Notes under the pieces: model-generated | Told to the model about the DNA's origin: nothing | What the model saw: the letters and a program-made list of their open reading frames with translations, nothing else | The model's database searches: none | Part shown: one piece after another, positions 1-39,252 of the stretch | Position numbering within the stretch: position 1 is the first letter of the stretch | Layout of the letters: the number at the start of each line of letters is the position of its first letter | Made by a program: the position numbers and the translations under genes | UHGV virus genome: UHGV-0390443 | From: a virus | Direction: 5' to 3' (one strand) | Length of the DNA stretch: 39,252 nucleotides

Positions 1-142
1 TTTTGGGATCATTCAACATCCCGTTTTTGGGATCATTCAACATCCCGTTTTTGGGTATATTCCCGTTTTCGGTAACATTACCGTTTTCGGGTTCATTACC
101 CCCTTCCCGGTTGCCTTTAATGTTCCCGTTTTTGGTTATATT
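1..142. repeat. Origin iterons: perfect 24-bp units CCCGTTTTTGGGATCATTCAACAT (copies at 39224..39247, 39248..19 across the junction, 20..43) followed by degenerate CCGTTTT(T/C)GG copies to about 142
   Basis: Direct tandem repeats visible in sequence; embedded in the initiator coding frame, as in lambda ori within gene O. Confidence 0.75.
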
Positions 143-397
143 AAGAGAGAAAACCCGCACTCTTTTCGTCGCTCCCTTTCTCTCTCCGGTATCTGAAATA
201 AGCCCCATTTTCATGAGCGATATAAGCCCGGCCTGCACGGTTTTTTTATTCAGGCAAGTGTCTTTAACGAGGCGTTCTATGCTGGGGTAGCAGAGGTTAT
301 ATTCATCGGCTCTGTCAGCCATCGAGAGCAGTATGAGCTTTAATGATGAGCTGCCTGGATCTGTCTCCCAGGCCCAATCTGTTGCATGTCTGCTCAT
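1..397 (-). CDS. Replication initiator, lambda O-like, N-terminal part; gene crosses the circular junction and continues in 38810..39252
   Basis: Manual minus-strand translation: ATG at 397..395 preceded by GGAGA (spacing 6); N-terminus MSRHATDWAWETDPGSSSLKLILLSMADRADEYNLCYPSIERLVKDTCLNKKTVQAGLISMLKMGLISDTGERKG (winged-helix-like initiator domain); frame stays open through the iterons (encoding repeated PKNGMLND) to position 1, in phase with ORF 38810..39247; in-frame stop upstream at 412..410. Confidence 0.7.
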   Translation of the reverse strand, partial: MSRHATDWAWETDPGSSSLKLILLSMADRADEYNLCYPSIERLVKDTCLNKKTVQAGLISLMKMGLISDTGERKGATKRVRVFSLNITKNGNIKGNREGGNEPENGNVTENGNIPKNGMLNDPKNGMLNDPK

Positions 398-412
398 GAT
401 TAATCTCCGCTA

Positions 413-612
413 TCAGCTTGAGTGTTGTGGGGAGGAATTAATCATGATCTGCTTAATCTCTGCCCTGATGCGACGGTTTGATTCCATGGTGCACTCAACA
501 CAGTGTCCGTTGTAAACCCAGCGTTCACTGTCATGTCCGTGCTTACATTGTTTTCCGGTGTAATAGCGTTTAAGTCCGCGCTTTGCGGCATCAATACGTG
601 TAATGATTTCCA
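413..612 (-). CDS. Small zinc-finger-like protein (C-x3-H ... C-x2-C), about 66 aa
   Basis: ORF track 413..682; likely start at internal ATG 612 (MEIITRIDAAKRGLKRYYTGKQCKHGHDSERWVYNGHCVEC...); sits between Cro-like gene and initiator. Confidence 0.5.
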
Positions 613-693
613 TGGTAAGCCCTGTTATTAGTATTGGGATTACGGTCATTTTGTGCTGACACAAAAAAAAGATCAACCACATTTGGTTTTTTA

Positions 694-708
694 TTACCTT
701 TGAGGTGC
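694..708. promoter_or_regulatory. Operator-like dyad TTACCTTTGAGGTGC (imperfect member of TTACCT-N4-GGTAA family)
   Basis: Matches family consensus in 14 of 15 core positions; intergenic, upstream of zinc-finger gene on minus strand. Confidence 0.45.
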
Positions 709-709
709 G

Positions 710-742
710 AATAGATATGAAAAGACCGCCGGATGGCGGTCT
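710..742 (-). terminator. Putative intrinsic terminator after Cro-like gene (tR1-like position)
   Basis: Stem AGACCGCC/GGCGGTCT (723..742) with loop GGAT; minus-strand downstream tract TTTCATAT. Confidence 0.45.
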
Positions 743-763
743 ACAGAGGGTTGTGGCTGGATA

Positions 764-994
764 TCATGAGTAGAAGAAGTATGCCAGTTCTGCTTTTGAG
801 CGCAGCCATTGTCTTGTTTTACAGGCTTTAAAAAGCCCATTCATCAATACCTTACCTGGCATTTTGCGCTTACCTGTTAAGTGAGTCTGGATATAGTGAC
901 TCGTCGTTCCGGCTTCCTGTGCGAAGGCTTCACGCTCATCCGGAGTAAGTGCAAGCCAGTGCTTTTTGAAATCGAAATGTCCGTTATCGCTCAT
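764..994 (-). CDS. Cro-like HTH DNA-binding protein (first gene of minus-strand early operon)
   Basis: 76-aa ORF; HTH-like segment FAQEAGTTSHYIQTHLTGKR; divergent from repressor across operator-containing intergenic region. Confidence 0.6.
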   Translation of the reverse strand: MSDNGHFDFKKHWLALTPDEREAFAQEAGTTSHYIQTHLTGKRKMPGKVLMNGLFKACKTRQWLRSKAELAYFFYS

Positions 995-1061
995 AGCTAT
1001 TGCCTGATATTTATTTCAGATAATAAATATTCACCCATAAGGTAACAAAAATCAAGGATAG

Positions 1062-1093
1062 TTACCTATGGGGTGCATTTACCTGTTGGGTAA
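1062..1093. promoter_or_regulatory. Tandem operators in the switch region: TTACCTATGGGGTGC (1062..1076) and TTACCTGTTGGGTAA (1079..1093), centres 17 bp apart
   Basis: Dyad-symmetric sites between divergent genes 764..994(-) and 1149..1733(+); also flanked by GGTAAC...GTTACC inverted repeat 1041..1066. Confidence 0.6.
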
Positions 1094-1148
1094 TATTGCT
1101 TTAAATTGAATCATCTACTGATTCATATATGAGGCGATTTTCCAGAAA

Positions 1149-1733
1149 ATGAAAAGTATCCAGGACGTCCGCAGGCAAAATCTCAACGACTTGATCGACC
1201 GTGAATTCAATGGTGTTCAGACGCGGATGGCAGAAAAACTTGGAACTCAGGCAAATCTGGTAAACCGCTGGGCTCTTGGCAAGAAGGTTATCGGCGACCA
1301 GGTTGCGCGAAAAATTGAAGCTGCCGCCAATAAACCCCGTAACTGGCTTGATATCGATCGCTCGCTTTCTCAGGAAGGTTTTCAGCCTGTCGGCCCAAGC
1401 GACATTGGTCAGCTGGCGGCTCACAACCTGGAACGCTGGATGAGCGAAAGCCGCGACCTTTCAACACAGGGAAAACTTCACCGCGCATCCGGCGTCGCCC
1501 AGGTGACAATCAGCCGCCTGTTAAACAATGAGGTCAGCGTTTCCATTTCCACCCTGGAGAATGTTGCATCCGCATTCGGGCGTCACGGCTATGAATTACT
1601 GATTCACCCGCACGACCCTGCGACCATCAACTATGACCGCTCGCGCTACGCATTGTTACCCGAAACCGAGAAAGCAAAGATCGAAAGTTACATTGAATTT
1701 GTCATCAACCAGAACGAAAAAAACAAACAATAA
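1149..1733 (+). CDS. Phage repressor-like regulator with two HTH modules (CII/XRE-like N-terminal HTH plus second HTH); no LexA-like peptidase domain evident
   Basis: 194-aa ORF; motifs QTRMAEKLGTQANLVNRWALGKK and LHRASGVAQVTISRLLNNEVSVSISTLENVASAFG; CI-like position (divergent from Cro-like gene, followed by terminator). Confidence 0.65.
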   Translation: MKSIQDVRRQNLNDLIDREFNGVQTRMAEKLGTQANLVNRWALGKKVIGDQVARKIEAAANKPRNWLDIDRSLSQEGFQPVGPSDIGQLAAHNLERWMSESRDLSTQGKLHRASGVAQVTISRLLNNEVSVSISTLENVASAFGRHGYELLIHPHDPATINYDRSRYALLPETEKAKIESYIEFVINQNEKNKQ

Positions 1734-1753
1734 AATCATATTTTTCAGTAAGT

Positions 1754-1779
1754 AAGCCGCCTTCTGGCGGCTTTTTTAT
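1754..1779 (+). terminator. Rho-independent terminator after repressor gene
   Basis: AAGCCGCC-TTCT-GGCGGCTT followed by TTTTATT. Confidence 0.75.
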
Positions 1780-1790
1780 TGCCTGCGCAA

Positions 1791-1867
1791 TTACCTTAAG
1801 GGTAATTTTTTTAACTCATATCTATTGACACCAAACCAAATACGCATAATTATTACCTCAACGGTAA
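1791..1867. promoter_or_regulatory. Early plus-strand promoter region with two operators: TTACCTTAAGGGTAA (1791..1805) and TTACCTCAACGGTAA (1853..1867), flanking TTGACA at 1825..1830
   Basis: Perfect dyads; -35-like hexamer between them; immediately upstream of RBS GAGGTGA and ATG 1887. Confidence 0.6.
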
Positions 1868-1886
1868 CAGACCGAGGTGACAAGTT

Positions 1887-2039
1887 ATGCAGTGGAAAAT
1901 CATCAACGGTTGGTACTGCGTTACTGCATGCGGATTCATGAGCTGGAAGTTCCGCACCTTACAGGAAGGCATTAAGTGGGCTTTCGTCAGCAAAGAAGCT
2001 CGCGATGTGGCCAACGATAACGAGATATGGGAGGGCTGA
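1887..2039 (+). CDS. Small hypothetical protein (50 aa)
   Basis: ATG 1887 with strong RBS GAGGTGA at 1874..1880; not in ORF track (below 60 aa); MQWKIINGWYCVTACGFMSWKFRTLQEGIKWAFVSKEARDVANDNEIWEG. Confidence 0.45.
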   Translation: MQWKIINGWYCVTACGFMSWKFRTLQEGIKWAFVSKEARDVANDNEIWEG

Positions 2040-2041
2040 TA

Positions 2042-2341
2042 ATGAACGTTAATCAGCAGAAAAATCTTCAAAAAATCATGCTGGCATTCGACAAGGACTA
2101 CCGCCTGTCAGAACAGCTATATGACCGACAAGTTGAACTGATTGAGAGTATCCGGCTTCATCAACTGGCATCAACTTTCGACGTTGTAACAGTTAAAGGC
2201 GTTCGCCAGGAAGTACTGGAGGCCGCTAAAGACAGCCCTGAGTTCGAAGAACTAATGGATGCCTACCGGCGCGAGGCAATGGCAATTATCGCCCGCTGGG
2301 ATCTGGCTGATCAGATTGATGGGCAGAGGGACGCGGCATGA
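2042..2341 (+). CDS. Hypothetical early protein (99 aa)
   Basis: ORF track 2027..2341; ATG 2042 preferred (RBS GGGAGGG 2029..2035); translationally coupled to downstream exonuclease. Confidence 0.55.
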   Translation: MNVNQQKNLQKIMLAFDKDYRLSEQLYDRQVELIESIRLHQLASTFDVVTVKGVRQEVLEAAKDSPEFEELMDAYRREAMAIIARWDLADQIDGQRDAA

Positions 2342-3159
2342 ATCCGGGAATTTATTTCGATATCAGCAACGAGGACTACCACGCCGGTGACGGCGTGAGT
2401 AAGTCGCAGCTAGATATGGTGGCTAAGAACCCTGCCCTTCTGAAATGGGTGAAGGCTGCTCCGGAAGACGAAGAGAAGAAGTCTGCACTGGACATGGGTA
2501 CTGCTCTGCACTGTCTGCTTCTGGAACCTGGAGAGTTTGACAAACGCTTCATCGTTTCACCGAAATTCGATCGTCGGACAAAACAAGGTAAAGCTGACGA
2601 AGAGGCATTTATTCGTGATGTAGCGGATATGGGGATTTCGGTACTTGATGCAGAGCAGTGGCGAAAACTGGAGCTGATGCGTGATAGCGCAATGGCTCAC
2701 CCGGCGGCACGCTGGATGTTGGAAGCACCTGGTTACTGCGAAGCATCAATGTACTGGAACGATGAAGATACGGGTGAGTTGTGCCGAATTCGTCCAGACA
2801 AATGGCTGAACGAGCACAACGTGATCGTCGACGTGAAAAAGGTTGCAGATATGGACCGTTTTGCACGCCACATCGAGGAGTTCCGCTACCACGTGCAGGA
2901 CGCAATGTACCGCGAAGGCGCAATGAGGGTTACTGGTCAGCCACATGGTTTTTTCTTTCTTGCCGTGAGCGAAAGCATTGATTGTGGTCGGTATCCGGTA
3001 CGCGTGTTCGAGCTGGATGCGCCGGATGTCGATGCCGGGCACGCTCTGTTCCGCCGGGATCTGAATACCTATCACGAATGCCGCATCAACGATGAGTGGG
3101 GCGGAGTGGAAATTATTAAACGCCCTGACTGGGCACGTAAACAGGATATGTACGTATGA
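2338..3159 (+). CDS. Recombination exonuclease, PD-(D/E)XK fold (RecE/exonuclease VIII-like partner of RecT)
   Basis: 273 aa; ATGA overlap with upstream and downstream genes; motifs GTALHCLLLEP and DVKKVADM; immediately upstream of RecT-family gene. Confidence 0.7.
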   Translation: MNPGIYFDISNEDYHAGDGVSKSQLDMVAKNPALLKWVKAAPEDEEKKSALDMGTALHCLLLEPGEFDKRFIVSPKFDRRTKQGKADEEAFIRDVADMGISVLDAEQWRKLELMRDSAMAHPAARWMLEAPGYCEASMYWNDEDTGELCRIRPDKWLNEHNVIVDVKKVADMDRFARHIEEFRYHVQDAMYREGAMRVTGQPHGFFFLAVSESIDCGRYPVRVFELDAPDVDAGHALFRRDLNTYHECRINDEWGGVEIIKRPDWARKQDMYV

Positions 3160-4037
3160 GCAATGATATCGCAATCACATCACAACCAGGCGCAACTGTA
3201 GGTACTGCTGCGGCAATCTTCAGCCCGGAGGGCATGAATCAACTGGTGCGTTTCGCGGAGTTGATGTCACAAAGCAAAGCGACTGTACCGAAACATCTTG
3301 AAGGCAAACCTGCCGATTGTCTGGCGGTGACCATGCAGGCGGCACAGTGGGGAATGAATCCTTTCGCCGTGGCGCAGAAAACGCATGTGGTAAACGGAAC
3401 GTTAGGCTACGAAGCACAGTTGGTAAACGCGGTCGTATCCTCTTCCAGCCTGCTAGCGACACGCCTGAATTATCGCTGGAGCGGTGACTGGTCGAATGTT
3501 AACGGCAAAACAGATAAATCACCGAATCTGACGGTAACTGTGTCAGCAGTTCTTAAAGGAGAAGCAGAACCCCGTGAGCTTACCATCAGTATGGCGCAAG
3601 CCGGAGTGCGTAACTCTCCATTGTGGGAACAGGATCCGCGCCAGCAGCTTGCCTATCTTTGCACGAAACGATGGGCTCGCCTGCACGCTCCTGATGTACT
3701 TCTCGGTGTTTACACCCCTGACGAATTACAGGAAACGGCACCGCGCGTTGAGCGAGACATTACTCCGCAAACGACCACTGCTGCGGGAATGAACAGTCTG
3801 ATCAACGCTAAACCAGCGAAAAAGCCTGATGAGCAAACGCGTAAAGCGGATAGCCGTGATCCAGAAGAAATGCTGATGGCCTTTACCAGCGCAGCGATGA
3901 ATTACAGCACTGTCTCCGAACTGGATAAGGCTTACAAATACATTGCACAAAAACTTTCAGATGATGACGAACTGCTGGCAAAAGCCACCGACGTTTACAG
4001 CGTTCGTCGGGAAGAATTAAACGAAACATCTATGTAA
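3156..4037 (+). CDS. recT: RecT-family single-strand annealing recombinase
   Basis: 293 aa; RecT-like core (AVTMQAAQWGMNPFAVAQKTHVVNG...); ATGA coupling to exonuclease. Confidence 0.75.
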   Translation: MSNDIAITSQPGATVGTAAAIFSPEGMNQLVRFAELMSQSKATVPKHLEGKPADCLAVTMQAAQWGMNPFAVAQKTHVVNGTLGYEAQLVNAVVSSSSLLATRLNYRWSGDWSNVNGKTDKSPNLTVTVSAVLKGEAEPRELTISMAQAGVRNSPLWEQDPRQQLAYLCTKRWARLHAPDVLLGVYTPDELQETAPRVERDITPQTTTAAGMNSLINAKPAKKPDEQTRKADSRDPEEMLMAFTSAAMNYSTVSELDKAYKYIAQKLSDDDELLAKATDVYSVRREELNETSM

Positions 4038-4086
4038 CCACCACCGCGGCGCCACGCGCGCCGCACTGCAACCAAGAGAGGTATTT

Positions 4087-4335
4087 ATGAAAGGTGCATT
4101 AGGTAAGAAGGAACTCCTGGCGGTGGTGCCACTGTCATGGAGCACTATCGACCGTATGGAGCGCGCAGGGGAATTTCCTAAACGCTGGTATATCACCGAT
4201 AAACGCTGCGCATGGAACCGTGATGAAGTTGAGCGTTGGCTTGATGAACGTCAGGCAGCAAGCCCGGCAGAGTTCCAGGGTAAAAAACCTCCTGTTCAGC
4301 AACGTGTATATCGTCCCGTGAGCAACGCGGCATGA
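4087..4335 (+). CDS. AlpA/Xis-like small DNA-binding protein
   Basis: 82 aa; ELLAVVPLSWSTIDRMERAGEFPKRWYITDKRCAWNRDEVERWLDE resembles AlpA-family HTH; RBS AGAGAGG upstream. Confidence 0.7.
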   Translation: MKGALGKKELLAVVPLSWSTIDRMERAGEFPKRWYITDKRCAWNRDEVERWLDERQAASPAEFQGKKPPVQQRVYRPVSNAA

Positions 4336-4444
4336 GTGTGCTGCTAAGGCACTGGAGCAAATGGTCAGGATGGTACTTATTCCTGGCCTCTGTTTCTGCA
4401 TGGCTTTATCTGCTGGCATTAATTTTCAGAGAGGGTTGGATTAA

Positions 4445-4744
4445 GTGAGAAAGTTAAGCCGACTTGAAAAATATCACATGAACAAGGTTTCAATGCGCAG
4501 CCCTTCAAAGGTTGTTGCCGTTACTCCTGCGGCGATAGAGATCGAAAAACGCGCGATTGAAAGAGAGAAAAAAGGGCAGTTCCGCATTGCCGCCCACCTT
4601 TGGCTTCAGTGTATGGATGTTGCTTCTGGTGATGTTGAGCGTGCAAGGATCGCGGTTCGCAGGGACCAATGTATCACAAAAGGTAACGGCCTTCGCCGTG
4701 GCGACTATAGCGGCATAGGATGTTGCGGGGTGGTTTATGACTAA
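4445..4744 (+). CDS. Hypothetical protein; start uncertain (GTG 4445, or ATG 4493 with AAGG RBS)
   Basis: ORF track; overlaps start of methyltransferase. Confidence 0.45.
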   Translation: MRKLSRLEKYHMNKVSMRSPSKVVAVTPAAIEIEKRAIEREKKGQFRIAAHLWLQCMDVASGDVERARIAVRRDQCITKGNGLRRGDYSGIGCCGVVYD

Positions 4745-5387
4745 GAAATACACACTAATCTATGCAGATCCACCCTGGGTATACCGGGACAAAGCCGCAG
4801 ATGGTAATCGCGGTGCCGGTTTTAAATATCCGGTTATGAGTGTGCTGGATATCTGCCGCCTTCCTGTGTGGGATTTGGCCGATGAAAACTGTCTGTTGGC
4901 CATGTGGTGGGTGCCAACACAACCACTCGAAGCACTAAAAGTTGTTGAAGCCTGGGGATTCCGTCTGATGACCATGAAGGGCTTCACGTGGATAAAATGT
5001 GGTAGTCGACAACCAGATAAACTGGTTATGGGTATGGGACACATGACTCGCGCCAATAGTGAAGATTGCCTGTTTGCAGTAAAGGGAAAACTACCTCCGC
5101 GCATTAATGCAGGGATCGTTCAGTCATTTACCGCACCGCGGCTTGAGCATTCAAGAAAACCAGATGTCGTTCGTGAAAAACTTGTGCAATTGTTAGGCGA
5201 TGTTTCTCGCATTGAACTGTTCGCCCGCCAGTCGTCTCATGGCTTCGATGTTTGGGGTAATCAGTGCGAAGACCCGGCAGTGCAACTACACCCTGGATAC
5301 GCATTGGATATTGCCAGATTAACAAATGCATTCAGCAATGCTCCGCTGTCACCAACAGACAACCAGGGGCGGGAGCGTGCAGCATGA
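4737..5387 (+). CDS. MT-A70 family N6-adenine DNA methyltransferase
   Basis: 216 aa; catalytic DPPW motif (LIYADPPWVY) near N-terminus. Confidence 0.85.
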   Translation: MTKKYTLIYADPPWVYRDKAADGNRGAGFKYPVMSVLDICRLPVWDLADENCLLAMWWVPTQPLEALKVVEAWGFRLMTMKGFTWIKCGSRQPDKLVMGMGHMTRANSEDCLFAVKGKLPPRINAGIVQSFTAPRLEHSRKPDVVREKLVQLLGDVSRIELFARQSSHGFDVWGNQCEDPAVQLHPGYALDIARLTNAFSNAPLSPTDNQGRERAA

Positions 5388-5578
5388 ACAGGGCATCACC
5401 AGCAGATTTAAGGAAATGCCTTGAAACTGCAAACATGCTTGCACACAGCGGGATCAGGTTTGTTCCAGTTCCCGCTGTCACTGATGCTGAATTTGCAACG
5501 CTGTCAGCAATATTCGCAGACAAAATTGAATCACTGGCAGCAGAAGCCGAGATGGAAGAAAATCAGCAGAATAATTAA
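5384..5578 (+). CDS. Hypothetical small protein (64 aa)
   Basis: ATG 5384 overlapping methylase stop; ORF track 5264..5578 uses a non-ATG upstream start. Confidence 0.45.
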   Translation: MNRASPADLRKCLETANMLAHSGIRFVPVPAVTDAEFATLSAIFADKIESLAAEAEMEENQQNN

Positions 5579-5581
5579 ACG

Positions 5582-6832
5582 TTATTCCCCCGCCATCCAC
5601 TTCTCAAACTTCGACGGGGAGAACGGAATCAGATCCGTATGCTCCCCGTTAATCCAGGAATCAATCATATCGGCCCACTGCTGCAACATGTAGGCGCGCT
5701 GTCTGGCGTATTCCGCTTTGTTATATACGGCGCGCACACCTTTCTGCTCATGTGCCAGAGCCTTTTCAATCCAGTCTGAAGGATAACCAGCCTCATGCAA
5801 CAACGTACTGGCTGTACGGCGCATATCGTGTACGGTGAAGTCCTGAATATGCTCACCATCTTCATTTATTATTTTCACCGTTCTGTCGATCAGAGAGTTC
5901 AGCGCGGCATTAGATAATGGCTTCCGGAAATTGTAACGACCAGGAACCAGATATTCACTTCCACCAGCGCACATCTGCAACCCGACCAATATATCCTGTG
6001 CCTGTTTAGGCAGGTAAATAACGTGCGCCCGGCTTCCCTTCATACGGTCTGAAGGAATTGTCCATGTCCATTTTTTAAAATCTATTTCATCCCACGTTGC
6101 ATTGGTGAATTCGCCTTTACGAACCATAGTGATAAGCACCAGCTTTAAAGCCATTTTCATAGTGCCCATAGCGCCAATGGCATCCAACGTGCGGAAGAAC
6201 AGGCCAATTTCTTCTGGTGTCAGTGTTCGCTCTCGTGGTTTAAATATGGCGATAGACGAAGGTTTAATGTCAGCCGCAGGATTAAACAAACCATGACCAC
6301 GGTCATTGGCGTGACGGTATACGCTGCTGATGATCTCCCGGGCCTGCACTGCTGTTGCCCGGCCACCGCGTTCGACAATCCGGTCACACAAATCACGAAC
6401 CATCGATGTGGTAATTTCAGCCATCATTTTGTTGCCAAGAACCGGAAGTATGTCACGGTCGATCACCGCCTGCTTCATTGCGCGGGTACTTTCAGCCAGG
6501 ATGACGTGTTTCATATAACTGTCGGTATGTACCGCAAATGTCTCGGCACCACGAATCTTTTTGATACCGTCACGTTTAGCCGCAGCCGGCGACTGGCCTG
6601 CTTTAAGCAGCTTCTTTGCAGCAATCAGTTCTTCCCGCGCTTCTGCCAGGCTGATACCGTCACGCCCATACTGCCCGATTACCAGTGTTTCGCGGCGACC
6701 GTTGATACGGTAGTCATAGCGAAACGAGACCGTACCTGACGTAAGCACAGCTACATACAGCCCGTCACGATCGGAAACTTTGTACAGTTTGTCCTGTGGC
6801 TTGAGGTTCTTTAATTTTGTATCGGTAAGCAC
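5582..6832 (-). CDS. int: Tyrosine integrase (P4-like, with N-terminal arm-binding domain)
   Basis: 416 aa; N-terminus LTDTKLKNLKPQDKLYKVSDRDGLYVAV; C-terminal catalytic region HDMRRTASTLLHEAGY...RAVY; GTG start. Confidence 0.9.
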   Translation of the reverse strand: MLTDTKLKNLKPQDKLYKVSDRDGLYVAVLTSGTVSFRYDYRINGRRETLVIGQYGRDGISLAEAREELIAAKKLLKAGQSPAAAKRDGIKKIRGAETFAVHTDSYMKHVILAESTRAMKQAVIDRDILPVLGNKMMAEITTSMVRDLCDRIVERGGRATAVQAREIISSVYRHANDRGHGLFNPAADIKPSSIAIFKPRERTLTPEEIGLFFRTLDAIGAMGTMKMALKLVLITMVRKGEFTNATWDEIDFKKWTWTIPSDRMKGSRAHVIYLPKQAQDILVGLQMCAGGSEYLVPGRYNFRKPLSNAALNSLIDRTVKIINEDGEHIQDFTVHDMRRTASTLLHEAGYPSDWIEKALAHEQKGVRAVYNKAEYARQRAYMLQQWADMIDSWINGEHTDLIPFSPSKFEKWMAGE

Positions 6833-6860
6833 AATTCACCCGTATAGAAACCATTTTCAT

Positions 6861-6896
6861 GACGGTATGAGAGTATACCTTTAAGGTAATACCGTC
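6861..6896. promoter_or_regulatory. Int-proximal nested palindrome GACGGTAT...ATACCTTTAAGGTAA...ATACCGTC (contains an operator-family site at 6875..6889)
   Basis: 8-bp inverted repeat 6861..6868 / 6889..6896 enclosing a dyad site; immediately upstream of int start. Confidence 0.4.
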
Positions 6897-6954
6897 ACCT
6901 GTACCGCCGAAAAATATGGTGTAGAGTGAATAGAAATGAATACATAAAAACAAA

Positions 6955-6980
6955 AAACCCTCTGTAAAAACAGAGGGTTA
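6955..6980 (-). terminator. Rho-independent terminator ending the late operon (after spanin genes)
   Basis: Stem CCCTCTG/CAGAGGG with loop TAAAAA; minus-strand downstream tract TTTTTGTTTTT. Confidence 0.7.
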
Positions 6981-7150
6981 AATTAGTATCTGAATAGGAA
7001 TGAGTTGCTATGAGTTAGCTGTTAATCATTCCCACTCAATTATTTACGAAAACCATAACCAATTGACTGATAACAACTTTCCTCAACCTAATTTTCACCG
7101 TACCGTTTTATATACCGTCACCGGAAATCAGTACCATGAAAAATGCCATG

Positions 7151-7633
7151 CTATCTTGTCAGGGTGTCATACTGTTTTTCGCAGACTCTTCCGGCTGCGG
7201 CTGCCCGGTCAGCATACTCTGCCAGTTGTCTGTTTCTCTCGAGAGATTTGCTGAGCACGTCGGCAAGCAAAACTCCGGTGTCTGCGGCTGACGTCCCAGC
7301 GCCGACAATGGCGTTATACTGCCTGAGCTGCTCACGGATGGCAAAGAGTTGTTGCTGCAACCTGCCAGCGCGAGCGGCAGCATCAAGAGCATCATTGCGC
7401 GCCTGGTCGATCCTCTGCTGAGCTTCACGTTCATTGGCCACTTTCTCCTGTTCGTAGTACTGACGAACTTTGTCTTCTTCGGCTTTGCGGTCTTCTTCCG
7501 CCTGCGCATACCCGGCATCGTACTGGCGACTGCCGTGTATATTCCAGGCAACCACTCCGACGATGAACAGAGCAGCAAGCATCAACACAATAAGCATCTG
7601 TTTCCAATATGCTTTTACGAATGCCCAGATCAT
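7151..7633 (-). CDS. Rz-like inner-membrane spanin (i-spanin)
   Basis: 160 aa; N-terminal TM segment then charged coiled-coil region; last gene of lysis cassette. Confidence 0.7.
7159..7434 (-). CDS. Rz1-like outer-membrane lipoprotein spanin (o-spanin), embedded in the i-spanin gene in another frame
   Basis: Within ORF 7159..7578; start at internal Met giving [26 protein letters not shown] (signal peptide with lipobox LAGC), Pro-rich mature region. Confidence 0.6.
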   Translation of the reverse strand: MNVKLSRGSTRRAMMLLMLPLALAGCSNNSLPSVSSSGSITPLSALGRQPQTPEFCLPTCSANLSRETDNWQSMLTGQPQPEESAKNSMTP

Positions 7634-8259
7634 ATAGCCAGCACCTTACTGGCAGTGACGTACCGCGCGCGCCGGTCGTCGATGCCGTTCCTGCCACCAT
7701 TGATAATCAGAGTTACACGTGCAATATCACCGGTATACTTCATGCATCCTTTGCTGGCAAAGAACCACGCCGCGCTACGAGCCGCGTATTCGTCCTGCGC
7801 CAGCAGTTCAGGATTCTCCAGCAAGTCCACTTTCAAGCCGTTTCCGCAGTCACGATAGTTATTCAAACCGGTAATCTGGATAAGTCCGCGACCTCGGTAA
7901 TTCCAGCCATCGCCGGGAGCATTGTTCCCCATGCGTTTGCTGTACACCAGATTGGCAATCGCTCTCTGGCGCTCAGGTGGCAATGGTGGTTCACCAGCAC
8001 GGCGCCCCAATGCGTTGGCCTGTCCCTGAGTGAGACGCCCAGCCCGAACGAAGTTAGCCAGTCCGCTGACGCTGTAGTTGAAATTTTCCTGCAACCGGGT
8101 GAAGCCTCCAGACTCATGCCCGACCTGAGCAATAAACATTGCCTGATCTTCTGGTTTGCTGATATCAAACTCTTTCATCGCAGAAGTTATATGCGAGAAC
8201 CAGCGTGCGGCCAGCGCCTCGCTAATACCAGCAGCTCGCTGGAATTGTTTAATCTCCAT
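7630..8259 (-). CDS. Endolysin, glycoside hydrolase family 19 (chitinase-like lysozyme)
   Basis: 209 aa; motif [22 protein letters not shown]. Confidence 0.85.
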
Positions 8260-8557
8260 GTTTAGACCTCGTTATTTTGAAAATCTGAACGACGTTACCG
8301 CGAGTTTTAAGAACCGCAGCAAGCATGACAGCGTTGATAATGACCTCAGATAAATCCACAGCCATTGGCGTGCGTAACCAGATTGCATAGACGACACGAA
8401 CAGGAATACTGGCCGCAGCAACAATAAGGAAATAAGCAAGCCACCCTCCCCATCTTCGGTGTTGTGAACCGTTACGCCGGAATGTGACAACACGAATTGC
8501 TATGCCAGTACAAATAAGTGCATTGGTGATAAGCAAAACAAGCTCATTAGTTACCAT
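8249..8557 (-). CDS. Small membrane protein, holin or antiholin candidate
   Basis: 102 aa with 2-3 hydrophobic segments; between holin-like gene and endolysin. Confidence 0.5.
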
Positions 8558-8957
8558 CGCCTTTTCTCCCCGGAATTAACTCGCGTGGATTATCGGAACG
8601 GTGATAGAGCCAGATGCCAATTCGAACTGCGACGATTGCTGACACGAATGCACCAGCAGAGAAAACAATCCCTTTCTCAAACGAGTCCTGCGTAATGGTA
8701 GGGATCAGGCTGGCTATGCCGATAAGAATTGATGCTGCTGGTTTGTAAAAGAGAAGGCCGCAAAGAAAGCTAAGCATCGACAGGAGCACCCGTCGGCGAA
8801 TCGGATATTCGACAGCAGAGGTAACAAAAATTACCGCACCAGACAAAGAACCCAAAGCAACCTCCGGAGGAACACCTGCTATCACCGCAGCAAGAGACCC
8901 CATACTAAGCCACTGATTTAATGTTTCACTGGTTAGTTGAGCAGACATGTTTTTCAC
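8547..8957 (-). CDS. Holin-like multi-pass membrane protein
   Basis: 136 aa, several hydrophobic helices; first gene of lysis cassette. Confidence 0.55.
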   Translation of the reverse strand: MKNMSAQLTSETLNQWLSMGSLAAVIAGVPPEVALGSLSGAVIFVTSAVEYPIRRRVLLSMLSFLCGLLFYKPAASILIGIASLIPTITQDSFEKGIVFSAGAFVSAIVAVRIGIWLYHRSDNPRELIPGRKGDGN

Positions 8958-9214
8958 CGTTTATGTACATTAAAACCATAAGAAAAGAGAATAACACATT
9001 AAACCATAAATGGTTTTTTGTTACCTTGCAACAATTTGTGAAATAAATGAAACACAAAACAATAATAAATAAACAGCAGGAGATATTTAAAAGATGGAAT
9101 TTAACATATATTAAATATAAGCATGTGATAAGCAGAACGCCTATTTATTCGCATGACAACACATTATATTGACAGATATTTATTGGTAAATACAGAGCAT
9201 GTATTTTAAGTAAA

Positions 9215-9235
9215 CCTGCGCTATAACAGCGCAGG
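9215..9235 (-). terminator. Hairpin just downstream of tailspike gene (possible terminator or attenuator)
   Basis: CCTGCGC-TATAACA-GCGCAGG; minus-strand downstream TTTACTT; within AT-rich 8958..9263 spacer. Confidence 0.4.
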
Positions 9236-9263
9236 TCAACAATTATAAAAAAAGAAATTTAAT

Positions 9264-11804
9264 TCATTTTTTTACATTGCCATTTTCAATGGCTAAAATT
9301 CTCTTTTCCATATTATCAATTCTCTCCCAGCATTGCTGAATTGATTTAACAATAGGCGGGATGAATTCATCGTAACCAAGTGAGTAAACATCATCCCCAC
9401 CATTTTTCAAGTGATGCTGTAGTCCACCGAACTCAACACCTAATTCTTCACACAGTTTCAATACGTCCTGTGCAATAAACCAGTGATGGTATCGTTGACG
9501 TTTTTTACTGCCGTCAGGAGTTTTCTGCACTACTTCAAGATATTTTTCTTCGACATTCTCAATAGCTGATATAGTAATTCCATCAACATCTCGTTCTACT
9601 TTTTTTGGTACAATTCTTGTTTTTTCAATAACATCAACATAATCATCACGCATATCCCAGCGACCATCGACAGGACGAAGCCCAAGGATAAATTCAATCC
9701 CCAGCAAGGTATCTCGGATATCTGTTTTATCACGCGCATCAGATCTGTTTTGCACAGTTCCATATACATATGTCGTTGTGGAAGAATTGCCAAGCTGCAC
9801 CTGGTTACTTCCAGACACCCTTGCATCATTGCCAACAGTTGTTGTGTTGGTAAGTGATGATGTGCTTTCCCCTGATTGAGTTAATCTACCTGAATTATGT
9901 CCAATAGCCGTGTTTAATGCGCCGGTTGTATTTGTGACAAGAGAGCCAGACCCGATTGCAACGTTACTGCTTCCCGATGTTGTTCCTTTTAATGCCTGCT
10001 GTCCAACCGCAACATTATTATCACCCGTTGCTGCTATAAGTGCCATGTGACCAATAGAAACGGTAAATGAACCTAGCGTTTGAGTTTCACCGCATGCCCC
10101 ATAACCAATTACAACAACATTATCTGTAATTGTTGACTCGGTTGCCGCTCCAGCACCAATAACAACGCTTTCATTCCCGGCAAGATTCTTGCGCATTGCG
10201 AACATTCCAATGCCAACATTATCATGCCCAGTCCCTGTTCCTGCAGCCTCCGCAGCACCAAGACAGTTTCCTGCTCTGTAGCCAACCATGGTGTTATTTG
10301 AACCAATAGAGAAGTCTCCGGCAAAAGAGCCTACGTATACACTATTAGACTGTGAGTAATCTCCAGGATTTCCATTCGCCCGATATCCTACTGCAACTGT
10401 ATAAATAGTATCTGGAGCCTCAGCCATGGCCTCAAAGCCAACCCCAACGTTATATCTACCGCCCTTAACTTTTTCTCCTGCACCAAGTCCGAAGAATGAG
10501 TTATAGCTCCCGGTTGTTAGCCACTCGCCAGCAACAGAACCTACAGCAGTGTTTCCTGTTCCAGTACATCGATACAAAGTCAGGAAGCCAACTCCGGTAT
10601 TATTATTTCCTGAAATATTACTCATCAATGATTTTGACCCAATGGCAGTATTGTTAACACCATCGGTCAGATCCTGTAACGCTCGCGGGCCAAATGCTGT
10701 ATTATCGTAACCCTTTGGCGCTGTTGTTGGATCTGGTAACTCAGGGGTTAGTTTTTCACCACCACCACCATTGGCACAAAGATTGTAAGATCGAATAAAT
10801 TCAGCCACTGGCCCAAGTTTTAAATAACCATTGGCAATATTAATTCTGACACTTACATTAACTGAGCTACCAGGAGCTTCTATTGTCCTGTCATCAACCC
10901 AGGTAAAACTCTGTGGTATCCCGTCATAAGTTAATGTCACATCTCCTTTATCATTATAATTATAGAACAATGTATAACGCTCATTTATAGATTCAGAACC
11001 TGATGATCCTCCTCTCCTCCACCACTCTGCATTATCAAAAATAAGTAATCCCGGACCATAATATTTAGCTTTCTGTCCCAAAATCATAGGGCTTGATAAT
11101 CTCCATACCCCCTCAGGAACATATATATTGCTACTTATTCTTTCAGCATTATTAAAAGCAGTATCACATAGCTCGTCACCACCTTCTTTAGCTCCAAAGT
11201 CCAGAACACTGACAGTATCCCGCATCTTATCCTGGAACGTTCGATATACTGCTCCAGAACCATACTGAATAAACCAACCAAAACCACCAACAACCCCGGC
11301 GATTGCAGCATCGACATAATTACGCATTGAGCGATTATTTACAGCGTCCTGCTCAAGTGATGGATCTGCAAGGTTAGAAATTCTGTTTTGCTTTGCATCG
11401 TAATATTTTGCAAGCAAAGATGGTTTCATCAATGCACGTCTGAACCATCCAAAACATTGCTGGATCAGCATCGTCAGATAGTCAAAGGCATCTTCATGCA
11501 CCTCGGGGAAAAATTTTCCCTGATTACGAAGATCAGTCTCCTGCACCACATCAAGCACACGATCTATCGTAATTCGCCATCCAGCAGCAAGCGGCGACGG
11601 AAGAACAACAGAACCGCCACTATAAGTGCCCGCCCCAGTTACCATATAACCGGTATCCAGAACCAATTCTGTTACGTTCCCGTTCAGGTCAGACACCTGA
11701 ACAACCAGGTCGGATTTTTTGAAAATACGGAAGGTGTACGGGAATGATGTCGTAATGCCGTTACCGGTGTATTCGTTGTGGTCAACTTCGGTTGAGACCG
11801 TCAT
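9264..11804 (-). CDS. Tailspike / tail fibre with Gly-rich beta-helical repeats and C-terminal peptidase S74-type intramolecular chaperone domain
   Basis: 846 aa; central repeated NTA-x-G motifs; C-terminus SDARDKTDIRDTLLGIEFILGLRPV...DEFIPPIVKSIQQC typical of auto-cleaving chaperone domains. Confidence 0.8.
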   Translation of the reverse strand: MTVSTEVDHNEYTGNGITTSFPYTFRIFKKSDLVVQVSDLNGNVTELVLDTGYMVTGAGTYSGGSVVLPSPLAAGWRITIDRVLDVVQETDLRNQGKFFPEVHEDAFDYLTMLIQQCFGWFRRALMKPSLLAKYYDAKQNRISNLADPSLEQDAVNNRSMRNYVDAAIAGVVGGFGWFIQYGSGAVYRTFQDKMRDTVSVLDFGAKEGGDELCDTAFNNAERISSNIYVPEGVWRLSSPMILGQKAKYYGPGLLIFDNAEWWRRGGSSGSESINERYTLFYNYNDKGDVTLTYDGIPQSFTWVDDRTIEAPGSSVNVSVRINIANGYLKLGPVAEFIRSYNLCANGGGGEKLTPELPDPTTAPKGYDNTAFGPRALQDLTDGVNNTAIGSKSLMSNISGNNNTGVGFLTLYRCTGTGNTAVGSVAGEWLTTGSYNSFFGLGAGEKVKGGRYNVGVGFEAMAEAPDTIYTVAVGYRANGNPGDYSQSNSVYVGSFAGDFSIGSNNTMVGYRAGNCLGAAEAAGTGTGHDNVGIGMFAMRKNLAGNESVVIGAGAATESTITDNVVVIGYGACGETQTLGSFTVSIGHMALIAATGDNNVAVGQQALKGTTSGSSNVAIGSGSLVTNTTGALNTAIGHNSGRLTQSGESTSSLTNTTTVGNDARVSGSNQVQLGNSSTTTYVYGTVQNRSDARDKTDIRDTLLGIEFILGLRPVDGRWDMRDDYVDVIEKTRIVPKKVERDVDGITISAIENVEEKYLEVVQKTPDGSKKRQRYHHWFIAQDVLKLCEELGVEFGGLQHHLKNGGDDVYSLGYDEFIPPIVKSIQQCWERIDNMEKRILAIENGNVKK

Positions 11805-11908
11805 GTTAAATCTCCAGATAGTCGCAGCACCCGTTGCGCCGCATATCTGGTTATTCTATTACCTGAAAAACCACATATGGATAGAAAGACTATAAATACC
11901 AATAGATA

Positions 11909-11923
11909 TTACCTTTCGGGTGA
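11909..11923. promoter_or_regulatory. Operator-like dyad TTACCTTTCGGGTGA (imperfect)
   Basis: Family consensus match; upstream of LexA box and small antirepressor-like gene. Confidence 0.4.
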
Positions 11924-11960
11924 TTTGCAAAACGTGCTGGATAGCAAACAAATTATTTGC

Positions 11961-11980
11961 TACTGTATAAATATACAGTT
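11961..11980. promoter_or_regulatory. LexA (SOS) box TACTGTATAAATATACAGTT
   Basis: CTGT-N8-ACAG with AT-rich spacer, near-perfect to E. coli consensus TACTGTATATATATACAGTA; 20 bp upstream of ATG 12001. Confidence 0.75.
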
Positions 11981-12000
11981 ATTGCATGGAGAAGATAAGA

Positions 12001-12257
12001 TGCAGCAGTATCACTATCCACTGGAAGACGGATTTACCGAAAGGATTCACACGCCGGGAGGCGTCAGATCACTGGTGGAGGGATCGCACTTGATGAAATT
12101 ACTCCGGGATCTCGATAAGGATGGATTTAATGTCGATGGCCCACTTGCCGAACTGACTGCACTGATTAACTACGTCACCAGCTCACAGATGTCTATGCAG
12201 GATCTGCAAACACATCTCGACTATTGTGCCGAACAATTACGAAAGCAAACCAGATAA
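12001..12257 (+). CDS. Small antirepressor-like protein (paralog of the C-terminal domain of the downstream Bro-N antirepressor), putatively SOS-induced
   Basis: 85 aa from ATG 12001 (RBS GGAGAAG); HTPGGVRSLVEGSHLMKLLRDLDKDGFNVDGPLAELTALINYV aligns with HSPSGVLGLTEHSLLMNLLNQLQEDGHDVSGAAAELTTMFCYI of 12571..13263; ORF-track start 11877 rejected because the LexA box lies inside it. Confidence 0.6.
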
Positions 12258-12289
12258 GGTTTGCAATTACCAAGTGGAGTGCTTATATT

Positions 12290-12304
12290 TACCTTTGCGG
12301 TAAA
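12290..12304. promoter_or_regulatory. Operator TTACCTTTGCGGTAA
   Basis: Perfect family dyad, extended palindrome ATTTACC...GGTAAAT. Confidence 0.55.
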
Positions 12305-12570
12305 TTTACATCGCACTCCTCTTGTGCCATAGTAATCAGGCACTGGCAAAATCCAGTGCCGGGATTGGTCTCCCGGATTACTACAGAGGCACATATGCCG
12401 CATAAGCGGTTTTTTTATGTGTAAAGCGCACCTATTCTATGGTGGGCTGTGTGGGGGCACCGAAAGGTGCGCCGGGTTCCTTTGTAGCCGGTAAGACCAA
12501 CTCTGCACAGTTCACCACCATCTGATTGGTCTCAGCGGTGGTGATTAACCTAACTACAAAGGTGATCGCC

Positions 12571-13263
12571 ATGAATACCAAACCTTCCATCTTTTCCTTT
12601 GAGTCATCCTGCCAGATCCGTATGTTCATGATTGACGGAGAACCTTGGTTTGTCACCAAAGATGTGTGCAATGCTTTGAATATTGATGTTACACAAGCGA
12701 GAAAACTTGATAAAAAAGGCTGGAACAAAAAGGGGCTGTATTCAATACAGACCCCTGGTGGAATACAAGAACTATCCATCGTTTCAGAATCAGGTCTCTA
12801 CATCCTTATTCTGCGTTGCAAAGAGGCAATGACAGAGGGAACGAGAGCATTCAGATTTCTTGAATGGGTTACAGGTGAGGTTCTTCCTCAGATCCGCCGC
12901 ACCGGAAGTTACATTAAAAACTCGCTCCCGCAGGAAGAACGCATAAAGATGGTTGCCGACCAGGTAGCCAACGCCACGGCGTCAGCAGTAATGCAGGCGA
13001 TGAAGATAGAGAACAAAACCTACAGTGCCCCACTGAAGCCCGGCTACCGTAGCCTGATTCATTCGCCGTCTGGTGTTCTCGGCCTGACGGAGCACTCACT
13101 GCTGATGAATCTGCTGAACCAGTTACAGGAAGACGGGCATGATGTATCAGGCGCGGCGGCGGAGCTGACCACCATGTTCTGCTACATCGTCGGTGTGAGC
13201 AAATGCCTGCGTGATATCCAGACGCACGCGGAGTACATCAACGACAAGGCTGGGTTCTTCTGA
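12571..13263 (+). CDS. Antirepressor with Bro-N N-terminal domain and Ant/KilA-C-like C-terminal domain
   Basis: ATG 12571 with RBS AAAGGTGA; Bro-N signature SIFSFESSCQIRMFMIDGEPWFVTKDVCNALNI. Confidence 0.75.
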   Translation: MNTKPSIFSFESSCQIRMFMIDGEPWFVTKDVCNALNIDVTQARKLDKKGWNKKGLYSIQTPGGIQELSIVSESGLYILILRCKEAMTEGTRAFRFLEWVTGEVLPQIRRTGSYIKNSLPQEERIKMVADQVANATASAVMQAMKIENKTYSAPLKPGYRSLIHSPSGVLGLTEHSLLMNLLNQLQEDGHDVSGAAAELTTMFCYIVGVSKCLRDIQTHAEYINDKAGFF

Positions 13264-13329
13264 CGGGCGGCGGCACAGGGATGTGCCTTTAAAATAATCA
13301 TTGGCGATGTGATGTAGATTCGCGTAATA

Positions 13330-13344
13330 TTACCTTAAAGGTAA
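13330..13344. promoter_or_regulatory. Operator TTACCTTAAAGGTAA overlapping a putative promoter (-10-like TAATAT 13325..13330)
   Basis: Perfect dyad 27 bp upstream of ATG 13371. Confidence 0.55.
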
Positions 13345-13370
13345 ACCATGTGTTTACATGAGGAGGAGAT

Positions 13371-13580
13371 ATGGGATTTTGGTTCGCTCGTACAAAAACG
13401 AGGGATAATGCACCCAGCCCTCAGGCAAAAAATGCAGAAGTTCCGGCGTCAGCGCAGGTTAACAAGCGTGGTGGAGTATATATCTCATCACAGCAAATTT
13501 CTGAGCTTCCTGAGGTTAAGGAGATGCGTCGTCTCGCTGCTGCAATTGTTAAACAGGATCTTGCCACTGTAAGGAAGTAG
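13371..13580 (+). CDS. Small soluble hypothetical protein (69 aa), first gene of a two-gene moron operon
   Basis: ORF with strong RBS GAGGAGGAG; stop overlaps start region of the membrane protein gene. Confidence 0.55.
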   Translation: MGFWFARTKTRDNAPSPQAKNAEVPASAQVNKRGGVYISSQQISELPEVKEMRRLAAAIVKQDLATVRK

Positions 13581-14446
13581 TGTTGCTAGCTCTTCTAATT
13601 ATCCCAATCCTGGTTAGCGGTTATATTATGATAACCGCTAACCAGTATCATTATTTCCGTTTATACCGACACGAAGGCCAGCTTCTTTATATGAAAGTAG
13701 CGGCACTAGGTACATATTGCCTTGTTGCATCAGTAATAATTGCAGCCGCTATAAAATATAAATGGCCTGATTTTCACCTAGTTCACGATATGGTGGAAAC
13801 TTTTAATGTAACATCAAAACCAGAAACAGATAGAATTTACATGTGGCTGCTTCTTCTCTCAGCCACATCCATTTGCTTCTCTTTGTGTTATGTGTCTGTT
13901 GTGTGGGTGAAAGATTTTCTTCTTGGTTGTTTTTATAAACGTGATATTTACGAGCAAAAAACAGAGGCAATGAAGGCCAGAGTACTGCGAAAAACTTACT
14001 CGCAAGGTTCTTTAGACTTACTATTGCTTGATGCTATTGAATCGGATCCTAAACGACCAATGCTGATTACTTTATCATCAAACAAAGTGTATGTTGGAAT
14101 AATAAATGGTTCTGGTGAACCAACGGAAAATCAGGGTCCGCATCAGCACATATCTTTTGTTCCTTTAATGTCAGGATACAGGAACAAAGAAAACTTATCT
14201 GTCACATTCACTAATGCTTATCCAGGAGAAATACAGGTCAAGCGGACTGCAGCAATAAGAGGAATTAGCAGAAAGAAAGTGCCAGGACTTGAGATCATGG
14301 TGTCTATTGACGAAATAAGTTATATATCATGGTTTGATTTTGAAGTATATAAAGCAACAAATAACAAAGTAGAATCCAGGGGGCACGTTATTCGTGTTAC
14401 CAAAAATGGAAGAAATATATATCAAAGAAATAGCAAAAAAGAATAG
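13580..14446 (+). CDS. Membrane protein with about 3 N-terminal TM helices and a ~170-aa C-terminal soluble domain; function unknown
   Basis: 288-aa ORF, low GC; hydrophobic segments LLALLIIPILVSGYIMITA, VAALGTYCLVASVIIAAAI, IYMWLLLLSATSICFSLCYVSVVWV; start (GTG 13580 or TTG 13583) uncertain. Confidence 0.55.
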   Translation: MLLALLIIPILVSGYIMITANQYHYFRLYRHEGQLLYMKVAALGTYCLVASVIIAAAIKYKWPDFHLVHDMVETFNVTSKPETDRIYMWLLLLSATSICFSLCYVSVVWVKDFLLGCFYKRDIYEQKTEAMKARVLRKTYSQGSLDLLLLDAIESDPKRPMLITLSSNKVYVGIINGSGEPTENQGPHQHISFVPLMSGYRNKENLSVTFTNAYPGEIQVKRTAAIRGISRKKVPGLEIMVSIDEISYISWFDFEVYKATNNKVESRGHVIRVTKNGRNIYQRNSKKE

Positions 14447-14447
14447 C

Positions 14448-14472
14448 CCGCGCCGCGGGCTTTTTTGTGTCT
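14448..14472 (+). terminator. Rho-independent terminator after membrane protein gene
   Basis: GCCCGCG-CC-GCGGGC followed by TTTTTTGT. Confidence 0.75.
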
Positions 14473-14512
14473 GCGGACTCCCGCCCGGGCGGCGGTGGCA
14501 TTCGTTAAAAAC

Positions 14513-14531
14513 AAGGCCGCGAAAGCGGCCT
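14513..14531 (-). terminator. Putative terminator for the convergent minus-strand gene
   Basis: AGGCCGC-GAAA-GCGGCCT; minus-strand downstream TGTTTTTAAC. Confidence 0.5.
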
Positions 14532-14543
14532 GTGACATGTCAC
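14532..14543. repeat. 12-bp perfect palindrome GTGACATGTCAC (copy 1 of 3; others at 31882..31893 with one mismatch and 34147..34158)
   Basis: Exact string seen three times, with shared 14-bp context CGTGACATGTCACA in two copies. Confidence 0.6.
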
Positions 14544-14544
14544 G

Positions 14545-14994
14545 CTACTTGCGAAATCTTTCTTTACCCTTCCAGCCAGTAGATGTTAGTTCAGGATGAA
14601 TGGTTCCCAATATAAAGCCAACCATAGCGGAGCGAGGATCTTCTATTTTATCCGTTAATTCTTCGGCATAACTCACAGGCAACCAAGCAACAAGATCACC
14701 AATCCTCAGCTTTGGTCCTTTGCTGTAAGATGAATCGGCAATAACAAAAAATCCACCATCAGCTGAGCACACCTTCAGCATTGCCCTTTGTCTTCCAGAA
14801 TCCAGCAAAACTGGCTGTTCCCCACTGGGACCAGGTATGATGATGGCTGGCATTGGTTTATTGGCTGAAAGGCTTGTGTCAAGATACTTACACGCATACT
14901 CAAAAGCTGAAAAGTTATCCTTAAAGATAAGAGGTTGAATTTTATTGCTAACCTCCTTACCACCGATTAATCTGTTGATCATCTTCTTGAACAT
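14545..14994 (-). CDS. Hypothetical cytoplasmic protein (about 149 aa)
   Basis: ORF track 14545..15003; ATG 14994 preferred (RBS AGGTGA, spacing 5). Confidence 0.5.
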   Translation of the reverse strand: MFKKMINRLIGGKEVSNKIQPLIFKDNFSAFEYACKYLDTSLSANKPMPAIIIPGPSGEQPVLLDSGRQRAMLKVCSADGGFFVIADSSYSKGPKLRIGDLVAWLPVSYAEELTDKIEDPRSAMVGFILGTIHPELTSTGWKGKERFRK

Positions 14995-15006
14995 AAAGGT
15001 CACCTA

Positions 15007-15447
15007 ATGATTAAGCCGATGCACGCTATTACAGCTACCGTTTTGTTTATCCTACCAATTTTTTCGTTTGCAAACGACATATGTTTTAAGAATTTAATAA
15101 ATGAGGATATGTGTGCACATGCAAACAAAATTGCATCAGAAGCAGGAAAGTCACTTCCCATAAAATTGAATGATAATATGTCTATTGTTTCAATAAATGC
15201 AATACTAAACAAACTTTTAGTTGTAGCGCATCTTAATTACAACAACAGCTATTTATCAAAAGTTTATAATGGTGATGTAACCTTAGAAAATAAATTAAAG
15301 AGTGTAATGCGAAATTATTCAAAATCGAGCATTTGCTCCAACAGGCAAATAAAAGCATTTATTCACCTTGGCGGAGAGATTGAGTATAGGTATGTATTTA
15401 GTGATGGCAATATATTTGATACATACGCCATCACTAATTGTGAATAG
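15007..15447 (+). CDS. Hypothetical secreted protein with N-terminal signal peptide (about 146 aa, 4 Cys in mature part)
   Basis: MIKPMHAITATVLFILPIFSFA then NDICF...; very AT-rich codon usage; abuts the internal virion protein gene. Confidence 0.5.
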   Translation: MIKPMHAITATVLFILPIFSFANDICFKNLINEDMCAHANKIASEAGKSLPIKLNDNMSIVSINAILNKLLVVAHLNYNNSYLSKVYNGDVTLENKLKSVMRNYSKSSICSNRQIKAFIHLGGEIEYRYVFSDGNIFDTYAITNCE

Positions 15448-18400
15448 CTATTTCATCTGCTCTTCAACTTTATTTAGTAACGGTGATATCGCCCACAGGT
15501 TCTGAAAAGGTAGCATTTTACGGACCGCGTGGGTTTGCTGGCTGTCAAATTCTCCGTTAAGTACACCATTCGCAACCGTCGCGGCATCACCGCCAAGATC
15601 AAAGGTAGGACCAAGTAAAGCACCAATAGCATTACGACTCTGAAACCTTGATACCGGAGGCGCACCAAACATCGCGCCAAGACCAAACCTACCGCCGCTT
15701 ATGTTCTCAACGGTATTCAGCGGCTCAGAGAGCCAGCCAAGCATTCCGCCCCGGTCGATCCCCTCTTTCACAAGGTTATTCCAGCTGTAGTCGATATCGC
15801 GACCGCTTAACTTCTGTTTCATCATATAGACCATTGAGCCAAGCGCAATCGTGCCAAGCGCACCAAGATAGAATGCAGCATCGCCCTGCTGGATACCAGA
15901 TACTAGCACCCTGTTATGCTGTGCGAAGATAAACGTTTTGAACTGCGTGATCATCTTCCAGCCTTCTTTACTAAAAAACAGCGGTGTATCACCTACGCCA
16001 GGCGTTACAATCACTGAGTCTACATCTTTCAGCACTGCAGACTGGAAAATCTCTCTAGCGAAACGGTCATCCCACAGATGACTATGCCCGGTTAACAGCC
16101 CGTCCATATCCTCTCCGTGCTTCCCGAATTGCTCCCCGATTCGGCGCAGAACATCTTCATTGATGCCGACCTGTGCCATCTTCCGCATTTCACTTTTGGA
16201 GAGCGTGCCACCAGCAGAAACTTGGCGAGCCGCGTCAAGTATCCTCGACTGCACTATCATCCCGGACCATGATTTAAGTGCGCTGTTCCACTGATTCATC
16301 AGCGTCCAGTTACCGAATTTCTGCGTCATCCAGTTCAGACCTCGCTCAGCGGCGCTTCTCCGGCTATAGGGGTCAGTAAGATCCGCTATAGCCTTTGTAC
16401 GCGTAGACAGGACATAATCAAGCCCAACGGCCATTTCTCGCAAATCCCTGGTTGCAATTTTCACTGAGTCCATATTTTTAAGCATGCTTACCATTGGTCC
16501 GAGAGATTTTCTCAGGCCATGCTGCATCATCGGTCGCATCAGATCAGTTGCAGCGGAGACAGTCATTCCACCAAGCAAACGGAGGAAGTTAATATTCCTA
16601 GCAACTCGCCCGGCACGAACAAAGAAACTGCGTGGATCTTGAGGTGCACCGTAAGTACCAAGCAGTCGATCACGCATAGCCGTAATATCCCTAATATCAG
16701 CCTCCCGTTGCTTCTCAAGAACTGCACGTCGTTTAGGTGTTTTAGCCTCTTTTATTAGCCGGGTATATTCCTCACTAACCTGACGGATTTGCTCCCCCAT
16801 ATCTTTACGGCCAAACTGCGCAGTCAGCTCAATTTCTGGTGCCACCTGCCGGAGATAACTTTCCATAATGTAGTTAACATCTGATTCAAGAAAATCTTCT
16901 ATACGCTCATCAGGAATAAGCAGCGTTCTGCTTTTAGTGAAACCAGCCCGACCAACGAGTCTCTCTGGGACAATATCGGCTGGTACAAGCCCGGAAGGTG
17001 CGCCTATTATTTTATTCACGATCTCGTCAGCAGCGTCCTCTGCTTCCTCTCGGGATAGAGGCTCCATCTGCTTCAGTGCTCGTTCGCGGCTTGCATTCAG
17101 CCTTGTGGTTGAATTTGCCCGTTTTTGCAGTCGGCGAAGCTCAGAACGATATTTCCGTGGATTATCCAGCAACTCCATATGGCGCTGATAGACAGGAAGC
17201 TCACTCTTTGCCTGCGCTATATCATCAAGGCGTGTTTTAAGGTCAGAGCTTTCTTTCATCATTCTTGCCTGAAGTTTTTCTGATGAAGTCTCGGCCAACT
17301 CTTTTTCTATTCTTGTAAGACGCGCCTGTGTGTCAGTCTCCTGAGATATAAGCTTATTTCGTTTATCCAGTTCTTCCATGAGTAGAATTTTTTTACCAGA
17401 CCATTTCTCCGCTTCAGCGATTTCACTAGCGAGAGCATCAGCGCGCGGTGCCGATTCCTCTGCAGTTTTTAGCAATGAATTTATCCTTTCAATTCGCTGA
17501 CCTGCTTTGTCAGCACCTTTGGCACTAATCCCTTGTATCCAGTTGGCAATTCGCCCTCTGAATTCAGTGCGGTCGGAAAGTATCTTATCGAACTTATAAA
17601 TGCGGGGAAGATAACTTTTCGCCGTCACGACATCGATATCCTCAGGAAGGATCCCCAGTTCCTGCATACGGGCTTTTGTGGTCTCGAAAATGGGGCGGAT
17701 TCTGGCGGCTGCTTGTGAAACCTCAGGAATATCACTCTGATCACCACGGCGCATAGCCATGCCAACAGCTTCATTGAAATCAATAAAGCTCATCCTCTTC
17801 ACGCCGCGGGCGCTAACAGATTTGCTGTACTGCTGGTAAGCATCACGAGTGGCTTCCATCTGCTTATAAAGCATGGCGTCGTATTGCTTAATCTTAGTCT
17901 CGACTGCCGTAAACGTAGCCAACCCCTCATCATTTTTGGCGAAGAAATAGTTATTTTCGGCAAGCTGCTGGTTAATCTGACGGGAGACAAGAGATGGTGA
18001 TTGAGCCAAGCGGCCAGCAGGAGTGACACTCAACGTTTTGTTAGCAAGTCCAAGTCCAGCGAGCTGTTCCTGATCGAGTGTGGTATTGAAAACCTGAGCT
18101 GCACCAATGCTTTGAGGAGAATCCATACCTCGCAAATGATTACCTACTGAGTTAACCACTGCCTCGCGCGCGCTAGGTCCAGCAAGTAGCTGTGCACCAG
18201 CACCAAGGATCCCACCAACGAGAGCATCAACAACAACGTTCGATACGCTCTCCATCGGTGAGCGAGCTTCCTGAGTGGCCTGTAATGCGGCTTCTGATAC
18301 TCCCCCACCAGCAGCATTCGCTAGGGCAAAACGCCCTGCCGTCTCAGCAATACTTCCTCCACGCGCTACCGCCCCTACAGGGATGAACATTGCAGCCACA

Positions 18401-18837
18401 TTAACCGGGTCTATCATTCCCATTGCTAAGCTTGAAATAGTACCAGCACCCCCCATTTCAGATAGATATTCTCTATCTGTTCTTTGCTTATCGATTCGAT
18501 GTTTAATTGCCATTGTTTCTTCATGCGAACCGGAGTTGATAAACGAATCTGCAAAATCTTCATAGCCTTTAATATCTGCTGCATCGTTATCAAATGGGTT
18601 ATATCCTTCAACCCTGTCAAACTGACTGAAAGGAGCACTGGCAATAAAGCTACCCAGCGTGTTATCTATACGAAATGCTGCTTGTCTAGACCTTTGAACG
18701 CGTTGATCACTGGTAAATGGGTTCACAGCAGAAAGCAAAGAAGGTGTTTCCATATAGAAATTACTGTCATCAGGTGCTGCTATTTGCTGAATATCCTCGC
18801 CAAGCAACTCTTTAGGATCCTGTTCATATATCGGCAT
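15448..18837 (-). CDS. Large internal virion / ejection protein (T7 gp16-like position)
   Basis: 1129 aa, coiled-coil-rich, last gene of T7-like tail-tube/core block. Confidence 0.7.
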   Translation of the reverse strand: MPIYEQDPKELLGEDIQQIAAPDDSNFYMETPSLLSAVNPFTSDQRVQRSRQAAFRIDNTLGSFIASAPFSQFDRVEGYNPFDNDAADIKGYEDFADSFINSGSHEETMAIKHRIDKQRTDREYLSEMGGAGTISSLAMGMIDPVNVAAMFIPVGAVARGGSIAETAGRFALANAAGGGVSEAALQATQEARSPMESVSNVVVDALVGGILGAGAQLLAGPSAREAVVNSVGNHLRGMDSPQSIGAAQVFNTTLDQEQLAGLGLANKTLSVTPAGRLAQSPSLVSRQINQQLAENNYFFAKNDEGLATFTAVETKIKQYDAMLYKQMEATRDAYQQYSKSVSARGVKRMSFIDFNEAVGMAMRRGDQSDIPEVSQAAARIRPIFETTKARMQELGILPEDIDVVTAKSYLPRIYKFDKILSDRTEFRGRIANWIQGISAKGADKAGQRIERINSLLKTAEESAPRADALASEIAEAEKWSGKKILLMEELDKRNKLISQETDTQARLTRIEKELAETSSEKLQARMMKESSDLKTRLDDIAQAKSELPVYQRHMELLDNPRKYRSELRRLQKRANSTTRLNASRERALKQMEPLSREEAEDAADEIVNKIIGAPSGLVPADIVPERLVGRAGFTKSRTLLIPDERIEDFLESDVNYIMESYLRQVAPEIELTAQFGRKDMGEQIRQVSEEYTRLIKEAKTPKRRAVLEKQREADIRDITAMRDRLLGTYGAPQDPRSFFVRAGRVARNINFLRLLGGMTVSAATDLMRPMMQHGLRKSLGPMVSMLKNMDSVKIATRDLREMAVGLDYVLSTRTKAIADLTDPYSRRSAAERGLNWMTQKFGNWTLMNQWNSALKSWSGMIVQSRILDAARQVSAGGTLSKSEMRKMAQVGINEDVLRRIGEQFGKHGEDMDGLLTGHSHLWDDRFAREIFQSAVLKDVDSVIVTPGVGDTPLFFSKEGWKMITQFKTFIFAQHNRVLVSGIQQGDAAFYLGALGTIALGSMVYMMKQKLSGRDIDYSWNNLVKEGIDRGGMLGWLSEPLNTVENISGGRFGLGAMFGAPPVSRFQSRNAIGALLGPTFDLGGDAATVANGVLNGEFDSQQTHAVRKMLPFQNLWAISPLLNKVEEQMK

Positions 18838-21584
18838 TATTTGCCCCCTGCGTATATATTGCTCGGAAGGTAATTGGCTGAACCATAACCGAATGGTTTG
18901 GTCAGATCTGGAGGAGTATATCCATCTTTATTGCTGAACTGCGGCAGCGGATTGCCTTCTCTCCGCACTCTAGCCTCATCAACACGCTGTTGCTGTAACT
19001 GAATGGTTTGCCTGTACATTGGAGATGTCAGCTGATCCGGCTTGAAACGAACAGGGAGACCATTTTCTCCAATATAATTTCTCGGTTCTATCGCTCCGTT
19101 TGCGTCAGGCTGTAAAACCATAACAGCATAACTCCTATCCCTTGCCGTAAGGCCATCAGAAACAAGTATTAAGTCCGTATCACTGCGAGGACCGCCAAAG
19201 GATTTTGATTTAAGCTCGCGTTTTTCCTGCTCCCACTGCCCCTGTATCCAGTTACCAGCACCATTATTTACTCCGTACAATGCCTCAGGTGCATACTTCA
19301 TAACCTCTGCTTTGCCATTAACCGTAGAAACTCCCCAGGTGGTTCTGATCATGGCATTGGTCATTTTCTCAGCCTGTTCTGCATCGCCACCTGTCTGTAC
19401 AAAGTTAGCATCGTAAATTGTCTGGTAATCTCGCTGATAGGCCGCATTTGATTTTCCTGGATCGGTAATATCCGGAGACCACGAACCAAAGGAAGTCAGA
19501 CTGCTGGCGTTATTTTGTGCAGCAGTTGCCCTCGCCGCGACATATTTTTTGTCTCGCATGGCAGTGGAAAGCATCTGTTTCATTCGGTCATCCTGTTGGA
19601 ACACCTGGCTGTAAGCCATATCAACAGCCTTATCCTCCGGCACGCCAGCGCGGGAATAATCGTAAACCTTGCCGTAAAATGCCATCGTACTTTTATCAAG
19701 TGTTGCCGCTGCCGCCGGATTATTATCGAATAACTGACCGTAGAATTTTGCCATCGGGACAACCAGCGCAGGATCTCTTGATGTTGCTCCACTGTTAAGC
19801 ATTGTTTTAACCTGAGTTGGTATCATGCCGCTTTTAGTTGTGACGGTGACCAGTGTATTGATGCTCTGCGGATCAGATATGGAAAACGAAGGCGCGATAT
19901 CCTGCGCGAAATAACGGTCTACCGCTGCCTGATTGTTTTTGTCGTTCGGGTCCAGCGGGAAGTTATTTTGCATTGAAGACACGAACCTGTTTCTTCCCTG
20001 CTGAATCTCCCACTCCCTATCCATCTCTTTAAATTTGGCCTGCATTTTCTCCCAGCGTTGCTGGTTAGCAGCAAATCCAGGAGCGTTTGGATCCTGTGGA
20101 CGTAAACGTTCAAGAATGTCTTGTCGTCCTTCTGGAGTGAGGTCTTTAGCGGCACCAATGACACCTCCATATTGTATCTGCGCCTGCATATCCTTCCACT
20201 TCATAGCGCCAATGCGCGGACCATTGGCCCGGATAAAATCGTCCTCAGAAGGTAACTTCTCAGGTTTCAATCCTTCATCAAGGGCTGAATATGCATCTTT
20301 AACTACGGTGCTAAGCTGGTCCGCATACTGCTGGCGGTACTGATTTCTCAGCTCATTAGCCTGCCTCAATGCCTGTATTTGCATTTGAGGGCTCATAGCA
20401 TCAAATGCCGCATTGCCCGTATAACGCTTAGGTGAATCAAGGTTAGTTAGACCAAGGGCTGCCGAGATACCAGTTTCAAGCTGTTCGGTGCTATAAGGCA
20501 TACTGCCATTTTCGTGTTTAATAATCCCAGCACATAAAGCAGCTAGTGTCTTTGGGTTAGAGATATCAAGCTGATCATTCTCCCCAACACCAAGCTCACC
20601 ACACAATGCCCTAATATAAGCATCAGTATTATTACCATCACTAGCCGGAGCATAGCGATTAACAATCTCGCTAACGGTGTCATAGCCTTGACGCTGGTAA
20701 GACAACATATTTTTACCCAACGCGCGGATTCCATGCTCAGGGGTAGCAAACGTTGCAAAACGTCCATCGCTACCGATCTGACCTTCCCACGGGTTAGATT
20801 TGCTCGCTTCAATATTACCAGGGTTATTATTACGTAAACCACGAGCATCCAATGAATTACCATGTGATATTGCACGACTCACACCACCAAGATCCCCTGG
20901 CTCTCCATTAACCTGAAGAAACTCGTTGTATTTTTGAGCGATATTTCCTATCCATGCTTGCTGCCCCATTTCTTCCTTGAGCTGAGTTTTCTGCTGAACA
21001 CGCCACTCATCAGGAAGCCCATGCGCATCAGCGTATTGATCAATAGATTCAAATCGCTGCTTGGCTAAATCGACAAATGCTTGGTTATCGCTATATAGCC
21101 CCGCAGACTGAGTGACAGCCAATGCATTTCCTGACAAATACGTTTGATCTTGGAATTGCTGAAACTGCCCAACTTCATATCGACGTGCCTGATTGTAATA
21201 AGACTGCATAGACTGCTGGAGTTGAAAGGATAATTTATTCCTTTCCTCACTTTCAGGGATTGAGCCTAATAATGCCTGAGCCCTTTCCTGCATATTTTTC
21301 ATAACAGCGTCACTCTGACCAAGAGCGTTTTTACCCTGTTTAGAAATCAGCCCATTTTCAGGGTTGTTAATCTGGTCATCTGCAAATTGGTTAAATTGCA
21401 GTAACGCCTCCTGGGCCATAGCAACATTCGCTTTCTGCCTGGCTTCACCATATGCCACCGCATACTGATCTGCGACATTCGCCAGCACCTGACCTGCTTG
21501 AGGAACATCGAAGGTCTGAAAACCACCGGTTTGCACACCACGACTTTGCACCTGGCGTCCGGATGTAGTAGGAACAACAGGCAT
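18837..21584 (-). CDS. Internal virion / ejection protein (T7 gp15-like position) with conserved RNNNPGNI motif region
   Basis: 915 aa; segment ARGLRNNNPGNIEASKSNPWEGQIGSDGRFATFATPEHGIRALGKNM; start overlaps stop of upstream gene. Confidence 0.7.
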   Translation of the reverse strand: MPVVPTTSGRQVQSRGVQTGGFQTFDVPQAGQVLANVADQYAVAYGEARQKANVAMAQEALLQFNQFADDQINNPENGLISKQGKNALGQSDAVMKNMQERAQALLGSIPESEERNKLSFQLQQSMQSYYNQARRYEVGQFQQFQDQTYLSGNALAVTQSAGLYSDNQAFVDLAKQRFESIDQYADAHGLPDEWRVQQKTQLKEEMGQQAWIGNIAQKYNEFLQVNGEPGDLGGVSRAISHGNSLDARGLRNNNPGNIEASKSNPWEGQIGSDGRFATFATPEHGIRALGKNMLSYQRQGYDTVSEIVNRYAPASDGNNTDAYIRALCGELGVGENDQLDISNPKTLAALCAGIIKHENGSMPYSTEQLETGISAALGLTNLDSPKRYTGNAAFDAMSPQMQIQALRQANELRNQYRQQYADQLSTVVKDAYSALDEGLKPEKLPSEDDFIRANGPRIGAMKWKDMQAQIQYGGVIGAAKDLTPEGRQDILERLRPQDPNAPGFAANQQRWEKMQAKFKEMDREWEIQQGRNRFVSSMQNNFPLDPNDKNNQAAVDRYFAQDIAPSFSISDPQSINTLVTVTTKSGMIPTQVKTMLNSGATSRDPALVVPMAKFYGQLFDNNPAAAATLDKSTMAFYGKVYDYSRAGVPEDKAVDMAYSQVFQQDDRMKQMLSTAMRDKKYVAARATAAQNNASSLTSFGSWSPDITDPGKSNAAYQRDYQTIYDANFVQTGGDAEQAEKMTNAMIRTTWGVSTVNGKAEVMKYAPEALYGVNNGAGNWIQGQWEQEKRELKSKSFGGPRSDTDLILVSDGLTARDRSYAVMVLQPDANGAIEPRNYIGENGLPVRFKPDQLTSPMYRQTIQLQQQRVDEARVRREGNPLPQFSNKDGYTPPDLTKPFGYGSANYLPSNIYAGGK

Positions 21585-22159
21585 CAGTAACCTCCTATTT
21601 TGAATCGGGAGTCAGAATTCATAAAACCTGAGTTAGATAACATTGGCGTCCCACCACCAGATGTACTTCCTTTAGAGAACGGACTCCACGTCCCACCAAA
21701 CATCTGGTACGCACCGTATGCCTTCAGAGGCGCAGTGAGCAATGTTGTTGCTGCTCCCACATTCCCCTGTTTACGGGCTGAACTGGCTTCTGCTTTATAG
21801 TTGGCAGCCTGAACCTGATAACCGTAAGCCTCGCGTTGCGCGTTATTCACCGTCGTCAGCGAATCAAGAGCGCCAAACTGGGCAGTGTCGCCAAATATAT
21901 CCAGCGCGTTACCTGTAGATAAATCAGCGCCGGTAGCCCCCATTGTCGCCGCCTGTGTACCAAGCCGCTGTCGGGTCTCTCTGCGCCGTTGCTCAGCTTC
22001 AGCGTTACCTCTGTTTATTGCATCATTTGCCTGAGCTGTGGCTATATCTGCGTTCGCTTCTGCAACCTTCGAGGCATACTTTCCCTGTTGGTACTGGGTG
22101 TATGCCTGAATGCCACTCATGACGAGCATTGCGCCACCAGCAATAACCGGATCGCACAT
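21584..22159 (-). CDS. Putative internal virion protein (gp14-like position)
   Basis: 191 aa, N-terminal hydrophobic segment, Ala/Gln-rich; synteny only. Confidence 0.5.
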   Translation of the reverse strand: MCDPVIAGGAMLVMSGIQAYTQYQQGKYASKVAEANADIATAQANDAINRGNAEAEQRRRETRQRLGTQAATMGATGADLSTGNALDIFGDTAQFGALDSLTTVNNAQREAYGYQVQAANYKAEASSARKQGNVGAATTLLTAPLKAYGAYQMFGGTWSPFSKGSTSGGGTPMLSNSGFMNSDSRFKIGGY

Positions 22160-22623
22160 TATTTTCTCTCCATGTGAAATCTGTGGAAATTAAGACCAAG
22201 TGCACCATAAGGCGCGGCTTCTTCAAGCCTGAACCCAAGCCAGTGCAGCCATGCTTTGGCAACATGGTTTCGCTCGTCGACGTAGTTTTCCAGGCGCGGA
22301 TAAACTGCCAGCATCTGCTGCAATACAGGTCGGCAGTGGCGAAGAAATGTCTTCTGATATTTTTCAATACGGCTGGTTCCGACCAGCCAGGGCGTACCAT
22401 TGCCACCGATCATTGACGCCGGAGATACGCCAAACATGGTTACCAGTTCTCCGTTCGCGAACCCTGACCAGGCCATAGTCGCAGTGCGAAGACCAACACG
22501 CAGCGCATCTTCGGTAGTCATCAGCGATACCGCATACAGTTCGTCAATATCAGCCTGACGAACATCCGGCAAAATCATCTGAAGATGCTCTTCGGTGGCG
22601 GGAATAATTCGAACATCGATCAT
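22159..22623 (-). CDS. Virion-associated hypothetical protein (gp13-like position)
   Basis: 154 aa ORF, start/stop overlaps with neighbours; synteny only. Confidence 0.5.
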   Translation of the reverse strand: MIDVRIIPATEEHLQMILPDVRQADIDELYAVSLMTTEDALRVGLRTATMAWSGFANGELVTMFGVSPASMIGGNGTPWLVGTSRIEKYQKTFLRHCRPVLQQMLAVYPRLENYVDERNHVAKAWLHWLGFRLEEAAPYGALGLNFHRFHMERK

Positions 22624-25094
22624 CAGAATCCCCCAACAGTAAGACGAGGAATAACGGCAAGAACAGACAGCGGCAACGGGTCAAGCTGACGGATTCTTAC
22701 ACGTCCGTTTTTGCCCCAGTTACTGTCCAGTTTCACTTCTACTTTTCCGGTAGCGTCATCAACAGGATCATCGTAGAACTCGAATTCACGCTGTGGATAT
22801 TCGTACCATTTACCGCCGGGCGTAGTCGCCCAGATGCCGCGACTGGCATTCACAACCAGAGTAACGGACGGGATCACCTGTTTTTTGTCCAGCAGCGTTT
22901 CCTGTCCGTTAATGTTGATATCCAGTGTTTCGAATTCAGCAGTTATTGGCAGGCCGATGTGCACAACAGCCCCCGGTGATTCCAGCGTGACGGCACCTCC
23001 GGAAACCACTTTTTGTGGTTCCACGTTCGCATCAGAGAGGATGTTTACGGTCTGGCCTTCAAGATGAGACAAGCCGCCAAATGTCCGGCGCGCCATCTGC
23101 CAGTTTGTGGTAGCCACATTCCTGAGGGATGGCGGGACGTTCCTGTTAGCACGAACCACTACTGCGGTATTGCTGGTTACAGAAATAATGTCGCAACGTA
23201 ATTCTTTTGACACTTCATCGCCAGTATCAGGATCAGTTCCGGTATAAGGGAACTGTAGTTGCGCACCGACATCACTACTGGTGAAGTACGCACCACCAGA
23301 AACACTGATTGTATATTCCGCGCGGTAATCCCATTCACCAGAACCACCAGTGATGGTCATCGTTCTGTCAGACGTATTTCTTCCATCATAGCTAAGGCCA
23401 GAATCAACAAAGAAAGCATCTTCATCGCTGGTAAATAAACGGCTGGACAGTCGCTCGATGTATCTCACTGTTTGCCCGTTAACGGTTCGGTTAACGACGA
23501 AATACACCGCATCTTCATTGCCTTCGCTGATACTGCATGTGCTTTCATATTTTCCGGTACTGGACTGTGGTGCCCATGCAAAAACCTGTTGATCACGCAG
23601 ATAGGTCATCACCAGTAATTTACCGTCATCACGAATGCAGAAGGCGCTGGAGTAAGGGACAATAGAGAAGCACCAGTCAACAATGCTGTGCTTCTGAAAA
23701 AGATGATTGGCAAGGATAGTCAGGTCGTTCCCCTGATAGCCGTCAACATCGAATGAGTAGGCCAGATCACGGACAACACTGCCTTTCTCCTGGACGAACA
23801 GAGCAATATTCGCCACGGCAATTGGTGGGACATTGCTCGAGCCATTTGATCCCTGAGAGCTGAATGCAAATGATGATGGGGTTAACACTTTGTTCTGGTC
23901 GCCGGTGATGACGTACTCACCTCCGGAAGTCAGTGCCACCAGCGAACCGACATCAATCAGGTGGCGGATCTCATTAACCTGACGCCCGGCATAGGTGTAG
24001 ATAATTCTGTCGTCATCCTGCGTAGGATTGCTTTTGCCAAAATCCTTATAATCCCCGGTACGGCTGGCCCAGATAGTCTGAGGGAACGCAGTCGATGCGG
24101 CGAAGTAAAGGCGTTGTTGATAATAAACAACAGTGCCAGGATAACCGTTAATACTGTTCCAGGCATATTTAGCCCATTTATAGCTGGCATTATCCTCGCC
24201 AACTACCTGCGAAGGGATATAGGAAATCACCTCGGCAGTTGCAGTAGTTCCATTTGCAGCAGAGATACGGGCAATGCCAAAACCACTGTGCAGATACTCC
24301 CACTCAATGCCGGTATCATCATCACCGGATCCGCCCCAGCCATCCCATGATGTGCCTTCTGTATGCGAAGGGCGCAAAGTGCCTGTTTTGCCTGCTGTAA
24401 CGGCGCGATAGTAGTTACTGTCTGCACGGCGAATATCGCCAATCGACGTACTCTTACTGGTTTCCCATACCGGCACAGAATCCACTGCAGGCTGTTCCAG
24501 ATAGAACAATTTGCCTACCTGCTCCGCGCCAAAAATTGAGGCGCTTGCCGTTAACGTAATTGTCCCGGTGCTGGCGCTGGCATAAACCGTCACTGACTCG
24601 TCAATATTGATATCTTCAAATGGCCCGTTCTTCGTTACCACATCAACCAGTTGCCAGTTGTCATGCGCATAGCGGCGCAACTCTTTCGGCGGGTATGCCG
24701 GATGAACCAGCGTAAGCACGTCTGCGCTTTGCGTGAATTTAATTCGGAACAGATCGGCTTCAGTATATGGCGTGGCAATTTCATAAATAACATTGCTGCT
24801 GTTCAGCACCAACGCACCATCTTTGATAACGCGCATGTACTGGTGTCCGAACTCCAGAGCATAAGTCTGAACCGTCGAGAACTGGAACGGGATCAGGCGG
24901 CATTTCCGATTTGGGTATTTGGCGGCACCGACAAAACGCGTACCAGGTCGATTCTCAACGCCGCCATACTGCCGCACGATAAAGTTATCGCACTTGCGCA
25001 ATGCCACCTGGTACTTCGCCATGTCGATACGACCGTACAACGACGGTCCAATCTCACCACCGGCAAAGCTGGGCTGGATCCAACTGATAGCCAT
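22623..25094 (-). CDS. Tail tubular protein B-like (nozzle) structural protein
   Basis: 823 aa, directly after a 202-aa gene, matching T7 gp11/gp12 size and order. Confidence 0.65.
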   Translation of the reverse strand: MAISWIQPSFAGGEIGPSLYGRIDMAKYQVALRKCDNFIVRQYGGVENRPGTRFVGAAKYPNRKCRLIPFQFSTVQTYALEFGHQYMRVIKDGALVLNSSNVIYEIATPYTEADLFRIKFTQSADVLTLVHPAYPPKELRRYAHDNWQLVDVVTKNGPFEDINIDESVTVYASASTGTITLTASASIFGAEQVGKLFYLEQPAVDSVPVWETSKSTSIGDIRRADSNYYRAVTAGKTGTLRPSHTEGTSWDGWGGSGDDDTGIEWEYLHSGFGIARISAANGTTATAEVISYIPSQVVGEDNASYKWAKYAWNSINGYPGTVVYYQQRLYFAASTAFPQTIWASRTGDYKDFGKSNPTQDDDRIIYTYAGRQVNEIRHLIDVGSLVALTSGGEYVITGDQNKVLTPSSFAFSSQGSNGSSNVPPIAVANIALFVQEKGSVVRDLAYSFDVDGYQGNDLTILANHLFQKHSIVDWCFSIVPYSSAFCIRDDGKLLVMTYLRDQQVFAWAPQSSTGKYESTCSISEGNEDAVYFVVNRTVNGQTVRYIERLSSRLFTSDEDAFFVDSGLSYDGRNTSDRTMTITGGSGEWDYRAEYTISVSGGAYFTSSDVGAQLQFPYTGTDPDTGDEVSKELRCDIISVTSNTAVVVRANRNVPPSLRNVATTNWQMARRTFGGLSHLEGQTVNILSDANVEPQKVVSGGAVTLESPGAVVHIGLPITAEFETLDININGQETLLDKKQVIPSVTLVVNASRGIWATTPGGKWYEYPQREFEFYDDPVDDATGKVEVKLDSNWGKNGRVRIRQLDPLPLSVLAVIPRLTVGGF

Positions 25095-25702
25095 CAGGAC
25101 AACCTCGCAATGGTAAACTCGTCAACCGGTGGCTGTGGTTCCTGTGATTCATTCTGGCTATGCGAGCCAGCACTAAGAATCACGCGATTGTACATATTGA
25201 GGGCAAACGTACCGAGGTCTGCATTCCCAGTCAGCGCCATGTTAATAGCTGCCGCAAGACGCCAGGCCAACGCCTCCATAAAAATGGCATCAAACATGTT
25301 CACATCTGAAACGCGAGAGACATACTTGAGCCATGCCTGCGGCTGGTCTGTGTAGATCAACTTTCCTGTTCCGTTGGTGTCTGCACCAACTTCGTACTGA
25401 ACGCGCATTGCTGCTGTTGGATTGCGTACACCAGGAAGCATAATTTCAGTAATGCGCAGACAATCGGACGGGTACTGGTACGCATATTCCCAGTCAGGCG
25501 GTGGATTGCTCGTATCTGCAAGCGCCACGCGTTTGGTAGCAAAGTTCCAGTCAAAATCAGAAAGAACAGCATCACGGCAGGCCTCAAAGTGCAGCGAACA
25601 TTCACCCGCTTCCTTGCTGGCTTCCGTCAGGCTGTTAATACTGCGGCTGTTGCCAATATTGGACAGCGCACGATTACAGATCTCTACTACAGAGGCCATC
25701 AC
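25094..25702 (-). CDS. Tail tubular protein A-like (adaptor) structural protein
   Basis: 202 aa; position and size as T7 gp11. Confidence 0.6.
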   Translation of the reverse strand: MMASVVEICNRALSNIGNSRSINSLTEASKEAGECSLHFEACRDAVLSDFDWNFATKRVALADTSNPPPDWEYAYQYPSDCLRITEIMLPGVRNPTAAMRVQYEVGADTNGTGKLIYTDQPQAWLKYVSRVSDVNMFDAIFMEALAWRLAAAINMALTGNADLGTFALNMYNRVILSAGSHSQNESQEPQPPVDEFTIARLS

Positions 25703-26028
25703 TCACCTCCGTTACCGTACAGAGTTTCAGCCGCTGATTTTTCTACATCCCTGGAAACAGGAGCGATCGCCATATCAGTGATCTGCAGATCGGCGCTGCG
25801 ATTAACACCATCGTCAGTTTCTCTGGCAGACAGGCCTCGAATAACAGCCTTTGCAGTTATCATCACTTCTGTTCCGACGCCCTGAGGTTGCGCCTTCAGC
25901 TTATTCAATGTGTCGTTATTAAGAGTGATGCACAGCCCCCACGGGTATTCATCGCGAGTTCTGGTTTCTCCGCTCTCATCCTGGTAGCTGTCAGTGCCGG
26001 TTTTGAGGTTTACGAGTTCCATATACAC
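25699..26028 (-). CDS. Hypothetical virion morphogenesis protein
   Basis: 109-aa ORF coupled to downstream gene. Confidence 0.5.
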   Translation of the reverse strand: MYMELVNLKTGTDSYQDESGETRTRDEYPWGLCITLNNDTLNKLKAQPQGVGTEVMITAKAVIRGLSARETDDGVNRSADLQITDMAIAPVSRDVEKSAAETLYGNGGE

Positions 26029-26072
26029 TCCTGCAATAAAGGGGCCGAAGCCCCTTGTCGGATTCGCGAGGC

Positions 26073-26417
26073 TTACACGCCCAGTTCTTTACGCTTATCT
26101 GCGATCTTCTCGCGGAGCGTTTCGGCTTTAGCGTTATGGTGTGGCTTCTCGTTAAAGAGCAATTCGTACTCTTCACGGAGCTTATCCAGTTCACCATCAT
26201 CTGACACATCGTTGATGATTTTGGTGCTGGTTGCTGCCATAGACACCTTTCCTGCTACCTTTGCTTTTGCCTGTCTGGCTGCATCGTTAACAGGTTCCAG
26301 TGCGCTACCGGGCTCACCTTCGTATTCGATTTCTTCCCCCTCCGGCCACAGTGTGTTATGGATATGAGAGAGGCGCAGAACGCGGTATCTTGGTTTCTCA
26401 CCTGACATCGATATCAC
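26073..26417 (-). CDS. Hypothetical head-module protein
   Basis: 114-aa ORF, acidic C-terminal half. Confidence 0.5.
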   Translation of the reverse strand: MISMSGEKPRYRVLRLSHIHNTLWPEGEEIEYEGEPGSALEPVNDAARQAKAKVAGKVSMAATSTKIINDVSDDGELDKLREEYELLFNEKPHHNAKAETLREKIADKRKELGV

Positions 26418-26418
26418 C

Positions 26419-26856
26419 TTAACCAGTTACTTTTGAGCGGATCGGGTACGGCGTATTGGCATCAACATCCAGACTGATACCCGCAGTGAATTTGCCGGCC
26501 GTTAGTGGGCCAGTTGCGACGGAGTAGTTAACACGCAGATATCGCTGAACACCGGCAGGCACCTTTGCAGAAACAACTCGTTTACCTGCTGTCAGGGTAG
26601 CCTTTGCCAGTGCGCCACTATCATAAATAGTGGACCATGAGCTGTTATTCTCACTCGTCTGCAACTGGATGTTTACAGTTGCCTCACCACTTGCCGTGGC
26701 GGCTTCGTTAACCAGCACCCAAAACTCAAGCGGATAACCCACGCCGATATCGCGACGGTTTCCATCAATTGGACCGAGATCGATTACGTCAGTAGAAGCC
26801 GCGGTATTCGTAACCGCCTGAGCTTCGGAGAACATCAACAGTTTGTCGGTGATCAT
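26419..26856 (-). CDS. Putative capsid decoration protein
   Basis: 145 aa immediately downstream of major capsid gene; RBS GGAGAAAG; beta-rich composition. Confidence 0.55.
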   Translation of the reverse strand: MITDKLLMFSEAQAVTNTAASTDVIDLGPIDGNRRDIGVGYPLEFWVLVNEAATASGEATVNIQLQTSENNSSWSTIYDSGALAKATLTAGKRVVSAKVPAGVQRYLRVNYSVATGPLTAGKFTAGISLDVDANTPYPIRSKVTG

Positions 26857-26907
26857 CTTCTTTCTCCATTAGTGGGTCTGTTACGACCCACAGGTTAATA
26901 ACAGGCG

Positions 26908-27900
26908 TTACACCACGCGGGCTTCTGTTTCCAGAAGCGCATCAGTTTCACGGATTGGTACACCACGGAATGAAGTCCACCACTCGCCTTCAGTCTCTTT
27001 TACGCTGATCGCCAGAGATGTTTTCTCCAGAGATTGCAGATCAAGAGCCTGGCCTACATTGCGGTTCATGTAGAACACCGGGCGACCCATTCCACGGTTT
27101 GGAATGCGATGCAGTGCTTTAACCATCAACTTCGCAATATTTGCGGCAGAGGAAGGTTCTGAAAGATTGCTGACATCGATGTTTGCAATGCGAACAACAT
27201 AACGCCAGTCACGCAGAGCAAGTCCGTTGTCCCATTTGTAATGGGTGCGATAGCCTTCGTACTTGCCGCCATTAGCATCTTCCAGTGTCACCTGGCCTTT
27301 ATCTTCCATCTGGATGCCAGCCTTCTGCCCTTTCGGGAAGATGCCATGCACGGTGTTTTCGCCCCACACCACTAACCAGATTGAGGTGTTATCTGTACCC
27401 GTGCCACCAGCATCAATGATGTTCTGAGCATTACCCGCAGACAGGCTGGAATAGCGGGAGGACAGTCCCATAAACTGCTGAGGGTTAACGCTGGAATCAC
27501 CATAAAACAACGTCTGCGCCATCTGCTGATTCATCGCTTCAATAAATGCGCGGTCTTCAGACAGGCGGAATTCGGCGGTATTACCGTTCAGATCAGCCAG
27601 TGACTTATCGACTTCAGCATAGGTTTCCAGCATTCCAACGGAATCGGTGACCTGCACTGTGGTTGATTTGCTTGGCTGTACGCCATAGTTCAGCAAACGC
27701 CAGGTGGCTGAAGGTAAACCAGAACGAATGGTGGTTCGGTGTCCGGTAGGAAGGTTCCCTTCGACAAAAGGCATATCCTGAAGGATCGGGTTAGTTTGAC
27801 CGAGAAGCTCGATAATCTTATCGACTTTCCCGTTTGGATCGACGCGCTTACCCCAGTCAGCCAGCGTTAGCGCAGTTAAGCCTTTAACAGCCATTGTCAT
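26908..27900 (-). CDS. Major capsid protein (HK97 fold)
   Basis: 330 aa, downstream of scaffold gene; size and position typical. Confidence 0.8.
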   Translation of the reverse strand: MTMAVKGLTALTLADWGKRVDPNGKVDKIIELLGQTNPILQDMPFVEGNLPTGHRTTIRSGLPSATWRLLNYGVQPSKSTTVQVTDSVGMLETYAEVDKSLADLNGNTAEFRLSEDRAFIEAMNQQMAQTLFYGDSSVNPQQFMGLSSRYSSLSAGNAQNIIDAGGTGTDNTSIWLVVWGENTVHGIFPKGQKAGIQMEDKGQVTLEDANGGKYEGYRTHYKWDNGLALRDWRYVVRIANIDVSNLSEPSSAANIAKLMVKALHRIPNRGMGRPVFYMNRNVGQALDLQSLEKTSLAISVKETEGEWWTSFRGVPIRETDALLETEARVV

Positions 27901-27908
27901 TTCCTCTC

Positions 27909-28610
27909 TTATTTGCCATAGAGCACTTCGGCCGCACTACGCTGGCCTTCATTACCACCGGTGACCATGCCATCTTCAGACATCGCCTTTCCGATTTTCA
28001 CGAACGTTTTGACCAGATCAGGGTGATTACCCAGTCCGGTGGTGTTCAGATATTCTTTGAGTTCAGGTGTCCCGAACTGGTCAAGCGCACGCTGTGCGGC
28101 GCTAAGGTTAGAAATCAACTTGTCGCCACCGATTTCTTTGTCAGCTTTTACATCCGCAGCCCACTGCTCGGTTGTTTTCTGCCAGGCTTCTGCCTGGCGC
28201 TGCTGAACACCTGCCAGAATCTTCGGATAAGCATCAACCAGCTTTTGCGCTTGCTCGTTGGTCAGGTTTAGTTCTCGCGCCACCGGCTCGAATTCCTTCA
28301 ACGCTTCTGTATCCAGCTCTACGCCTTCGGCAGCCTGAAACTCGTACTTCTCAGGCGCACCCTCTGGTTTATCGCCGCCCTTTTTTTCATCCTGCTTATC
28401 GTTTTCAGGCTTTTTGTCATCAGCAGGTTTATCGCCATCAGCAACAGGTTGTGGCTTATCACCTTCCGGTTGTGATGGATCACCAACTGGAGCAGGGTTA
28501 TCACCTGCAGGCGCTGACGGTTCTGACGCAGCCGGAGCTGCTCCACCATCGACTGGTTGCTCATTGCAAAGACGGCGATACAGCAAACGCTCAAATAAAT
28601 TCATGATCAC
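27909..28610 (-). CDS. Scaffolding protein
   Basis: 233 aa, low-complexity Pro/Asp/Lys-rich N-terminal half, helical C-terminal half; between portal and capsid genes. Confidence 0.7.
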   Translation of the reverse strand: MIMNLFERLLYRRLCNEQPVDGGAAPAASEPSAPAGDNPAPVGDPSQPEGDKPQPVADGDKPADDKKPENDKQDEKKGGDKPEGAPEKYEFQAAEGVELDTEALKEFEPVARELNLTNEQAQKLVDAYPKILAGVQQRQAEAWQKTTEQWAADVKADKEIGGDKLISNLSAAQRALDQFGTPELKEYLNTTGLGNHPDLVKTFVKIGKAMSEDGMVTGGNEGQRSAAEVLYGK

Positions 28611-28903
28611 TCCTGTTCACTGGCCTCTTTGGCCATCTTCAAATACTGTTCAGGGCAATGCGCCATAACGCGCTGAAACAGTTCCAGCGCCAGATTGCGT
28701 TGCCCCTCATTAAATGCCATTGCCATAGCGTCCATCGGTGAGATAGCGGAAAACACACGGCCTTTCTCCAGCACCGACCAGACAACGCGACGCCCCTGTT
28801 CACTGCTCATGACAAAGCGAATGTCATCAATTTCACGCTGTGCCATGTCACATTGCTTACGGGCGTTTTCTTCTTTCAGTTGATCATCTTCGTAATCTGT
28901 CAT
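28607..28903 (-). CDS. Hypothetical head assembly protein
   Basis: 98 aa, coupled between portal and scaffold genes. Confidence 0.5.
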   Translation of the reverse strand: MTDYEDDQLKEENARKQCDMAQREIDDIRFVMSSEQGRRVVWSVLEKGRVFSAISPMDAMAMAFNEGQRNLALELFQRVMAHCPEQYLKMAKEASEQE

Positions 28904-30579
28904 TGTGATTGCCCACCCTGACCACTAACTGCATTCGCCATAGCTGACAAAACACTCGGCTCCGAAGTTTTAGCTTCGCTTAGCGTCTTGGCACCCTGTG
29001 CCGCCGCCATCCCCATCGCCATCATTTGTTGCTGCTGTTGTTGCTGTGCCCGTTGCTGGCGAGCCTGCTCAACCTGTTCCTGCGGAACAATGACGGTTGG
29101 AGACACTCCGGACATATCAGCGAATGCATCGATCGCCTGATCAACGTTGAGTTTGTCGAGAGCTTCTGGTTTCGCTTGCGCAAGTTGACCAATGAAGTTA
29201 ACCGTGGACGCCAGACTGGACAGGCCGATAGACTTCTGCGCCTGAGCCATGACGGAAATGTATTCGACCTTCAGGGGCATGCCTTCCATCGCGTCAGGCG
29301 GTGGCGGCAACATGTTTTTACGCACCATCATCGAGAAAGTGCGGTCAATGAGAGGATTAAGACATTCGTCGTTCAGACGCTCCAGAACTGGCCCCAACAT
29401 CAGAAGCTTTTCTTCTTTCATTTCGATCACTGCTTCAACAGGCATCGAGCGGGTATTGATGTTCTGCAACATCATGAACAGATCGACAAAGTAGGCGCTG
29501 TTAATGATTTGGCGGGTGTCCTGAATGTCTGCTACCAGATCTGCTGTACTGGGGTTAACCAGATAAGCAGGCCTGAAACCATCCTGACCAGTAATCTGAT
29601 CGATATACGTGATGTCGCCAGGAAGAAGGGAGGCGCGCTGATTCTTGAGGGAAGTCGGAGCAACCATCGGCGGATTGGTGGCTTTATCAATCAACTGCGA
29701 CTTGCGCTTCTGGAGAAGCTGCAATGCCTTAACAGGTCCAAGCGCCAGCATACCAGGGCATGATGATCCATAAACATCTTCGCCGTTAACTTCCCAGCGC
29801 GGAGCCATAATTGGAAACTCATCGAATCCGGACTCACGCAACAACTTGTCGTTATCGCCACCAACCTCGTAATAAACCGATTTGAATGGCTTGTTCTTGC
29901 TATCCAGCTTCGATGTATCGCGGTCAATGTTCGGGTAAACCGAATGCATCACTTCAATCCACTTCTCGTAGGTGCCGCTTTCCCACATGCTTTTTACGGA
30001 TTCGCTGACGTTATTTAGCCCGAACTCCTGAACAAGCTGACGAACAGTCATAGAGAACTTGCGAAAACAGGTGTCCACACTGCCACGAGGTGAGTTAGCC
30101 AGGTAGTAACTGCCTATAGGGAATGGCATTGTGCGAATGATGTCCTCGTCATCCTCCAGCACCGCCATTGCACCAGTGCTGTATGTGCCGAGGCTTCCGT
30201 ATAACTGCGGCAGCGACTGATAGAGATTCGACTTATTGAACATATCGTTCATGCGGTTCTGCACCGCCTCAAGCCACAACTTAACAGGGCCATAATCCAT
30301 CATTTCAGGATCTGGCGTAGCCAGGCGAAACCACGGACGCGCGGGGCTTGTGATGCCTGACATCATGCCGCTGGCGAGAGTGCGCGCCGCCATAGTCCCG
30401 GTCGAATCAATAATGCGTGTATTCCGTCGATCGTTACGGTTGACCTCAGAAGTCAGAAAGCGGGAACCACGCGGGTTGATGTAATCACTCAACTCGCGCC
30501 AGTGCGGCTCGAACGACTGACGCTCGCTTTCAAGTTGTGCGAACTGTTTGTTCAATCGCTCTTTAGTTGTTTCCGCCAT
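28900..30579 (-). CDS. Portal protein
   Basis: 559 aa directly upstream of scaffold/capsid; Gln-rich acidic C-terminus; position after terminase. Confidence 0.8.
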   Translation of the reverse strand: MAETTKERLNKQFAQLESERQSFEPHWRELSDYINPRGSRFLTSEVNRNDRRNTRIIDSTGTMAARTLASGMMSGITSPARPWFRLATPDPEMMDYGPVKLWLEAVQNRMNDMFNKSNLYQSLPQLYGSLGTYSTGAMAVLEDDEDIIRTMPFPIGSYYLANSPRGSVDTCFRKFSMTVRQLVQEFGLNNVSESVKSMWESGTYEKWIEVMHSVYPNIDRDTSKLDSKNKPFKSVYYEVGGDNDKLLRESGFDEFPIMAPRWEVNGEDVYGSSCPGMLALGPVKALQLLQKRKSQLIDKATNPPMVAPTSLKNQRASLLPGDITYIDQITGQDGFRPAYLVNPSTADLVADIQDTRQIINSAYFVDLFMMLQNINTRSMPVEAVIEMKEEKLLMLGPVLERLNDECLNPLIDRTFSMMVRKNMLPPPPDAMEGMPLKVEYISVMAQAQKSIGLSSLASTVNFIGQLAQAKPEALDKLNVDQAIDAFADMSGVSPTVIVPQEQVEQARQQRAQQQQQQQMMAMGMAAAQGAKTLSEAKTSEPSVLSAMANAVSGQGGQSQ

Positions 30580-30593
30580 TTCAATGACTCCGG

Positions 30594-30800
30594 TTACTGA
30601 CCAAGCAGCGTTTTACCGCTGGTATTAGCGGTTGATGTGTCGCCCTGAGAACCGGTAAGCAGCGTAGAACTACGACCAGCAGCAGCGCGACGGCGACGTG
30701 TTTCTTCGTCGCGGGCATCAACAACGGCGGCATCCTGCTCCTGTGGTGCTGCCTGAACTTCTGGTGTTGCAGGCACTGATGGTGAGCTACCCATGCACAT
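30594..30800 (-). CDS. Small hypothetical protein upstream of portal
   Basis: 68-aa ORF, RBS GGAG spacing 7, Ala/Thr-rich. Confidence 0.4.
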   Translation of the reverse strand: MCMGSSPSVPATPEVQAAPQEQDAAVVDARDEETRRRRAAAGRSSTLLTGSQGDTSTANTSGKTLLGQ

Positions 30801-30868
30801 ATCAATGACTCCGTACGCAATTAAATTATTACCAATTTAACCACATATGATTTATTTATCGTAGATAG

Positions 30869-30905
30869 TTGACATTTAACGCACAAATTATTACCTTTCA
30901 GGTAA
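30869..30905 (+). promoter_or_regulatory. Putative promoter (TTGACA 30869..30874) with operator TTACCTTTCAGGTAA (30891..30905), facing tRNA and gp49-like gene
   Basis: -35 hexamer; dyad overlaps expected -10 position at 17-bp spacing. Confidence 0.5.
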
Positions 30906-31227
30906 GCAAAGGGTTCATTCCGGTTATTAACCTGACTGGCTTGTCGTTAAATTGAACAGGTGGAGTGAGCTTTTATTTTGAGCAGTACGGCGTATGGCAC
31001 ATGCGCCGATAGCGGTCTGGATACGTTTAAGGGGCACCCTCCCTTGCTCGGGCAAACGAACCAGGTAGCCGGAATGTGCAAGTCGAGCGGTTTTATTCCG
31101 CGCACGGGGATTCACCATCCCGGCGATTCGGTGTGACGCCTCGGAAGAGACGAGGGTACAACGATGAGAGCATTTATGGAGCCGCGACAAAGTGTGGCGC
31201 CTTAACAGGCTAAGTGCTCTCAGCGTT

Positions 31228-31304
31228 GTGGCATTAGCTCAGTTGGACAGAGCAACCGCCTTCTAAGCGGTTGGTCGCAGGTTCGAATCCTGCATGCCAC
31301 GCCA
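31228..31304 (+). tRNA. tRNA-Arg (anticodon UCU), with encoded CCA
   Basis: Manually folded cloverleaf: acceptor GTGGCAT/ATGCCAC, D-stem GCTC/GAGC, anticodon stem ACCGC/GCGGT with loop CTTCTAA, T-stem GCAGG/CCTGC with TTCGAAT loop. Confidence 0.85.
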
Positions 31305-31347
31305 GAATCACGCCTAAGGACCGTGATGCCAGAAGTTCCAGGTGCTT

Positions 31348-31390
31348 GGCGGTGATAGTTTCCCTTGAAGGACTATCACCGCCCTTTTTA
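31348..31390 (+). terminator. Strong rho-independent terminator after tRNA
   Basis: 12-bp stem GGCGGTGATAGT/ACTATCACCGCC followed by CTTTTTAC. Confidence 0.75.
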
Positions 31391-31467
31391 CAGCAGGACG
31401 CCATTGCGATGACTTCATGCTGTAAACCCGTACAGCCACGGAAGGCATAACTCATTGCTTCCAGTTC

Positions 31468-31491
31468 GCCCGGTTCGCCGGGCATTTTTTT
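31468..31491 (+). terminator. Second rho-independent terminator upstream of gp49-like gene
   Basis: GCCCGG-TTCG-CCGGGC followed by ATTTTTTT. Confidence 0.7.
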
Positions 31492-31502
31492 AAGGTGAGA
31501 TT

Positions 31503-31877
31503 ATGAACGACCAGCAAATCGAAAAAGAAATCGTTGAGAAAGGCAAAACGGCACCGCGCGTAACACCTGAGAAAATTGAAGGCCTCATTTGCAGTGAGCA
31601 TTTTTTCACTGCTGCGCAGGGTGATCACCAGGCTAAAGAAGATGACCTTATTTATAATCCGGAGCCTTATGTCGAAGCCACCCCTGATGCTCTGCACCTT
31701 CTCACTTTCTGCGTACTGGTGCTGAAGAATGGCTTCACCGTCACCGGAGAGAGTTCCTGTGCAAGTCCGGAAAATTTTGATGCAGAAATTGGTCGGAAGA
31801 TTGCCCGGCAGAATGCTGTAAACAAAATCTGGATGCTCGAAGGTTACTTGCTGAAGCAGAAGTTAAGCGAGCAATAA
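31503..31877 (+). CDS. N4 gp49 / Sf6 gp66-family phage protein (moron between terminase and portal)
   Basis: 124 aa; RBS AAGGTGAG; family assignment from remembered similarity, unverified. Confidence 0.6.
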   Translation: MNDQQIEKEIVEKGKTAPRVTPEKIEGLICSEHFFTAAQGDHQAKEDDLIYNPEPYVEATPDALHLLTFCVLVLKNGFTVTGESSCASPENFDAEIGRKIARQNAVNKIWMLEGYLLKQKLSEQ

Positions 31878-31895
31878 CACCGTGGCATGTCACAA

Positions 31896-31925
31896 ACAGC
31901 CAGCCTATGAGCTGGCTTTGTTTTA
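31896..31925 (+). terminator. Rho-independent terminator after gp49-like gene
   Basis: Stem AGCCAGC/GCTGGCT followed by TTGTTTTAT. Confidence 0.65.
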
Positions 31926-31967
31926 TCCTCACCAGAGGATATCAACGACATTATCCCCACCAGCGGA

Positions 31968-33443
31968 TTAAGCATAAGGGTCATAATCCGTTATGGCCCT
32001 TCCCTGCTGGCTTTGCTGTCCTGGTATATTTATGCGTTTCGAGACCGGGAAAGCAAACGTCAGCAGTAGCGCATCTCCTTTACCAGGAGAACGCCCAAGA
32101 CGCTCTTTGATATCTTCCTTCGGTTCGATAACGATTTTACCGTCCACACGAACTTTGTACTCTGCCGCCGACAGGTCGTCTGCAGTTTCCTGGTCATCCA
32201 GCATGCCGCCCAGCCTCAGCCATGTCTTACATGAGTTGAACATCTCCCCACGCTTGTTAAGCATCTGCGGGTCAGTGGACGCACCGCCGAACGGAACAAG
32301 TTGCCATGTACGTCCCCAGCCATCACCGATTGACTTCAAACCGGTTCCATAACCGAAGTCGATGAACACCGCGTCAGCCTGATACTGGTCTTCAAAGTCA
32401 GCGATACGCTTCGCCATAATCAGATCGTCGGTGGTCTTGTTACCAGTCCATAGCACCTTACTGTGCAGCCCCTGCCGCAGGTATATCACAGCGTCATCAA
32501 CGCCGGAGTATGCCGGGTCAACGCCGATTATCACCGGAGCATGTGCAACCTGCGCAGCGGTTACCACCCGTTTCATTGCCTCGTCAGTAAGGCCGGTAGG
32601 GATAAACTGCAATTCAGATGCATCCGGGAATATGCCGCGCACACGGATTTTAACGAAGTCGCTGTCTTCCCCGTAGTCATCAACCCATTTCTGCAACTGC
32701 TGTTTGTTAGTGCCTTCCACCGTCCGGCTGTCAATCTGCGCAGTTTTCCAGCGGTGTTTATATTTGCGGAAACATTCGCGGAAACGCCCGGTGTTACGTG
32801 TAGGGTTTCCGAATGCCACCCAGATAATCTCAGTGTCTTCGTCCGTCAGCGCACCCTCTGCTACCTCCCACACCAGATCGGCAATGTTGGATGCTTCGTC
32901 GAATACCACGATGATGCGTTTGCGCTCGTTGTGTAGTCCGGCGAATGCCTCAGTGTTGTGCTCAGACCAGGGGATTGCGTCAGCTCGCCACCGCTTGTCG
33001 TGCCCAGGGTCATTGCTGTACATCGCGGTAGCGGTACAGGTAAACCAGTCTTTCGTGATAGCAAGGTTCGACCACTTGATAATTTCCGGCCAGGTCTTCG
33101 TTCGTAGCTGGTTGTCGGTGTTGGCGGTCACCACGACCTTACAATCCTCGCAAGTGGACATGCCCCAGTTGATCAGCATTGAGATGAATGCGGATTTACC
33201 AATACCGTGACCAGAAGCACGTGCCAGCATAAGCGGCTGATATCGCGTCTCTGGATTCTGCAGGTGATCACGTATCTCTCGGAACGCATCGGCCTGCCAC
33301 TGACGTGGACCGGTGGCATGTGCCAGTTCAGTACCCTCTTCCCCCCACGGGAACGCATAGAGGGCATAGCCAAGCGGATCGTGAGTGAACCCTGCAATAT
33401 CCTCGATTAACTGCTCTTCAGGAGATAATGCTGTATCTGTCAC
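31968..33443 (-). CDS. Terminase large subunit
   Basis: 491 aa; Walker A-like ARASGHGIGKS; nuclease-domain acidic residues in C-terminal half; overlaps small subunit gene. Confidence 0.9.
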   Translation of the reverse strand: MTDTALSPEEQLIEDIAGFTHDPLGYALYAFPWGEEGTELAHATGPRQWQADAFREIRDHLQNPETRYQPLMLARASGHGIGKSAFISMLINWGMSTCEDCKVVVTANTDNQLRTKTWPEIIKWSNLAITKDWFTCTATAMYSNDPGHDKRWRADAIPWSEHNTEAFAGLHNERKRIIVVFDEASNIADLVWEVAEGALTDEDTEIIWVAFGNPTRNTGRFRECFRKYKHRWKTAQIDSRTVEGTNKQQLQKWVDDYGEDSDFVKIRVRGIFPDASELQFIPTGLTDEAMKRVVTAAQVAHAPVIIGVDPAYSGVDDAVIYLRQGLHSKVLWTGNKTTDDLIMAKRIADFEDQYQADAVFIDFGYGTGLKSIGDGWGRTWQLVPFGGASTDPQMLNKRGEMFNSCKTWLRLGGMLDDQETADDLSAAEYKVRVDGKIVIEPKEDIKERLGRSPGKGDALLLTFAFPVSKRINIPGQQSQQGRAITDYDPYA

Positions 33444-34036
33444 TGATTGCCATCCTGACGTTCTTTCAGTCTCTTCCTGGCTGCCGCTATGCGATCAGCA
33501 ATTGTCACATTCACATTAACATCCAGGCGTTCTTTGAATGCGTTGACGTCGACGTGCTTACCAATCAGTTCGAGGTTCTTCACCTTGTCAGGCCATTTAA
33601 TTTTTTTGAGGATTGTCTCTATCGAATCCTCGTTCATGTTCATGATGGTCGATGACAGATCAAAGCCACTAAGCGTAGTGCGCCAGATTTTCGGCCACTC
33701 ACGGATTGGTTTAAGGCTCCCATCGTCGTTGAGGATATCGATCACGTCCATCTGGTCGATCTCCACCAGGCGCATGAGAACGTAATCAGCACTGACGCGC
33801 ATTCGTTTGTTGCGCTCCTCCATCAACTCGGCAATCCGTTTTTGAATGCGTTCATCGCGCATCATGACACTGGCTTTAACTGCCGCTGTATTTGGGGAGA
33901 ATCCTGCGTTAATCGCTGCCTGAGTCTGGTTTTCAGGCGTTTTGATGTATGACTGGCAATAAGCCTCCTGCATTGCTGTGAGCGGCTTAAATTGCGTTGA
34001 TTTGCGTTTATAGGTTTTAGGTTCAGCAGGCATCAT
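33440..34036 (-). CDS. Terminase small subunit
   Basis: ORF track 33440..34114; start at MMPAEPKTYKRK (34036) preferred because a minus-strand terminator hairpin lies at 34078..34105 and the conserved LTAMQEAYCQSY region begins ~19 aa later. Confidence 0.7.
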   Translation of the reverse strand: MMPAEPKTYKRKSTQFKPLTAMQEAYCQSYIKTPENQTQAAINAGFSPNTAAVKASVMMRDERIQKRIAELMEERNKRMRVSADYVLMRLVEIDQMDVIDILNDDGSLKPIREWPKIWRTTLSGFDLSSTIMNMNEDSIETILKKIKWPDKVKNLELIGKHVDVNAFKERLDVNVNVTIADRIAAARKRLKERQDGNQ

Positions 34037-34077
34037 AACCACCGTGGTAATAGTTACCGTTGTGGTAATAGTACCAT

Positions 34078-34105
34078 GCAAAATAAAGCCGCCATAGTTG
34101 GCGGC
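34078..34105 (-). terminator. Rho-independent terminator between early genes and the late operon
   Basis: Stem GCCGCCA/TGGCGGC with loop; minus-strand downstream TTTATTTTG. Confidence 0.6.
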
Positions 34106-34154
34106 AGTATTCAAAACACATCAAATTCATCATGCATAATCTACTCGTGACATG

Positions 34155-34496
34155 TCACACTATTAATTTCGTTTCATGCCAGCCTTTAGTCACCCAGCAT
34201 TGCGAGTCACCATTGCACGGGCATGAATTAACTGGAACTCTCTCGCCGCACTTACCGCAACGTTTTCTGCTGATCGATTTTATACGCCCGCGCACGCGTG
34301 CATCATCCTGGCGGATCAGTAACGCTATATACTCACCAAATTCGTAAGGCGCACGCCCGGGGCGACGCGTGGCACAGTTACGCTCCAGCATTTCAATTTC
34401 CTGAGCATCAAGCACAATTTCCAGCTTACGCACACCAGATGCAGCTTGTCTGGCTCTCTGAGCGGCTTTGCGCTCTGCTGCTGATTTAGCCATCAA
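34155..34496 (-). CDS. Small DNA-binding-like protein (RHH-like N-terminus plus Cys-rich C-terminus); candidate late-gene regulator
   Basis: 113 aa; MMAKSAAERKAAQRARQAASGVRKLEIVLDAQEIEMLERN then RKRCGKCGERVPVNSCPCNGDSQCW; last gene before late-operon terminator. Confidence 0.45.
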   Translation of the reverse strand: MMAKSAAERKAAQRARQAASGVRKLEIVLDAQEIEMLERNCATRRPGRAPYEFGEYIALLIRQDDARVRGRIKSISRKRCGKCGERVPVNSCPCNGDSQCWVTKGWHETKLIV

Positions 34497-34767
34497 TATT
34501 TACCTTTATCGCGAACACATTTACCGGTTTATCGCCGAAGTGCGGATGTGTGATTGTCTTGATTTCATACCCTTCATACGGGACGTCTATTCTACGACTG
34601 GAATCGTCGCGCTTCGGATATCCCTTTGTGATAATCAGGCGGTCATACTTACGGTTAACGAGGCGCTTATTCCAGTAGTCATTACACAAGCGATACTCTT
34701 CCGTTTTCTCTCCGCGAATCATGGCATCGAAGTATTCACCTTTGACGGCAAGTTGCAGGTTAGCCAT
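34486..34767 (-). CDS. Hypothetical protein, possible ASCH/PUA-like fold
   Basis: ATG 34767 with RBS GGAGG spacing 7 (TAATG stop/start overlap); ORF track 34486..34788. Confidence 0.45.
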   Translation of the reverse strand: MANLQLAVKGEYFDAMIRGEKTEEYRLCNDYWNKRLVNRKYDRLIITKGYPKRDDSSRRIDVPYEGYEIKTITHPHFGDKPVNVFAIKVNIDG

Positions 34768-35024
34768 TACCGCACCTCCAGTCTCCATACCGCCTGACCA
34801 ATCCGGCTGGCATGGGTATCTTTGGATACTGTTCCGTCTTTAGCCATCTCCATAAGAATTTTGCGCAAATCTGCCGAACGCCATTCTTCATCAGGAAATT
34901 CCTTCTCCATTGCCAACCGCAGATTCCAGGTTGCCATCCTGAATGGATATTCCCCGCCGAGAGCTTTATCTTGCAGGGCAGCCCGGGAACGCATCACCTG
35001 CAAAACCTTCTCTTTTACAGCCAT
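34767..35024 (-). CDS. Hypothetical protein (about 85 aa)
   Basis: Internal ATG of ORF 34767..35099 (MAVKEKVLQ...), abutting the upstream stop. Confidence 0.4.
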   Translation of the reverse strand: MAVKEKVLQVMRSRAALQDKALGGEYPFRMATWNLRLAMEKEFPDEEWRSADLRKILMEMAKDGTVSKDTHASRIGQAVWRLEVR

Positions 35025-35812
35025 CACTTCACCTCCTGCGGCGGTTCTGGTAGTTGCATCCAGTGTGATGGTATCCACGACGCACCAGGAATTATCCACC
35101 CATCATTAGCGTCAGGATGCCCAGGGATGTAAGTCGCCCATTTCATTCGCCAGTCACCTTTCCTGTCAAACTCCCTGGCAACAAGAACGGCTGTTTTGCT
35201 ATCCGGCATTAGATCACTACAGCTTATCCAACCATCCGGAGTTACCGGATAGTTGCCCGATAGCGCATTACGCAATCGCTCCAGCTTCACGTATTCCTGA
35301 ACCCTGTTTCCGTCGCATGCCTGAAGCCATTGCGCAGCCTTTTGCGCATCAGTGTGAAAGGCACAAGTGCGACCGTCATCAAATTGCATTTCGTAGAGGT
35401 CAGCAACTTGTTCAAACTGCGTGTGTTGTGACTTGTAAGTTTGGCTTACAGGTTCGGCACCATGAAGCATGGCGGCGCGGCAGGCGTTCCAGCCTCTCAC
35501 CTCTGCAATAGCGGCAACAGCATCGACCGCGTACATTTTAAGAGGGTTAGGCATTGGTTTTTCTTCAGGTACTACTGGCACTGGAGGGGCGGCATAAACA
35601 GGAATAACGTCCGATTGCTCTTTATTGCTTTCATCCGTTAAAGCCCAGAATAATTTTCCAGCCGGATGTTTGAAAATATAAGCAACTGGATCTGCTTCCA
35701 GCGATGCCAGTGCAATTTCATAAGCACGGCGCTCAATATTGTCTCGAACGTCCAAGCTGCCTATGCGCTCTTTGATTTCTTTAATCAGTTCTTTGTCGGT
35801 GAAAGTGGTCAT
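35024..35812 (-). CDS. DUF551 domain-containing early protein
   Basis: ATG 35812 with RBS AAGGAG; C-terminus GWISCSDLMPDSKTAVLVA...SHWMQLPEPP matches DUF551 signature ending. Confidence 0.6.
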   Translation of the reverse strand: MTTFTDKELIKEIKERIGSLDVRDNIERRAYEIALASLEADPVAYIFKHPAGKLFWALTDESNKEQSDVIPVYAAPPVPVVPEEKPMPNPLKMYAVDAVAAIAEVRGWNACRAAMLHGAEPVSQTYKSQHTQFEQVADLYEMQFDDGRTCAFHTDAQKAAQWLQACDGNRVQEYVKLERLRNALSGNYPVTPDGWISCSDLMPDSKTAVLVAREFDRKGDWRMKWATYIPGHPDANDGWIIPGASWIPSHWMQLPEPPQEVK

Positions 35813-36164
35813 ATCACTCTCCTTTAGTGCGAAAGTGGTTTTTCCAGCGGTTTTGTGCTGCGCTTCTGTTTCGCCAGACACCGTAAAAACGAATAGAGGA
35901 ACACCCCCTAAAACCCAGATATCTATAGTAAATAACAAGCCGATTTGAGATACGGATACGCTGCCCCGGCTTTGCTATCAGCATCTTTGCCTTACGGTTT
36001 TTCATCGCACTGCGTACCCCTTCTCTCGTCTGTTCCGCGACGCGGTGGGTTTATAGTTAAATGCGAATACCACCCTACCAAACATGCCGATCACCGCCCG
36101 TTTGTGATTGCTGATTGGTAGCTTCTCGTACCCCGTCGAACGCGATAAAAGAAGTAATTTTGCC

Positions 36165-36890
36165 TTACGGTTTTTCATCGTTTTGTTCTCCTGCGTCTCC
36201 TTTGATGCGAATGCCAGCGACGCGGATTGCAGCGATGACTTCAGAAACTTTGTATGCCATTACCGTTTGGTAATCCTCGTTAAAATCTGTTCGATGAAGC
36301 ATACTGCTACGTTCCGGGAGCAGTATTTCCCGCGCTTCCAGTTCTGCTATGCGCTTCTCTGCGGATTCCAGCGCCGCAACCAATTCGTCTACAGTTCCGG
36401 CAGCTTGCAGTGCGTAATCGGTAATAGCCATCTCATGATCAATTTCAGTACCGTTCTCATTCGTTGAGGTGATAGCAAAATAATCAGAGTCGATTTCGTT
36501 ATCAGCTAAGTGGCGTAGCGTATCGGCAACAAGCCGGCCGTTTTCGATTAGCAGCTTCCCTACCGTTAGCGCAATATCCTCGTTCTCCTGGTCGCGGGAT
36601 TTGATGTATTGCTGGTTTCTTTCCCGTTCATCCAGTAATGCCAGCACGGTAGCTGGATTGGCTGCGGCGATGAATTCAGCATTGGCCTGCTGTTCCATTT
36701 GGAAATCTTCATAGAAACGGCTTTCTGGATGCGCTCCTTCAATTCTGCAAATGGGAATATATCCAGCAACCTCGCGATGAATTAGTGCATCATCACCATC
36801 AAATCGTCCCTCTCCATATTCGAGCGACCACACACCACACGTTGCTTTCTCTGCCTTAGCACGCAATGCCTGATAGTCAATCTTGCTCAC
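36165..36890 (-). CDS. Ead/Ea22-like family protein
   Basis: Motifs IDYQALRAKAEKAT, NAEFIAAANPATVLALLDE, AEKRIAELEA; GTG 36890 preferred (RBS AGGAGG) over ORF-track 36923. Confidence 0.6.
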   Translation of the reverse strand: MSKIDYQALRAKAEKATCGVWSLEYGEGRFDGDDALIHREVAGYIPICRIEGAHPESRFYEDFQMEQQANAEFIAAANPATVLALLDERERNQQYIKSRDQENEDIALTVGKLLIENGRLVADTLRHLADNEIDSDYFAITSTNENGTEIDHEMAITDYALQAAGTVDELVAALESAEKRIAELEAREILLPERSSMLHRTDFNEDYQTVMAYKVSEVIAAIRVAGIRIKGDAGEQNDEKP

Positions 36891-37504
36891 TGGTTGCCTC
36901 CTTTGCGAAGCTGCTCCGCACAATGCAGCAGGGCGTCCGTCGCTTCTTTCACCGTAACGATGTCGCCATCGTCCAGCCCGGCAACCGTCGCGTCCTTAAC
37001 GAACACCGAGCAAAGGTCATTAAACGCCTGCGCCCGTACTTCAGCCAGGAAAGCATCGGTGGCTGGGGTTTCGACATTAGGTCGAAGCTCATAATCACAA
37101 ACTCTTTCAATCCATGGTGATACTCTGTCGCATTTCCTCTTCTTGCGTTCACCGACCTTGGTTGCCTGCTGAATAATTACCCCCCAGCAAATGCTTTCGA
37201 CCTCTTCGCTCCATCCATCGCAAGCATCGCCTCTATAGTCGTCAATTGCAGCCTCAGCAGCAGCGATAGCCTCCTCAGCAGTTTTGTGACACTCGAAACT
37301 AAATTCAGAGCCATATGAGAAATACATAGCCCCGGCCTTCAGTCTTGCATTCTCCGCCGCCAGCGCATTAGCACGCGCCAGTTGCACTTCCAGTTGCGCT
37401 GCCAAACAGCGAACAAGCACGGATGGTGCGCCTGTCATGTCGTCAGCTAACGCATGCCCTGATGCCACTAAATCTTTGATCATACCTTCAGCCATACTTT
37501 CCAT
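36887..37504 (-). CDS. Hypothetical early protein (205 aa)
   Basis: ORF track; Ala-rich coiled-coil-like N-terminus. Confidence 0.5.
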   Translation of the reverse strand: MESMAEGMIKDLVASGHALADDMTGAPSVLVRCLAAQLEVQLARANALAAENARLKAGAMYFSYGSEFSFECHKTAEEAIAAAEAAIDDYRGDACDGWSEEVESICWGVIIQQATKVGERKKRKCDRVSPWIERVCDYELRPNVETPATDAFLAEVRAQAFNDLCSVFVKDATVAGLDDGDIVTVKEATDALLHCAEQLRKGGNQ

Positions 37505-37565
37505 CTTTACCCTCGCTTATCCACATAACTTATTGATTACATTGATAACTAAAAAGATCGTCGAT

Positions 37566-37910
37566 TCAGAACTCTTCGATGTTCCAGCCACCACCTGCTT
37601 TCTTTGGTTTAACCGTTACCCCGATGATTCGGAACGGATACTGATCTGCGGCGACTTTGGTTTTCACCCTGGCGTCGTCGGTCCAGAAACCTTTCACTTC
37701 GTGCAGTTCCATCTCGCCGGTGGCGAGCATCACAGCAAAATCGGGCGTATAGAACGTGTTGTCAGCTAACCGCAGCTTGATACCCTCAAATCGATACCAG
37801 ACGATTTCTCCTGCACGTTTACGCAGCTCAAGGTGCTGGCAATACGCAGATTCTGTTTTGTTCATCTGTCCTGTTTTGAGTCGACCAAGAGCCTGTATCT
37901 GTTTTCTCAT
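37566..37910 (-). CDS. DUF1064-like protein, predicted PD-(D/E)XK nuclease fold (possible resolvase)
   Basis: 114 aa; YTPDF and ELHEVKG motifs consistent with a D...ExK active site. Confidence 0.55.
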   Translation of the reverse strand: MRKQIQALGRLKTGQMNKTESAYCQHLELRKRAGEIVWYRFEGIKLRLADNTFYTPDFAVMLATGEMELHEVKGFWTDDARVKTKVAADQYPFRIIGVTVKPKKAGGGWNIEEF

Positions 37911-37913
37911 GAT

Positions 37914-37990
37914 TTACCTCTGAGGTAATTAAAAACCACATAAGACACGAAATCAATAGATTTTAGAATATTTTATTACCTAACAGGTAA
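37914..37990. promoter_or_regulatory. Two operators TTACCTCTGAGGTAA (37914..37928, overlapping the RBS of 37566..37910) and TTACCTAACAGGTAA (37976..37990)
   Basis: Perfect dyads in the P-like/DUF1064 intergenic region. Confidence 0.55.
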
Positions 37991-38027
37991 TTATCGAAAC
38001 GTAAAAAAATGCGCTATCGCGCTGGTA

Positions 38028-38828
38028 TTACTTGATAAATCCTGCCGCCTTTCCTCGCCTGTATTCCTCCATCAGCCACTGCGCCGGTGTTATTCCCCCA
38101 AGGGTGGCGGCGTTAGGCATGCACCCGAAACTTCGCCCTGGTGGATGGTAAACGTCTCTCCCTGTGTCCGGAGGCGTACTCATGGGTTCTGGCTTTGCCT
38201 GTATGCTGATCACCGGATCGGGTATCTGCTGTCCGGAAGCCACCTTTTTCGCCCAATCATCGAGCAGCCTGCGCGCGTGTTTCTCAACCTCTATCTCGCT
38301 AAGCTGGCGCTGATACATTGCACGGCGGGTATCACATACGACCCAGTACATAACCGGATGCCGCCACGGGAATCTTTCGGGACCACCAGGATATAAACTT
38401 TTTTCCTTGCTGTACCGGTGAAACTCCGTCATCACATCGTCAATGGTGACGCCAAGAACCATCTTGCTGTCTTTGCACCACTTGATGAATTGCCCTGGCG
38501 ACGGCCAGAACGGAGAATCACTGGCGCGGGCGTGGCGCATACCAGCAGAAACCTGTTCACGGGTTCGGATCCCCCCTTCGGCAAACGCAGCAATCCACTG
38601 CTGTTTTGCAGCAACTTCCTGCTCTGGCGTCTTCAGGTTGGTTACCACTGCCGCCGGAAACAGTTGTTTCAACTGTTTGAAAAGGGCATCAACAAGCCTC
38701 TCTGCTGACATGTTCACTACGTTGTCATTGTTGACGTACTGATGCTCATAACCTGACATGCGAGAAAGGGCTTCTCCGTCACGGTTTTGTATTGCGGTAA
38801 AAACGTTGTTCACAAGAAATCCTCCCAT
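38028..38828 (-). CDS. Lambda P-like replication protein (helicase loader)
   Basis: 266 aa; EQVSAGMRHARASDSPFWPSPGQFIKWC...LYPGGPERFPWRHPVMYWVV resembles my recollection of lambda P (MEQVNAGMRVARRQNRPFLPSPGQFVAWC...); start overlaps O-like stop. Confidence 0.7.
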   Translation of the reverse strand: MGGFLVNNVFTAIQNRDGEALSRMSGYEHQYVNNDNVVNMSAERLVDALFKQLKQLFPAAVVTNLKTPEQEVAAKQQWIAAFAEGGIRTREQVSAGMRHARASDSPFWPSPGQFIKWCKDSKMVLGVTIDDVMTEFHRYSKEKSLYPGGPERFPWRHPVMYWVVCDTRRAMYQRQLSEIEVEKHARRLLDDWAKKVASGQQIPDPVISIQAKPEPMSTPPDTGRDVYHPPGRSFGCMPNAATLGGITPAQWLMEEYRRGKAAGFIK

Positions 38829-39252
38829 GCTTCAGGGCTGTTCCAGTGCGGAACGTTGTTATCAGGTAATGTTGATTGCTTCTGTCTGCTAATCTGCAGC
38901 CGCCTTGCCAGCTTCTGCTCCCACTGCGCCTGATGGTATGCCTTACCCTCAGCCATCCAGTAAATTCTGAACTCTGCAAGTTCCTGTGCCGTTGGCAGAC
39001 TGTCCAGGTAGATCCCCTGCAATGAGCTTTTCCGAAGAAAGTCATCTGATGGTTGCCATTGTTCATGCATGACAAATTTGCCTAATTGCCCTGGCCCACC
39101 AGGAGGAACAAAGTTATTCATCACGGCGTTGTTTGCGCCGGGGTCATGAGGCACAGAATCCCCGGTTTTTGTCCTGCTCTCCCTCTCTTGGTTAAATGAC
39201 TGGTTATATGACTGGTTCTGGATCCCGTTTTTGGGATCATTCAACATCCCGT
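38810..39252 (-). CDS. Replication initiator, lambda O-like, C-terminal part (gene starts at 397 and crosses the junction)
   Basis: ORF 38810..39247 is in phase with the minus-strand frame of 1..397; iteron-encoded PKNG/MLND repeats then C-terminal domain. Confidence 0.7.
   Translation of the reverse strand, partial: GMLNDPKNGIQNQSYNQSFNQERESRTKTGDSVPHDPGANNAVMNNFVPPGGPGQLGKFVMHEQWQPSDDFLRKSSLQGIYLDSLPTAQELAEFRIYWMAEGKAYHQAQWEQKLARRLQISRQKQSTLPDNNVPHWNSPEAWEDFL
39190..39252. repeat. Origin repeats: GGTTA(A/T)ATGACT direct repeats and first 24-bp iteron copies, continuing at 1..142
   Basis: Direct repeats seen in sequence; unit phase preserved across end-to-start junction. Confidence 0.7.

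What the first reader, a model, noticed from the sequence alone, without database searches (positions are those of the whole stretch)
14532..34158. Three copies of the palindrome GTGACATGTCAC at operon boundaries
Perfect 12-bp palindromes occur at 14532..14543 and 34147..34158, with a one-mismatch copy (GTGGCATGTCAC) at 31882..31893. Two copies share the 14-bp context CGTGACATGTCACA. All three lie at gene 3' ends next to terminators: between convergent moron genes, after the gp49-like gene, and before the late-operon terminator. The 4-bp spacer distinguishes the site from CRP sites (TGTGA-N6-TCACA). Could be a regulator binding site, RNA processing site or recombination hotspot.
Basis: seen in the sequence. 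Interest (0 to 1): 0.45.

Follow-up and report, generated by a model that had tools for sequence, protein, structure and literature searches.

The report
Operator-like dyad of uncharacterised phage regulator
The repeated 12-bp palindrome is real and conserved across phage genera, and it is most likely the DNA recognition site of a small, never-studied phage protein whose own gene ends inside one copy, marking the ends of the phage's transcription units.

Summary
GTGACATGTCAC is perfect at 14532 and 34147 and has one mismatch at 31882. A fourth one-mismatch copy at 28840 lies in coding sequence. The window is a phiV10/epsilon15-like podophage with its late genes on the minus strand.

The perfect 12-mer sits at the same three syntenic places in epsilon15, SPN1S, Tyrion and HEMP4, while the flanks diverge. 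Site A overlaps the TGA stop codon of the epsilon15-gp49/N15-gp46-like gene (PHROG 536; no Pfam family, no literature). That linkage holds in 76 of 78 protein-seeded relatives and in other phage types.

Genomes carrying this gene family have 2-3 GTGAC-NN-GTCAC dyads against 0.00-0.07 expected. The centre varies by clade: AT in enterobacterial podophages and ZF40, TG in N15-like elements, AC or GC in a Vibrio phage. Lambda and P22 have none.

The best reading is the cognate DNA site of this protein. The protein looks like a basic, RHH-like N-terminus joined to a TraR/DksA-like zinc ribbon (hhalign 78%). Sites B and C abut intrinsic terminators at operon ends, but they are optional. No binding has been shown, and the effect on transcription is only inferred.

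The parts
34147..34158 (.). Site A: perfect dyad GTGACATGTCAC. Its nt 2-4 on the minus strand are the TGA stop of the gp49/gp46-like gene.
   Evidence: It is perfect in 76 of 78 terL-seeded relatives. The same register (G-TGA-C) is kept in N15-like elements with the variant GTGACTGGTCAC.
31882..31893 (.). Site B: GTGGCATGTCAC (one mismatch), between the PF13876 cargo gene and the terminator, convergent with terL.
   Evidence: The syntenic site is perfect in phiV10, epsilon15, Tyrion, SPN1S, Kp4865-1 and HEMP4. It is perfect in 60 of 79 protein-seeded relatives, has one mismatch in 9 and is absent in 10.
14532..14543 (.). Site C: perfect dyad, 1 nt after the stop of the last late-operon ORF and abutting the minus-strand terminator.
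   Evidence: It is syntenic in phiV10, epsilon15, Tyrion, SPN1S, TL-2011b and HEMP4. It is present in only 8 of 28 evaluable close relatives of this sub-lineage.
28840..28851 (.). One-mismatch copy GTGCCATGTCAC inside the phiV10p08-like coding sequence. Probably incidental.
   Evidence: The same one-mismatch copy is present in E. coli relatives but not in epsilon15 or Tyrion.
34155..34493 (-). Gene for the epsilon15 gp49 / N15 gp46-like protein (112 aa from ATG; PHROG 536), the proposed binder of the dyad.
   Evidence: It has no Pfam, NCBIfam or PDB match as a single sequence. The deep profile hits the TraR/DksA family.
34088..34105 (-). Intrinsic terminator between the regulator gene and terS, ending the early-right operon.
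   Evidence: The same position is annotated as a terminator in epsilon15.
34035..34069 (.). Two epsilon15-type prophage-repressor operators (ATTACC-N5-GGTAAT-like) upstream of terS. They mark the start of the packaging operon and are a different motif from the dyad.
   Evidence: 15 hits against 1.2 expected in the window. The epsilon15 annotation has a repressor site at 12..27.
31898..31917 (+). Intrinsic terminator 4 nt downstream of site B.
   Evidence: It is annotated as a terminator in phiV10.
31503..31877 (+). Cargo gene in the B slot (PF13876, N4 gp49/Sf6 gp66 family). It is replaced by at least six unrelated genes in relatives.
14514..14531 (-). Intrinsic terminator abutting site C, at the end of the structural operon.
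   Evidence: It is annotated as a terminator in phiV10.
14545..15003 (-). Last late-operon ORF (152 aa, PHROG 9944, unknown function). This is a variable cassette upstream of site C.

Best explanation
GTGAC-N2-GTCAC (here GTGACATGTCAC) is the cognate recognition dyad of the phage's own epsilon15-gp49/N15-gp46-family protein. This is a roughly 112-aa protein that probably binds double-stranded DNA as a symmetric dimer.

One copy is built into the 3' end of the protein's own gene and overlaps its stop codon. In this phage group two further copies sit just upstream of the intrinsic terminators that close transcription units.

The protein appears to combine an arginine-rich, ribbon-helix-helix-like N-terminal part with a C-terminal helix plus zinc ribbon related to TraR/DksA, proteins that bind RNA polymerase. 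I therefore think it acts on transcription complexes at these sites and tunes stopping or read-through between four kinds of unit: the early-right operon, the packaging operon, the structural operon and the cargo genes.

What is shown: the conservation, the enrichment, the co-variation with the protein clade, and the positions.

What is inferred: that this protein is the binder, that the target is DNA rather than RNA, and any effect on termination.
For: 1. Conservation. The perfect 12-mer is at the same three syntenic places in epsilon15, Tyrion, SPN1S and HEMP4, and at two or three in phiV10, TL-2011b and Kp4865-1. The motif is 99-100% conserved against 50-71% in the 36-nt flanks.

2. Gene linkage. 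43 motif-seeded sites have a gp49-like ORF ending in the dyad. This includes proteins only 46-55% identical and contigs without an epsilon15-type terminase, and what lies downstream is unrelated from case to case. Site A is perfect in 76 of 78 terL-seeded loci. The last residue is V, L, M or A, yet the last codon always ends in G.

3. Enrichment specific to genomes with the gene. GTGACNNGTCAC occurs 2 times in the window, 3 in ZF40, 3 in N15 and 3 in Vibrio K303, against 0.00-0.07 expected. It occurs 0 times in lambda and P22. Single half-sites are not enriched.

4. Co-variation. N15-like elements use GTGACTGGTCAC, conserved at the stop codon and at two other syntenic places in relatives 69-76% identical. 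The Vibrio phage uses centres AC and GC. N15 and the epsilon15-like coliphages share a host, which argues for a phage-encoded specificity.

5. The protein. The family is small and phage-restricted, with 209 clusters among 1.84 billion proteins. The three best PDB sequence hits of the deep profile are all TraR/DksA-type, at E about 0.01. hhalign against the TraR family gives 78.5%, E 1.7e-5. There are weak RHH_5, RHH_1 and RepB-RCR_reg hits at residues about 29-49. Predicted secondary structure has the order gap-helix-helix-ribbon-helix.

6. Position. Repressor operators mark promoters downstream of A and B, so A, B and C are ends of transcription units.
Against: - No binding data exist. The pairing rests on co-occurrence and co-variation only.
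- Sites B and C are dispensable. C is missing in 20 of 28 close relatives that mostly have an intact regulator. One lineage with a frameshifted regulator keeps a perfect B. Presence or absence therefore does not track the gene.
- Some family members lack a dyad at their stop codon: L030, L037, L105, the Yersinia phage and the Vibrio phage.
- Unrelated Cro/YdaS-like genes also end in the dyad.
- The sites lie in transcribed regions, which fits RNA-level recognition equally well.
Confidence: 0.6

Rival explanations
1. The element works at the RNA level. The 12-mer is transcribed at the 3' end of three transcripts, immediately 5' of the terminator hairpin. There it is recognised as a small hairpin (4-bp stem, CNNG loop) or as a linear motif. 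The reader could be the arginine-rich N-terminus of the gp49-like protein or a host RNA-binding protein. The outcome would be control of termination, 3'-end stability or, in 5' leaders, translation.
For: - All sites in all lineages lie in transcribed regions rather than classical promoter positions.
- At B and C the motif is 0-4 nt from the terminator stem.
- The two kinds of stem variant seen (GTGGCATGTCAC and GTGACATGTTAC) keep G-U pairing in the sense RNA, and the other variants fall in the would-be loop.
- The N-terminus (AERKAAQRARQ) resembles arginine-rich RNA-binding peptides.
- The Vibrio sites lie about 20 nt upstream of start codons.
Against: - The isolated hairpin is only -1.2 kcal/mol and no better than shuffles.
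- The motif is conserved as a sequence with no compensatory changes.
- In N15 and the Vibrio phage the asymmetric centre points either way relative to transcription. That is expected for a symmetric DNA site but not for a specific RNA loop.
- Two stem variants are too few to carry weight, since about one in four would fit by chance.
Confidence: 0.17
2. The element is a recombination junction. The dyad, with its adjacent terminator, is a short conserved linker at which related phages exchange cargo genes (morons), for example through the phage RecET system or because a bound protein stalls replication. Its conservation would reflect repeated use as a crossover point rather than regulation.
For: Homology breaks fall within a few nucleotides of the dyad in all three slots.
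- At A the gene is conserved and the downstream DNA is unrelated.
- At B, terL, the terminator and the dyad are conserved, followed by at least six different cargo genes.
- At C, ten or more unrelated last genes precede a conserved dyad and terminator.
- Only about 80 bp around site C is shared with many relatives.
Against: - 12 bp is very short for homologous exchange.
- The same dyad inside genes of ZF40 and N15 is not at mosaic boundaries.
- A clade-specific centre and the enrichment of a dyad rather than a direct repeat fit protein recognition.
- Any strongly selected short element flanked by free DNA will look like a boundary.
- This reading could be true in addition to the main one.
Confidence: 0.1
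3. The element is a host transcription-factor site. A host dimeric regulator would bind the dyad. Candidates are a CRP-like or LacI/GalR-like protein, since the symmetric lac operator also has TGTGA-N4-TCACA.
For: The outer bases TGTGA..TCACA resemble CRP and lac half-sites. It is only a resemblance and was not tested.
Against: - The flanking T/A is not conserved: C-dyad-A, T-dyad-G and A-dyad-A all occur.
- The dyad centre differs between N15-like and epsilon15-like phages of the same host.
- The dyad is absent from lambda and P22.
- The tight linkage to one phage gene has no explanation under this model.
Confidence: 0.05
4. The pattern is chance or simple shared ancestry, with no function.
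For: Within the window alone the post-hoc probability is only about 0.02. Many relatives are about 98% identical, so identity there is uninformative.
Against: - The motif is perfectly conserved at about 77% overall nucleotide identity while the flanks diverge.
- It recurs in unrelated virion types: a myovirus, a siphovirus-plasmid and a Vibrio phage.
- Shuffled-sequence expectations are at most 0.07.
Confidence: 0.02

Closest known systems
Ribbon-helix-helix phage and plasmid repressors with short palindromic operators (P22 Arc and Mnt, pMV158 CopG, omega)
   Same: It is a small protein with a basic N-terminal arm followed by a strand-helix-helix pattern. It would recognise a short symmetric DNA element present in a few copies per genome, one of them next to its own gene.
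   Different: The RHH fold is not demonstrated here; there are only weak sub-threshold Pfam hits and a secondary-structure pattern. The sites are not in promoters but at gene 3' ends, next to terminators or inside genes. The protein carries an extra Cys-rich C-terminal module.
TraR/DksA family (F-plasmid TraR, lambda Orf73), RNA polymerase secondary-channel regulators (PMC9239242, PMC6970531)
   Same: The C-terminal half (long helix, CxxC zinc ribbon, C-terminal helix) aligns with nearly the whole of TraR: hhalign 78%, and the three best PDB sequence hits are this family. Like TraR homologues, it is a small phage-encoded protein.
   Different: The N-terminal DxxDxA motif that reaches the polymerase active site is absent, and the helix is preceded by about 46 residues. 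The fourth zinc ligand is Thr (CxxC-16-CxxT). TraR proteins do not bind DNA, whereas this family is tied to a specific DNA dyad.
Lambda Q with its QBE at pR'-tR'
   Same: In epsilon15-like phages the regulator is the last gene of the early-right operon. Its presumed site lies immediately downstream of the gene, followed by an intrinsic terminator and the late (packaging) genes. A weak sigma-70-like match has its -35 hexamer in the dyad.
   Different: There is no sequence relationship to Q proteins. ZF40 and N15 carry the family alongside a true Q homologue. The promoter-like match is not conserved in variants where another ORF follows the dyad directly. Q sites are not palindromes.
RfaH with its ops element, and lambda N with boxB/nut: factors loaded on elongating polymerase at a short site within the transcription unit
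   Same: It is a 12-nt element inside transcribed DNA, upstream of terminators, possibly read while the polymerase passes.
   Different: This is purely an analogy. There is no homology and no evidence for loading onto the elongation complex. The ops element and boxB are not conserved dyads with variable centres.
Epsilon15-type prophage repressor operators (ATTACC-N5-GGTAAT)
   Same: They are also a dispersed dyad present at many places in the same genome, including just downstream of site A.
   Different: They have a different sequence, spacing and positions (promoters), and a known cognate HTH repressor. Searches show the two motif sets are separate.

Membership tests
TraR/DksA C4 zinc-finger family (PF01258) | N-terminal helix beginning with the conserved DxxDxA motif that reaches the RNA polymerase active site (PMC9239242) | tested here: not met
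   In the hhalign alignment TraR residue 6 pairs with residue 47 of the window protein (RAPYEF). There is no DxxDxA motif, and 46 residues precede the helix.
TraR/DksA C4 zinc-finger family (PF01258) | Globular domain with CxxC-17-CxxC zinc finger | tested here: inconclusive
   The window protein has C79xxC82-16-C99xxT102 plus C91 and C93. C79 and C82 are invariant and C99 nearly so in the family. PF01258 itself is not hit by any member. The profile hits YbiI and TraR at E about 0.01.
TraR/DksA C4 zinc-finger family (PF01258) | Overall profile similarity and a C-terminal helix | tested here: inconclusive
   hhalign probability is 77-78.5% over 55-56 columns against TraR, 13.6% against lambda Orf73 and 3.5% against DksA. 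A C-terminal helix is predicted at residues 100-111.
TraR/DksA C4 zinc-finger family (PF01258) | Binds the RNA polymerase secondary channel | not testable with these tools
   This needs a binding assay or a structure.
Ribbon-helix-helix DNA-binding proteins (Arc/MetJ/CopG) | Beta-alpha-alpha fold forming an intertwined dimer | tested here: inconclusive
Transcription-factor operator (cognate protein-site pair) | Site over-represented and conserved in genomes that encode the factor, and absent from those that do not | tested here: met
   In one search lambda and P22 have 0..
Transcription-factor operator (cognate protein-site pair) | Site sequence co-varies with the protein clade | tested here: met
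   The centre is AT for proteins 46-100% identical (Uetakeviruses, ZF40, Yersinia phage), TG for N15-like (about 35%) and AC or GC for the Vibrio phage (about 31%).
Transcription-factor operator (cognate protein-site pair) | Direct binding of the protein to the site | not testable with these tools
   EMSA, footprinting or ChIP is required.
Lambda-type Q antitermination module | Q-family protein, with its binding element inside a late promoter followed by a terminator | tested here: not met
   There is no Q-family Pfam hit. ZF40 and N15 have separate Q homologues. The promoter-like match at site A scores only 9 of 12 and is not conserved.
CRP binding site | TGTGA-N6-TCACA spacing | tested here: not met
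   The spacing here is N4 and the flanking T/A is not conserved.
Self-sufficient structured RNA element | Stable fold with compensatory base changes | tested here: not met
   The hairpin is -1.2 kcal/mol with z about 0. The motif is invariant with no compensatory pairs.

The most novel reading that the evidence does not exclude
The gp49/gp46 family would be a DNA-site-tethered relative of TraR. It would be a small protein that recognises the GTGAC-N2-GTCAC dyad, on duplex DNA or on the exposed non-template strand, inside transcription units. From there it would engage RNA polymerase through its TraR-like zinc-ribbon module and switch nearby intrinsic terminators between stop and read-through. 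One copy at its own stop codon would give built-in feedback. That would be a new class of site-specific elongation and termination regulator, distinct from Q, N and RfaH.
Probability: 0.15. Interest if true: 0.85.

Novelty: new variant of a known kind. Interest (0 to 1): 0.6.

Why it matters
Late-gene and operon-boundary control in epsilon15/phiV10-type phages is essentially unstudied. phiV10 is used for E. coli O157 detection, and these phages are common serotype-converting prophages.

This analysis links a conserved but uncharacterised core gene (PHROG 536, 'hypothetical protein' in every source) to a precise DNA motif. That gives a directly testable protein-site pair spanning podophages, a myophage, N15-type plasmid-prophages and Vibrio phages.

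Two features are unusual for phage regulators and suggest control exerted at the ends of transcription units rather than at promoters:
- an operator fused to the regulator's own stop codon, with further copies abutting terminators;
- a possible TraR-like polymerase-binding module joined to a DNA-binding part.

The dyad also marks the slots where cargo genes are exchanged, which helps annotation and engineering of these phages.

Tried and rejected
1. Prophage-repressor operator. Rejected: the epsilon15-type operators are ATTACC-N5-GGTAAT and form a separate, strongly enriched set.

2. Site A as the -35 of a conserved late promoter (a pR'-tR' analogue). The scan gives GTGACA-18-CATGAT, and epsilon15 has a better -10. 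The arrangement is lost where an ORF or a LexA-controlled moron follows the dyad directly, so it is not general.

3. gp49-like as the Q equivalent. Rejected as a general statement, because ZF40 and N15 have their own Q homologues.

4. Co-loss of the regulator with sites B and C. EC.W1-9 suggested it: a frameshifted gene, and B and C absent. The cross-tabulation did not support it.

5. 'Three sites per genome' as a rule. Site C is present in only 8 of 28 close relatives.

6. Stable RNA hairpin. Rejected.

8. Literature. There are no papers containing the sequence. Nothing was found on gp49 or gp46. The epsilon15 genome paper is not held.

9. Bias in the motif-seeded scan. Many of its matches are unrelated coding coincidences, such as Q933-type genes starting MRDMSQ and a conserved structural gene. 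I therefore used protein-seeded surveys for the frequencies.

Full report
OBSERVATION

The palindrome GTGACATGTCAC is perfect at 14532..14543 and 34147..34158. GTGGCATGTCAC is at 31882..31893. With at most one mismatch, 0.09 copies are expected and none of 100 shuffles reached four.

The shared 14-mer is real but lies on opposite strands at the two perfect sites. I also ran a post-hoc test that asks how often any 12-bp palindrome recurs in dinucleotide-preserving shuffles. It gives P about 0.02, or about 0.005 with a third near-copy. So the window alone is suggestive, not compelling.

WHAT THE WINDOW IS

It is a complete phiV10/epsilon15-like temperate podophage (Uetakevirus type), closest to Escherichia phage EC.W1-9, the O157 typing phages 9 and 10, and phiV10. 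The late genes run on the minus strand: terS from about 34114, terL at 33443..31968, then portal and onward to the ORF at 15003..14545.

Epsilon15-type prophage-repressor operators (ATTACC-N5-GGTAAT) are a different motif. They are strongly enriched here, with 15 hits against 1.2 expected. They occur upstream of terS (34035, 34053) and of the portal operon (30890). The three palindromes therefore do sit at ends of transcription units:
- Site A (34147) overlaps the TGA stop of the last early-right gene and lies 41 nt before the terminator 34105..34088.
- Site B (31882) lies between the stop of a PF13876 cargo gene and the terminator 31898..31917, convergent with terL.
- Site C (14532) lies 1 nt after the last late ORF and abuts the terminator 14531..14514.

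The fourth copy is inside a conserved coding sequence and is probably incidental.

CONSERVATION

The perfect 12-mer is at the same three syntenic positions in several genomes:
- Salmonella phages epsilon15 (about 77% nucleotide identity) and SPN1S
- Enterobacter phage Tyrion (its third copy spans the record junction)
- E. coli phage HEMP4

It is at two or three of these positions in phiV10 (whose A site reads GTGACATGTTAC across the record junction), TL-2011b and Klebsiella phage Kp4865-1.

When sequences are anchored on the motif, the majority-base fraction is 0.99-1.00 within it and 0.50-0.71 in the 36-nt flanks. Some of those rows came from a motif-seeded scan.

Protein-seeded surveys are less biased:

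| Site | Loci | Perfect | One mismatch | Absent |
|---|---|---|---|---|
| A | 78 | 76 | 2 | 0 |
| B | 79 | 60 | 9 | 10 |
| C | 28 evaluable close relatives of this sub-lineage | 8 | 0 | 20 |

Where C is absent, a different last gene joins the same terminator without the palindrome. So A is obligate, B is common and C is optional.

THE KEY LINK

Site A belongs to a gene, not to a boundary. A scan of viral contigs for the 14-mer returned 120 loci. In 43 of the sites found, a homologue of the 112-aa epsilon15 gp49/phiV10 p55 protein ends in the palindrome. In 38 of these the TGA stop is palindrome nt 2-4. This includes proteins only 46-55% identical and contigs without an epsilon15-type terminase.

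What follows the palindrome is unrelated from case to case: a terminator plus terS, an ORF starting 10 nt later, a LexA-box promoter with a umuD-like gene, and others. The last residue of the protein varies (V, L, M, A), yet the last codon always ends in G. The selection is therefore on the nucleotides.

The protein family is PHROG 536. It has no Pfam or NCBIfam family, no PDB relative by single-sequence search, and 'hypothetical protein' in all sources.

CO-VARIATION ACROSS PHAGE TYPES

The family also occurs in Pectobacterium myophage ZF40 (67% identity), Yersinia P2-like phages (about 40%), N15 and phiKO2 (about 35%), and Vibrio and Aeromonas phages (about 31%).

| Phage | Dyad | Copies | Location |
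|---|---|---|---|
| ZF40 | TGTGACATGTCACA | 3 | one 2 nt after the regulator's stop, two inside genes |
| N15 | GTGACTGGTCAC | 3, either orientation | one overlaps the TGA stop of gene 46 in the same register |
| Vibrio K303 | GTGACACGTCAC x2, GTGACGCGTCAC x1 | 3 | two about 20 nt upstream of start codons, one of them terS |
| Yersinia vB_YenM_42.18 | GTGACATGTCAC | 1 | not at the regulator's stop |
| Aeromonas 13AhydR10PP | degenerate (TGACATGGCAC) | - | stop-codon register kept |

All three N15 positions are conserved in N15-like elements whose protein is 69-76% identical.

GTGACNNGTCAC is expected 0.00-0.07 times in these genomes but occurs 2-3 times. Lambda and P22, which lack the family, have none. 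Single half-sites are not enriched. Because N15 and the coliphages of the epsilon15 group share a host, a clade-specific centre argues for a phage-encoded reader and against a host factor.

THE PROTEIN

An exhaustive profile search finds only 209 clusters among 1.84 billion proteins.

A 67-sequence alignment shows several conserved features:
- an arginine-rich N-terminus
- a conserved Gly
- a short hydrophobic segment followed by two helices
- an invariant CxxC with a further conserved Cys

Individual members give weak, sub-threshold matches to RHH_5, RHH_1 and RepB-RCR_reg at residues about 29-49.

The three best PDB sequence hits of the profile are all DksA/TraR-type zinc-finger proteins: YbiI at E 0.009, and TraR in RNA polymerase complexes at E 0.012-0.013. 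hhalign gives 77-78.5% probability over 55-56 columns that span nearly all of TraR. It gives low values for lambda Orf73 and DksA.

TraR homologues are small plasmid and phage proteins that bind the polymerase secondary channel. They are defined by an N-terminal DxxDxA motif, a CxxC-17-CxxC finger and a C-terminal helix (PMC9239242). Here the DxxDxA motif is absent, 46 residues precede the helix, and the finger is CxxC-16-CxxT. The protein is therefore not a bona fide TraR, though its C-terminal half probably shares that fold.

MECHANISM

Shown:
- a conserved dyad with fixed half-sites and a 2-bp centre
- its enrichment only where the gene family is present
- variation of the centre with the protein clade
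- its placement at the regulator's own stop codon and, in this phage group, 0-4 nt upstream of terminator stems at operon ends

Inferred: the protein binds the dyad on duplex DNA as a symmetric dimer. Through its TraR-like module or simply as an obstacle, it then alters what RNA polymerase does at these points, stopping or reading through between the early-right, packaging and structural operons and the cargo genes.

In other phage types the sites lie inside cII-like genes, at the ends of cro-like genes, in repA or in 5' leaders. That also fits action on elongating polymerase better than promoter occlusion. I put about 0.6-0.7 on 'cognate site of this protein family', and about 0.3 on the specific termination or read-through role.

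RIVALS

- RNA-level recognition is the main alternative. All sites are transcribed, the two stem variants keep G-U pairing, and the N-terminus looks like an arginine-rich motif. Against it, the hairpin is only -1.2 kcal/mol, there is no covariation, and asymmetric centres point both ways relative to transcription.
- A recombination-junction role fits the sharp homology breaks at the dyad in all three slots. It cannot explain the intragenic copies or the clade-specific centre, and it may be a consequence rather than the cause.
- A host-factor site and chance are unlikely.

WHAT DID NOT HOLD UP

- The idea that loss of the regulator goes with loss of B and C. EC.W1-9 has a 1-nt deletion that removes the Cys-rich domain and lacks B and C. 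This failed on cross-tabulation.
- The promoter-like match at site A, which is not conserved.
- The Q-equivalent idea, which fails because ZF40 and N15 have true Q homologues.

KNOWN OR NEW

No paper in the searchable library contains the sequence. I found nothing on epsilon15 gp49 or N15 gene 46, and the epsilon15 genome paper could not be read.

A regulator with a palindromic operator is a known kind of thing. The novel parts are this family, its dyad, the operator fused to the regulator's own stop codon, the terminator-adjacent copies and the possible TraR-like module. I rate it a new variant of a known kind, with interest 0.6. There is roughly a 15% chance that it is a new class of site-tethered polymerase regulator.

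Noticed in passing
window 1078..1868, 6874, 11908, 12288, 13329, 30890, 34035, 34053, 37913, 37975: Epsilon15-type repressor operators (ATTACC-N5-GGTAAT) are scattered over the whole genome, with 15 hits at up to 2 mismatches against 1.2 expected. They occur upstream of the packaging and portal operons. The prophage repressor therefore seems to control late promoters directly rather than through a cascade.
   Followed up: partly
window 33440..34114 (terS): The long terS ORF (TTG start at 34114, as annotated in phiV10) would contain the terminator 34105..34088 and both repressor operators. The real start is probably about 34033, giving 197 aa as annotated in TL-2011b and EC.W1-9.
   Followed up: partly
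L002 (EC.W1-9) 6170..6180; also L046, L204: A 1-nt deletion in an A-run frameshifts the gp49-like gene after about residue 76 and removes the Cys-rich domain. The same allele is in independent assemblies, so it is probably real. EC.W1-9 is a plaque-forming isolate, so the C-terminal module may be dispensable for lytic growth.
   Followed up: partly
L007, L011, L025, L036, L217 (Kp4865-1) just downstream of site A: In Klebsiella and Salmonella relatives, a TTGACT..TATACT promoter with a LexA box (TACTGT-N8-ACAGTA) and a umuD-like gene are inserted between the regulator gene and terS, directly after the dyad.
   Followed up: no
L206 (ZF40) 7622; L021, L030, L037, L056, L119: The dyad lies inside the 3' part of cII-like genes (protein motif RDMSHQ or CDMSQR). 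In L028, L039, L108 and L113 it overlaps the TGA stop of Cro/YdaS-like genes. This suggests that in lambdoid and ZF40-type phages the same factor acts in the cro-cII region.
   Followed up: partly
L012, L017, L022, L074, L115, L124: Q933/Q21-type antiterminator genes begin ATG-CGTGACATGTCAC-AG (MRDMSQ), so the 14-mer also occurs at the start of these Q genes. L074 also carries a gp49-like gene whose own site is GTGACCTGTCAC. I could not tell whether this is coincidence or function.
   Followed up: no
L207 (N15) 28550..28561: One N15 dyad lies in the intergenic leader upstream of the anti-repressor (immA) operon terminator, next to a TAAAAT -10-like hexamer. In a relative (L214) the dyad is extended to CCCC-GTGACTGGTCAC-GGGG. 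N15 gene 46 might therefore regulate the anti-repressor operon.
   Followed up: no
window 13610..13645 and 31348..31383: There are two unusually long perfect hairpins, with 15-bp and 14-bp stems. The first is inside the 5' end of ORF 13580..14446. The second is in the region where the epsilon15 record annotates an RNase III processing site.
   Followed up: no
L242-L258 and L268, 7-8 kb downstream of the 915-aa virion protein: A further dyad variant, GTGACCCGTCAC, recurs in 8 related contigs in what looks like coding sequence (context ttcgtaatctgcGTGACCCGTCACaggc). It was not examined.
   Followed up: no

What the first reader, a model, noticed from the sequence alone, without database searches (positions are those of the whole stretch)
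14545..15447. Head-to-head pair of uncharacterised genes with start codons about 12 bp apart (cytoplasmic 149-aa protein and secreted 146-aa protein)
The minus-strand gene (ATG 14994, RBS AGGTGA) and the plus-strand gene (ATG 15007) diverge from an almost non-existent intergenic region, so each promoter must lie inside the other coding sequence or the genes rely on read-through. The plus-strand product has a clear signal peptide and four cysteines. The region is markedly AT-rich relative to flanking structural genes, consistent with a recent moron acquisition. Could be a lysogenic-conversion factor or defence/anti-defence pair.
Basis: partly seen in the sequence, partly recalled or inferred. 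Interest (0 to 1): 0.6.

Follow-up and report, generated by a model that had tools for sequence, protein, structure and literature searches.

The report
Prophage exclusion-type gene beside DNA-injection genes
Two real but unnamed prophage genes sit back-to-back 12 bases apart; they are not an obligate pair, and the exported one occupies the slot where phage P22 keeps its superinfection-exclusion gene, so it probably blocks DNA injection by rival phages.

Summary
ORF-A (14545-14994, minus strand, 149 aa) and ORF-B (15007-15447, plus strand, 146 aa) diverge from a 12-nt spacer that carries both ribosome-binding sites. Both are under purifying selection (dN/dS 0.06-0.24), and the geometry persists in relatives whose synonymous sites are saturated.

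Longer homologues (263-292 aa) add a copy of the ejection protein's N-terminal ~150 residues and a membrane anchor. One of them follows an Mnt/Arc-like repressor gene.

ORF-A belongs to an uncurated domain family of more than 300 clusters and lies upstream of the conserved late-operon terminator. A and B each occur without the other, so they are not an obligate pair. ORF-B is AT-rich in every lineage, so it is not a recent arrival.

My best reading is that ORF-B is a periplasmic superinfection-exclusion factor (confidence about 0.45). ORF-A's function is unresolved.

The parts
14545..14994 (-). ORF-A. A 149-aa cytoplasmic protein (WP_000473936.1, phrog_9944) and a member of an uncurated domain family.
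   Evidence: dN/dS is 0.055-0.20. A profile search finds 307 clusters at 50% identity. There is no Pfam, NCBIfam or PADLOC match. A hydropathy scan of the long family members found membrane segments only in their N-terminal extensions. ORF-A itself was not scanned; its N-terminus shows no hydrophobic stretch by eye.
14995..15006 (.). A 12-nt divergent spacer, AAAGGTCACCTA, that holds both Shine-Dalgarno sequences (AAGG for B; AGGTGA on the minus strand for A).
   Evidence: The spacer and its flanks are conserved in L056, L057, L027, L054 and L018.
15007..15447 (+). ORF-B. A 146-aa exported protein (WP_000595048.1, phrog_8772). The signal peptide is approximately 15007-15072; the mature domain has an AspS/PA3611-like fold and four invariant cysteines.
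15448..18837 (-). The 1129-aa internal virion (ejection) protein and last gene of the late structural operon. Its stop codon abuts ORF-B's stop codon. Its N-terminal residues 66-119 are copied in long ORF-B homologues.
   Evidence: phrog_342 'internal virion protein', E=1e-234. It lies next to a T7_gp14-family gene at 21584-22159. BLASTP to the L028 long-B extension gives E=3e-10.
14514..14531 (-). A terminator-like hairpin on the minus strand just after ORF-A's stop codon. It lies in a stretch that is 96.7% identical to a phiV10 stretch containing that record's annotated terminator after the late genes p20 and p21.
   Evidence: In L008/L009, ORF-A sits between the p21-like gene and a GC-rich hairpin followed by a T-run that I read by eye; I did not scan or align it.
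14445..14461 (.). A bidirectional terminator-like hairpin that closes the neighbouring 288-aa gene and insulates ORF-B from plus-strand read-through.
14945..14973 (+). A weak candidate promoter for ORF-B inside ORF-A's 5' codons: TTGCTA, 17 nt, TAATCT (7 of 12 matches). It falls below the scan threshold and is listed only as a candidate.
   Evidence: Read by eye. It is conserved, but that stretch also encodes conserved ORF-A residues.
12340..13263 (+). Context: an immI-like module with isrK sRNA (12340-12416), C4 antisense RNA (12435-12522) and a BRO-N antirepressor-type gene (12526-13263).
   Evidence: Rfam gathering-score matches of 74.7 and 78.6 bits. Pfam Bro-N E=2e-13, plus a sub-threshold P22_AR_N match (E=0.0044, 17.6 bits against a cut-off of 30.7).

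Best explanation
These are two independent accessory genes in the variable immI-like region of an epsilon15/phiV10-like prophage, between the DNA-ejection genes and the tailspike gene.

ORF-B is exported to the periplasm. There it folds into a disulfide-stabilised AspS/PA3611-type alpha/beta domain. I infer that it is expressed from the prophage and acts as a superinfection-exclusion factor. In this model it interferes with the trans-envelope DNA conduit that incoming related podophages build from their gp14/gp15/gp16-like ejection proteins. It would then be the functional analogue of P22 SieA, whose slot and orientation it shares.

Long-form relatives add a decoy copy of the ejection protein's N-terminal module and a membrane anchor. 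This suggests a dominant-negative or competitive mode of action. The short E. coli form would act through the pilotin-like domain alone, plausibly by clamping a helical segment of a conduit protein.

ORF-A is a separate cytoplasmic protein from a widespread uncharacterised domain family. It lies upstream of the late-operon terminator, so it is probably transcribed by read-through of the late operon across antisense ORF-B. Late transcription would then switch ORF-A on and oppose ORF-B expression.

Shown here: gene reality, export signal, fold, synteny, the decoy fusions and the independence of A and B. Inferred: expression timing, the target and exclusion itself.
For: - Slot and orientation. 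ORF-B, or its substitute B', lies convergent on the last ejection-protein gene. The distance runs from a 4-8 nt overlap to a 46-nt gap in 17 of 18 loci. P22 sieA is convergent 22 bp after ejection gene 16 and is followed by mnt/arc/ant and the tailspike. The window likewise has isrK, C4 RNA and a BRO-N antirepressor before the tailspike-position gene.
- Decoy fusions. P0171-P0174 (290-292 aa, four clusters) and P0177 (263 aa, 66% identical to ORF-B) have a signal peptide, the B domain, a copy of the ejection protein's N-terminus and a C-terminal hydrophobic helix ending in basic residues. BLASTP gives E=4e-17 to the adjacent 982-aa protein and E=3e-10 to residues 66-119 of the window's 1129-aa protein. 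The alignment runs from the MPVY N-terminus through the hydrophobic segment.
- Lysogeny-type expression. In L071 the long form starts 11 nt after a co-directional 77-aa Arc/Mnt-like gene (Pfam Arc E=3e-12) that has a palindrome-bearing promoter region.
- Periplasmic location. The signal peptide and four cysteines are conserved. The closest folds are the lipoprotein pilotin AspS and PA3611, which carries a signal sequence for the periplasm.
- Conflict-gene evolution. ORF-B diverges faster than ORF-A. In L018 and L054 the mature domain is swapped for B' directly after a nearly identical signal peptide.
- Precedent. P22 SieA blocks injection through the ejection proteins gp16 and gp20 (PMC10883804).
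- ORF-A and the late operon. The terminator-bearing stretch is shared with phiV10, and no intervening minus-strand terminator-like site is found.
Against: - There are no expression or phenotype data.
- ORF-B has no sequence similarity to SieA. The E. coli form lacks the decoy and the membrane anchor, so the argument from long forms is by homology only.
- No convincing promoter for ORF-B exists in the window. Promoter-like hits do not exceed shuffled controls.
- ORF-B has no terminator of its own.
- The fold match points to secretin pilotins, which allows a host target.
- Position-equivalence with sieA is analogy between different phage groups.
Confidence: 0.45

Rival explanations
1. ORF-B is a lysogenic-conversion factor aimed at the host rather than at phages. 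As a soluble, non-lipidated pilotin mimic it would bind the S-domain of a host secretin (T2SS GspD-beta, or a type IV pilus or filamentous-phage secretin). That would alter secretion, virulence or piliation.
Against: There is no sequence-level relationship to AspS. The gene is tied to the ejection-protein gene, not to any secretin. The long forms fuse it to an ejection-protein module, not to anything secretin-related. Homologues occur in prophages of Salmonella, Proteus, Morganella and Providencia. From my own knowledge, not checked here, AspS-type T2SS is not a general feature of those hosts.
Confidence: 0.12
2. ORF-A and ORF-B form one functional two-gene system, such as a defence/anti-defence pair, a toxin-immunity pair or a regulator-effector pair. 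The overlapping divergent control region would then couple their expression.
For: The 12-nt head-to-head junction is conserved across diverged E. coli, Klebsiella-type and Cedecea loci. All 14 complete E. coli genomes that carry the locus have both genes. Some ORF-A-domain relatives are fused to Zeta-toxin-like kinases.
Against: Each gene is found without the other in several independent lineages. ORF-A also pairs with the unrelated or very distant B'. The two products sit in different compartments. There are no PADLOC matches. The conserved junction is also explained by coding constraint, since it encodes the ORF-A N-terminus and the ORF-B signal peptide.
Confidence: 0.1
3. ORF-B serves the phage's own lytic cycle. 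It would be a periplasmic helper made during infection, for example to protect or organise envelope events at lysis or to prevent progeny from re-adsorbing and ejecting into dying cells. It would not be a prophage-expressed exclusion protein.
For: The gene is embedded in the late region and has no recognisable promoter or terminator in the window. It is tightly linked to the virion genes in all lineages.
Against: ORF-B is on the strand opposite the late operon, so late transcription runs antisense to it. In L071 it is co-directional with, and 11 nt from, an Mnt/Arc-like repressor gene. In Providencia it has its own upstream intergenic region and a hairpin downstream.
Confidence: 0.13
4. These are two unrelated morons with other, unguessed roles. 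On this reading the sieA-like position and the decoy fusions are by-products of recombination in a hot-spot and carry no functional meaning.
For: The slot to the left of the terminator is highly variable: the 288-aa gene here, DUF4760, YafO-like toxins or DUF2335 elsewhere. Phage EC.W1-9 carries a different 283-aa gene in the place of A and B.
Against: The long-form extension is diverged from the adjacent ejection gene (36% identity) yet conserved between two B lineages. It is present in at least five 90%-identity clusters, which indicates selection rather than a recent recombination scar.
Confidence: 0.2

Closest known systems
P22 SieA (superinfection exclusion A)
   Same: A small prophage gene placed immediately after the last ejection-protein gene and convergent on it, inside an immI-type antirepressor region upstream of the tailspike gene. 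SieA blocks DNA injection through the ejection proteins gp16 and gp20 (PMC10883804). Like SieA types, which are under 30% identical to one another, ORF-B homologues are highly divergent.
   Different: There is no sequence similarity. SieA is an integral inner-membrane protein, whereas the window's ORF-B is a soluble exported domain with two probable disulfides. Only the long homologues are membrane-anchored, and they carry an ejection-protein copy that SieA lacks. The phage lineage also differs: epsilon15/phiV10-like with T7-gp14-type core proteins, against P22-like.
AspS (GspS-beta, YghG) T2SS pilotin and P. aeruginosa PA3611
   Different: Identity is 16% and no profile-level match exists. 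ORF-B is not a lipoprotein and is not linked to a secretin gene. It is phage-encoded, lacks the C-terminal helix alpha4 and has an extra N-terminal cysteine pair.
T4 Spackle (Sp)
   Same: From my own knowledge: a small exported periplasmic phage protein that excludes superinfecting phage by binding a component of the incoming injection apparatus, the gp5 lysozyme.
   Different: The fold is unrelated (Sp is helical), the phage is lytic, and the target and gene context differ. Nothing was tested here.
Classical prophage morons
   Same: A low-GC insert between conserved phage modules, with variable occupancy among related prophages.
   Different: In the window ORF-B has no recognisable promoter or terminator of its own and is embedded antisense between the last late gene and the late terminator. 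It is an old resident of its slot, not a sporadic insert.

Membership tests
AspS-type T2SS pilotin | Alpha/beta fold: a 5-stranded sheet flanked by helices (alpha1-beta1-3-alpha2-alpha3-beta4-5-alpha4) | tested here: met
AspS-type T2SS pilotin | N-terminal lipobox (outer-membrane lipoprotein) | tested here: not met
   The sequence reads ...FSFA|NDIC. The residues before the first Cys are D and I, which do not form a lipobox.
AspS-type T2SS pilotin | Sequence-level family membership | tested here: not met
   There is no Pfam hit at E<=0.1 other than noise. A profile search against PDB sequences finds no AspS or PA3611.
AspS-type T2SS pilotin | Binds the secretin S-domain; genetic association with a T2SS | not testable with these tools
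   The gene lies in a prophage next to ejection-protein genes, and no secretin gene is in the window.
PA3611-like periplasmic proteins | Signal peptide without lipobox, same fold with an extra helix after beta3, conserved disulfide | tested here: inconclusive
P22 SieA-type superinfection exclusion | Gene convergent on and adjacent to the last ejection-protein gene, in an immI-type region | tested here: met
   Compare (P22) (window). The position is conserved in 17 of 18 related loci.
P22 SieA-type superinfection exclusion | Sequence homology to SieA; integral inner-membrane protein | tested here: not met
   BLASTP gives E=13. The window's ORF-B has no hydrophobic segment after the signal peptide. 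Only long homologues have a C-terminal anchor.
P22 SieA-type superinfection exclusion | Expressed from the prophage; blocks DNA injection; escape mutations in ejection proteins | not testable with these tools
   The evidence is indirect only: the operon with an Mnt/Arc-like gene in L071 and the ejection-protein decoy fusions.
Two-gene defence or toxin-antitoxin pair | Obligate co-occurrence of the two genes | tested here: not met
   A occurs alone in L008, L009, L019, L066 and L058. B occurs alone in L005-7, L028-32 and L071-73. A pairs with B' in L018, L054, L055 and L070.
Two-gene defence or toxin-antitoxin pair | Match to a known defence or TA family | tested here: not met
   PADLOC, NCBIfam and Pfam give no matches for either protein.
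Moron (autonomous prophage transcription unit) | Own promoter and terminator, and atypical base composition | tested here: inconclusive
   The composition criterion is met (GC 0.315 against 0.484). No promoter above the shuffle background and no plus-strand terminator are found in the window. The Providencia homologue has its own upstream region and a downstream hairpin.

The most novel reading that the evidence does not exclude
ORF-B defines a previously undescribed class of periplasmic superinfection-exclusion proteins in epsilon15/phiV10-like prophages. On this reading, a pilotin-fold domain poisons the trans-envelope DNA conduit of incoming phages. In long forms this domain is tethered to a decoy copy of the ejection protein's N-terminal membrane-insertion module. 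The gene's antisense embedding between the last late gene and the late terminator would make late transcription a built-in switch: the exclusion gene turns off and ORF-A turns on when the prophage goes lytic.
Probability: 0.3. Interest if true: 0.7.

Novelty: new variant of a known kind. Interest (0 to 1): 0.5.

Why it matters
If ORF-B blocks DNA delivery, it would be a second, structurally unrelated answer to the problem P22 SieA solves. It acts in the periplasm, and in its long forms it appears to work by molecular mimicry of the very protein it opposes. That would give a direct handle on how podovirus ejection proteins assemble across the envelope, because it points to the N-terminal ~150 residues as an interaction or insertion module. 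It would also help predict cross-immunity among E. coli, Salmonella and Proteus-group prophages, which matters for phage therapy. Finally, it gives the AspS/PA3611 fold a context outside secretion systems. Separately, ORF-A flags an uncurated domain family of more than 300 clusters that deserves a name.

Tried and rejected
- Family searches. Pfam, NCBIfam and PADLOC scans of both proteins gave no real hits. The Ntox35, small_PFL1563 and DUF7190 matches fall far below their cut-offs.
- PDB sequence searches. Profile searches with ORF-A, ORF-B and a broad ORF-A alignment found nothing.
- Structure libraries. The BFVD viral library gave no significant match for ORF-B, and afdb50 was unavailable.
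- Promoters. Promoter-like sites do not exceed shuffled controls. The best minus-strand site (15410-15383) coincides with conserved GGEIEYRY codons and recurs in L071, where no ORF-A exists, so I do not count it as evidence.
- B versus B'. hhalign gave probability 56%, driven largely by the signal peptide, so this is inconclusive.
- ORF-A fusion partners. Pfam scans of partners and of 145 family members found only Zeta_toxin/AAA_33 (2 members), zinc ribbons and CpXC.
- ORF-A contexts. Genome contexts of distant ORF-A relatives in Alphaproteobacteria were heterogeneous and showed no recurring neighbour.
- Failed scans. Two attempts to scan genome contigs with broad ORF-A alignments failed for lack of a conserved stretch.
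- Literature. A search for the two WP accessions found nothing.
- Providencia extension. The short C-terminal tail of the Providencia homologue is not significantly similar to its ejection protein.
Full report

Yes. On the minus strand an ORF runs from 15003 (GTG) or 14994 (ATG) down to 14545. The ATG start gives 149 aa, is preceded by AGGTGA at 5 nt, and is the start RefSeq uses (WP_000473936.1). On the plus strand ATG 15007 opens a 146-aa ORF that ends at 15447 (WP_000595048.1). The 12-nt spacer AAAGGTCACCTA carries a Shine-Dalgarno sequence for each strand.

ORF-B starts with a typical export signal (MIKPMHAITATVLFILPIFSFA|ND) and has four cysteines. GC content is 0.315 for ORF-B and 0.422 for ORF-A, against 0.484 for the window.

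Both ORFs are genuine genes. Between diverged copies, dN/dS is 0.055 (window vs L018) and 0.20 (L004 vs L008) for ORF-A. For ORF-B it is 0.235 (window vs L027) and 0.20 (L005 vs L029). Each matches a PHROG of unknown function end to end (phrog_9944 and phrog_8772).

The head-to-head geometry recurs in relatives whose synonymous sites are saturated. The spacer is 12 nt in L027, L054, L056 and L057, 13 nt in L018, 19 nt in the Cedecea locus L004 and 23 nt in L055.

**2. Where are we?**

The window is an epsilon15/phiV10-like prophage of E. coli. The minus strand carries a long late operon that ends with three genes:
- a T7_gp14-family core protein (21584-22159, Pfam E=4e-8);
- a 915-aa protein;
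- a 1129-aa 'internal virion protein' (phrog_342, E=1e-234) at 15448-18837.

By analogy with T7 gp14/15/16 these are the proteins ejected to build the DNA conduit. Leftwards come, in order:
- ORF-B and ORF-A;
- a terminator-like hairpin (14514-14531, minus strand) and a bidirectional hairpin (14445-14461);
- a variable gene (288 aa here);
- a BRO-N antirepressor-type gene (12526-13263), preceded by isrK sRNA and C4 antisense RNA (Rfam gathering-score matches);
- an 846-aa ORF in the tailspike position, followed by the holin and endolysin genes.

The locus is rare. It is present in 14 of 5426 complete E. coli genomes, always with both genes at 98.9% identity or more, and in no isolated phage genome of the INPHARED set.

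**3. ORF-B**

Close homologues are few, but a profile search finds 28 clusters. The named ones are from Klebsiella, Providencia, Morganella, Proteus, Yersinia, Salmonella and Cedecea, and identity falls as low as 27%. C26, C36, C110, C145 and the motifs NLIxEDMC and LGGE are invariant or nearly so.

AlphaFold2 gives a confident model: pLDDT is 80 overall and above 90 from residue 40, with the signal peptide region low. The topology is helix, three strands, short helix, two helices, two strands.

The AspS paper describes this fold, a conserved disulfide between helix alpha2 and the C-terminal region, and PA3611 as a non-lipoprotein with a signal sequence for the periplasm and an extra helix after beta3 (PMC3542185). 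ORF-B resembles PA3611 in all three respects. The equivalence of C110-C145 to that disulfide is my inference.

At sequence level there is no relationship, and ORF-B has no lipobox. It shares the fold but is not a member of the pilotin family.

**4. The position of ORF-B is the most telling feature**

In 17 of 18 independent loci examined, ORF-B or the alternative protein B' (section 6) lies convergent on the 3' end of the last ejection-protein gene. The distance runs from a 4-8 nt overlap to a 46-nt gap. The exception is L030, with 304 nt and a small ORF in between.

The annotated P22 genome shows the same arrangement. Ejection genes 7, 20 and 16 are followed, 22 bp later and on the opposite strand, by sieA. 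Then come mnt, arc, sar RNA and ant, and then tailspike gene 9.

P22 SieA is a prophage-expressed protein that blocks DNA injection, and its escape mutations map to ejection proteins gp16 and gp20 (PMC10883804). ORF-B is not homologous to SieA. It occupies the equivalent slot in an equivalent immI-like region.

**5. Long forms link ORF-B to the ejection protein**

In L028 the ORF-B homologue is 290 aa. Its C-terminal extension matches the N-terminal ~104 residues of the adjacent 982-aa ejection protein (BLASTP E=4e-17, 36% identity). It also matches residues 66-119 of the window's 1129-aa protein (E=3e-10, 48% identity).

The same architecture recurs in four 90%-identity clusters of 290-292 aa (P0171-P0174). 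It also occurs in P0177 (263 aa), whose B domain is 66% identical to the window's ORF-B.

Aligned with five ejection-protein N-termini, the extension covers three elements:
- the region from the MPVY...P start;
- the motif GYNPF...GYE..AD.FI.S.SPQET.AIK.RID;
- a hydrophobic helix where the ejection proteins have their first Gly/Ala-rich hydrophobic segment, ending in basic residues (KKH, RKYKH).

The predicted topology is therefore a periplasmic B domain, then a periplasmic decoy, then an inner-membrane anchor. The extension is well diverged from the neighbouring gene yet conserved between two B lineages, so it is maintained by selection and is not a fresh recombination scar.

In L071 the long form starts 11 nt after a co-directional 77-aa Arc/Mnt-like ribbon-helix-helix gene (Pfam Arc E=3e-12). 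That gene has a palindrome and a promoter-like site upstream. This arrangement suggests prophage-state expression, as for P22 mnt.

**6. Signs of an arms-race gene**

ORF-B diverges faster than ORF-A. Between the window and Cedecea, ORF-B is 28% identical and ORF-A 57%.

In L018, L054, L055 and L070 the slot holds a different 143-147-aa secreted protein, B'. It has one Cys pair and ends in ...C-D. In L018 and L054 the nucleotide sequence is nearly identical to the window through ORF-A's 5' end, the spacer and the signal peptide. It then diverges abruptly at the cleavage site. Whether B' is a very distant homologue is unresolved (hhalign probability 56%).

ORF-B's low GC is found in all nine loci measured. 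It is a family trait, not evidence of recent arrival.

**7. ORF-A**

The close family is small (13 clusters, Enterobacterales). A profile search of 1.8 billion representatives finds 307 clusters, 171 of them at E<1e-10. Most members are stand-alone proteins of about 150 aa. Many others carry the domain after one to five N-terminal membrane helices. A few are fused to Zeta_toxin/AAA_33 kinase domains, zinc ribbons or CpXC, and one has a tandem duplication.

No Pfam, NCBIfam, PADLOC or PDB sequence match covers the domain. Family-wide conserved positions are F24, C35, Q69, G80-G81-F82, L96, G99-D100, V102, W104, D119, R121 and G126. My structural model was poor and fold search was uninformative.

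The contexts are mixed:
- In phiV10-type prophages (L008, L009, L019) ORF-A sits alone between the p21-like 46-aa gene and a hairpin plus T-run that I read by eye as the terminator.
- In phiV10 itself, p20 and p21 are followed directly by an annotated terminator.
- The 61-nt stretch around the terminator-like hairpin after ORF-A in the window is 96.7% identical to the phiV10 stretch that contains that annotated terminator.
- No minus-strand terminator-like site lies between the 1129-aa gene and ORF-A.

ORF-A is therefore inside the late transcription unit, and read-through across antisense ORF-B is its most likely source of mRNA.

Against a simple 'late gene' label, a relative in Acinetobacter phage MD-2021a lies 18 nt downstream of the cI-like repressor on the same strand. 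Distant relatives in Alphaproteobacteria sit in unrelated chromosomal neighbourhoods. I cannot assign ORF-A a function. A conflict-related role is a guess at about 0.3.

**8. Are A and B a system?**

No obligate link exists.
- A occurs without B in L008, L009, L019, L066 and L058, and in many bacteria.
- B occurs without A in L005-7, L028-32 and L071-73.
- A occurs with B' in four loci.

The conserved junction encodes ORF-A's conserved N-terminus and the ORF-B signal peptide. Its conservation therefore needs no regulatory explanation, though one is not excluded.

**9. How it most likely works**

Shown here:
- ORF-B is a conserved, exported, cysteine-stabilised AspS/PA3611-fold protein.
- Its gene is fixed at the sieA-equivalent position.
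- Its long relatives carry a membrane-anchored copy of the ejection protein's N-terminal module.
- One relative is in an operon with an Mnt/Arc-like repressor.

Inferred:
- ORF-B is made in the lysogen.
- It meets the ejection proteins of superinfecting relatives in the periplasm and prevents a productive conduit from forming.
- Long forms act by competing for the site the ejection-protein N-terminus normally occupies. The short form acts by binding a conduit segment in the groove that pilotins use for the secretin S-domain helix.
- During induction, late transcription runs antisense through ORF-B into ORF-A. This would oppose ORF-B expression and produce ORF-A.

Confidence in the exclusion model is about 0.45. 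The rivals are a host-secretin target, a coupled A-B system, a lytic-cycle role and unrelated morons; they are scored separately.

**10. Novelty and verdict**

Both genes are already annotated as hypothetical proteins and grouped in PHROGs, and nothing is published on them. New here are:
- the fold assignment;
- the sieA-slot synteny;
- the decoy fusions;
- the B/B' cassette exchange behind a shared signal peptide;
- the size of the ORF-A domain family.

If the model is right, this is a new variant of a known kind: prophage superinfection exclusion aimed at DNA delivery. Interest is 0.5.

Noticed in passing
window 12340-12522 (+), with 12526-13263 (+): isrK Hfq-binding sRNA (74.7 bits) and C4 antisense RNA (78.6 bits) lie directly upstream of a BRO-N antirepressor-type gene. 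Together they form a P1/P7/Gifsy-type immI antirepressor control module inside this podovirus-like prophage.
   Followed up: partly
window 13610-13645 (+): A perfect 15-bp-stem hairpin (CTGGTTAGCGGTTAT-ATTATG-ATAACCGCTAACCAG) spans the ATG (13628) that PGAP uses for the neighbouring membrane-protein gene. It might occlude translation initiation or act as an operator. It was reported as terminator-like, but it sits at a gene start.
   Followed up: no
window 13580-14446 (+): A 288-aa protein (phrog_3630, unknown function) with hydrophobic N-terminal segments by eye fills the variable slot to the left of the terminators. Other strains carry DUF4760 plus a 53-aa gene, a YafO-family toxin or DUF2335 there. 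A relative recurs in L028. The slot looks like a cargo hot-spot.
   Followed up: partly
L018 3544-3987, L054 2545-2988, L055 2546-2977, L070 2524-2961: An alternative secreted protein, B' (143-147 aa, one Cys pair, ends ...SKSDCD), replaces ORF-B in the same slot. In L018 and L054 the signal peptide is nearly identical to ORF-B's, and the break falls exactly at the cleavage site.
   Followed up: partly
protein P0189 (295 aa, NCBI source): A distant ORF-B relative carries a lipoprotein-type signal (…LVGC) and what looks like two tandem B-like domains. It hints that lipidated, pilotin-like members of this family exist outside phages.
   Followed up: no
proteins P0049 and P0052; L058 4896-5387; L045 4974-5399: The ORF-A domain is fused, at either end, to Zeta-toxin/AAA_33-type kinases. 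It also sits 18 nt downstream of a cI-like repressor in Acinetobacter phage MD-2021a. In Maricaulis it lies among genes that, by N-terminal sequence only, look like acyl-CoA dehydrogenase and enoyl-CoA hydratase genes.
   Followed up: partly
window 14486-14546: This 61-75-nt terminator-bearing stretch is shared at 91-100% identity by 16 of the 18 phage records that match the region, including phiV10, TL-2011b, the O157 typing phages and HEMP4. Those records otherwise lack ORF-A and ORF-B. It looks like a conserved module boundary where cargo is exchanged.
   Followed up: partly
window 31228-31304 (+): A tRNA-Arg (anticodon TCT) gene lies on the plus strand inside the otherwise minus-strand structural region of the prophage.
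   Followed up: no
L002 5069-5920 (phage EC.W1-9): This isolated phage has 99% identical flanks but carries a single 283-aa minus-strand gene of unknown function in the place of ORF-A plus ORF-B.
   Followed up: no
L032 3662-4000 (-) and 3983-4420 (+): In a Yersinia-type prophage, ORF-B's start overlaps by 18 nt the start of a divergent 112-aa membrane-protein gene. This is an even tighter head-to-head arrangement than in the window.
   Followed up: no

What the first reader, a model, noticed from the sequence alone, without database searches (positions are those of the whole stretch)
18837..21584. Internal virion protein with a conserved RNNNPGNI-containing segment (possible cell-wall-active domain)
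The 915-aa protein in the T7 gp15-like position carries a central segment (ARGLRNNNPGNIEASKSNPWEGQIGSDGRFATFATPEHGIRALG) that I associate with virion-borne peptidoglycan-acting domains. In T7 the muralytic activity resides in gp16, so a gp15-position enzyme domain would be a module shuffle. The assignment is tentative.
Basis: inference. Interest (0 to 1): 0.3.

Follow-up and report, generated by a model that had tools for sequence, protein, structure and literature searches.

The report
Phage ejection protein with wall-cutting domain
This gene of an epsilon15/phiV10-like temperate E. coli phage encodes a large protein packed inside the virion that carries a built-in, Enc34-type cell-wall-cutting domain, most likely used to open the peptidoglycan when DNA is injected; this layout is already known for this phage group and for other short-tailed phages.

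Summary
Window 18837-21584, minus strand, is a 915-aa ORF, and the quoted motif is aa 247-290.

[quoted passage not shown] The sequence match to PDB 7Q47 has E 4e-15, and the domain model superposes with TM 0.68-0.75.
- It also matches the N-terminal domain of a Kayfunavirus gp16 (PDB 9VVP, E 5e-35).
- The Enc34 catalytic residues Glu131, Tyr95 and Trp79 correspond to E358, Y323 and Y311. E358 and Y323 are invariant in 35 homologs.
- The gene lies between a T7-gp14-family gene and a T7-gp16-family gene that lacks the N-terminal SLT region.
- The three best PDB fold matches of the full-length model are all T7 gp15.
- The phage has its own GH19 endolysin, holins and spanin elsewhere, so this protein is not the lysis enzyme.
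- Phage TL-2011b has a Pfam SLT domain at exactly the same site of the same scaffold.

None of this is new in kind. epsilon15 gp15, phiV10 p18 and SPN1S_0017 carry the same domain at the same site, and movement of the hydrolase from gp16 to gp15 homologs is described in the literature.

Verdict: an ordinary new member of a known kind. Its main value is for annotation.

The parts
18837..21584 (-). 915-aa gene for the gp15-position internal virion (ejection) protein. It is an alpha-helical scaffold of about 755 aa with an embedded enzyme domain of about 160 aa.
   Evidence: ORF and translation. Full-length match to phrog_1044, E = 0. AlphaFold2 model has mean pLDDT 79 and is almost all helical. 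Foldseek PDB top 3 are T7 gp15: 7k5c_A, 6yt5_A, 7eyb_A. BFVD hits are podophage internal virion proteins.
20379..20858 (-). Enc34/PHA02564-type lysozyme-like muralytic domain, aa ~243-402. A low-confidence linker at aa 241-250 bounds it on the N side.
   Evidence: phmmer to 9vvp_L E 5.2e-35 and to 7q47_A E 3.7e-15. Domain-only AF2 model has pLDDT 80 and pTM 0.77. Foldseek finds only 7q47_A/B as significant hits, TM 0.68-0.75, 34% identity. It is the only part of the gene with detectable nucleotide similarity to epsilon15 and SPN1S.
20715..20846 (-).
   Evidence: Exact string match. N252-N257, W266, E283, H284, G285, R287 are invariant in 35 homologs.
20511..20513 (-). Codon of E358, the predicted catalytic glutamate (equivalent to Enc34 Glu131).
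   Evidence: HMMER alignment KHENGS/RHENGS. Numbering check: chain index 132 corresponds to paper residue Glu131. Invariant in A1, A2 and A3. Role of Glu131 from PMC8943055.
20616..20654 (-). Codons of Y311 (20652-20654, equivalent to Enc34 Trp79; the family consensus is W) and Y323 (20616-20618, equivalent to Enc34 Tyr95).
   Evidence: Alignment NRYAP/ERWAP and NNTDAY/NNTTAY. Positions. Y323 is invariant, and R310, A312, P313 flanking position 311 are invariant.
21584..22159 (-). 191-aa gp14-like internal virion protein, directly upstream and translationally coupled.
   Evidence: Pfam T7_gp14 E 4e-8, 33.8 bits, cutoff 27. phrog_418. PGAP calls it 'virion core protein, T7 gp14 family' in E. 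coli prophages.
15448..18837 (-). 1129-aa gp16-family internal virion protein lacking the N-terminal SLT domain, directly downstream and translationally coupled. It has hydrophobic segments at aa 134-158, 200-220 and 987-1006.
   Evidence: phrog_342 E 1e-234, matching profile positions 192-1227 only. T7 gp16 matches the same profile at 4-1227 and has Pfam SLT at aa 15-127. No SLT or other enzyme domain in Pfam. Hydrophobicity scan.
22159..22623 (-). 154-aa gp13-position internal virion protein.
   Evidence: phrog_308 E 2e-62. The epsilon15 ortholog gp13 carries a RefSeq note of an HHpred hit to a GNAT acetyltransferase.
21388..21678 (.). Mosaic junction zone. About 97-98% nucleotide identity to TL-2011b ends at 21388 (about codon 65 of the 915-aa gene), and identity to phiV10 ends at 21678 (inside the gp14-like gene). 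Downstream of this the gene is of a different lineage, about 81% identical to Klebsiella prophages.
   Evidence: blastn per locus. megablast. aa 1-57 are nearly identical to TL-2011b gp37.
7151..8957 (-). Context: the phage's separate lysis cassette. It holds holins at 8547-8957 and 8249-8557, a GH19 endolysin at 7630-8259, and an Rz-like DUF2514 gene at 7151-7633. It shows that the 915-aa protein is not the lysis endolysin.
   Evidence: Pfam Phage_holin_8, Phage_holin_3_7, Glyco_hydro_19 (38.7 bits, cutoff 25.5) and DUF2514.

Best explanation
The 915-aa protein is a virion-internal ejection ('pilot') protein of an epsilon15/phiV10-like temperate podophage. It occupies the slot of T7 gp15.

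Architecture: an all-helical scaffold (aa 1-240 plus aa 400-915, about 755 aa; T7 gp15 is 747 aa) is interrupted by a globular Enc34/PHA02564-type lysozyme-like domain of about 160 aa.

Proposed mechanism (steps marked as shown or inferred):
1. The protein is packaged in the head together with the gp14-like and gp16-like proteins. This is inferred from synteny, translational coupling and family membership.
2. On adsorption the three proteins are expelled through the portal and tail and rebuild a trans-envelope conduit, with the gp15-like protein forming the periplasmic tube. This is inferred from the T7 ejectosome structures and from epsilon15 tomography as described in PMC8954989 and PMC12391199.
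3. The embedded domain uses E358 as the single catalytic acid, with Y323 and Y311 positioning the glycan. It cleaves glycosidic bonds of the peptidoglycan locally so the tube can cross the wall. Domain identity and residue conservation are shown here. Activity is inferred from Enc34 ORF39. Bond specificity is unknown; the Enc34 authors proposed an N-acetylglucosaminidase.

In T7 the equivalent enzyme (SLT) is the N-terminus of gp16 and docks as 'wings' on the gp15 tunnel. Here the enzyme is fused into the tunnel subunit itself, and the gp16 homolog has lost that region.
For: - ORF, motif and coupling.
- Domain identity: 9vvp_L E 5e-35 and 7q47_A E 4e-15. The domain model matches only 7q47, TM 0.68-0.75.
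- The 9vvp Gp29 sequence is 99% identical to Kayfunavirus gp16, annotated 'DNA ejectosome component'. In Kayfunavirus F the domain begins right after the gp15 stop.
- Catalytic residues: E358 and Y323 are invariant and position 311 is aromatic. Residue roles and muralytic assays come from PMC8943055.
- gp15 slot: Pfam T7_gp14 upstream. phrog_342 downstream starts at profile position 192, versus position 4 for T7 gp16, which carries SLT at aa 15-127.
- Scaffold fold: the top 3 PDB hits are all T7 gp15. There are 78 BFVD hits at E<=1e-3. Of the 50 listed, 6 are named internal virion or virion proteins (RSB3, JG068, LIMElight, PSTNGR1 and two others) and 12 carry wall-degrading names (SLT, GH108, LKA1 'Lysozyme', M23, NlpC/P60 and similar); the other 32 are unnamed or uncharacterized.
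- Functional-equivalence argument: TL-2011b gp37 is colinear over aa 1-850 but has Pfam SLT (30.2 bits, cutoff 21.3) at exactly the site of the Enc34-type domain.
- Not the lysis enzyme: a separate cassette of holins, GH19 endolysin and Rz-like gene is present.
- Same domain at the same site in epsilon15 gp15, phiV10 p18 and SPN1S_0017.
Against: - No experiment on this protein or on any Uetakevirus gp15 was found in the searchable literature. Virion location and activity are therefore inferred.
- Sequence-level homology to T7 gp15 is not established. BLASTP gives only a local E of 0.002, hhalign gives E 0.12, the two proteins fall in different PHROGs, and Foldseek TM-scores are low at 0.13-0.18.
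- Position 311 is Tyr, where Enc34 and most homologs have Trp.
- Pfam and NCBIfam have no model for the domain.
- Earlier epsilon15 work, as cited in PMC12391199, lists gp15 together with gp17/16 as a component of the tail packaging/injection device, so its place in the virion may not be the internal core.
Confidence: 0.85

Rival explanations
1. It is a virion-associated peptidoglycan hydrolase, but a component of the external tail hub or tube rather than of the internal core. It would act from the tail tip without being ejected and refolded.
For: PMC12391199, citing Guichard et al. 2013, lists gp15 and gp17/16 of epsilon15 as parts of the tail packaging/injection device. RefSeq labels the orthologs loosely as 'head protein', so the location is not settled. 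Homology to T7 gp15 is weak at the sequence level.
Against: The window already encodes homologs of the T7 tail tubular proteins A and B (202 aa and 823 aa; phrog_376 'tail protein') that would form the hub. The gene is flanked by, and translationally coupled to, gp14-family and gp16-family core proteins. The best PDB fold matches are T7 gp15 in its core and tunnel states.
Confidence: 0.1
2. The central domain is a catalytically inert peptidoglycan-binding or purely structural module that anchors or spaces the periplasmic tube and cuts nothing.
For: No activity data exist for any gp15-embedded copy. Position 311 is Tyr instead of the Trp of Enc34. The bond specificity of the family is itself unproven.
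Against: The catalytic Glu (E358) and Tyr (Y323) are invariant across 35 homologs down to 34% identity, and conservation is concentrated in the groove-forming segments. In TL-2011b the same site holds an SLT domain with its motif set E-S / GxxQLM / AYNxG, as read from the pairwise alignment, and a Pfam SLT hit at aa 263-342. This argues that selection at this site is for an enzyme. The window shows no other virion-borne hydrolase.
Confidence: 0.04
3. It is the phage's lysis endolysin, as the PHROG (phrog_1044 'endolysin') and RefSeq TL-2011b labels suggest.
For: phrog_1044 is categorised under 'lysis/endolysin'. TL-2011b gp37 is labelled 'endolysin' in RefSeq. The nearest characterised enzyme, Enc34 ORF39, is an endolysin.
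Against: The window has a complete separate lysis cassette: two holins, a GH19 endolysin and an Rz-like gene. The 915-aa protein sits in the structural operon between core-protein genes. About 80% of it is non-enzymatic helical scaffold with a T7-gp15-like fold. It has no transmembrane or signal segment (max KD19 0.74).
Confidence: 0.01

Closest known systems
Enc34 ORF39 endolysin catalytic domain (family PHA02564; PDB 7Q47; Cernooka et al. 2022, PMC8943055)
   Same: Same domain family: E 3.7e-15, 34% identity, TM 0.68-0.75. It has the all-helical lysozyme alpha-lobe-like fold and the conserved NNPGN loop, and the equivalents of Glu131, Tyr95 and Trp79 are present.
   Different: Enc34 ORF39 is a 26-kDa lysis-cassette protein whose domain is N-terminal and followed by two transmembrane helices. 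Here the domain is internal to a 915-aa virion scaffold with no transmembrane segment. The Trp79 equivalent is Tyr.
epsilon15 gp15, phiV10 p18 and SPN1S_0017 (Uetakevirus gp15 orthologs)
   Same: Same gene position. They share the N-terminal ~500 aa, including the same domain at the same site (45% identity to phiV10 p18 over aa 1-499).
   Different: The C-terminal ~415 aa are unrelated. The downstream partner also differs: one T7-gp16-family gene here, versus gp16 plus gp17 (phrog_1145 and phrog_684) in epsilon15. SPN1S has an extra insert of about 95 aa before the domain.
Escherichia phage TL-2011b gp37
   Same: Same scaffold, colinear over aa 1-850, with a nearly identical first 57 aa and the same kind of gp16-family partner.
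   Different: The central cassette is a Pfam SLT (GH23) domain instead of the Enc34-type domain. This is a same-site, non-homologous replacement.
Kayfunavirus gp16 (PDB 9VVP 'Gp29'; internal virion protein D / DNA ejectosome component)
   Same: It is the closest solved sequence match for the domain (E 5e-35, about 47% identity) and is also a virion ejection protein.
   Different: There the domain is the N-terminus of the gp16 homolog, which is the T7 topology. Here it is embedded in the gp15-position protein.
T7 gp15 / gp16 ejectosome (PDB 7K5C, 6YT5, 7EYB)
   Same: Same operon order gp13-14-15-16. The gp14 and gp16 families are shared, the scaffold fold ranks T7 gp15 first, and there is one muralytic module per ejectosome.
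   Different: In T7 the enzyme is an SLT lytic transglycosylase at gp16 aa 15-127. Here it is an Enc34-type domain inside gp15, and gp16 lacks the SLT region. Sequence similarity to T7 gp15 is not significant.
K1E/K1-5 gp35 and phiKMV-group gp36-type proteins (gp15-position proteins with a lysozyme domain)
   Same: They set the precedent for a muralytic domain on the gp15 homolog rather than on gp16 (review PMC8954989). LKA1 'Lysozyme' and other internal virion proteins are fold hits of the scaffold.
   Different: They carry different enzyme families. The terminal position of those domains is my recollection only and was not tested here.
PM2 structural protein P5 (Vinavirales lysin)
   Same: Same Enc34-type domain (tblastn E 9e-13). 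Yutin et al. 2022 (PMC9502842) showed the fold and the W/Y/E triad. The phiV10 annotators had already noted the similarity.
   Different: P5 is a small protein of a tailless, membrane-containing phage and is not part of a podophage ejectosome.

Membership tests
Enc34/PHA02564-type lysozyme-like muralytic domain | Significant sequence similarity to the Enc34 ORF39 catalytic domain | tested here: met
   phmmer against PDB: 7q47_A E 3.7e-15 over aa 247-362; 9vvp_L E 5.2e-35 over aa 247-399.
Enc34/PHA02564-type lysozyme-like muralytic domain | All-helical fold resembling the alpha-lobe of lysozyme (core helices alpha2-alpha5) | tested here: met
   The AF2 domain model (pLDDT 80, pTM 0.77) superposes on 7q47_A/B with TM 0.68-0.75, E 1e-9, and has no other significant PDB hit.
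Enc34/PHA02564-type lysozyme-like muralytic domain | Catalytic Glu131 plus Tyr95 and an aromatic residue at Trp79 (PMC8943055) | tested here: met
   E358 and Y323 align to Glu131 and Tyr95 and are invariant in 35 homologs. Y311 aligns to Trp79; it stays aromatic, and the family consensus is W.
Enc34/PHA02564-type lysozyme-like muralytic domain | Peptidoglycan-degrading activity | not testable with these tools
   Shown only for Enc34 ORF39deltaC by turbidity assays. A zymogram or turbidity assay of aa ~240-402 is needed.
T7 gp15-type internal virion protein C (periplasmic tunnel subunit) | Gene lies between the gp14 and gp16 homologs in the ejection-protein operon | tested here: met
   Upstream: Pfam T7_gp14 above cutoff. 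Downstream: phrog_342, the same family as T7 gp16. The start and stop codons overlap those of the neighbours.
T7 gp15-type internal virion protein C (periplasmic tunnel subunit) | Detectable sequence homology to T7 gp15 | tested here: not met
   BLASTP gives only a local E of 0.002. hhalign of A1 against T7 plus Kayfunavirus gp15 gives E 0.12, probability 0.5%. The PHROGs differ: 1044 versus 1339.
T7 gp15-type internal virion protein C (periplasmic tunnel subunit) | Fold similarity to T7 gp15 | tested here: inconclusive
   The top three of 350,542 PDB chains are T7 gp15 (7k5c_A E 1.5e-4, probability 0.99), but TM is 0.13-0.18 and rmsd about 25 A. This fits a flexible helical protein but is not proof.
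T7 gp15-type internal virion protein C (periplasmic tunnel subunit) | Packaged in the capsid core and ejected to form the periplasmic tube | not testable with these tools
   Needs virion proteomics and cryo-EM or cryo-ET.
SLT / GH23 lytic transglycosylase (T7 gp16 N-terminal type) | Match to Pfam SLT (PF01464) with the E-S / GLMQ / AYNxG motifs | tested here: not met
   The 915-aa protein and its isolated domain have no SLT hit. The positive controls do: T7 gp16 108.6 bits and TL-2011b gp37 30.2 bits.
Phage lysis endolysin | Encoded in the lysis cassette with holin and spanin, as a small soluble or membrane-tethered enzyme | tested here: not met
   The lysis cassette with a GH19 endolysin is at 7151-8957. 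This gene is in the structural operon, is 915 aa long, and has no hydrophobic segment.
Uetakevirus gp15 (epsilon15 gp15 / phiV10 p18; phrog_992) | Full-length orthology | tested here: not met
   Only aa 1-~500 are homologous: 45% identity to phiV10 p18, and phrog_992 profile positions 1-458 of 764. The C-terminal half is TL-2011b-like. The protein is a mosaic relative, not an ortholog.

The most novel reading that the evidence does not exclude
The middle of this gp15-like scaffold may act as a defined socket into which non-homologous wall-degrading cassettes are exchanged by recombination. Observed occupants are the Enc34-type domain here and in epsilon15, phiV10 and SPN1S, an SLT domain in TL-2011b, and an optional accessory block of about 95 aa in SPN1S-type proteins. 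In this reading, cassette identity is adaptive. It would set which peptidoglycan chemotypes or physiological states of the host can be penetrated. The C-terminal half of the scaffold would co-evolve with the type of gp16 partner. The exchange itself is seen in the alignments. The adaptive, host-range-tuning part is speculation.
Probability: 0.15. Interest if true: 0.4.

Novelty: new member of a known kind. Interest (0 to 1): 0.2.

Why it matters
The main value is for annotation.
- NCBI's pipeline leaves this gene as 'hypothetical protein' in 119 of 5,426 complete E. coli genomes.
- It leaves the partner gene with a misleading 'DUF919' label.
- PHROG and RefSeq call relatives 'endolysin' or 'head protein'.
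- Pfam and NCBIfam have no model for the domain.

Recognising the protein as an ejection protein with an Enc34-type virion-associated peptidoglycan hydrolase corrects those labels. It also adds an embedded-domain architecture to a recently characterised enzyme family. Finally, it gives a clean natural example of a same-site cassette replacement (Enc34-type versus SLT). That example could guide engineering of ejection proteins or mining of enzybiotic domains. It does not change how podophage DNA ejection is understood.

Tried and rejected
- Pfam, NCBIfam and Pfam on the isolated domain gave no hit for the 915-aa protein. The only Pfam line was a sub-threshold GA_3 coiled-coil match, which I dismissed.
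- Pairwise BLASTP of the 1129-aa protein against T7 gp16 showed nothing significant. The relationship appears only through the PHROG profile.
- PDB sequence searches with the gp14-like and gp16-like proteins found nothing useful.
- hhalign of the family alignment against T7/Kayfunavirus gp15 was not significant, so I do not claim sequence homology to gp15.
- The RefSeq note on epsilon15 gp15 ('HHpred: soluble lytic transglycosylase B') suggested that epsilon15 carries an SLT cassette. I rejected this. The alignment shows the Enc34-type domain and Pfam SLT does not hit it.
- I tested whether the C-terminal half corresponds to epsilon15 gp16, and whether the gp16-like protein corresponds to epsilon15 gp17. 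There was no match for the first and E 0.021 at the extreme C-terminus for the second.
- A literature search for 9VVP found nothing. I inferred the source phage group by tblastn instead.
- Guichard et al. 2013 on epsilon15 tail proteins is not in the held library.
- The full-length model searched against the PDB did not list 7q47, so a domain-only model was needed.
- The plus-strand ORFs overlapping the gene (19515-20343 and others) are antisense artefacts of a long coding region.

Full report
OBSERVATION

The interval 18837-21584 is a single ORF on the minus strand with an ATG start and 915 codons. The plus strand of the same interval is full of stop codons. The ATG shares one base with the stop codon of the upstream 191-aa gene and is preceded by AGGAGG. 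The stop codon shares one base with the ATG of the downstream 1129-aa gene. The three genes are therefore translationally coupled.

WHAT THE WINDOW IS

The window is essentially a whole genome of a temperate epsilon15/phiV10-like podophage (Uetakevirus-type).
- It is 98.4% identical to Escherichia phage EC.W1-9 across the region examined, and 98% identical to phiV10 and TL-2011b across the tail-tube genes.
- It encodes an integrase, RecT and a lambda-P-like replication protein.
- The minus-strand structural operon runs terminase, portal, scaffold, capsid, tail tube A, tail tube B, and then four proteins in the order of T7 genes 13-16.
- The 191-aa protein passes Pfam's T7_gp14 threshold (33.8 bits, cutoff 27).
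- The 1129-aa protein matches phrog_342 at E 1e-234. T7 gp16 matches the same family over its full length.
- The same gene occurs in chromosomal prophages of 119 of 5,426 complete E. coli genomes. It is always labelled 'hypothetical protein' there, next to a 'virion core protein, T7 gp14 family'.

THE CENTRAL DOMAIN

Pfam and NCBIfam have no model for it. A sequence search of the PDB gives two strong hits over aa 247-399: 9vvp_L 'Gp29' (E 5.2e-35) and 7q47_A 'Endolysin' (E 3.7e-15).

7Q47 is the catalytic domain of the Hafnia phage Enc34 endolysin ORF39, family PHA02564. The authors reported the following (PMC8943055):
- muralytic activity on permeabilised E. coli, P. aeruginosa and H. alvei;
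- an all-helical structure resembling the alpha-lobe of lysozyme, with a permuted core relative to GH73 and GH23;
- Glu131 as the catalytic residue, with Trp79 and Tyr95 as conserved partners;
- a proposed but unproven N-acetylglucosaminidase specificity.

In the HMMER alignment these residues correspond to E358, Y311 and Y323 of the window protein. In an alignment of 35 homologs down to 34% identity, E358 and Y323 are invariant. So are the NNNPGN loop, W266, the block E283-R287, and R310/A312/P313 around position 311. Invariant columns are concentrated in aa 249-378 (domain-only alignment).

An AlphaFold2 model of aa 233-406 (pLDDT 80, pTM 0.77) matches only 7q47_A/B in the PDB, with TM 0.68-0.75 and E 1e-9. 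The next hit has E about 0.9.

The 9vvp sequence is 99% identical to the N-terminus of Kayfunavirus gp16, annotated 'DNA ejectosome component' or 'internal virion protein D'. In Kayfunavirus F the domain starts immediately after the gp15 stop codon.

tblastn finds the domain in 850 phage records. They include Kayfunavirus gp16 proteins, endolysins of Chi-like phages and Seuratvirus, and PM2 P5. Yutin et al. had already shown that P5 is an Enc34-like lysin (PMC9502842).

THE SCAFFOLD

The full-length model (35-sequence alignment, mean pLDDT 79) is almost entirely helical. A low-confidence linker at aa 241-250 precedes the domain. Against the PDB its three best hits are all T7 gp15: 7k5c_A (periplasmic tunnel; E 1.5e-4, probability 0.99), 6yt5_A and 7eyb_A. 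TM-scores are low, at 0.13-0.18.

Sequence evidence for gp15 homology is weak. BLASTP finds a local match at E 0.002. hhalign picks the same region but is not significant, at E 0.12. I therefore treat 'works like, and sits where, gp15 sits' as supported, and 'is a gp15 homolog' as unsettled. Without the ~160-aa domain the scaffold is about 755 aa; T7 gp15 is 747 aa.

Against BFVD there are 78 hits at E<=1e-3. Of the 50 listed, 6 are named internal virion or virion proteins (Ralstonia RSB3, Burkholderia JG068, Pantoea LIMElight, Providencia PSTNGR1 and two others). Another 12 are named for a wall-degrading domain (SLT, GH108, tail lysozyme, LKA1 'Lysozyme', LT_GEWL, M23, NlpC/P60, lysin). The remaining 32 are unnamed or uncharacterized.

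MODULE SHUFFLE

T7 gp16 carries Pfam SLT at aa 15-127 and matches phrog_342 from profile position 4. The window's gp16 homolog matches only from position 192 and has no enzyme domain.

The strongest comparative evidence comes from TL-2011b gp37. It is colinear with the window protein over aa 1-850, and the first 57 aa are nearly identical. Its central block of about 150 aa is unrelated, and Pfam calls it SLT (30.2 bits, cutoff 21.3). Two non-homologous peptidoglycan glycosidase folds thus occupy the same site of one scaffold. That argues that what is selected at this site is wall cleavage.

THE PROTEIN IS A MOSAIC

- epsilon15 gp15, phiV10 p18 and SPN1S_0017 share the N-terminal ~500 aa, including the same domain, but have an unrelated C-terminal half.
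- That C-terminal type goes with a gp16 plus gp17 pair of different PHROGs.
- The window/TL-2011b C-terminal type goes with a single T7-gp16-family gene.
- At the DNA level, high identity to TL-2011b ends at 21388 (about codon 65) and to phiV10 at 21678.
- Only the domain segment (about 20397-20876) keeps 66-68% nucleotide identity to epsilon15 and SPN1S.

NOT THE LYSIS ENZYME

The window has two holins, a GH19 endolysin (Pfam 38.7 bits, cutoff 25.5) and an Rz-like gene at 7151-8957. The label 'endolysin' on phrog_1044 and on TL-2011b gp37 therefore names the domain's chemistry, not the protein's role.

MECHANISM

Shown here:
- domain family, fold and catalytic residues;
- operon position and coupling;
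- absence of SLT from the gp16 homolog;
- replacement by SLT in a relative;
- a separate lysis cassette.

Inferred from T7 and epsilon15 work, as summarised in PMC8954989 and PMC12391199:
- The protein is packaged in the core and ejected after adsorption.
- It forms the periplasmic part of the DNA conduit.
- Its embedded domain cleaves the glycan strands locally.

In T7 the gp16 SLT domain forms 'wings' on the gp15 tunnel. Fusing an enzyme into gp15 would place it in a similar position, which makes transfer between these two contacting subunits plausible.

Rivals:
- Tail-hub location rather than internal core: about 0.1.
- Inert binding or structural module: about 0.04.
- Lysis endolysin: about 0.01.

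NOVELTY

The concept is already published. [quoted passage not shown] The phiV10 annotation noted the similarity to PM2 P5. The epsilon15 RefSeq record notes a transglycosylase-like HHpred hit for gp15. The Enc34 and Vinavirales papers define the domain family. A 99.2%-identical protein is already in GenBank, unannotated.

Two points appear not to be spelled out in what I could search. One is the explicit assignment of Uetakevirus-type gp15 proteins to the Enc34/PHA02564 family with its catalytic residues. The other is the same-site Enc34-type versus SLT replacement.

The finding is a new member of a known kind. Interest is low (0.2), and its value is for annotation.

Noticed in passing
L006:6501-9314 (SPN1S_0017, aa ~243-345); also P0079, P0083, P0100, P0103: Some homologs carry an extra, well-conserved block of about 95-105 aa ('...GNINLxNRPxVKNEDGSxSTVRTISxGTDxGEVLxPTVSDDGKLLSDDEAIALYExTGKHLGIFDNP...') inserted directly N-terminal to the RNNNPGN domain. 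It has no Pfam match and its function is unknown. It is absent from the window protein.
   Followed up: partly
window 12526-15447: An accessory ('moron'-like) island lies between the tailspike gene and the gp16-like gene. It holds a Bro-N antirepressor-like protein (12526-13263, +), a 288-aa hydrophobic ORFan (13580-14446, +), a 152-aa ORF (14545-15003, -) and a 146-aa ORF with a signal-peptide-like N-terminus (15007-15447, +). Only Bro-N has a Pfam hit. Identity to EC.W1-9 begins exactly at 15448, so the island differs from the closest phage.
   Followed up: partly
window 15448-18837 (-): NCBI's pipeline names this 1129-aa protein 'DUF919 family protein' in E. coli genomes. The label comes from a 46-residue coiled-coil match to a baculovirus family (23.4 bits). 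It is actually a T7-gp16-family ejection protein (phrog_342) lacking the N-terminal SLT region. It has hydrophobic segments at aa 134-158, 200-220 and 987-1006.
   Followed up: yes
window 18837-20087 (-) and 15448-18837 (-), compared with L007 and L002: The C-terminal half of the gp15-position protein co-varies with the type of downstream partner. The window/TL-2011b type goes with one gp16-family gene. The epsilon15/phiV10 type goes with a gp16 plus gp17 pair. This suggests a co-adapted interface inherited as a block.
   Followed up: partly
window 7151-8957 (-): The lysis cassette has two different holin-family genes in tandem (Phage_holin_8 and Phage_holin_3_7). They are followed by a GH19 (chitinase-class) endolysin and a DUF2514 Rz-like gene that contains an embedded out-of-frame ORF (7159-7578), possibly Rz1.
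   Followed up: partly
window 9264-11804 (-): The 846-aa tailspike has a widely shared N-terminal adaptor (aa 1-166, matching many PHROG tail-fibre families). Its C-terminal intramolecular-chaperone (Peptidase_S74) match falls just below Pfam's cutoff. The receptor-binding middle part is variable.
   Followed up: no
window 22159-22623 (-): For the gp13-position internal virion protein, the RefSeq note on the epsilon15 ortholog reports an HHpred hit to a GNAT acetyltransferase. Pfam gives only a sub-threshold T7 Gp13 match here. A possible enzymatic role for a core protein was not examined.
   Followed up: no
window 5582-6832 (-), 2338-4037 (+), 38028-38828 (-): A tyrosine integrase with an Arm-binding domain, a PDDEXK-like/RecT recombination pair and a lambda-P-like replication protein are present. 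They confirm a temperate lifestyle, consistent with the 172 chromosomal prophage copies found in complete E. coli genomes.
   Followed up: partly

What the first reader, a model, noticed from the sequence alone, without database searches (positions are those of the whole stretch)
30869..31491. Phage-encoded tRNA-Arg(UCU) with its own operator-overlapped promoter, a ~320-nt structured leader and two downstream terminators
The tRNA folds into a canonical cloverleaf with anticodon UCU (reads the rare AGA codon). It is transcribed opposite to the surrounding structural genes, from a TTGACA promoter whose -10 overlaps an operator dyad. The 320-nt GC-rich segment between promoter and tRNA (30906..31227) has no convincing ORF (track ORF 30927..31190 is on the opposite strand) and could encode a processed leader or small RNA. 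Two strong terminators follow the tRNA.
Basis: partly seen in the sequence, partly recalled or inferred. Interest (0 to 1): 0.45.

Follow-up and report, generated by a model that had tools for sequence, protein, structure and literature searches.

The report
Conserved phage early-leader RNA carrying tRNA-Arg
The tRNA-Arg(UCU) gene is real and ordinary, but the "leader" in front of it is an unannotated, widely shared structured RNA that sits at the start of repressor-controlled early operons in many enterobacterial temperate phages (phiV10/epsilon15-like, Stx and other lambdoid phages, P1), probably acting on transcription.

Summary
The window is a phiV10/epsilon15-like phage. tRNA-Arg(UCU) lies at 31228-31304. 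Its promoter, TTGACA-17-TACCTT, overlaps a perfect copy of the phage's operator dyad. Two intrinsic terminators follow.

The interpretation needs revising. The "leader" is not a private tRNA leader. Positions 30984-31163 are a ~165-185-nt RNA with four covariation-supported helices and a pseudoknot. It is absent from Rfam 15 and unannotated in every record inspected. It occurs in more than 100 distinct phage and prophage sequences.

In lambdoid phages (cdtI, mEp460, Stx2a/2c phages) it sits about 45 nt downstream of the PL promoter. In P1 it lies between trnI and ban, in the C1-controlled ban operon. The whole promoter-to-second-terminator unit is a conserved multi-module leader. The tRNA occupies a slot that holds other tRNA-like modules elsewhere.

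My best inference (about 0.4) is a cis-acting element that lets RNA polymerase read through downstream terminators, as HK022 put RNA does. Reciprocal covariance-model searches find no homology to put. I judge it a new variant of a known kind. Function is untested.

The parts
30869..30897 (+). Promoter: -35 TTGACA (30869-30874), 17-nt spacer, -10 TACCTT (30892-30897)
   Evidence: Read from the sequence. The relaxed scan finds 9 of 12 matches, and the identical hexamer pair lies upstream of the element in L006, L010, L014, L049, L073, L080, L090, L109 and L129. It falls below the threshold of the standard scan.
30891..30905 (.). Repressor operator dyad TTACCTttcAGGTAA, overlapping the -10
   Evidence: The motif occurs 14 times in the window against 0.83 expected. 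Copies flank the HTH repressor-like ORF 1149-1733 and lie upstream of the isrK/C4 region.
30906..30983 (+). 5' spacer of the transcript, with a weak hairpin at 30920-30939
   Evidence: It is partly conserved with epsilon15, Tyrion and PAT1.
30984..31163 (+). Conserved core RNA. P1 30988-30996/31000-31008. P2 31016-31020/31061-31065 with a variable extension. Invariant junction UAGCCGGAAUGUGCAAG 31066-31082. P4 31107-31110/31118-31121. Pseudoknot 31113-31116 (CACC) with 31130-31133 (GGUG). P5 31139-31143/31151-31155 with loop GAAGAGA.
   Evidence: The covariance model R1 scores 150.6 bits here. Covariation is supported on the MAFFT alignment A2 and on 58 distinct sequences in A5: 96.6% of cells paired, 13 pairs with changes on both sides, and 0 of 500 shuffles reach the observed score. 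Conserved G.U pairs fix the + strand.
31159..31228 (+). P6: a 14-bp helix CAACGAUGAGAGCA / UGCUCUCAGCGUUG (31159-31172 with 31215-31228) enclosing a 42-nt variable insert. The 3' strand is boxA-like. Its last G is G1 of the tRNA.
   Evidence: Compensatory variants occur: GAGAGCA/UGCUCUC, AAGAGCA/UGCUCUU and AAAAGAGC/GCUCUUUU. Inserts range from 34 to 242 nt. L094 has a perfect rrn-type boxA, TGCTCTTTAACAA, at this place.
31228..31304 (+). tRNA-Arg, anticodon UCU, CCA encoded; it occupies the slot of the leader
   Evidence: In other loci the slot holds a bracketed tRNA-like module (GUUGUGGUG...CACCACAAC-CCA) or another tRNA.
31307..31327 (+). Conserved post-slot hairpin AUCACGCCUAAGGACCGUGAU
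   Evidence: It is conserved downstream of the slot in both tRNA-containing and tRNA-free loci.
31348..31389 (+). Terminator T1: 14-bp stem GGCGGUGAUAG.../...CUAUCACCGCC followed by CUUUUU
   Evidence: It is conserved with compensatory stem changes in Klebsiella, Salmonella and lambdoid copies.
31391..31429 (+). Conserved inter-terminator segment CAGCAGGACGCCAUUGCGAUGAC...GCUGUAAACCC
   Evidence: Conserved across phiV10-, SPN1S- and Klebsiella-type loci.
31468..31491 (+). Terminator T2: GCCCGGuucgCCGGGC followed by AUUUUUUU
   Evidence: It is conserved immediately upstream of the downstream gene in many loci.
31503..31877 (+). Downstream cargo gene, N4 Gp49 / Sf6 gp66 family, followed by a terminator-like hairpin at 31898-31917
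   Evidence: Pfam PF13876, E 1e-33. RefSeq names it 'Gp49 family protein'. Terminator.

Best explanation
**What is shown.** Window 30869-31491 is one transcription unit, driven by a repressor-controlled early promoter. Its RNA is a conserved multi-module leader, laid out in this order:

1. a ~180-nt pseudoknotted core;
2. a long helix, P6, with a variable tip;
3. a slot that here holds tRNA-Arg(UCU);
4. a small hairpin;
5. two intrinsic terminators;
6. the cargo gene.

The core is a distinct RNA family. It is found at the start of early, prophage-repressor-controlled operons in unrelated enterobacterial temperate phages.

**What is inferred.** The core acts in cis on the RNA polymerase that has just made it. 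It may act alone or together with the boxA-like sequence of P6 and host Nus factors. The polymerase would then read through T1, T2 and later terminators, or resist Rho on this long untranslated RNA, and so reach the cargo genes. This is the job that put RNA does in HK022 and that N/nut does in lambda.

Under this reading, the tRNA is a passenger. RNase P and 3' processing would cut it out of the same early transcript, and it would supply the AGA decoder that the phage uses heavily.
For: - **A real structured RNA on the + strand.** Four helices and the pseudoknot carry compensatory changes. On 58 distinct sequences, 96.6% of cells are paired against 87.9% in shuffles. The covariation score is 0.288 against 0.128 (0 of 500 shuffles reach it), and slid controls stay at or below 0.078. 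Blocks of 17-19 invariant nucleotides lie between variable stems. There is no codon periodicity.
- **Position.** In cdtI the order is cI stop, terminator, PL (TTGACA-16-CATAAT) with operators like those at OR, then the core about 45 nt after the predicted start. Most of the 39 sequence families show the same layout: an upstream terminator, then a TTGAC(A/C) promoter 10-130 nt before the core. In this window the promoter overlaps the phage's operator. In P1 the core lies in the C1-controlled ban operon.
- **Terminators between core and cargo.** In the phiV10-like, Klebsiella, Salmonella and cdtI-type leaders, conserved terminators T1 and T2 lie between the core and the first gene.
- **Unrelated cargo.** Downstream genes include the Gp49 family, ban, DUF2303/YfbR-like early-left genes, and xis-int. 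This argues for a generic, transcription-level role.
- **No N-like protein.** The first four early-left proteins of cdtI match no Pfam family of N-type antiterminators. A 2025 survey states that related lambdoids lack an N homolog and guesses a put-like mechanism (PMC12315714).
- **Cis contexts.** In some loci the core runs straight into a ribosome-binding site and start codon: P1 ban, and L075.
- **boxA.** P6's 3' strand reads UGCUCUC or UGCUCUUU. One locus has a perfect rrn boxA there instead.
- **Local resemblance to put.** P1 reads A-CGGCG...CAUG-CGYCG, like put's C10-G14/C30-G34 helix with the C26-G29 bulge that touches the beta' zinc-binding domain (PMC9378689; sequences).
Against: - No experiment bears on function, and no expression data were available.
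- Homology to put was tested and not found. The element model R1 finds nothing in HK639 or in the HK022 early region. The put model R2 finds putL, HK639 putL and the untrained putR, but none of 18 element loci. Pairwise alignment is not significant, z at most 1.8.
- Terminators are not universal. About 11 of 37 families show none within 700 nt. A crude enrichment test was not clean: 1.68 downstream against 0.95 upstream and 1.43 antisense.
- In P1 the core is 2.3 kb from the promoter, not promoter-proximal.
- In this window a terminator-resistant polymerase would run on, antisense, into the terminase gene.
- P6's boxA-like strand is base-paired, which does not suit NusB/S10 binding.
Confidence: 0.4

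Rival explanations
1. The core is a trans-acting, stable early RNA. It would be made as the first product of the early transcript and released by RNase P, RNase III or RNase E cuts, or by termination at T1. It would then bind or sequester a host or phage factor, a protein or another RNA.
For: The promoter-RNA-terminator layout resembles an RNA gene. The tRNA abuts P6, so RNase P cleavage would give the core RNA a defined 3' end. P1 keeps the core in an operon rich in other RNA genes: a dicF-like region and three tRNAs. Long invariant single-stranded blocks suit a binding surface. Some genomes carry two or three copies.
Against: In several contexts nothing ends the RNA after the core; it runs directly into an mRNA (P1 ban, L075). 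No target complementarity was identified. Near-constant placement right behind an early promoter is not required of a trans-acting RNA.
Confidence: 0.25
2. The leader is a scaffold for expressing and processing RNA cassettes. The conserved stems (P6 and the GUUGUGGUG/CACCACAAC bracket) would present variable inserts (tRNAs, tRNA-like modules, other small RNAs) to RNase P, III or E. The core would help folding or protect the 5' end.
For: The slot after P6 holds tRNA-Arg(UCU) in this phage, an odd 79-nt tRNA in Phytobacter, or a bracketed tRNA-like module ending in CCA. P6 loops of 34-242 nt contain T-arm and acceptor fragments in SPN1S, 1720a-02, L105 and L109. Hairpin-P6-bracket units are repeated in tandem in mEp390 and SopranoGao.
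Against: The core occurs without any cassette in P1, L075 and L094. Its invariant junctions and pseudoknot are more elaborate than a stabiliser needs. tRNAs need no such scaffold elsewhere.
Confidence: 0.15
3. The core is a ligand- or protein-sensing aptamer, a riboswitch-like attenuator. It would decide whether early transcription stops at T1/T2, tying phage development to the state of the host.
For: The architecture is riboswitch-like: a pseudoknot, invariant junction nucleotides and variable peripheral stems. It sits in a 5' leader with terminators downstream. GUUG is shared between P6's 3' strand and the 5' strand of the bracket, which allows alternative pairings.
Against: The terminators lie 150-500 nt from the core, with a whole tRNA between them, and do not overlap it. 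Cargo genes share no metabolic theme. No Rfam riboswitch matches even at E up to 10.
Confidence: 0.1
4. The region encodes a small protein on the minus strand (ORF 30927-31190, 87 aa), and its conservation is protein-level.
For: An ORF overlapping the core on the minus strand is open in 88 of 135 loci. mEp460 and a few other records annotate a hypothetical protein there.
Against: There is no third-position bias (38/60, 38/60, 35/60). Core lengths of 154-186 nt differ by non-multiples of 3. The minus frames carry stops in P1, L021, L048, L097 and L131. The compensatory pairs and G.U pairs make sense only for a + strand RNA. RefSeq PGAP calls no gene.
Confidence: 0.01

Closest known systems
HK022 put RNAs (putL, putR) and the annotated 'putL-like antiterminator RNA' of phage HK639
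   Same: Both are non-coding RNAs placed just downstream of the repressor-controlled early promoter of a lambdoid phage that lacks an N protein, with terminators further along. HK639, like the phages here, has a single site in the left operon. There is local resemblance: the element's P1 (A-CGGCG...CAUG-CGYCG) matches put's C10-G14/C30-G34 helix with the RNAP-contacting CAUG bulge, and the invariant CGGAAUGUGC resembles put's CGGCAAUGCUGC.
   Different: put is about 70 nt with two stems and a triplex. This core is 155-185 nt with five helices and a pseudoknot, plus P6, the slot and the terminators. Reciprocal covariance-model searches and pairwise statistics detect no homology. put's critical G35 has no counterpart. 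Function here is untested.
lambda nut sites and the rrn leader (boxA/boxB, Nus-factor-dependent antitermination)
   Same: All are promoter-proximal leader RNAs. P6 carries a boxA-like UGCUCU(C/U) motif, and one locus has a perfect rrn boxA in its place. P5 is a small hairpin with a GAAGAGA loop, reminiscent of the lambda nutL boxB loop GAAGA (my knowledge). Like rrn and tRNA operons, the transcript is long and untranslated.
   Different: No N-like protein was found downstream. The boxA-like strand is base-paired. The large pseudoknotted core has no counterpart in nut or rrn leaders.
tRNA genes embedded in an antiterminated phage leader (ileZ-argN-argO between PR'/tR' and stx in Stx phages; my knowledge)
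   Same: Rare-codon tRNAs, including AGA/AGG readers, sit in an untranslated leader that contains terminators, upstream of cargo genes.
   Different: There, read-through depends on the Q protein acting at the promoter, in the late operon. Here the operon is early and no protein factor is evident.
GOLLD and ROOL large ncRNAs of phages and prophages (Rfam; cryo-EM preprint 10.1101/2024.12.08.627333 listed; that they often lie next to tRNA genes is my knowledge)
   Same: They are structured phage RNAs of unknown function that often lie next to tRNA genes.
   Different: They are much larger (about 600-800 nt), occur in other bacterial phyla, and have no sequence or model match here. They have no known link to early promoters.
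P1/P7 C4 and P4 CI immunity RNAs (RNase P-processed leader RNAs; my knowledge)
   Same: They are small RNAs carved out of phage leader transcripts, with tRNA-like ends. A C4/isrK pair is present elsewhere in this same window.
   Different: Those are 77-90-nt antisense regulators with defined targets in their own operon. They belong to different Rfam families, which do not match this region.

Membership tests
tRNA (Rfam RF00005), arginine acceptor reading AGA | Cloverleaf with anticodon UCU at the canonical position | tested here: met
   ARAGORN calls tRNA-Arg(tct) at 31228-31304. Rfam scores 73.3 bits against a gathering score of 29. RefSeq annotates the same gene.
HK022-type put antiterminator RNA | Located in the early transcript, downstream of PL or PR and upstream of terminators | tested here: met
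   In cdtI the core starts about 45 nt after the predicted PL start, with T1 and T2 downstream. In the window it follows an operator-overlapped promoter, with T1 and T2 downstream.
HK022-type put antiterminator RNA | Sequence and structure homology: about 70 nt, stem I with triplex and CAUG bulge, stem II with GGAUGA...CAAUG | tested here: not met
   The put model R2 finds putL (104 bits), HK639 putL (88) and the untrained putR (43), but no element in 18 loci at E up to 10. R1 finds no put site. Alignment z is at most 1.8. Only the P1 hairpin resembles part of stem I.
HK022-type put antiterminator RNA | Protein-independent suppression of terminators and pauses through the beta' zinc-binding domain | not testable with these tools
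   This needs reporter or in vitro transcription assays with rpoC zinc-binding-domain mutants.
nut / rrn-type Nus-dependent antitermination site | Single-stranded boxA (consensus UGCUCUUUAACAA / CGCUCUUA) | tested here: inconclusive
   UGCUCUC, UGCUCUUU or a close variant appears in 57 of 103 distinct loci, but as the 3' strand of helix P6. Only L094 has a perfect free boxA.
nut / rrn-type Nus-dependent antitermination site | boxB hairpin bound by a phage N-type protein encoded at the start of the operon | tested here: not met
   The first four early-left proteins of cdtI match no Pfam N-family model (hits: none, DUF2303, YfbR-like, DUF551). The only gene of this unit in the window is Gp49-family. 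Only Pfam was used, so a very divergent N cannot be excluded.
Riboswitch | Conserved aptamer whose pairing overlaps an expression platform, upstream of functionally related genes | tested here: not met
   The core is aptamer-like. The terminators are 150-500 nt away and the cargo genes are unrelated. No Rfam riboswitch matches.
Any Rfam 15 family | Score at or above the family's gathering threshold | tested here: not met
   Nothing hits 30906-31227 even at E up to 10. No family covers the element in 16 other loci or in cdtI at E up to 5. Rfam also lacks put, so absence from Rfam does not prove the element is undescribed.

The most novel reading that the evidence does not exclude
The core is a new class of protein-independent, RNA-polymerase-modifying antiterminator RNA. 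It would be more than twice the size of put, pseudoknotted, and unrelated to put or only very remotely related. Under this reading, it would govern early gene expression in a large set of enterobacterial temperate phages, including Stx2-converting phages, P1-type phage-plasmids and the phiV10/epsilon15 group. Its leader would also serve as a landing pad for tRNA and tRNA-like cassettes.
Probability: 0.3. Interest if true: 0.75.

Novelty: new variant of a known kind. Interest (0 to 1): 0.6.

Why it matters
**If the core controls read-through of early transcripts.** It would explain how the many lambdoid phages without an N protein express their early-left operons; a 2025 survey leaves this open (PMC12315714). 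It would add a second, structurally distinct example to the one well-studied case of an RNA that reprograms RNA polymerase on its own (HK022 put). It would also identify a regulatory element in Stx2-converting phages and in P1's ban operon.

**If the mechanism is different.** A covariation-supported, pseudoknotted RNA present in about a fifth of complete E. coli genomes (1082 of 5426), yet unannotated in every record inspected here, still deserves a family entry and an experiment.

**The tRNA alone.** A phage-borne AGA decoder, as in many phages; ordinary on its own.

Tried and rejected
- **Rfam.** I ran gathering and permissive searches on the window, cdtI and 16 other loci. They returned only the tRNA, plus C4 and isrK elsewhere.
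- **Minus-strand ORF.** Rejected on periodicity, indel lengths and stop codons.
- **Homology to put.** I tested it three ways: R1 against HK639 and HK022, a put model R2 against the element, and shuffled pairwise alignments. All were negative. I keep the P1/put stem I resemblance only as a lead. It was noticed post hoc, and the exact CGUCG match holds in only part of the family.
- **P3 helix.** GUGC/GCAC, as drawn on the MAFFT alignment, is not supported: 30-46% of cells paired. It is absent from the cdtI and P1 groups.
- **Terminator enrichment.** My RNAfold-based scan was too crude: 1.68 per 700 nt downstream against 0.95 and 1.43 in controls. A first version timed out. I do not use it as evidence.
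- **Genome-wide pattern scan.** Six of 29 hits, in other phyla, were chance matches rejected by R1.
- **Literature.** String searches for the invariant sequences found nothing relevant. Searches on phiV10/epsilon15 tRNA and on antiterminator RNAs found no description of this element. The key paper on newly found put-like RNAs (King et al. 2011, J Bacteriol 193:5784, PMC3187212) is not held. I could not check whether it already lists this family.

Full report
**What the window is.** The 731 bases around the finding are 99% identical to phiV10, the O157 typing phages 9 and 10, and TL-2011b. They also match several hundred E. coli prophages. So the window is a phiV10/epsilon15-like (Uetakevirus) temperate podophage. 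RefSeq annotates this stretch as follows:

| Feature | Strand |
|---|---|
| portal protein | - |
| 68-aa hypothetical protein (counterpart of epsilon15 gp3) | - |
| tRNA-Arg | + |
| Gp49 family protein | + |
| terminase | - |

Nothing is annotated between the 68-aa gene and the tRNA.

**Checking the observation.**
- **tRNA.** ARAGORN and Rfam both call tRNA-Arg(UCU) at 31228-31304.
- **Promoter.** It reads TTGACA (30869-30874), 17 nt, TACCTT (30892-30897). The -10 matches only 3 of 6 bases, so the standard scan reports nothing. The identical hexamer pair precedes the homologous element in at least nine other sequence families.
- **Operator.** The dyad TTACCTttcAGGTAA (30891-30905) overlaps the -10. 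It is a perfect copy of a motif found 14 times in the window against 0.83 expected. Copies bracket an HTH repressor-like gene at 1149-1733. The "operator" reading is therefore well founded.
- **Terminators.** Both are found: a 14-bp stem at 31348-31383 and a GC-only stem at 31468-31483, each with a T run.
- **Codon usage.** AGA makes up 7.7 per 1000 codons and 12.6% of Arg codons in the phage's long ORFs. That is several-fold above the E. coli average as I know it, so a phage AGA decoder makes sense.

**The leader is a separate, mobile RNA family.** BLAST with the leader alone gave an unexpected result. Window 30987-31234 is 80-84% identical to lambdoid phages: cdtI, mEp460, 2H10, Ayreon, and Stx2a- and Stx2c-converting phages. 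About 165 nt of it is 77-81% identical to P1, P7, D6, SJ46, RCS47 and about 590 phage-plasmids. More distant copies occur in Salmonella SPN1S and PAT1, Enterobacter Tyrion, Klebsiella phages, SopranoGao, mEp390 and a phage recorded as infecting Stenotrophomonas.

The alignment has the look of a structured RNA. Invariant blocks of 7-19 nt (AUGGCACAUG, AGCGGUC, GGUAGCCGGAAUGUGCAAG, GGCG, GGAAG) are separated by stems that change in sequence and length.

An exact-word scan of IMG/VR returned its 120-locus limit, giving 107 distinct cores in 39 clusters below 90% identity. A different word, scanned over one genome per species and filtered with a covariance model, gave 23 true copies. Twenty-two lie in Enterobacterales and one on a short contig binned to a Bacillota MAG. 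Some genomes carry two or three copies.

**Structure.** I derived the following on a MAFFT alignment of 27 representatives:

| Element | Window coordinates |
|---|---|
| P1 | 30988-30996 / 31000-31008 |
| P2 | 31016-31020 / 31061-31065, with a variable extension |
| P4 | 31107-31110 / 31118-31121 |
| Pseudoknot | CACC in the P4 loop (31113-31116) with GGUG (31130-31133) |
| P5 | 31139-31143 / 31151-31155, loop GAAGAGA |

- On the MAFFT alignment, 89.9% of cells pair against 81.6% in shuffles. The covariation score is 0.268 against 0.119, and slid controls give 0.025-0.075.
- On 58 distinct sequences aligned with model R1, 96.6% of cells pair and 13 pairs change on both sides (130 cells). The score is 0.288 against 0.128, reached by 0 of 500 shuffles. 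The pseudoknot was not part of that model.
- The pseudoknot's C:G becomes A:U in the cdtI group.
- Near-invariant G.U pairs fix the + strand as the RNA strand.
- The region is not coding.
- A P3 helix I drew first is not supported.
- No Rfam 15 family matches.

**The larger unit.** Downstream of P5 most copies have P6, a 14-bp helix (31159-31172 / 31215-31228). It shows clear compensatory variants and carries an insert of 34-242 nt. The last G of P6 is G1 of the tRNA.

Where there is no tRNA, the same place holds a bracketed module: GUUGUGGUG-AAU-hairpin-variable-hairpin-CACCACAAC-CCA. In Phytobacter it holds a different, odd tRNA. P6 inserts in several phages contain tRNA T-arm and acceptor fragments.

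After the slot come four conserved parts:
1. a hairpin (31307-31327);
2. T1, with compensatory stem changes between phage groups;
3. a conserved segment;
4. T2.

cdtI-type lambdoid leaders have T1 and a second terminator-like hairpin before their first gene.

Epsilon15 itself keeps only the 5' third of the core, scoring 40 bits. Its depositors marked that spot as a putative RNase III site.

**Context and inferred function.** In cdtI the order is:
1. cI stop;
2. an intrinsic terminator;
3. TTGACA-16-CATAAT, flanked by operators that resemble OR;
4. the core, about 45 nt later.

The element is therefore the 5' leader of the early-left transcript, the position of nutL in lambda and putL in HK022. 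The same layout recurs in most families. In this window the promoter carries the phage's own operator. In P1 the core lies in the C1-controlled ban operon, between trnI and ban.

Cargo genes differ completely between contexts: the Gp49 family, ban, DUF2303/YfbR-like genes, and xis-int. The first early-left proteins of cdtI include no N-type antiterminator. A recent survey notes that such lambdoids have no N homolog.

An invariant RNA sits first in repressor-controlled operons, ahead of terminators, with unrelated cargo. From this pattern I infer a cis-acting element that makes RNA polymerase resistant to terminators or to Rho, perhaps together with the boxA-like strand of P6. This step is inference only.

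**Comparison with put.** HK022 putL and putR and the annotated HK639 putL-like RNA were retrieved. P1 of the element resembles put's C10-G14/C30-G34 helix with the CAUG bulge that contacts the beta' zinc-binding domain. The formal tests are negative:
- R1 does not find put.
- A put model that recovers the untrained putR does not find the element.
- Alignment scores are not above shuffles.

So the element may work like put, but it is not a demonstrable member of that family. Rfam holds no put model either, and I could not read King et al. 2011. Prior description under another name cannot be excluded.

**Weak points.**
- Terminators are not found downstream in about 11 of 37 families, and my enrichment test was not clean.
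- In P1 the core is far from the promoter.
- In this phage a terminator-resistant polymerase would run antisense into terL.

The rival explanations remain live: a trans-acting early RNA, a cassette-processing scaffold, and a sensing attenuator.

**Verdict.** The tRNA is already known. The leader is a genuine, widespread and apparently undescribed structured RNA of temperate enterobacterial phages. Its most likely role (about 0.4) is control of early-transcript elongation.

Noticed in passing
window 12340-12522 (+): An isrK Hfq-binding RNA (74.7 bits) is followed directly by a C4 antisense RNA (78.6 bits). A copy of the operator dyad lies just upstream at 12289-12303. This looks like a P1/P7-type secondary immunity (antirepressor control) module in a phiV10-like phage. 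cdtI carries the same pair (L002 777-965).
   Followed up: partly
window 694-708, 870-884, 1031-1045, 1079-1093, 1791-1805, 1853-1867, 6875-6889, 11909-11923, 12289-12303, 13330-13344, 34054-34068, 37914-37928, 37976-37990: Copies of the 15-bp dyad TTACCTnnnAGGTAA are scattered over the whole genome: 14 in all against 0.83 expected. The repressor (probably ORF 1149-1733, HTH_3) would then control many dispersed promoters, as C1 does in P1.
   Followed up: partly
L005 (epsilon15) 2547-2654: Epsilon15 keeps only P1 and part of P2 of the core (40 bits) and has no tRNA. Its GenBank record marks the spot as an RNase III processing site on the opposite strand, with repressor and IHF sites nearby.
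   Followed up: partly
L032 4799-4961 and 3992-4156 (both -); also Phytobacter ursingii L143/L165/L166, Citrobacter braakii L147/L160: Some phages carry two copies of the core about 800 nt apart on the same strand. Some bacterial genomes carry two or three copies in different prophages.
   Followed up: no
L003, L006, L007, L011, L015, L041 and others, just after P6: A conserved bracketed module replaces the tRNA: GUUGUGGUG-AAU-GCGCAGGCUGAUGCGC-variable-GCCGGAGAUCAGCACCGGC-CACCACAAC-CCA. It has an acceptor-like 9-bp stem and a 3' CCA, like an RNase P substrate. GUUG is shared with P6's 3' strand, so the two helices could compete.
   Followed up: partly
L094, 110 nt after the invariant junction: In this locus P6 is absent. 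A small hairpin followed by a perfect rrn-type boxA (TGCTCTTTAACAA) stands in its place.
   Followed up: no
L013 (mEp390) 2090-2560; L011 (SopranoGao) after the bracket: The hairpin(GGAAGAG-type)-P6-like-bracket units are repeated in tandem downstream of the core, so the leader can be an array of such units.
   Followed up: no
L143 2210-2288 (-), L166 1186-1264 (+): The slot of a Phytobacter prophage leader holds a 79-nt tRNA that ARAGORN calls Ile with anticodon AAU. That anticodon is unusual for bacteria.
   Followed up: no
L137 (HK639) 37910-37969: The HK639 record annotates an 'M3-like RNA' after cII, in addition to the putL-like RNA. Neither is represented in Rfam 15.
   Followed up: no
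window 31898-31917: A terminator-like hairpin lies between the Gp49-family gene (+) and the converging terminase gene (-). It may insulate the inserted unit from the late operon that must traverse it on the other strand.
   Followed up: no

What the first reader, a model, noticed from the sequence alone, without database searches (positions are those of the whole stretch)
34036..34496. Candidate late-operon control region: small RHH/Zn-ribbon-like protein, palindrome, terminator and tandem direct repeats immediately upstream of the small terminase gene
On the minus strand the order is: 113-aa gene with RHH-like N-terminus and Cys cluster, then the GTGACATGTCAC palindrome overlapping its stop (34147..34158), an intrinsic terminator (34078..34105), two direct repeats GTGGTAATAGT(T)ACC (34044..34058 and 34062..34075), and the terS start. 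The layout recalls the lambda Q / PR' / tR' arrangement, where late genes depend on antitermination or a dedicated activator.
Basis: inference. Interest (0 to 1): 0.5.

Follow-up and report, generated by a model that had tools for sequence, protein, structure and literature searches.

The report
Early-to-late gene junction of phiV10-like phage
This is the boundary between the early genes and the DNA-packaging genes of a phiV10/epsilon15-type temperate phage: an ordinary terminator and repressor-controlled promoter, preceded by an uncharacterised small DNA-binding protein gene that carries a conserved palindrome, probably its own binding site, at its stop codon in 10 of 13 phages examined from E. 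coli to Vibrio.

Summary
The lambda Q / PR' / tR' reading is not supported.

- **Origin.** The window is a phiV10/epsilon15-like Uetakevirus.
- **The 'tandem direct repeats'.** They are two adjacent copies of a 17-bp inverted repeat, ATTACC-N5-GGTAAT. It occurs 15 times in the genome (1.2 expected), including classical operator positions at PL and PR. The epsilon15 GenBank record annotates it as repressor-binding. The two copies follow an extended -10 (TGGTACTAT), and the second covers the terS start codon.
- **The hairpin.** It is a conserved intrinsic terminator ending the early-right operon.
- **The 41-nt spacer.** It is the remnant of a 70-aa ORF that is intact in 25 of 82 relatives, not a promoter.
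- **The gene.** It encodes 112 aa with a ribbon-helix-helix fold plus a Cys4 module (PHROG 536; epsilon15 gp49 / N15 gp46). No function has been tested. It coexists with true Q genes in ZF40 and N15.
- **New observation.** GTGAC-NN-GTCAC sits on or beside this gene's stop codon in 10 of 13 phages examined. Extra copies lie elsewhere in each genome; in this window they abut terminators.

I infer the protein binds the palindrome as a repressor or roadblock-type boundary factor. This is untested.

The parts
34155..34493 (-). Gene for a 112-aa protein (stop included). It has an N-terminal basic helix, a ribbon-helix-helix core (strand about residues 24-29, helices 30-42 and 52-75) and a C-terminal Cys module (C79, C82, C91/C93, C99). 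It belongs to PHROG 536 and is the homologue of PhiV10p55, epsilon15 gp49 and N15 gp46.
34147..34158 (.). Perfect 12-bp palindrome GTGACATGTCAC overlapping the stop codon. It is the inferred binding site of the 112-aa protein.
   Evidence: It forms an invariant 13-column block in an alignment of five divergent phages whose flanks diverge. GTGAC-NN-GTCAC lies on or next to the homologue's stop codon in 10 of 13 phages examined. Of 80 IMG/VR loci holding TGTGACATGTCACA, 20 carry the gene, 12 of them with the palindrome at the stop.
34106..34146 (-). Variable 41-nt spacer, the remnant of a 70-aa ORF. The mini-ORF MHDEFDVF* matches the C-terminus ...YDEFDGL* of the intact gene. The only sigma-70-like match (-10 CATGAT) lies here.
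   Evidence: In 25 of 82 relatives an intact 70-aa ORF sits between the palindrome and the same terminator. epsilon15 and PAT1 have a different 23-nt spacer. Promoter-like match 34158..34129.
34080..34105 (-). Intrinsic terminator ending the early-right (replication/nin-like) operon: GCCGCCA-ACTA-TGGCGGC followed by TTTATTTT.
   Evidence: Conserved in epsilon15 and PAT1 with a loop change only. Annotated as a terminator in epsilon15 and phiV10.
34068..34076 (-). Extended -10-like element TGGTACTAT (hexamer TACTAT at 34073..34068). It is the inferred terS promoter and has no -35 element.
   Evidence: Direct reading. In relatives TG and TA..AT are kept while the n position and hexamer position 3 vary: TGATACTAT, TGTTACTAT, TGGTATTAT, and TGATAGTAT in BUCT554. 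The geometry matches PL, where -10 AATTAT overlaps the operator ATTACCTCAACGGTAAC by two bases. Inference only; no transcript data.
34053..34069 (-). Operator O1, ATTACCACAACGGTAAC. It holds the 3' part of the first direct repeat and the 5' part of the second.
   Evidence: Member of the 15-copy ATTACC-N5-GGTAAT family. The homologous epsilon15 site 12..27 is annotated as protein_bind 'repressor'. Variation among relatives is confined to the N5 spacer.
34035..34051 (-). Operator O2, ATTACCACGGTGGTTAT. It covers the Shine-Dalgarno-like GGTGG and the first two bases of the terS ATG.
   Evidence: The same arrangement (second operator over SD/ATG) occurs at the nin-region promoter, site 37913. It is conserved in epsilon15, PAT1 and BUCT554.
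33440..34036 (-). Small terminase gene terS (198 aa, stop included), the first gene of the packaging/late block.
   Evidence: Pfam Terminase_2, E = 1e-29. PHROG 51. epsilon15 annotates the equivalent ATG.
14532..14543 (.). Second exact copy of the palindrome. It lies 1 nt after the stop of the last minus-strand gene of the structural block and 1 nt before a terminator hairpin.
   Evidence: Conserved at the same place in phiV10 (19493) and epsilon15 (19517), although the gene upstream differs.
31882..31893 (.). One-mismatch copy (GTGGCATGTCAC) between the bidirectional terminator after terL and the stop of the convergent gp49/66-like gene.
   Evidence: Perfect in phiV10 and epsilon15 and in 29 of 38 related loci.

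Best explanation
The region is the junction between the delayed-early rightward operon (cro-like gene, replication genes, nin-like genes) and the packaging/head genes of a phiV10/epsilon15-type temperate podovirus. It is a composite of three independent modules.

**A. Gene plus site.** The last early gene encodes a 112-aa ribbon-helix-helix protein with a C-terminal Cys4 (probably zinc) module. Its stop codon is fused to a 12-bp palindrome, GTGAC-N2-GTCAC. I infer the palindrome is the protein's own binding site, probably bound by two RHH dimers on inverted 7-bp subsites TGTGACA/TGTCACA.

**B. Terminator.** An intrinsic terminator ends early transcription. It is separated from the palindrome by the remnant of a lost small ORF.

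**C. Promoter and operators.** terS has a promoter-operator cassette: a -35-less extended -10 (TGnTAYTAT) followed by two tandem 17-bp immunity operators (ATTACC-N5-GGTAAT). The second operator lies over the ribosome-binding site and ATG.

**How it works.**
- In the lysogen, the prophage repressor occupies O1/O2, as it does the same operators at PL, PR, the nin, portal and tail-fibre promoters. This keeps terS-terL silent.
- After induction, early transcripts stop at the terminator, and terS-terL is transcribed from its own weak promoter.
- The RHH-zinc protein accumulates late in the early phase and binds the palindrome at the 3' end of its own gene. It also binds the two other copies at the ends of the terS-terL/gp49-66 unit and the structural unit, each abutting a terminator. 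It most likely acts as a repressor or roadblock-type boundary factor that limits read-through across these junctions. It does not act as a Q-like antiterminator.

**Status of each step.**
- Shown: sequence features, conservation, gene-palindrome linkage, operator family, fold.
- Inferred: protein-palindrome binding, use of the promoter, and direction of the regulatory effect.
For: **Identity and synteny**
- 95-98% DNA identity to O157 typing phages 9 and 10, PAS61 and phiV10; gene order.

**Operators**
- 15 sites versus 1.23 expected in the window, and likewise in phiV10.
- 9, 8 and 11 exact TTACC-N5-GGTAA sites in the window, phiV10 and epsilon15. None in N15, ZF40, Yersinia, Vibrio or lambda. 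The motif therefore belongs to the Uetakevirus immunity system, not to the RHH family.
- Sites flank the repressor gene. At PL, TTGACA-17-AATTAT has the operator overlapping the -10. At PR the operator lies in the -35/-10 spacer. The same holds at the nin promoter TCGATA-16-TAAAAT.
- The epsilon15 record annotates these sites as repressor-binding, including 12..27 before terS.
- Among 82 relatives, changes fall in the N5 spacers while the half-sites are kept.
- BUCT554 keeps TGaTAGTAT + O1 + O2 + ATG even though a umuD-like gene precedes it.

**Terminator**
-.

**Spacer is an ORF remnant**
-.

**Protein**
- RHH fold, marginal RHH Pfam hits in some members, conserved Cys.

**Gene-palindrome linkage**
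- On or next to the stop codon in the window, epsilon15, PAT1, Klebsiella ST11-OXA245phi3.2, ZF40 (after the stop, so not a coding constraint), N15, phiKO2, Kpn74, Vibrio PE002B and BUCT554.
- 1 to 3 exact copies per gene-bearing genome versus about 0.04 expected; none in lambda.
- 20 of 80 IMG/VR loci with TGTGACATGTCACA carry the gene, 12 with the palindrome at its stop.

**Terminator adjacency**
- In this window the three intergenic copies lie 42, 1 and 5 nt from terminators, versus 5.7% of random positions.
- In IMG/VR contexts, 15 of 76 versus 43 of 800.

**Repressor-like placement elsewhere**
- The palindrome lies 12 to 30 nt upstream of the next gene's ATG in N15, E. coli type-2 prophages and Vibrio K233.
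- It lies next to a TTGACT -35-like hexamer in several IMG/VR contexts.
- By established knowledge, RHH proteins (Arc, Mnt, CopG, omega, antitoxins) are almost all repressors.
Against: - No binding, transcript or genetic data exist for any member of the family, as far as the searchable literature shows.
- The assignment of the 17-bp motif to the CI-like repressor rests on position and on an in-silico GenBank annotation.
- The terS promoter lacks a -35 and was not called by the consensus scan. It may need an activator.
- Terminator adjacency of the palindrome is not seen in N15 or ZF40. It could simply reflect location at gene ends.
- Site 31882 carries a mismatch here and in 9 of 38 relatives, so constraint on that copy is imperfect.
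- A roadblock placed before a terminator has no obvious selective logic when the terminator is already strong.
- The protein is the only regulator-type gene in the delayed-early operon, and no other late regulator is evident. That keeps a positive role in late expression open.
Confidence: 0.5

Rival explanations
1. First reader's model in functional form. The RHH-zinc protein is the late-gene switch of Uetakeviruses. Made last in the early operon, it binds the palindromes next to the three terminators that interrupt the rightward path (after its own gene, after terL, after the structural genes). It lets RNA polymerase read through them, or it activates the weak terS promoter. Late expression would then depend on it, as lambda late expression depends on Q.
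For: - The gene occupies the Q position, last in the early-right operon.
- No Q-like or other late regulator is found in phiV10 or the window.
- All three intergenic palindromes lie within 42 nt of terminators on this path.
- The late promoters lack -35 elements.
Against: - There is no conserved promoter or pause element between the gene and the terminator; the spacer is an ORF remnant.
- Palindrome-to-terminator distance varies: 41, 23, about 240 nt, or no terminator at all.
- At the terL terminator the palindrome lies downstream of the U-tract in the forward direction.
- The family coexists with genuine Q in ZF40 and N15 and is not next to late genes there.
- Each late block has its own operator-bearing promoter.
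- No RHH antiterminator is known (own knowledge).
Confidence: 0.15
2. The palindrome is not this protein's binding site. It would be a module-boundary or recombination junction, a 3'-UTR RNA element, or the site of a host or other phage protein. The gene-palindrome linkage would then reflect co-inheritance of a cassette end.
For: - Mosaic junctions coincide with the palindrome. Downstream of site A the sequence switches between terminator/terS, a 70-aa ORF or a umuD-like gene.
- Upstream of site B three different genes end at the palindrome in the window, phiV10 and epsilon15.
- In all three window sites the order is stop codon, palindrome, terminator with respect to the adjacent gene.
Against: - Linkage persists down to about 30-35% protein identity and across podo-, sipho- and myoviruses, while every flanking base has changed.
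- Extra copies occur far from the gene, including inside coding regions and upstream of promoters.
- As RNA it would form only a 4-bp stem.
- 12 bp is too short for homologous exchange.
Confidence: 0.12
3. The C-terminal half is a diverged DksA/TraR-type zinc finger that contacts the RNA polymerase secondary channel. The protein would be an RNAP-binding factor tethered to DNA by its RHH domain.
For: - A profile search against PDB sequences gives TraR and YbiI as top hits (E = 0.02), aligning CxxCG..(L/I)PE...G...C and the preceding helix.
Against: - The E-value is not significant.
- No member hits Pfam zf-dskA_traR even at E = 1.
- The second CxxC of the family is absent.
Confidence: 0.05
4. 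The tandem repeats before terS are a packaging (pac) or terS-recognition site rather than transcriptional operators.
For: - They lie immediately upstream of terS.
- The large terminase is P1 PacB-like, implying headful packaging.
Against: - The same 17-bp motif occurs 15 times around the genome, including PL and PR.
- A pac site should be unique.
Confidence: 0.03

Closest known systems
epsilon15 / phiV10 annotated regulatory sites (GenBank AY150271.2, NC_007804.2)
   Same: - Same gene order: gp49/p55, terminator, operator, terS.
- The epsilon15 record already marks the terminator and a 'repressor' binding site at 12..27 before terS, plus the same motif at PL, before gp3 and before the tailspike gene.
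   Different: - Neither record annotates the GTGACATGTCAC palindrome or its three copies.
- The gene product is listed as 'hypothetical' or, generically, 'transcriptional regulator'.
- phiV10 RefSeq starts terS at a TTG that would read through the terminator.
Lambda Q / PR' / tR' late antitermination module
   Same: - The regulator-type gene is last in the early-right operon.
- A strong intrinsic terminator lies between it and the late genes.
   Different: - There is no Q-family protein.
- There is no conserved promoter or pause site between the gene and the terminator.
- The late gene has its own operator-controlled promoter downstream of the terminator.
- The family coexists with real Q genes in ZF40 and N15.
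P22 Arc/Mnt and plasmid omega (pSM19035) ribbon-helix-helix repressors
   Same: - Small RHH DNA-binding proteins of mobile elements that bind short symmetric or repeated subsites. Omega binds 7-bp heptads WATCACW in direct or inverted arrays.
- Mnt has an extra C-terminal oligomerisation domain.
- The half-site TGTGACA resembles an omega heptad (own knowledge of these systems).
   Different: - Here the C-terminal module is a Cys4 cluster.
- The conserved site sits at the 3' end of the protein's own gene rather than in its promoter.
- Additional copies abut terminators.
- No binding data exist.
P1 C1 repressor with operators dispersed over the genome
   Same: - A single immunity repressor motif is found at many promoters around the genome, including in front of late-function genes (P1 from own knowledge).
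   Different: - The Uetakevirus operator is a symmetric 17-mer, whereas P1's is asymmetric.
- It lies directly at the structural-gene promoters rather than at a late-activator gene.
P2 Ogr / P4 Delta zinc-finger late activators
   Same: - Small cysteine-containing phage transcription factors.
   Different: - Different Cys spacing.
- An RHH domain is present.
- The site is GTGAC-N2-GTCAC rather than TGT-N12-ACA at -55.
- A Yersinia P2-like phage carries this family in addition to a small regulator gene in the ogr position.

Membership tests
Ribbon-helix-helix (CopG/Arc/MetJ) DNA-binding superfamily | N-terminal beta-strand followed by two helices (strand-helix-helix fold) | tested here: met
Ribbon-helix-helix (CopG/Arc/MetJ) DNA-binding superfamily | Significant match to a curated RHH sequence model | tested here: not met
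   The query has no Pfam hit above threshold. Only 2 of 57 family members touch RHH_5 or RepB-RCR_reg, and 1 touches RHH_1, at E = 0.013 to 0.07. NCBIfam LexA-regulated protein YbfE gives E = 0.052.
Ribbon-helix-helix (CopG/Arc/MetJ) DNA-binding superfamily | Dimer forming a two-stranded antiparallel ribbon that reads the major groove of a symmetric or repeated site | not testable with these tools
   Only a monomer could be modelled. The conserved palindrome is compatible with this feature but binding is untested.
Lambda Q-type late antitermination module | Q-family antiterminator protein | tested here: not met
   The 112-aa protein has no Q-family hit in Pfam, PHROG or NCBIfam. Seven further early-right proteins have no antitermination PHROG.
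Lambda Q-type late antitermination module | Constitutive promoter with a Q-binding element and promoter-proximal pause between the Q gene and the terminator | tested here: not met
   There is only a 9-of-12 consensus match. It lies in a non-conserved spacer that is an ORF remnant.
Lambda Q-type late antitermination module | Intrinsic terminator upstream of the late genes | tested here: met
   Hairpin plus U-tract at 34105..34080.
Lambda Q-type late antitermination module | Late transcription dependent on the protein | not testable with these tools
   This needs genetics or RNA-seq.
Immunity-repressor operator family of Uetakeviruses | 17-bp inverted repeat ATTACC-N5-GGTAAT shared with PL/PR operators that overlap core promoter elements | tested here: met
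   O1 and O2 each have one mismatch to the consensus. The family has 15 sites versus 1.23 expected. Sites at PL and PR overlap the -10 or the spacer. The motif is annotated as repressor-binding in epsilon15.
Immunity-repressor operator family of Uetakeviruses | Bound by the CI-like repressor | not testable with these tools
   Only positional inference and the depositors' in-silico annotation are available.
Intrinsic (rho-independent) terminator | G+C-rich hairpin immediately followed by a U-run | tested here: met
   Seven pairs (6 G-C), loop 4, then UUUAUUUU. Conserved in epsilon15 and PAT1.
DksA/TraR C4 zinc-finger family | CxxC-N17-CxxC finger matching Pfam zf-dskA_traR | tested here: not met
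   None of 57 members hits the family at E <= 1. The second CxxC is absent. The only support is a profile hit to TraR/YbiI at E = 0.02.
P2 Ogr/Delta late activators | About 70-80 aa protein with CX2C-X22-CX4C and no other domain | tested here: not met
   The pattern is CX2C-X8-10-C-X5-7-C after an RHH domain, in a protein of 112 aa.

The most novel reading that the evidence does not exclude
The RHH-zinc protein and its GTGAC-N2-GTCAC sites would constitute a previously unrecognised, widespread phage system. In it, a DNA-bound factor placed beside intrinsic terminators decides whether transcription crosses operon boundaries. In Uetakeviruses, which lack Q, this would be the missing early-to-late switch: a DNA-site-tethered modulator of termination unrelated to N, Q, Ogr or Lpa.
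Probability: 0.15. Interest if true: 0.8.

Novelty: new variant of a known kind. Interest (0 to 1): 0.42.

Why it matters
- **Uetakevirus regulation.** How epsilon15/phiV10-type phages time late gene expression is not known. These phages are used as O157 and Salmonella detection and typing tools, and they act in serotype conversion. This analysis suggests each late block has its own -35-less promoter under direct control of the immunity operator. That would be an organisation closer to P1 than to lambda.
- **A testable protein-site pair.** An uncharacterised protein family (154 clusters at 50% identity, present in podo-, sipho- and myoviruses of enterobacteria, Vibrio and Aeromonas) now has a candidate cognate DNA site that can be tested at once by EMSA or ChIP.
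- **Possible broader significance.** If the protein modulates transcription at terminator-flanked boundaries, it would be a new kind of phage operon insulator or switch. If it is a plain repressor, the finding is a modest annotation gain.

Tried and rejected
1. **phiV10 genome end as a cos/pac end.** The phiV10 record ends inside the palindrome. This was rejected as a physical end because the record was simply opened at the stop codon of the last gene.
2. **Palindrome as CRP, LexA or Ogr-type site.** Rejected because spacing and half-sites do not fit (own knowledge).
3. **Palindrome as a -35 element of a PR'-like promoter.** Rejected for lack of conservation and because the spacer is an ORF remnant.
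4. **RHH protein binding the ATTACC-N5-GGTAAT repeats.** Rejected because that motif is absent from ZF40, N15, Yersinia and Vibrio phages, which carry the gene.
5. **Covariation between beta-strand residues and the palindrome's central dinucleotide.** It looked suggestive. It was abandoned because BUCT554, a Uetakevirus with a homologous gene, has centre AG instead of AT. Only the arms are constant.
6. **TraR/DksA relationship.** Not confirmed.
7. **Searches that gave nothing useful.**
   - Literature search for the palindrome and for RHH-zinc late regulators.
   - The epsilon15 genome paper is not held.
   - BFVD fold search returned only a fragment of the same family.
   - The afdb50 library was unavailable.
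   - The search for related loci with the alignment failed for lack of a conserved block. With the single protein it returned only 97-100% identical relatives.
8. **ZX5 paper.** It deals with the repressor and antirepressor, not this gene.
Full report
**What the window is.** The 700 bases around the finding are 95-98% identical to E. coli O157 typing phages 9 and 10, vB_EcoP_PAS61 and phiV10, all Uetakevirus. The window's minus strand corresponds to the phiV10 plus strand. Gene order on that strand is as follows:
- a cro-like gene, replication genes (DnaT-like, P-like) and a nin-like block (DUF1064/resolvase-like, Eae/Ead/Ea22-like, DUF551, ASCH);
- the 112-aa gene, then terS and terL;
- a convergent gp49/66-like gene, then portal, head and tail genes.

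The 112-aa gene is therefore the last gene of the rightward early operon. It lies directly before the first packaging gene.

**Check of the observation.** Every element is present where stated.
- *Gene.* The ORF is 34155..34496. The biologically likely start is ATG 34493, giving 112 aa as in hundreds of database homologues. It overlaps the stop of the upstream ASCH-like gene (ATGGCTAA).
- *Palindrome.* GTGACATGTCAC at 34147..34158 overlaps stop TGA.
- *Terminator.* GCCGCCA-ACTA-TGGCGGC followed by TTTATTTT, at 34105..34080.
- *Direct repeats.* The 11-nt exact repeats lie at 34044..34054 and 34062..34072.
- *terS.* It starts at ATG 34036 (Terminase_2, E = 1e-29).

**The direct repeats are two immunity-type operators.** Read as inverted repeats, the region contains two sites 18 bp apart: ATTACCACAACGGTAAC (34069..34053) and ATTACCACGGTGGTTAT (34051..34035).
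- *Over-representation.* The pattern ATTACC-N5-GGTAAT, with up to 2 mismatches, occurs 15 times in the window versus 1.23 expected. No shuffle out of 100 reaches 15. phiV10 gives the same result.
- *Positions.* Sites lie on both sides of the HTH repressor gene (1149..1733, plus strand):
  - At PL, the perfect -35 TTGACA is followed after 17 bp by AATTAT, whose last two bases begin the operator ATTACCTCAACGGTAAC.
  - At PR, an operator fills the -35/-10 spacer.
  - After the replication genes, an operator fills the spacer of TCGATA-16-TAAAAT.
  - Further sites precede the gp3/portal block and the tail-fibre gene.
- *Existing annotation.* The epsilon15 GenBank record marks exactly this motif as 'protein_bind: repressor'. 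This includes 12..27, immediately before terS.
- *Lineage specificity.* The motif is absent from N15, ZF40, Yersinia, Vibrio and lambda genomes. It therefore belongs to the Uetakevirus immunity system.
- *Pattern of variation.* Among 82 close relatives, substitutions fall in the N5 spacers and between the sites, not in the half-sites.

**An inferred terS promoter.** Just 5' of O1 lies TGGTACTAT (34076..34068), an extended -10. Its hexamer overlaps O1 by two bases, the same geometry as at PL. Relatives show TGATACTAT, TGTTACTAT, TGGTATTAT and, in BUCT554, TGATAGTAT. TG and TA..AT are kept while the non-critical positions drift. I infer a -35-less terS promoter with a start near 34061. O1 would cover the start site and O2 would cover the SD and ATG. 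The promoter is inference only, since no transcript data exist.

**The spacer is not a promoter region.** The only sigma-70-like match between the gene and the terminator uses the palindrome's GTGACA as -35 and CATGAT as -10 (9 of 12).
- In 25 of 82 relatives, a 70-aa ORF (MPKIRYDL...YDEFDGL*) lies between the palindrome and the same terminator.
- The window's 41-nt spacer retains its last codons (...HDEFDVF*). It is therefore a deletion remnant.
- epsilon15 and PAT1 have a different 23-nt spacer.
- Klebsiella and Enterobacter relatives have a LexA-box promoter and a umuD-like gene there.

A conserved PR'-like promoter is therefore excluded.

**The protein.** It has no Pfam or NCBIfam family. 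It belongs to PHROG 536, labelled 'transcriptional regulator'.
- *Size of the family.* 726 clusters at 90% identity and 154 representatives at 50% identity among 1.84 billion proteins.
- *Conserved features (57-sequence alignment).* A basic N-terminal AERK..QR.R segment, a short hydrophobic strand, PY..EY..LI, and C79-x2-C82 ... C(91/93) ... C99.

**The palindrome travels with the gene.** GTGAC-NN-GTCAC overlaps or abuts the homologue's stop codon in ten phages:

| Phage | Note |
|---|---|
| This window | overlaps the stop |
| epsilon15 | overlaps the stop |
| PAT1 | overlaps the stop |
| Klebsiella ST11-OXA245phi3.2 | overlaps the stop |
| ZF40 | 2 nt after a TAA stop, so not a coding constraint |
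| N15 | overlaps the stop |
| phiKO2 | overlaps the stop |
| Kpn74 | overlaps the stop |
| Vibrio PE002B | overlaps the stop |
| Enterobacter BUCT554 | overlaps the stop |

- *Partial or negative cases.* It lies 226 nt downstream in Vibrio K233. It is degenerate (ATGACATGGCAC) in an Aeromonas phage. It is absent beside the gene in a Yersinia P2-like phage, which instead has a one-mismatch copy, an exact copy and a further half-site in tandem 3.4 kb away.
- *What varies.* The arms are constant. The centre dinucleotide varies (AT, TG, AG, AC).
- *Copy number.* Gene-bearing genomes hold 1 to 3 exact copies versus about 0.04 expected, and lambda holds none.
- *Alignment.* In an alignment of five divergent contexts, the 13 columns TGTGACATGTCAC are invariant while the flanks diverge.
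- *Reverse test.* Of 80 IMG/VR loci retrieved solely because they contain TGTGACATGTCACA, 20 encode the family within the stretch held. In 12 the palindrome sits at the stop codon.

I conclude that gene and palindrome form a conserved pair. I infer the palindrome is the protein's binding site. Two RHH dimers on inverted 7-bp subsites, as for omega repressor, would fit, but this is unproven.

**Other copies in this phage.**
- *14532..14543 (exact).* It lies 1 nt after the stop of the last structural-block gene and 1 nt before a terminator hairpin.
- *31882..31893 (one mismatch here).* It is perfect in phiV10, in epsilon15 and in 29 of 38 relatives. It lies 4 nt from the bidirectional terminator between terL and the convergent gp49/66-like gene.
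- *28840..28851 (one mismatch).* It lies inside a coding region.

The three intergenic copies are 42, 1 and 5 nt from terminator-like sites, whereas 5.7% of random positions lie within 45 nt of one. In IMG/VR contexts, 15 of 76 palindromes versus 43 of 800 random positions have a terminator-like site nearby. N15 and ZF40 copies do not. There the sites lie 12 to 30 nt before the next gene's ATG, upstream of a promoter-like TTGACG-17-TAGAGT in the N15 anti-repressor locus, or inside genes.

**Mechanism.**
- *Well supported.* The region is a junction of three modules: gene plus palindrome; terminator; and the terS promoter with two operators. The prophage repressor motif covers the terS promoter and start codon.
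- *Inferred.* The RHH-zinc protein binds the palindromes. RHH proteins are almost always repressors, and in other phages the site sits just upstream of the next gene. I therefore favour a repressor or roadblock role that limits read-through out of the early operon and reinforces unit boundaries.
- *Positive role.* An antitermination or activator role is less likely, at about 0.15, for four reasons:
  - spacing to the terminator is not conserved;
  - one site lies downstream of its terminator;
  - every late block has its own promoter;
  - the family coexists with Q in ZF40 and N15.
- *Why it cannot be excluded.* No other late regulator is visible in Uetakeviruses.

**Comparison and novelty.**
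- The terminator and operators are already annotated in epsilon15.
- The Q/PR'/tR' analogy fails its defining tests.
- The new elements are the gene-palindrome pair, its breadth across phage types, and the placement of extra copies beside terminators in Uetakeviruses. I found no description of this in the searchable literature.
- I rate the finding a new variant of a known kind: an RHH-type phage regulator with an unusual site placement. Interest is moderate, because the function remains untested.

Noticed in passing
window 11866..11878, 30836..30848, 37931..37943 (minus strand): A third conserved element, (A)TATGTGGTT(T/A)(T/A)(T/A), lies 30-45 nt downstream of the operator-bearing promoters of the tail-fibre, gp3/portal and nin units. 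A further GGTAAT half-site follows it. It is also present in epsilon15 before gp3. It is absent, or only partial (CGGTGGTTATG), before terS. It could be a leader or late-promoter element.
   Followed up: partly
window 37913..37929 and 34035..34051: At both the nin-region unit and terS, the second of two operators lies exactly over the Shine-Dalgarno sequence and ATG of the first gene (GAGGTAAATCATG and GGTGGTTATGATG). The half-site GGTAA(T) may double as part of the ribosome-binding site.
   Followed up: no
L008 (phiV10 NC_007804.2) 41..715; window 34114: RefSeq annotates phiV10 terS from a TTG, giving 224 aa. That start lies upstream of the terminator hairpin, so the reading frame runs through the hairpin and both operators. 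epsilon15 and typing phage 10 use the ATG equivalent to window 34036 (198 aa), which fits the regulatory anatomy. The long form is probably an over-extension.
   Followed up: partly
window 31228..31304 (+): A tRNA-Arg (anticodon TCT) lies on the strand opposite to the late genes, between the gp49/66-like gene and the gp3/portal promoter region.
   Followed up: no
window 14440..14531: Two back-to-back terminator hairpins (GGCCGCTTTCGCGGCC and GCCCGCGGCGCGGGC) lie between the end of the minus-strand structural block and a convergent 288-aa plus-strand gene (13580..14446). The gene ending at the palindrome here (152 aa, 14545..15003) differs from those in phiV10 (p21) and epsilon15 (gp18). The palindrome plus terminator is the fixed point of a variable region.
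   Followed up: partly
L094 (N15) 28550..28561: In N15, one GTGACCAGTCAC copy lies 24 nt upstream of a promoter-like TTGACG-17-TAGAGT. It sits in the locus between gene 33 and the anti-repressor operon (genes 32-30), centred near -66. A second copy lies inside repA (33237).
   Followed up: no
L006 7648..7720 (Yersinia phage vB_YenM_42.18, record 11675..11747): A P2-like phage carries GTGACATGGCAC, GTGACATGTCAC and a further GTGACA half-site in tandem, about 33 bp apart. They lie upstream of a 240-aa gene in the variable region between gene A and the portal gene, next to an SMC-like gene. This region is a known accessory/defence hotspot in P2-like phages (own knowledge).
   Followed up: no
loci L014-L093 (25 of 82), e.g. 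downstream of the gene in type-2 relatives: A 70-aa ORF (MPKIRYDLEDMRDNSANF...CGEDVIFIRGKWEGYLDESFYDEFDGL) is inserted between the palindrome and the terminator in many E. coli prophages. Its SD starts 2 nt after the palindrome. Its function is unknown.
   Followed up: partly
L100-L179 (IMG/VR), e.g. L101, L102, L116, L120, L133: A recurrent context GGTTGACTGT-TGTGACATGTCACA-CCTC places the palindrome directly after a TTGACT -35-like hexamer, about 35 nt before a gene start. It occurs in contigs where the family gene was not seen in the stretch held. It looks like a classical promoter-overlapping operator.
   Followed up: no

What the first reader, a model, noticed from the sequence alone, without database searches (positions are those of the whole stretch)
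35814..36178. Duplicated 22-bp translation-start module giving two small basic ORFs that both begin MKNRKAK
The string TTTGCCTTACGGTTTTTCATCG occurs at about 35985..36006 and 36159..36180. On the minus strand each copy provides ATG AAA AAC CGT AAG GCA AA, opening ORFs of 63 aa (35814..36005, ending just before the DUF551 gene start) and about 55 aa (36178 downward). Neither has recognisable homology. Could be a duplicated leader peptide or regulatory uORF, or a small basic protein family.
Basis: seen in the sequence. Interest (0 to 1): 0.4.

Follow-up and report, generated by a model that had tools for sequence, protein, structure and literature searches.

The report
Two tandem small basic phage genes
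The repeated 22-base string is the shared beginning of two neighbouring, related small genes from an uncharacterised phage protein family already catalogued as PHROG 1380, so the finding is real but ordinary.

Summary
The 22-mer CGATGAAAAACCGTAAGGCAAA (minus strand) occurs exactly twice, at 36159..36180 and 35986..36007, where chance predicts none. Each copy opens a minus-strand ORF: A (36002..36178, 58 aa) and B (35814..36005, 63 aa).

"No recognisable homology" is wrong. Both ORFs match PHROG 1380 over their full length. Profiles of A-like and B-like proteins still align after the shared N-terminus is removed. The family is small: 174 clusters at 90% identity, almost all named ones enterobacterial. 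Its motifs are NRKA[KR] at the N-terminus, [ST]N[RH] in the centre and QNR near the C-terminus.

In about 190 related loci the family occurs as one, two or three head-to-tail copies. In 37 of 38 unique tandem pairs the genes overlap by ATGA. The two start modules of a pair differ by 0-3 bases, so the window's 22/22 match is the top of a general pattern.

The module holds a start codon plus stop codons in both other frames. In most loci the upstream gene ends inside it; here the Ea22-like gene does. That suggests translational coupling. Sequence-similarity breakpoints between phages fall at the module.

Protein function is unknown; the proteins are very basic (pI about 11.6-11.8). A DUF551-specific leader or uORF is not supported.

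The parts
36159..36180 (-). Copy 1 of the 22-nt start module (CG + ATG AAA AAC CGT AAG GCA AA). It contains the start of ORF A and, in another frame, the last codons and TAA stop (36165..36167) of the Ead/Ea22-like gene.
35986..36007 (-). Copy 2 of the 22-nt start module. It contains the start of ORF B and, in the third frame, the TGA stop of ORF A (ATGA overlap).
36002..36178 (-). ORF A, 58 aa, pI 11.6. PHROG 1380 member of the 'upstream' type, with the tail ..NRREKGYAVR*.
35814..36005 (-). ORF B, 63 aa, pI 11.8. PHROG 1380 member of the 'terminal' type, with the tail ..QNRWKNHFRTKGE*.
36165..36890 (-). Ead/Ea22-like gene (PF13935). The mechanical ORF runs from 36923. The likely start is GTG at 36890, which overlaps the stop of the preceding ORF as GTGA; this start is inferred from the sequence.
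36188..36191 (-). GGAG Shine-Dalgarno-like motif 9 nt upstream of the ORF A start, inside the Ea22-like coding region.
   Evidence: sequence reading
36016..36022 (-). AAGGGGT Shine-Dalgarno-like motif 10 nt upstream of the ORF B start. It is encoded by the KGY codons of ORF A's tail.
   Evidence: sequence reading; conserved junction
35819..35825 (-). AAAGGAG Shine-Dalgarno motif 6 nt upstream of the DUF551 start. It is encoded by the TKGE tail of ORF B.
   Evidence: sequence reading
35024..35812 (-). DUF551 gene (PF04448), 262 aa, starting 1 nt after ORF B's stop.

Best explanation
ORF A and ORF B are two diverged paralogues of a small (about 58-65 aa), very basic phage protein family, PHROG 1380. 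They sit head to tail in the early operon of a phiV10-like phage, between an Ead/Ea22-like gene and a DUF551 gene. The 22-bp repeat is the family's conserved 5' end: 20 nt encoding MKNRKAK plus 2 junction bases. The module carries ATG in one frame, TGA in the second (ATGA) and TAA in the third (CCGTAA). Whichever other frame the preceding gene uses, it therefore terminates on or just after the start codon. In the window the Ea22-like gene ends at the TAA of copy 1 and ORF A ends at the TGA of copy 2. The likely consequence, inferred and not shown, is that Ea22-like, A, B and DUF551 are translated as a coupled chain by termination-reinitiation. Shine-Dalgarno motifs encoded in each gene's tail would assist. 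The conserved ends also act as short homology patches where phages exchange cassettes, which explains arrays of 1-3 copies, reassorted cores and position-dependent C-terminal tails. The proteins' own function is unknown. My guess, from their charge and the NR-K motifs at both termini, is nucleic-acid binding by an early accessory protein.
For: Family membership: both ORFs match phrog_1380 end to end (E 5.8e-23 and 5.5e-13). A-like and B-like profiles align at 96.6% probability (E 5.6e-10), and still at E 1.3e-5 after the first 10 residues are removed. The shared motifs are visible.
Coding: the family comprises 174 clusters at 90% identity. Among 120 unique gene sequences, third codon positions change about twice as often as first or second positions.
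Generality of the repeat: across 193 loci there are 128 single, 62 double and 3 triple arrays. In 37 of 38 unique tandem pairs the genes overlap by ATGA. The two 22-nt modules of a pair differ by 0-3 nt.
Peptide rather than DNA is conserved: synonymous variants of the MKNRKAK codons exist. Distant members keep NRKA[KR] behind different first residues.
Junction design: in 108 unique upstream contexts the preceding ORF ends at the ATGA stop in 74 and at the CCGTAA stop in 20. Downstream, the next ATG is 1 nt after the stop in 123 of 162 loci.
Cassette exchange: L021, L084 and L145 are 96-100% identical to the window across ORF A. They fall to 40-72% across most of the ORF B core just after the B start module and return to 96% at the conserved C-terminal segment. 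Cores reassort between partners and between upstream and terminal positions. Chimeras such as P0041 exist.
Fold: both paralogues give the same predicted helix, three strands, helix topology.
Background: ATGA overlaps are known to support termination-reinitiation coupling (PMC6728339). Short conserved flanking sequences are known to mediate module exchange in lambdoid phages (PMC2327257).
Against: There is no direct evidence that either ORF is translated, and I found no literature on the family. NCBI's pipeline leaves these ORFs unannotated in many RefSeq genomes. Purifying selection is only moderate. The structure models are of modest confidence (pLDDT 65 and 71) and match no known fold, so the proposed nucleic-acid binding rests on charge alone. 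Coupling and recombination at the module are inferred from sequence patterns and were not measured. The survey loci are redundant and phylogenetically related, so the counts are not independent events.
Confidence: 0.78

Rival explanations
1. The two ORFs are regulatory upstream ORFs or leader peptides whose translation controls expression of the DUF551 gene.
For: ORF B ends 1 nt before the DUF551 start, and its tail encodes that gene's Shine-Dalgarno motif. Translation of B probably does influence DUF551 translation, in the generic sense of coupling.
Against: In relatives the terminal family member precedes about 20 distinct downstream ORF groups, and DUF551 is a minority partner. The ORFs are about 60 codons long with conserved internal protein motifs and a coding substitution pattern. 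No Rfam element lies in the region. The RNA around the starts is no more stable than shuffled sequence. The only terminator-like hairpin is weak and sits in the variable core.
Confidence: 0.05
2. The ORFs are not translated. The repeat and the conserved flanks are DNA-level recombination scars or linker sequences, and the ORFs are by-products that gene callers pick up.
For: Similarity breakpoints coincide with the conserved ends. RefSeq annotation often omits the ORFs. Constraint on the central part is weak. No fold or function could be assigned.
Against: The reading frames stay open in 120 unique sequences, and the internal length variants seen in the protein alignment all keep the frame. The third-codon-position excess lies in exactly this frame. 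The central [ST]N[RH] and C-terminal QNR motifs are conserved between paralogues whose DNA is not alignable. Distant members keep the peptide motif with different codons and different leading residues. Every start has a Shine-Dalgarno motif at proper spacing.
Confidence: 0.1
3. The perfect 22/22 identity in this window reflects a recent local event, either tandem duplication or micro gene conversion between the two starts, and not family-wide conservation.
For: The closest relatives with the same two cores (L103, L119, L117) differ between their two modules by 1-2 synonymous bases, while the window has none. A single AAA to AAG change or a short conversion tract would account for this.
Against: Identity stops exactly at the conserved peptide. 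The rest of A and B is not alignable at DNA level, so there was no recent duplication of the gene. Five of 38 unique pairs also show 0 mismatches, and most show only 2. This reading would explain one base at most.
Confidence: 0.07

Closest known systems
PHROG 1380 (uncharacterised phage protein family), e.g. phiV10 p50/p51, VT2-Sa p08 and the unannotated ORF overlapping 933W L0068
   Same: Both ORFs give full-length HMM matches. They share the length, charge, motifs and genomic setting downstream of an Ea22-like tail. phiV10, TL-2011c and P1-like phages have the same tandem arrangement with an ATGA overlap. The phiV10 annotators had already noted that p50 and p51 resemble each other.
   Different: Nothing essential. 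ORF B carries a rarer core type (MLIAKPGQRIRISNRL), and the A+B combination seen here occurs in only 22 of 5426 complete E. coli genomes.
ATGA-overlapping, translationally coupled gene pairs (termination-reinitiation; PMC6728339, PMC10666635)
   Same: A and B overlap by 4 nt (ATGA). The stop-to-start distances at the Ea22-like/A and B/DUF551 junctions are -14 and +1 nt. Each start is preceded by a Shine-Dalgarno motif inside the upstream gene.
   Different: Here one conserved start module carries stops in both alternative frames and is re-used with many different upstream genes. Coupling itself was not measured.
Short conserved boundary sequences that mediate module exchange in lambdoid phages (HK620/HK97-type mosaic junctions, as cited in PMC2327257)
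   Same: High-identity patches end at short sequences shared by otherwise diverged phages. Neighbours reassort on either side.
   Different: The shared sequences here are the conserved coding ends of a small gene and not intergenic linkers. The exchange spans lambdoid Stx phages, phiV10-like phages and P1-like phage-plasmids.
Small early proteins of the lambda exo-xis region (Orf60a, Orf63, Orf61, Ea8.5)
   Same: These are also small accessory proteins encoded next to ea22 in early operons (PMC8614690). In Stx phages the family sits in that same region.
   Different: No sequence or fold similarity was found. In this window the module lies downstream of the replication genes, not between exo and xis.
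CsrA/RsmA RNA-binding proteins
   Same: Similar size, and a strand-rich core followed by a C-terminal helix. They were the top Foldseek hits.
   Different: The hits are not significant (E about 1-10, TM about 0.3-0.4). hhalign probability is 0.3%, and there is no Pfam or PDB sequence match. Rejected as a relative.

Membership tests
PHROG 1380 | Full-length match to the family HMM (62 positions) | tested here: met
   ORF A matches residues 1-58 to profile positions 1-60 (E 5.8e-23). ORF B matches residues 1-63 to profile positions 1-62 (E 5.5e-13).
PHROG 1380 | Family motif set: N-terminal NRKA[KR]xL, central [LIV]x[LIV][ST]N[RH], C-terminal [ST]A[AS][QR]NR | tested here: met
   All three motifs are present in both ORFs. 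M1, R4, K5, S, N and N-R are invariant columns in the 49-sequence alignment.
PHROG 1380 | A and B are homologous to each other independently of the shared 7-residue start | tested here: met
   hhalign of A-like against B-like profiles with the first 10 residues removed gives E 1.3e-5 and probability 81%.
Translationally coupled overlapping gene pair | Co-directional genes with a stop/start overlap of 4 or 1 nt, or a very short spacer | tested here: met
   A/B overlap as ATGA. Ea22-like/A overlap by 14 nt. B and DUF551 are separated by 1 nt. The ATGA overlap is conserved in 37 of 38 unique pairs.
Translationally coupled overlapping gene pair | Downstream translation depends on upstream translation | not testable with these tools
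   This needs reporter fusions with premature stops in the upstream gene.
Leader peptide / regulatory uORF | Conserved association with the regulated downstream gene | tested here: not met
   About 20 distinct downstream ORF groups follow the terminal copy in relatives.
Leader peptide / regulatory uORF | Alternative RNA structures or a terminator coupled to translation of the short ORF | tested here: not met
   Start regions fold at -3.5 and -5.7 kcal/mol, within the range of shuffled sequence. There is no Rfam match. The only hairpin is weak and lies in the variable core.
CsrA/RsmA (PF02599) | Sequence or profile similarity to CsrA | tested here: not met
   hhalign probability is 0.3%. There is no Pfam hit at E<=1. 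Foldseek E values are about 1-10.

The most novel reading that the evidence does not exclude
The two conserved ends of this small gene may be portable junction cassettes. The 5' module combines a start codon with stops in both other frames. The 3' tail combines a Shine-Dalgarno motif, a stop and a 1-nt spacer. Together they would plug the gene into any operon with built-in translational coupling. They would also serve as homology anchors that shuffle variable protein cores and neighbouring accessory genes among lambdoid Stx phages, phiV10-like phages and P1-like phage-plasmids. Under this reading the variable core could be evolving rapidly against a host or rival-phage target.
Probability: 0.25. 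Interest if true: 0.5.

Novelty: new member of a known kind. Interest (0 to 1): 0.22.

Why it matters
The practical value is modest. First, two real-looking small genes, and their relatives in many E. coli prophages, are often missing or misplaced in public annotation, for example at 933W L0068 and in many RefSeq records. Second, the locus is a clean natural example of how conserved gene ends that combine start, stop and Shine-Dalgarno signals can keep translation coupled while also acting as recombination joints in mosaic phage genomes. Third, the family sits in the poorly understood accessory regions next to ea22 that influence the lysis-lysogeny behaviour of Shiga-toxin phages. An experimentally tractable 60-residue basic protein there could be worth testing. 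Nothing here suggests a new kind of system.

Tried and rejected
- CsrA-like fold: CsrA/RsmE topped the Foldseek PDB list, but not significantly. hhalign against a CsrA alignment gave 0.3% probability. Rejected.
- Family libraries: Pfam, NCBIfam and PADLOC gave no meaningful hit for either ORF.
- RNA element: Rfam found nothing in 35500..36500 even at E<=1. Local folding at the starts was unremarkable.
- Species-level survey: the genome-contig scan confirmed only one locus, because confirmation used the A-type sequence alone. That scan was largely wasted.
- Wider family: an exhaustive HMMER search of 1.84 billion representatives found only 55 clusters. One of these (P0139) is a repetitive, unrelated-looking protein. 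No informative domain fusion emerged beyond frameshift or read-through products such as P0141 and P0140, and two longer distant members (P0143, P0154).
- Literature: searches for MKNRKAK and VT2-Sap08 returned nothing. The exo-xis papers I checked do not discuss this ORF.
- Antisense coding: the + strand ORFs across the region do not share wobble positions with ORF B and share them with only a short stretch of ORF A. This is my own frame arithmetic on the coordinates. They do not explain the substitution pattern.

Full report
**Observation**

The exact 22-mer TTTGCCTTACGGTTTTTCATCG occurs twice on the + strand, at 35986..36007 and 36159..36180. There are no further matches even with three mismatches allowed, and none in 100 dinucleotide-preserving shuffles.

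Read on the minus strand, each copy is CG ATG AAA AAC CGT AAG GCA AA. Each opens an ORF: A at 36002..36178 (58 aa) and B at 35814..36005 (63 aa).

- ORF A's TGA overlaps ORF B's ATG (ATGA).
- ORF B's TGA is 1 nt before the ATG of the DUF551 gene (35024..35812; PF04448).
- The upstream Ead/Ea22-like gene (PF13935) ends ..GAT GAA AAA CCG TAA. Its stop at 36165..36167 therefore lies inside copy 1, 14 nt past the ORF A start.

**Setting**

All these genes are on the minus strand in one tightly packed operon. The order is: DnaT-like, lambda-P-like, DUF1064, a 205-aa ORF, Ea22-like, A, B, DUF551, three small ORFs, small and large terminase, and further on a PF12236 portal.

Over its last 19 kb the window is about 97-98% identical to phiV10-like phages over the 71-83% of that stretch that aligns. 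These include EC.W1-9, O157 typing phages 9 and 10, TL-2011b and HEMP4. HEMP4 encodes proteins identical to A and B.

**What the ORFs are**

Pairwise BLASTP sees only the shared first ten residues. However, both ORFs match PHROG 1380 end to end, with E 5.8e-23 and 5.5e-13.

That PHROG could contain both types by construction. I therefore built separate A-like and B-like profiles. They align at 96.6% probability (E 5.6e-10), and still at E 1.3e-5 after the first ten residues are removed. A and B are true, old paralogues.

A profile search of 5.8 billion proteins found 174 clusters. Almost all named ones come from Escherichia, Salmonella, Citrobacter or Enterobacter, and nearly all are called hypothetical. 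An exhaustive HMMER search of 1.84 billion representatives found only 55 clusters at 50% identity. The family is narrow.

Its signature has three parts:

- an N-terminal MKNRKAKxL;
- a central [LIV]x[LIV]SN[RH];
- a C-terminal [ST]A[AS]QNR, followed by one of two tails.

Distant members keep NRKA[KR] behind different first residues (MVS-, MIS-, MSTN-, MATN-). In a sample gathered with degenerate peptide patterns, the seven codons show synonymous variation: AAC/AAT, CGT/CGC/CGA, AAA/AAG and GCA/GCT/GCC. The peptide is what is conserved; the DNA follows.

Among 120 unique gene sequences, third codon positions differ about twice as often as first or second positions. This fits coding under moderate constraint.

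Both proteins are very basic, with pI 11.6 and 11.8 and 15-17 Lys+Arg against 1-2 acidic residues.

**The repeat is a family-wide pattern**

Two scans of viral contigs plus annotated phages gave 193 loci: 128 with one copy, 62 with two and 3 with three.

Among 38 unique tandem pairs, 37 overlap by ATGA. The two 22-nt modules of a pair differ by 0-3 bases: five pairs by none and twenty-three by two. The closest relatives that carry the same two cores as the window (L103, L119, L117) differ by one or two synonymous bases. The window's perfect 22/22 match is thus the upper end of a general pattern. At most one base could reflect a local event.

The exact A+B pair occurs in 22 of 5426 complete E. 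coli genomes, on chromosomes and on roughly 90-kb plasmids. RefSeq annotation usually leaves it uncalled.

**How it probably works: translation**

The module offers ATG in one frame, TGA in the second (ATGA) and TAA in the third (CCGTAA).

In 108 unique upstream contexts of the first family copy, the preceding ORF ends as follows:

| Where the preceding ORF ends | Contexts |
|---|---|
| At the ATGA stop | 74 |
| At the CCGTAA stop, as in the window | 20 |
| 2-23 nt upstream of the start | 13 |
| At another in-module stop (+5) | 1 |

Each start has a Shine-Dalgarno-like motif inside the preceding gene:

- GGAG, 9 nt before the ORF A start;
- AAGGGGT, 10 nt before the ORF B start, encoded by A's KGY codons;
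- AAAGGAG, 6 nt before the DUF551 start, encoded by B's TKGE tail.

Downstream of terminal copies the next ATG follows the stop by 1 nt in 123 of 162 loci and overlaps it in 26 more.

Overlaps of this type are known to give termination-reinitiation coupling (PMC6728339, PMC10666635). I infer a coupled chain Ea22-like, A, B, DUF551. This has not been shown. The start regions are weakly structured, at -3.5 and -5.7 kcal/mol, but no more so than shuffled sequence.

**How it probably works: recombination**

The C-terminal tail depends on position. Members followed by another copy end ..QNRRKKGYAVR*. Terminal members end ..QNRWKNHLRTKGE*. The same core can carry either tail.

Cores reassort. The window's A core pairs with three different terminal cores, and the commonest terminal core pairs with four different upstream cores. 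A chimera with an A core and a terminal tail exists (P0041).

Loci L021, L084 and L145 are 96-100% identical to the window across ORF A. They drop to 40-72% across most of the ORF B core just after the B start module and return to 96% at the conserved C-terminal segment. These breakpoints are what exchange at short conserved flanks would produce, a route already described for lambdoid mosaics (PMC2327257).

**Rejected or unresolved readings**

- DUF551-specific leader or uORF. This does not fit, because about 20 distinct downstream ORF groups follow the family in relatives. No RNA family or notable structure lies in the region.
- Non-coding scar. This is unlikely given the open frames, the codon-position bias and protein motifs shared by paralogues whose DNA cannot be aligned.
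- Literature. Searches for the peptide and for VT2-Sap08 found nothing.

Nucleic-acid binding is therefore only a guess from charge and from the NR-K motifs at both termini.

**Verdict**

The repeat is the conserved start of two tandem paralogues from an already catalogued, uncharacterised phage gene family. The mildly interesting points are the three-frame start/stop design of the module, the use of the conserved ends as mosaic joints, and widespread under-annotation.

Noticed in passing
window 12340..12522 (+): Rfam gathering-score matches to isrK Hfq-binding RNA (12340..12416) and, directly next to it, C4 antisense RNA (12435..12522). This is the P1/P7-type immunity RNA pair.
   Followed up: no
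window 31228..31301 (+): A tRNA gene (Rfam RF00005, 73 bits) lies on the strand opposite to the surrounding late and terminase-region ORFs.
   Followed up: no
L004 (933W, AF125520) 1501..1689 versus annotated L0068 at 1619..1906: A full-length family member in 933W is unannotated. The annotated L0068 start overlaps it by about 70 nt in another frame, so the L0068 start is probably misplaced.
   Followed up: partly
L206 (NZ_CP033635) 631..1161, and many hits: RefSeq/PGAP leaves the A+B pair unannotated in many E. coli genomes. In this record the flanking Ea22-like gene and one of the DUF551 genes are flagged as partial pseudogenes.
   Followed up: partly
window 36887..36890 (-): The likely GTG start of the Ea22-like gene overlaps the stop of the preceding 205-aa ORF as GTGA, with AAGGAGG 7 nt upstream. 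Tight coupling therefore seems to extend up the operon.
   Followed up: no
L002 (phiV10) 1328..1504; L003 1328..1504: In most relatives the ORF just upstream of the first family copy is a 58-aa arginine-rich ORF (phiV10 p49..AKKRRRAKR*). It reads the Ea22-tail-like sequence in another frame and ends at the ATGA stop. Whether it is a real gene or a remnant of an Ea22-like 3' end is unclear.
   Followed up: partly
ORF A and ORF B termini (window 36160..36178, 35986..36005, about 35835..35860): The N-terminal KNRKAK and the C-terminal QNR(W/R)K(N/K) are similar basic NR-K motifs. At DNA level both contain AAAACCG or GAAAAACC. This may be an internal repeat of a binding motif.
   Followed up: no
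window 35894..35910 (-): A weak terminator-like hairpin followed by a T-rich tract lies inside ORF B's variable core. I did not check whether it is conserved.
   Followed up: no
L125 (JQCU01000388.1, 228-bp contig labelled Acinetobacter idrijaensis): This was the only genome contigs locus confirmed. It is a tiny contig encoding an A-type member in a non-enteric genome assembly, which looks like contamination.
   Followed up: no
P0141, P0140: Database proteins that fuse a family N-terminus to the downstream gene: B core with DUF551, and A-like core with a Cys-rich 69-aa protein. These look like frameshift or read-through variants and show how easily these junctions are rewired.
   Followed up: no
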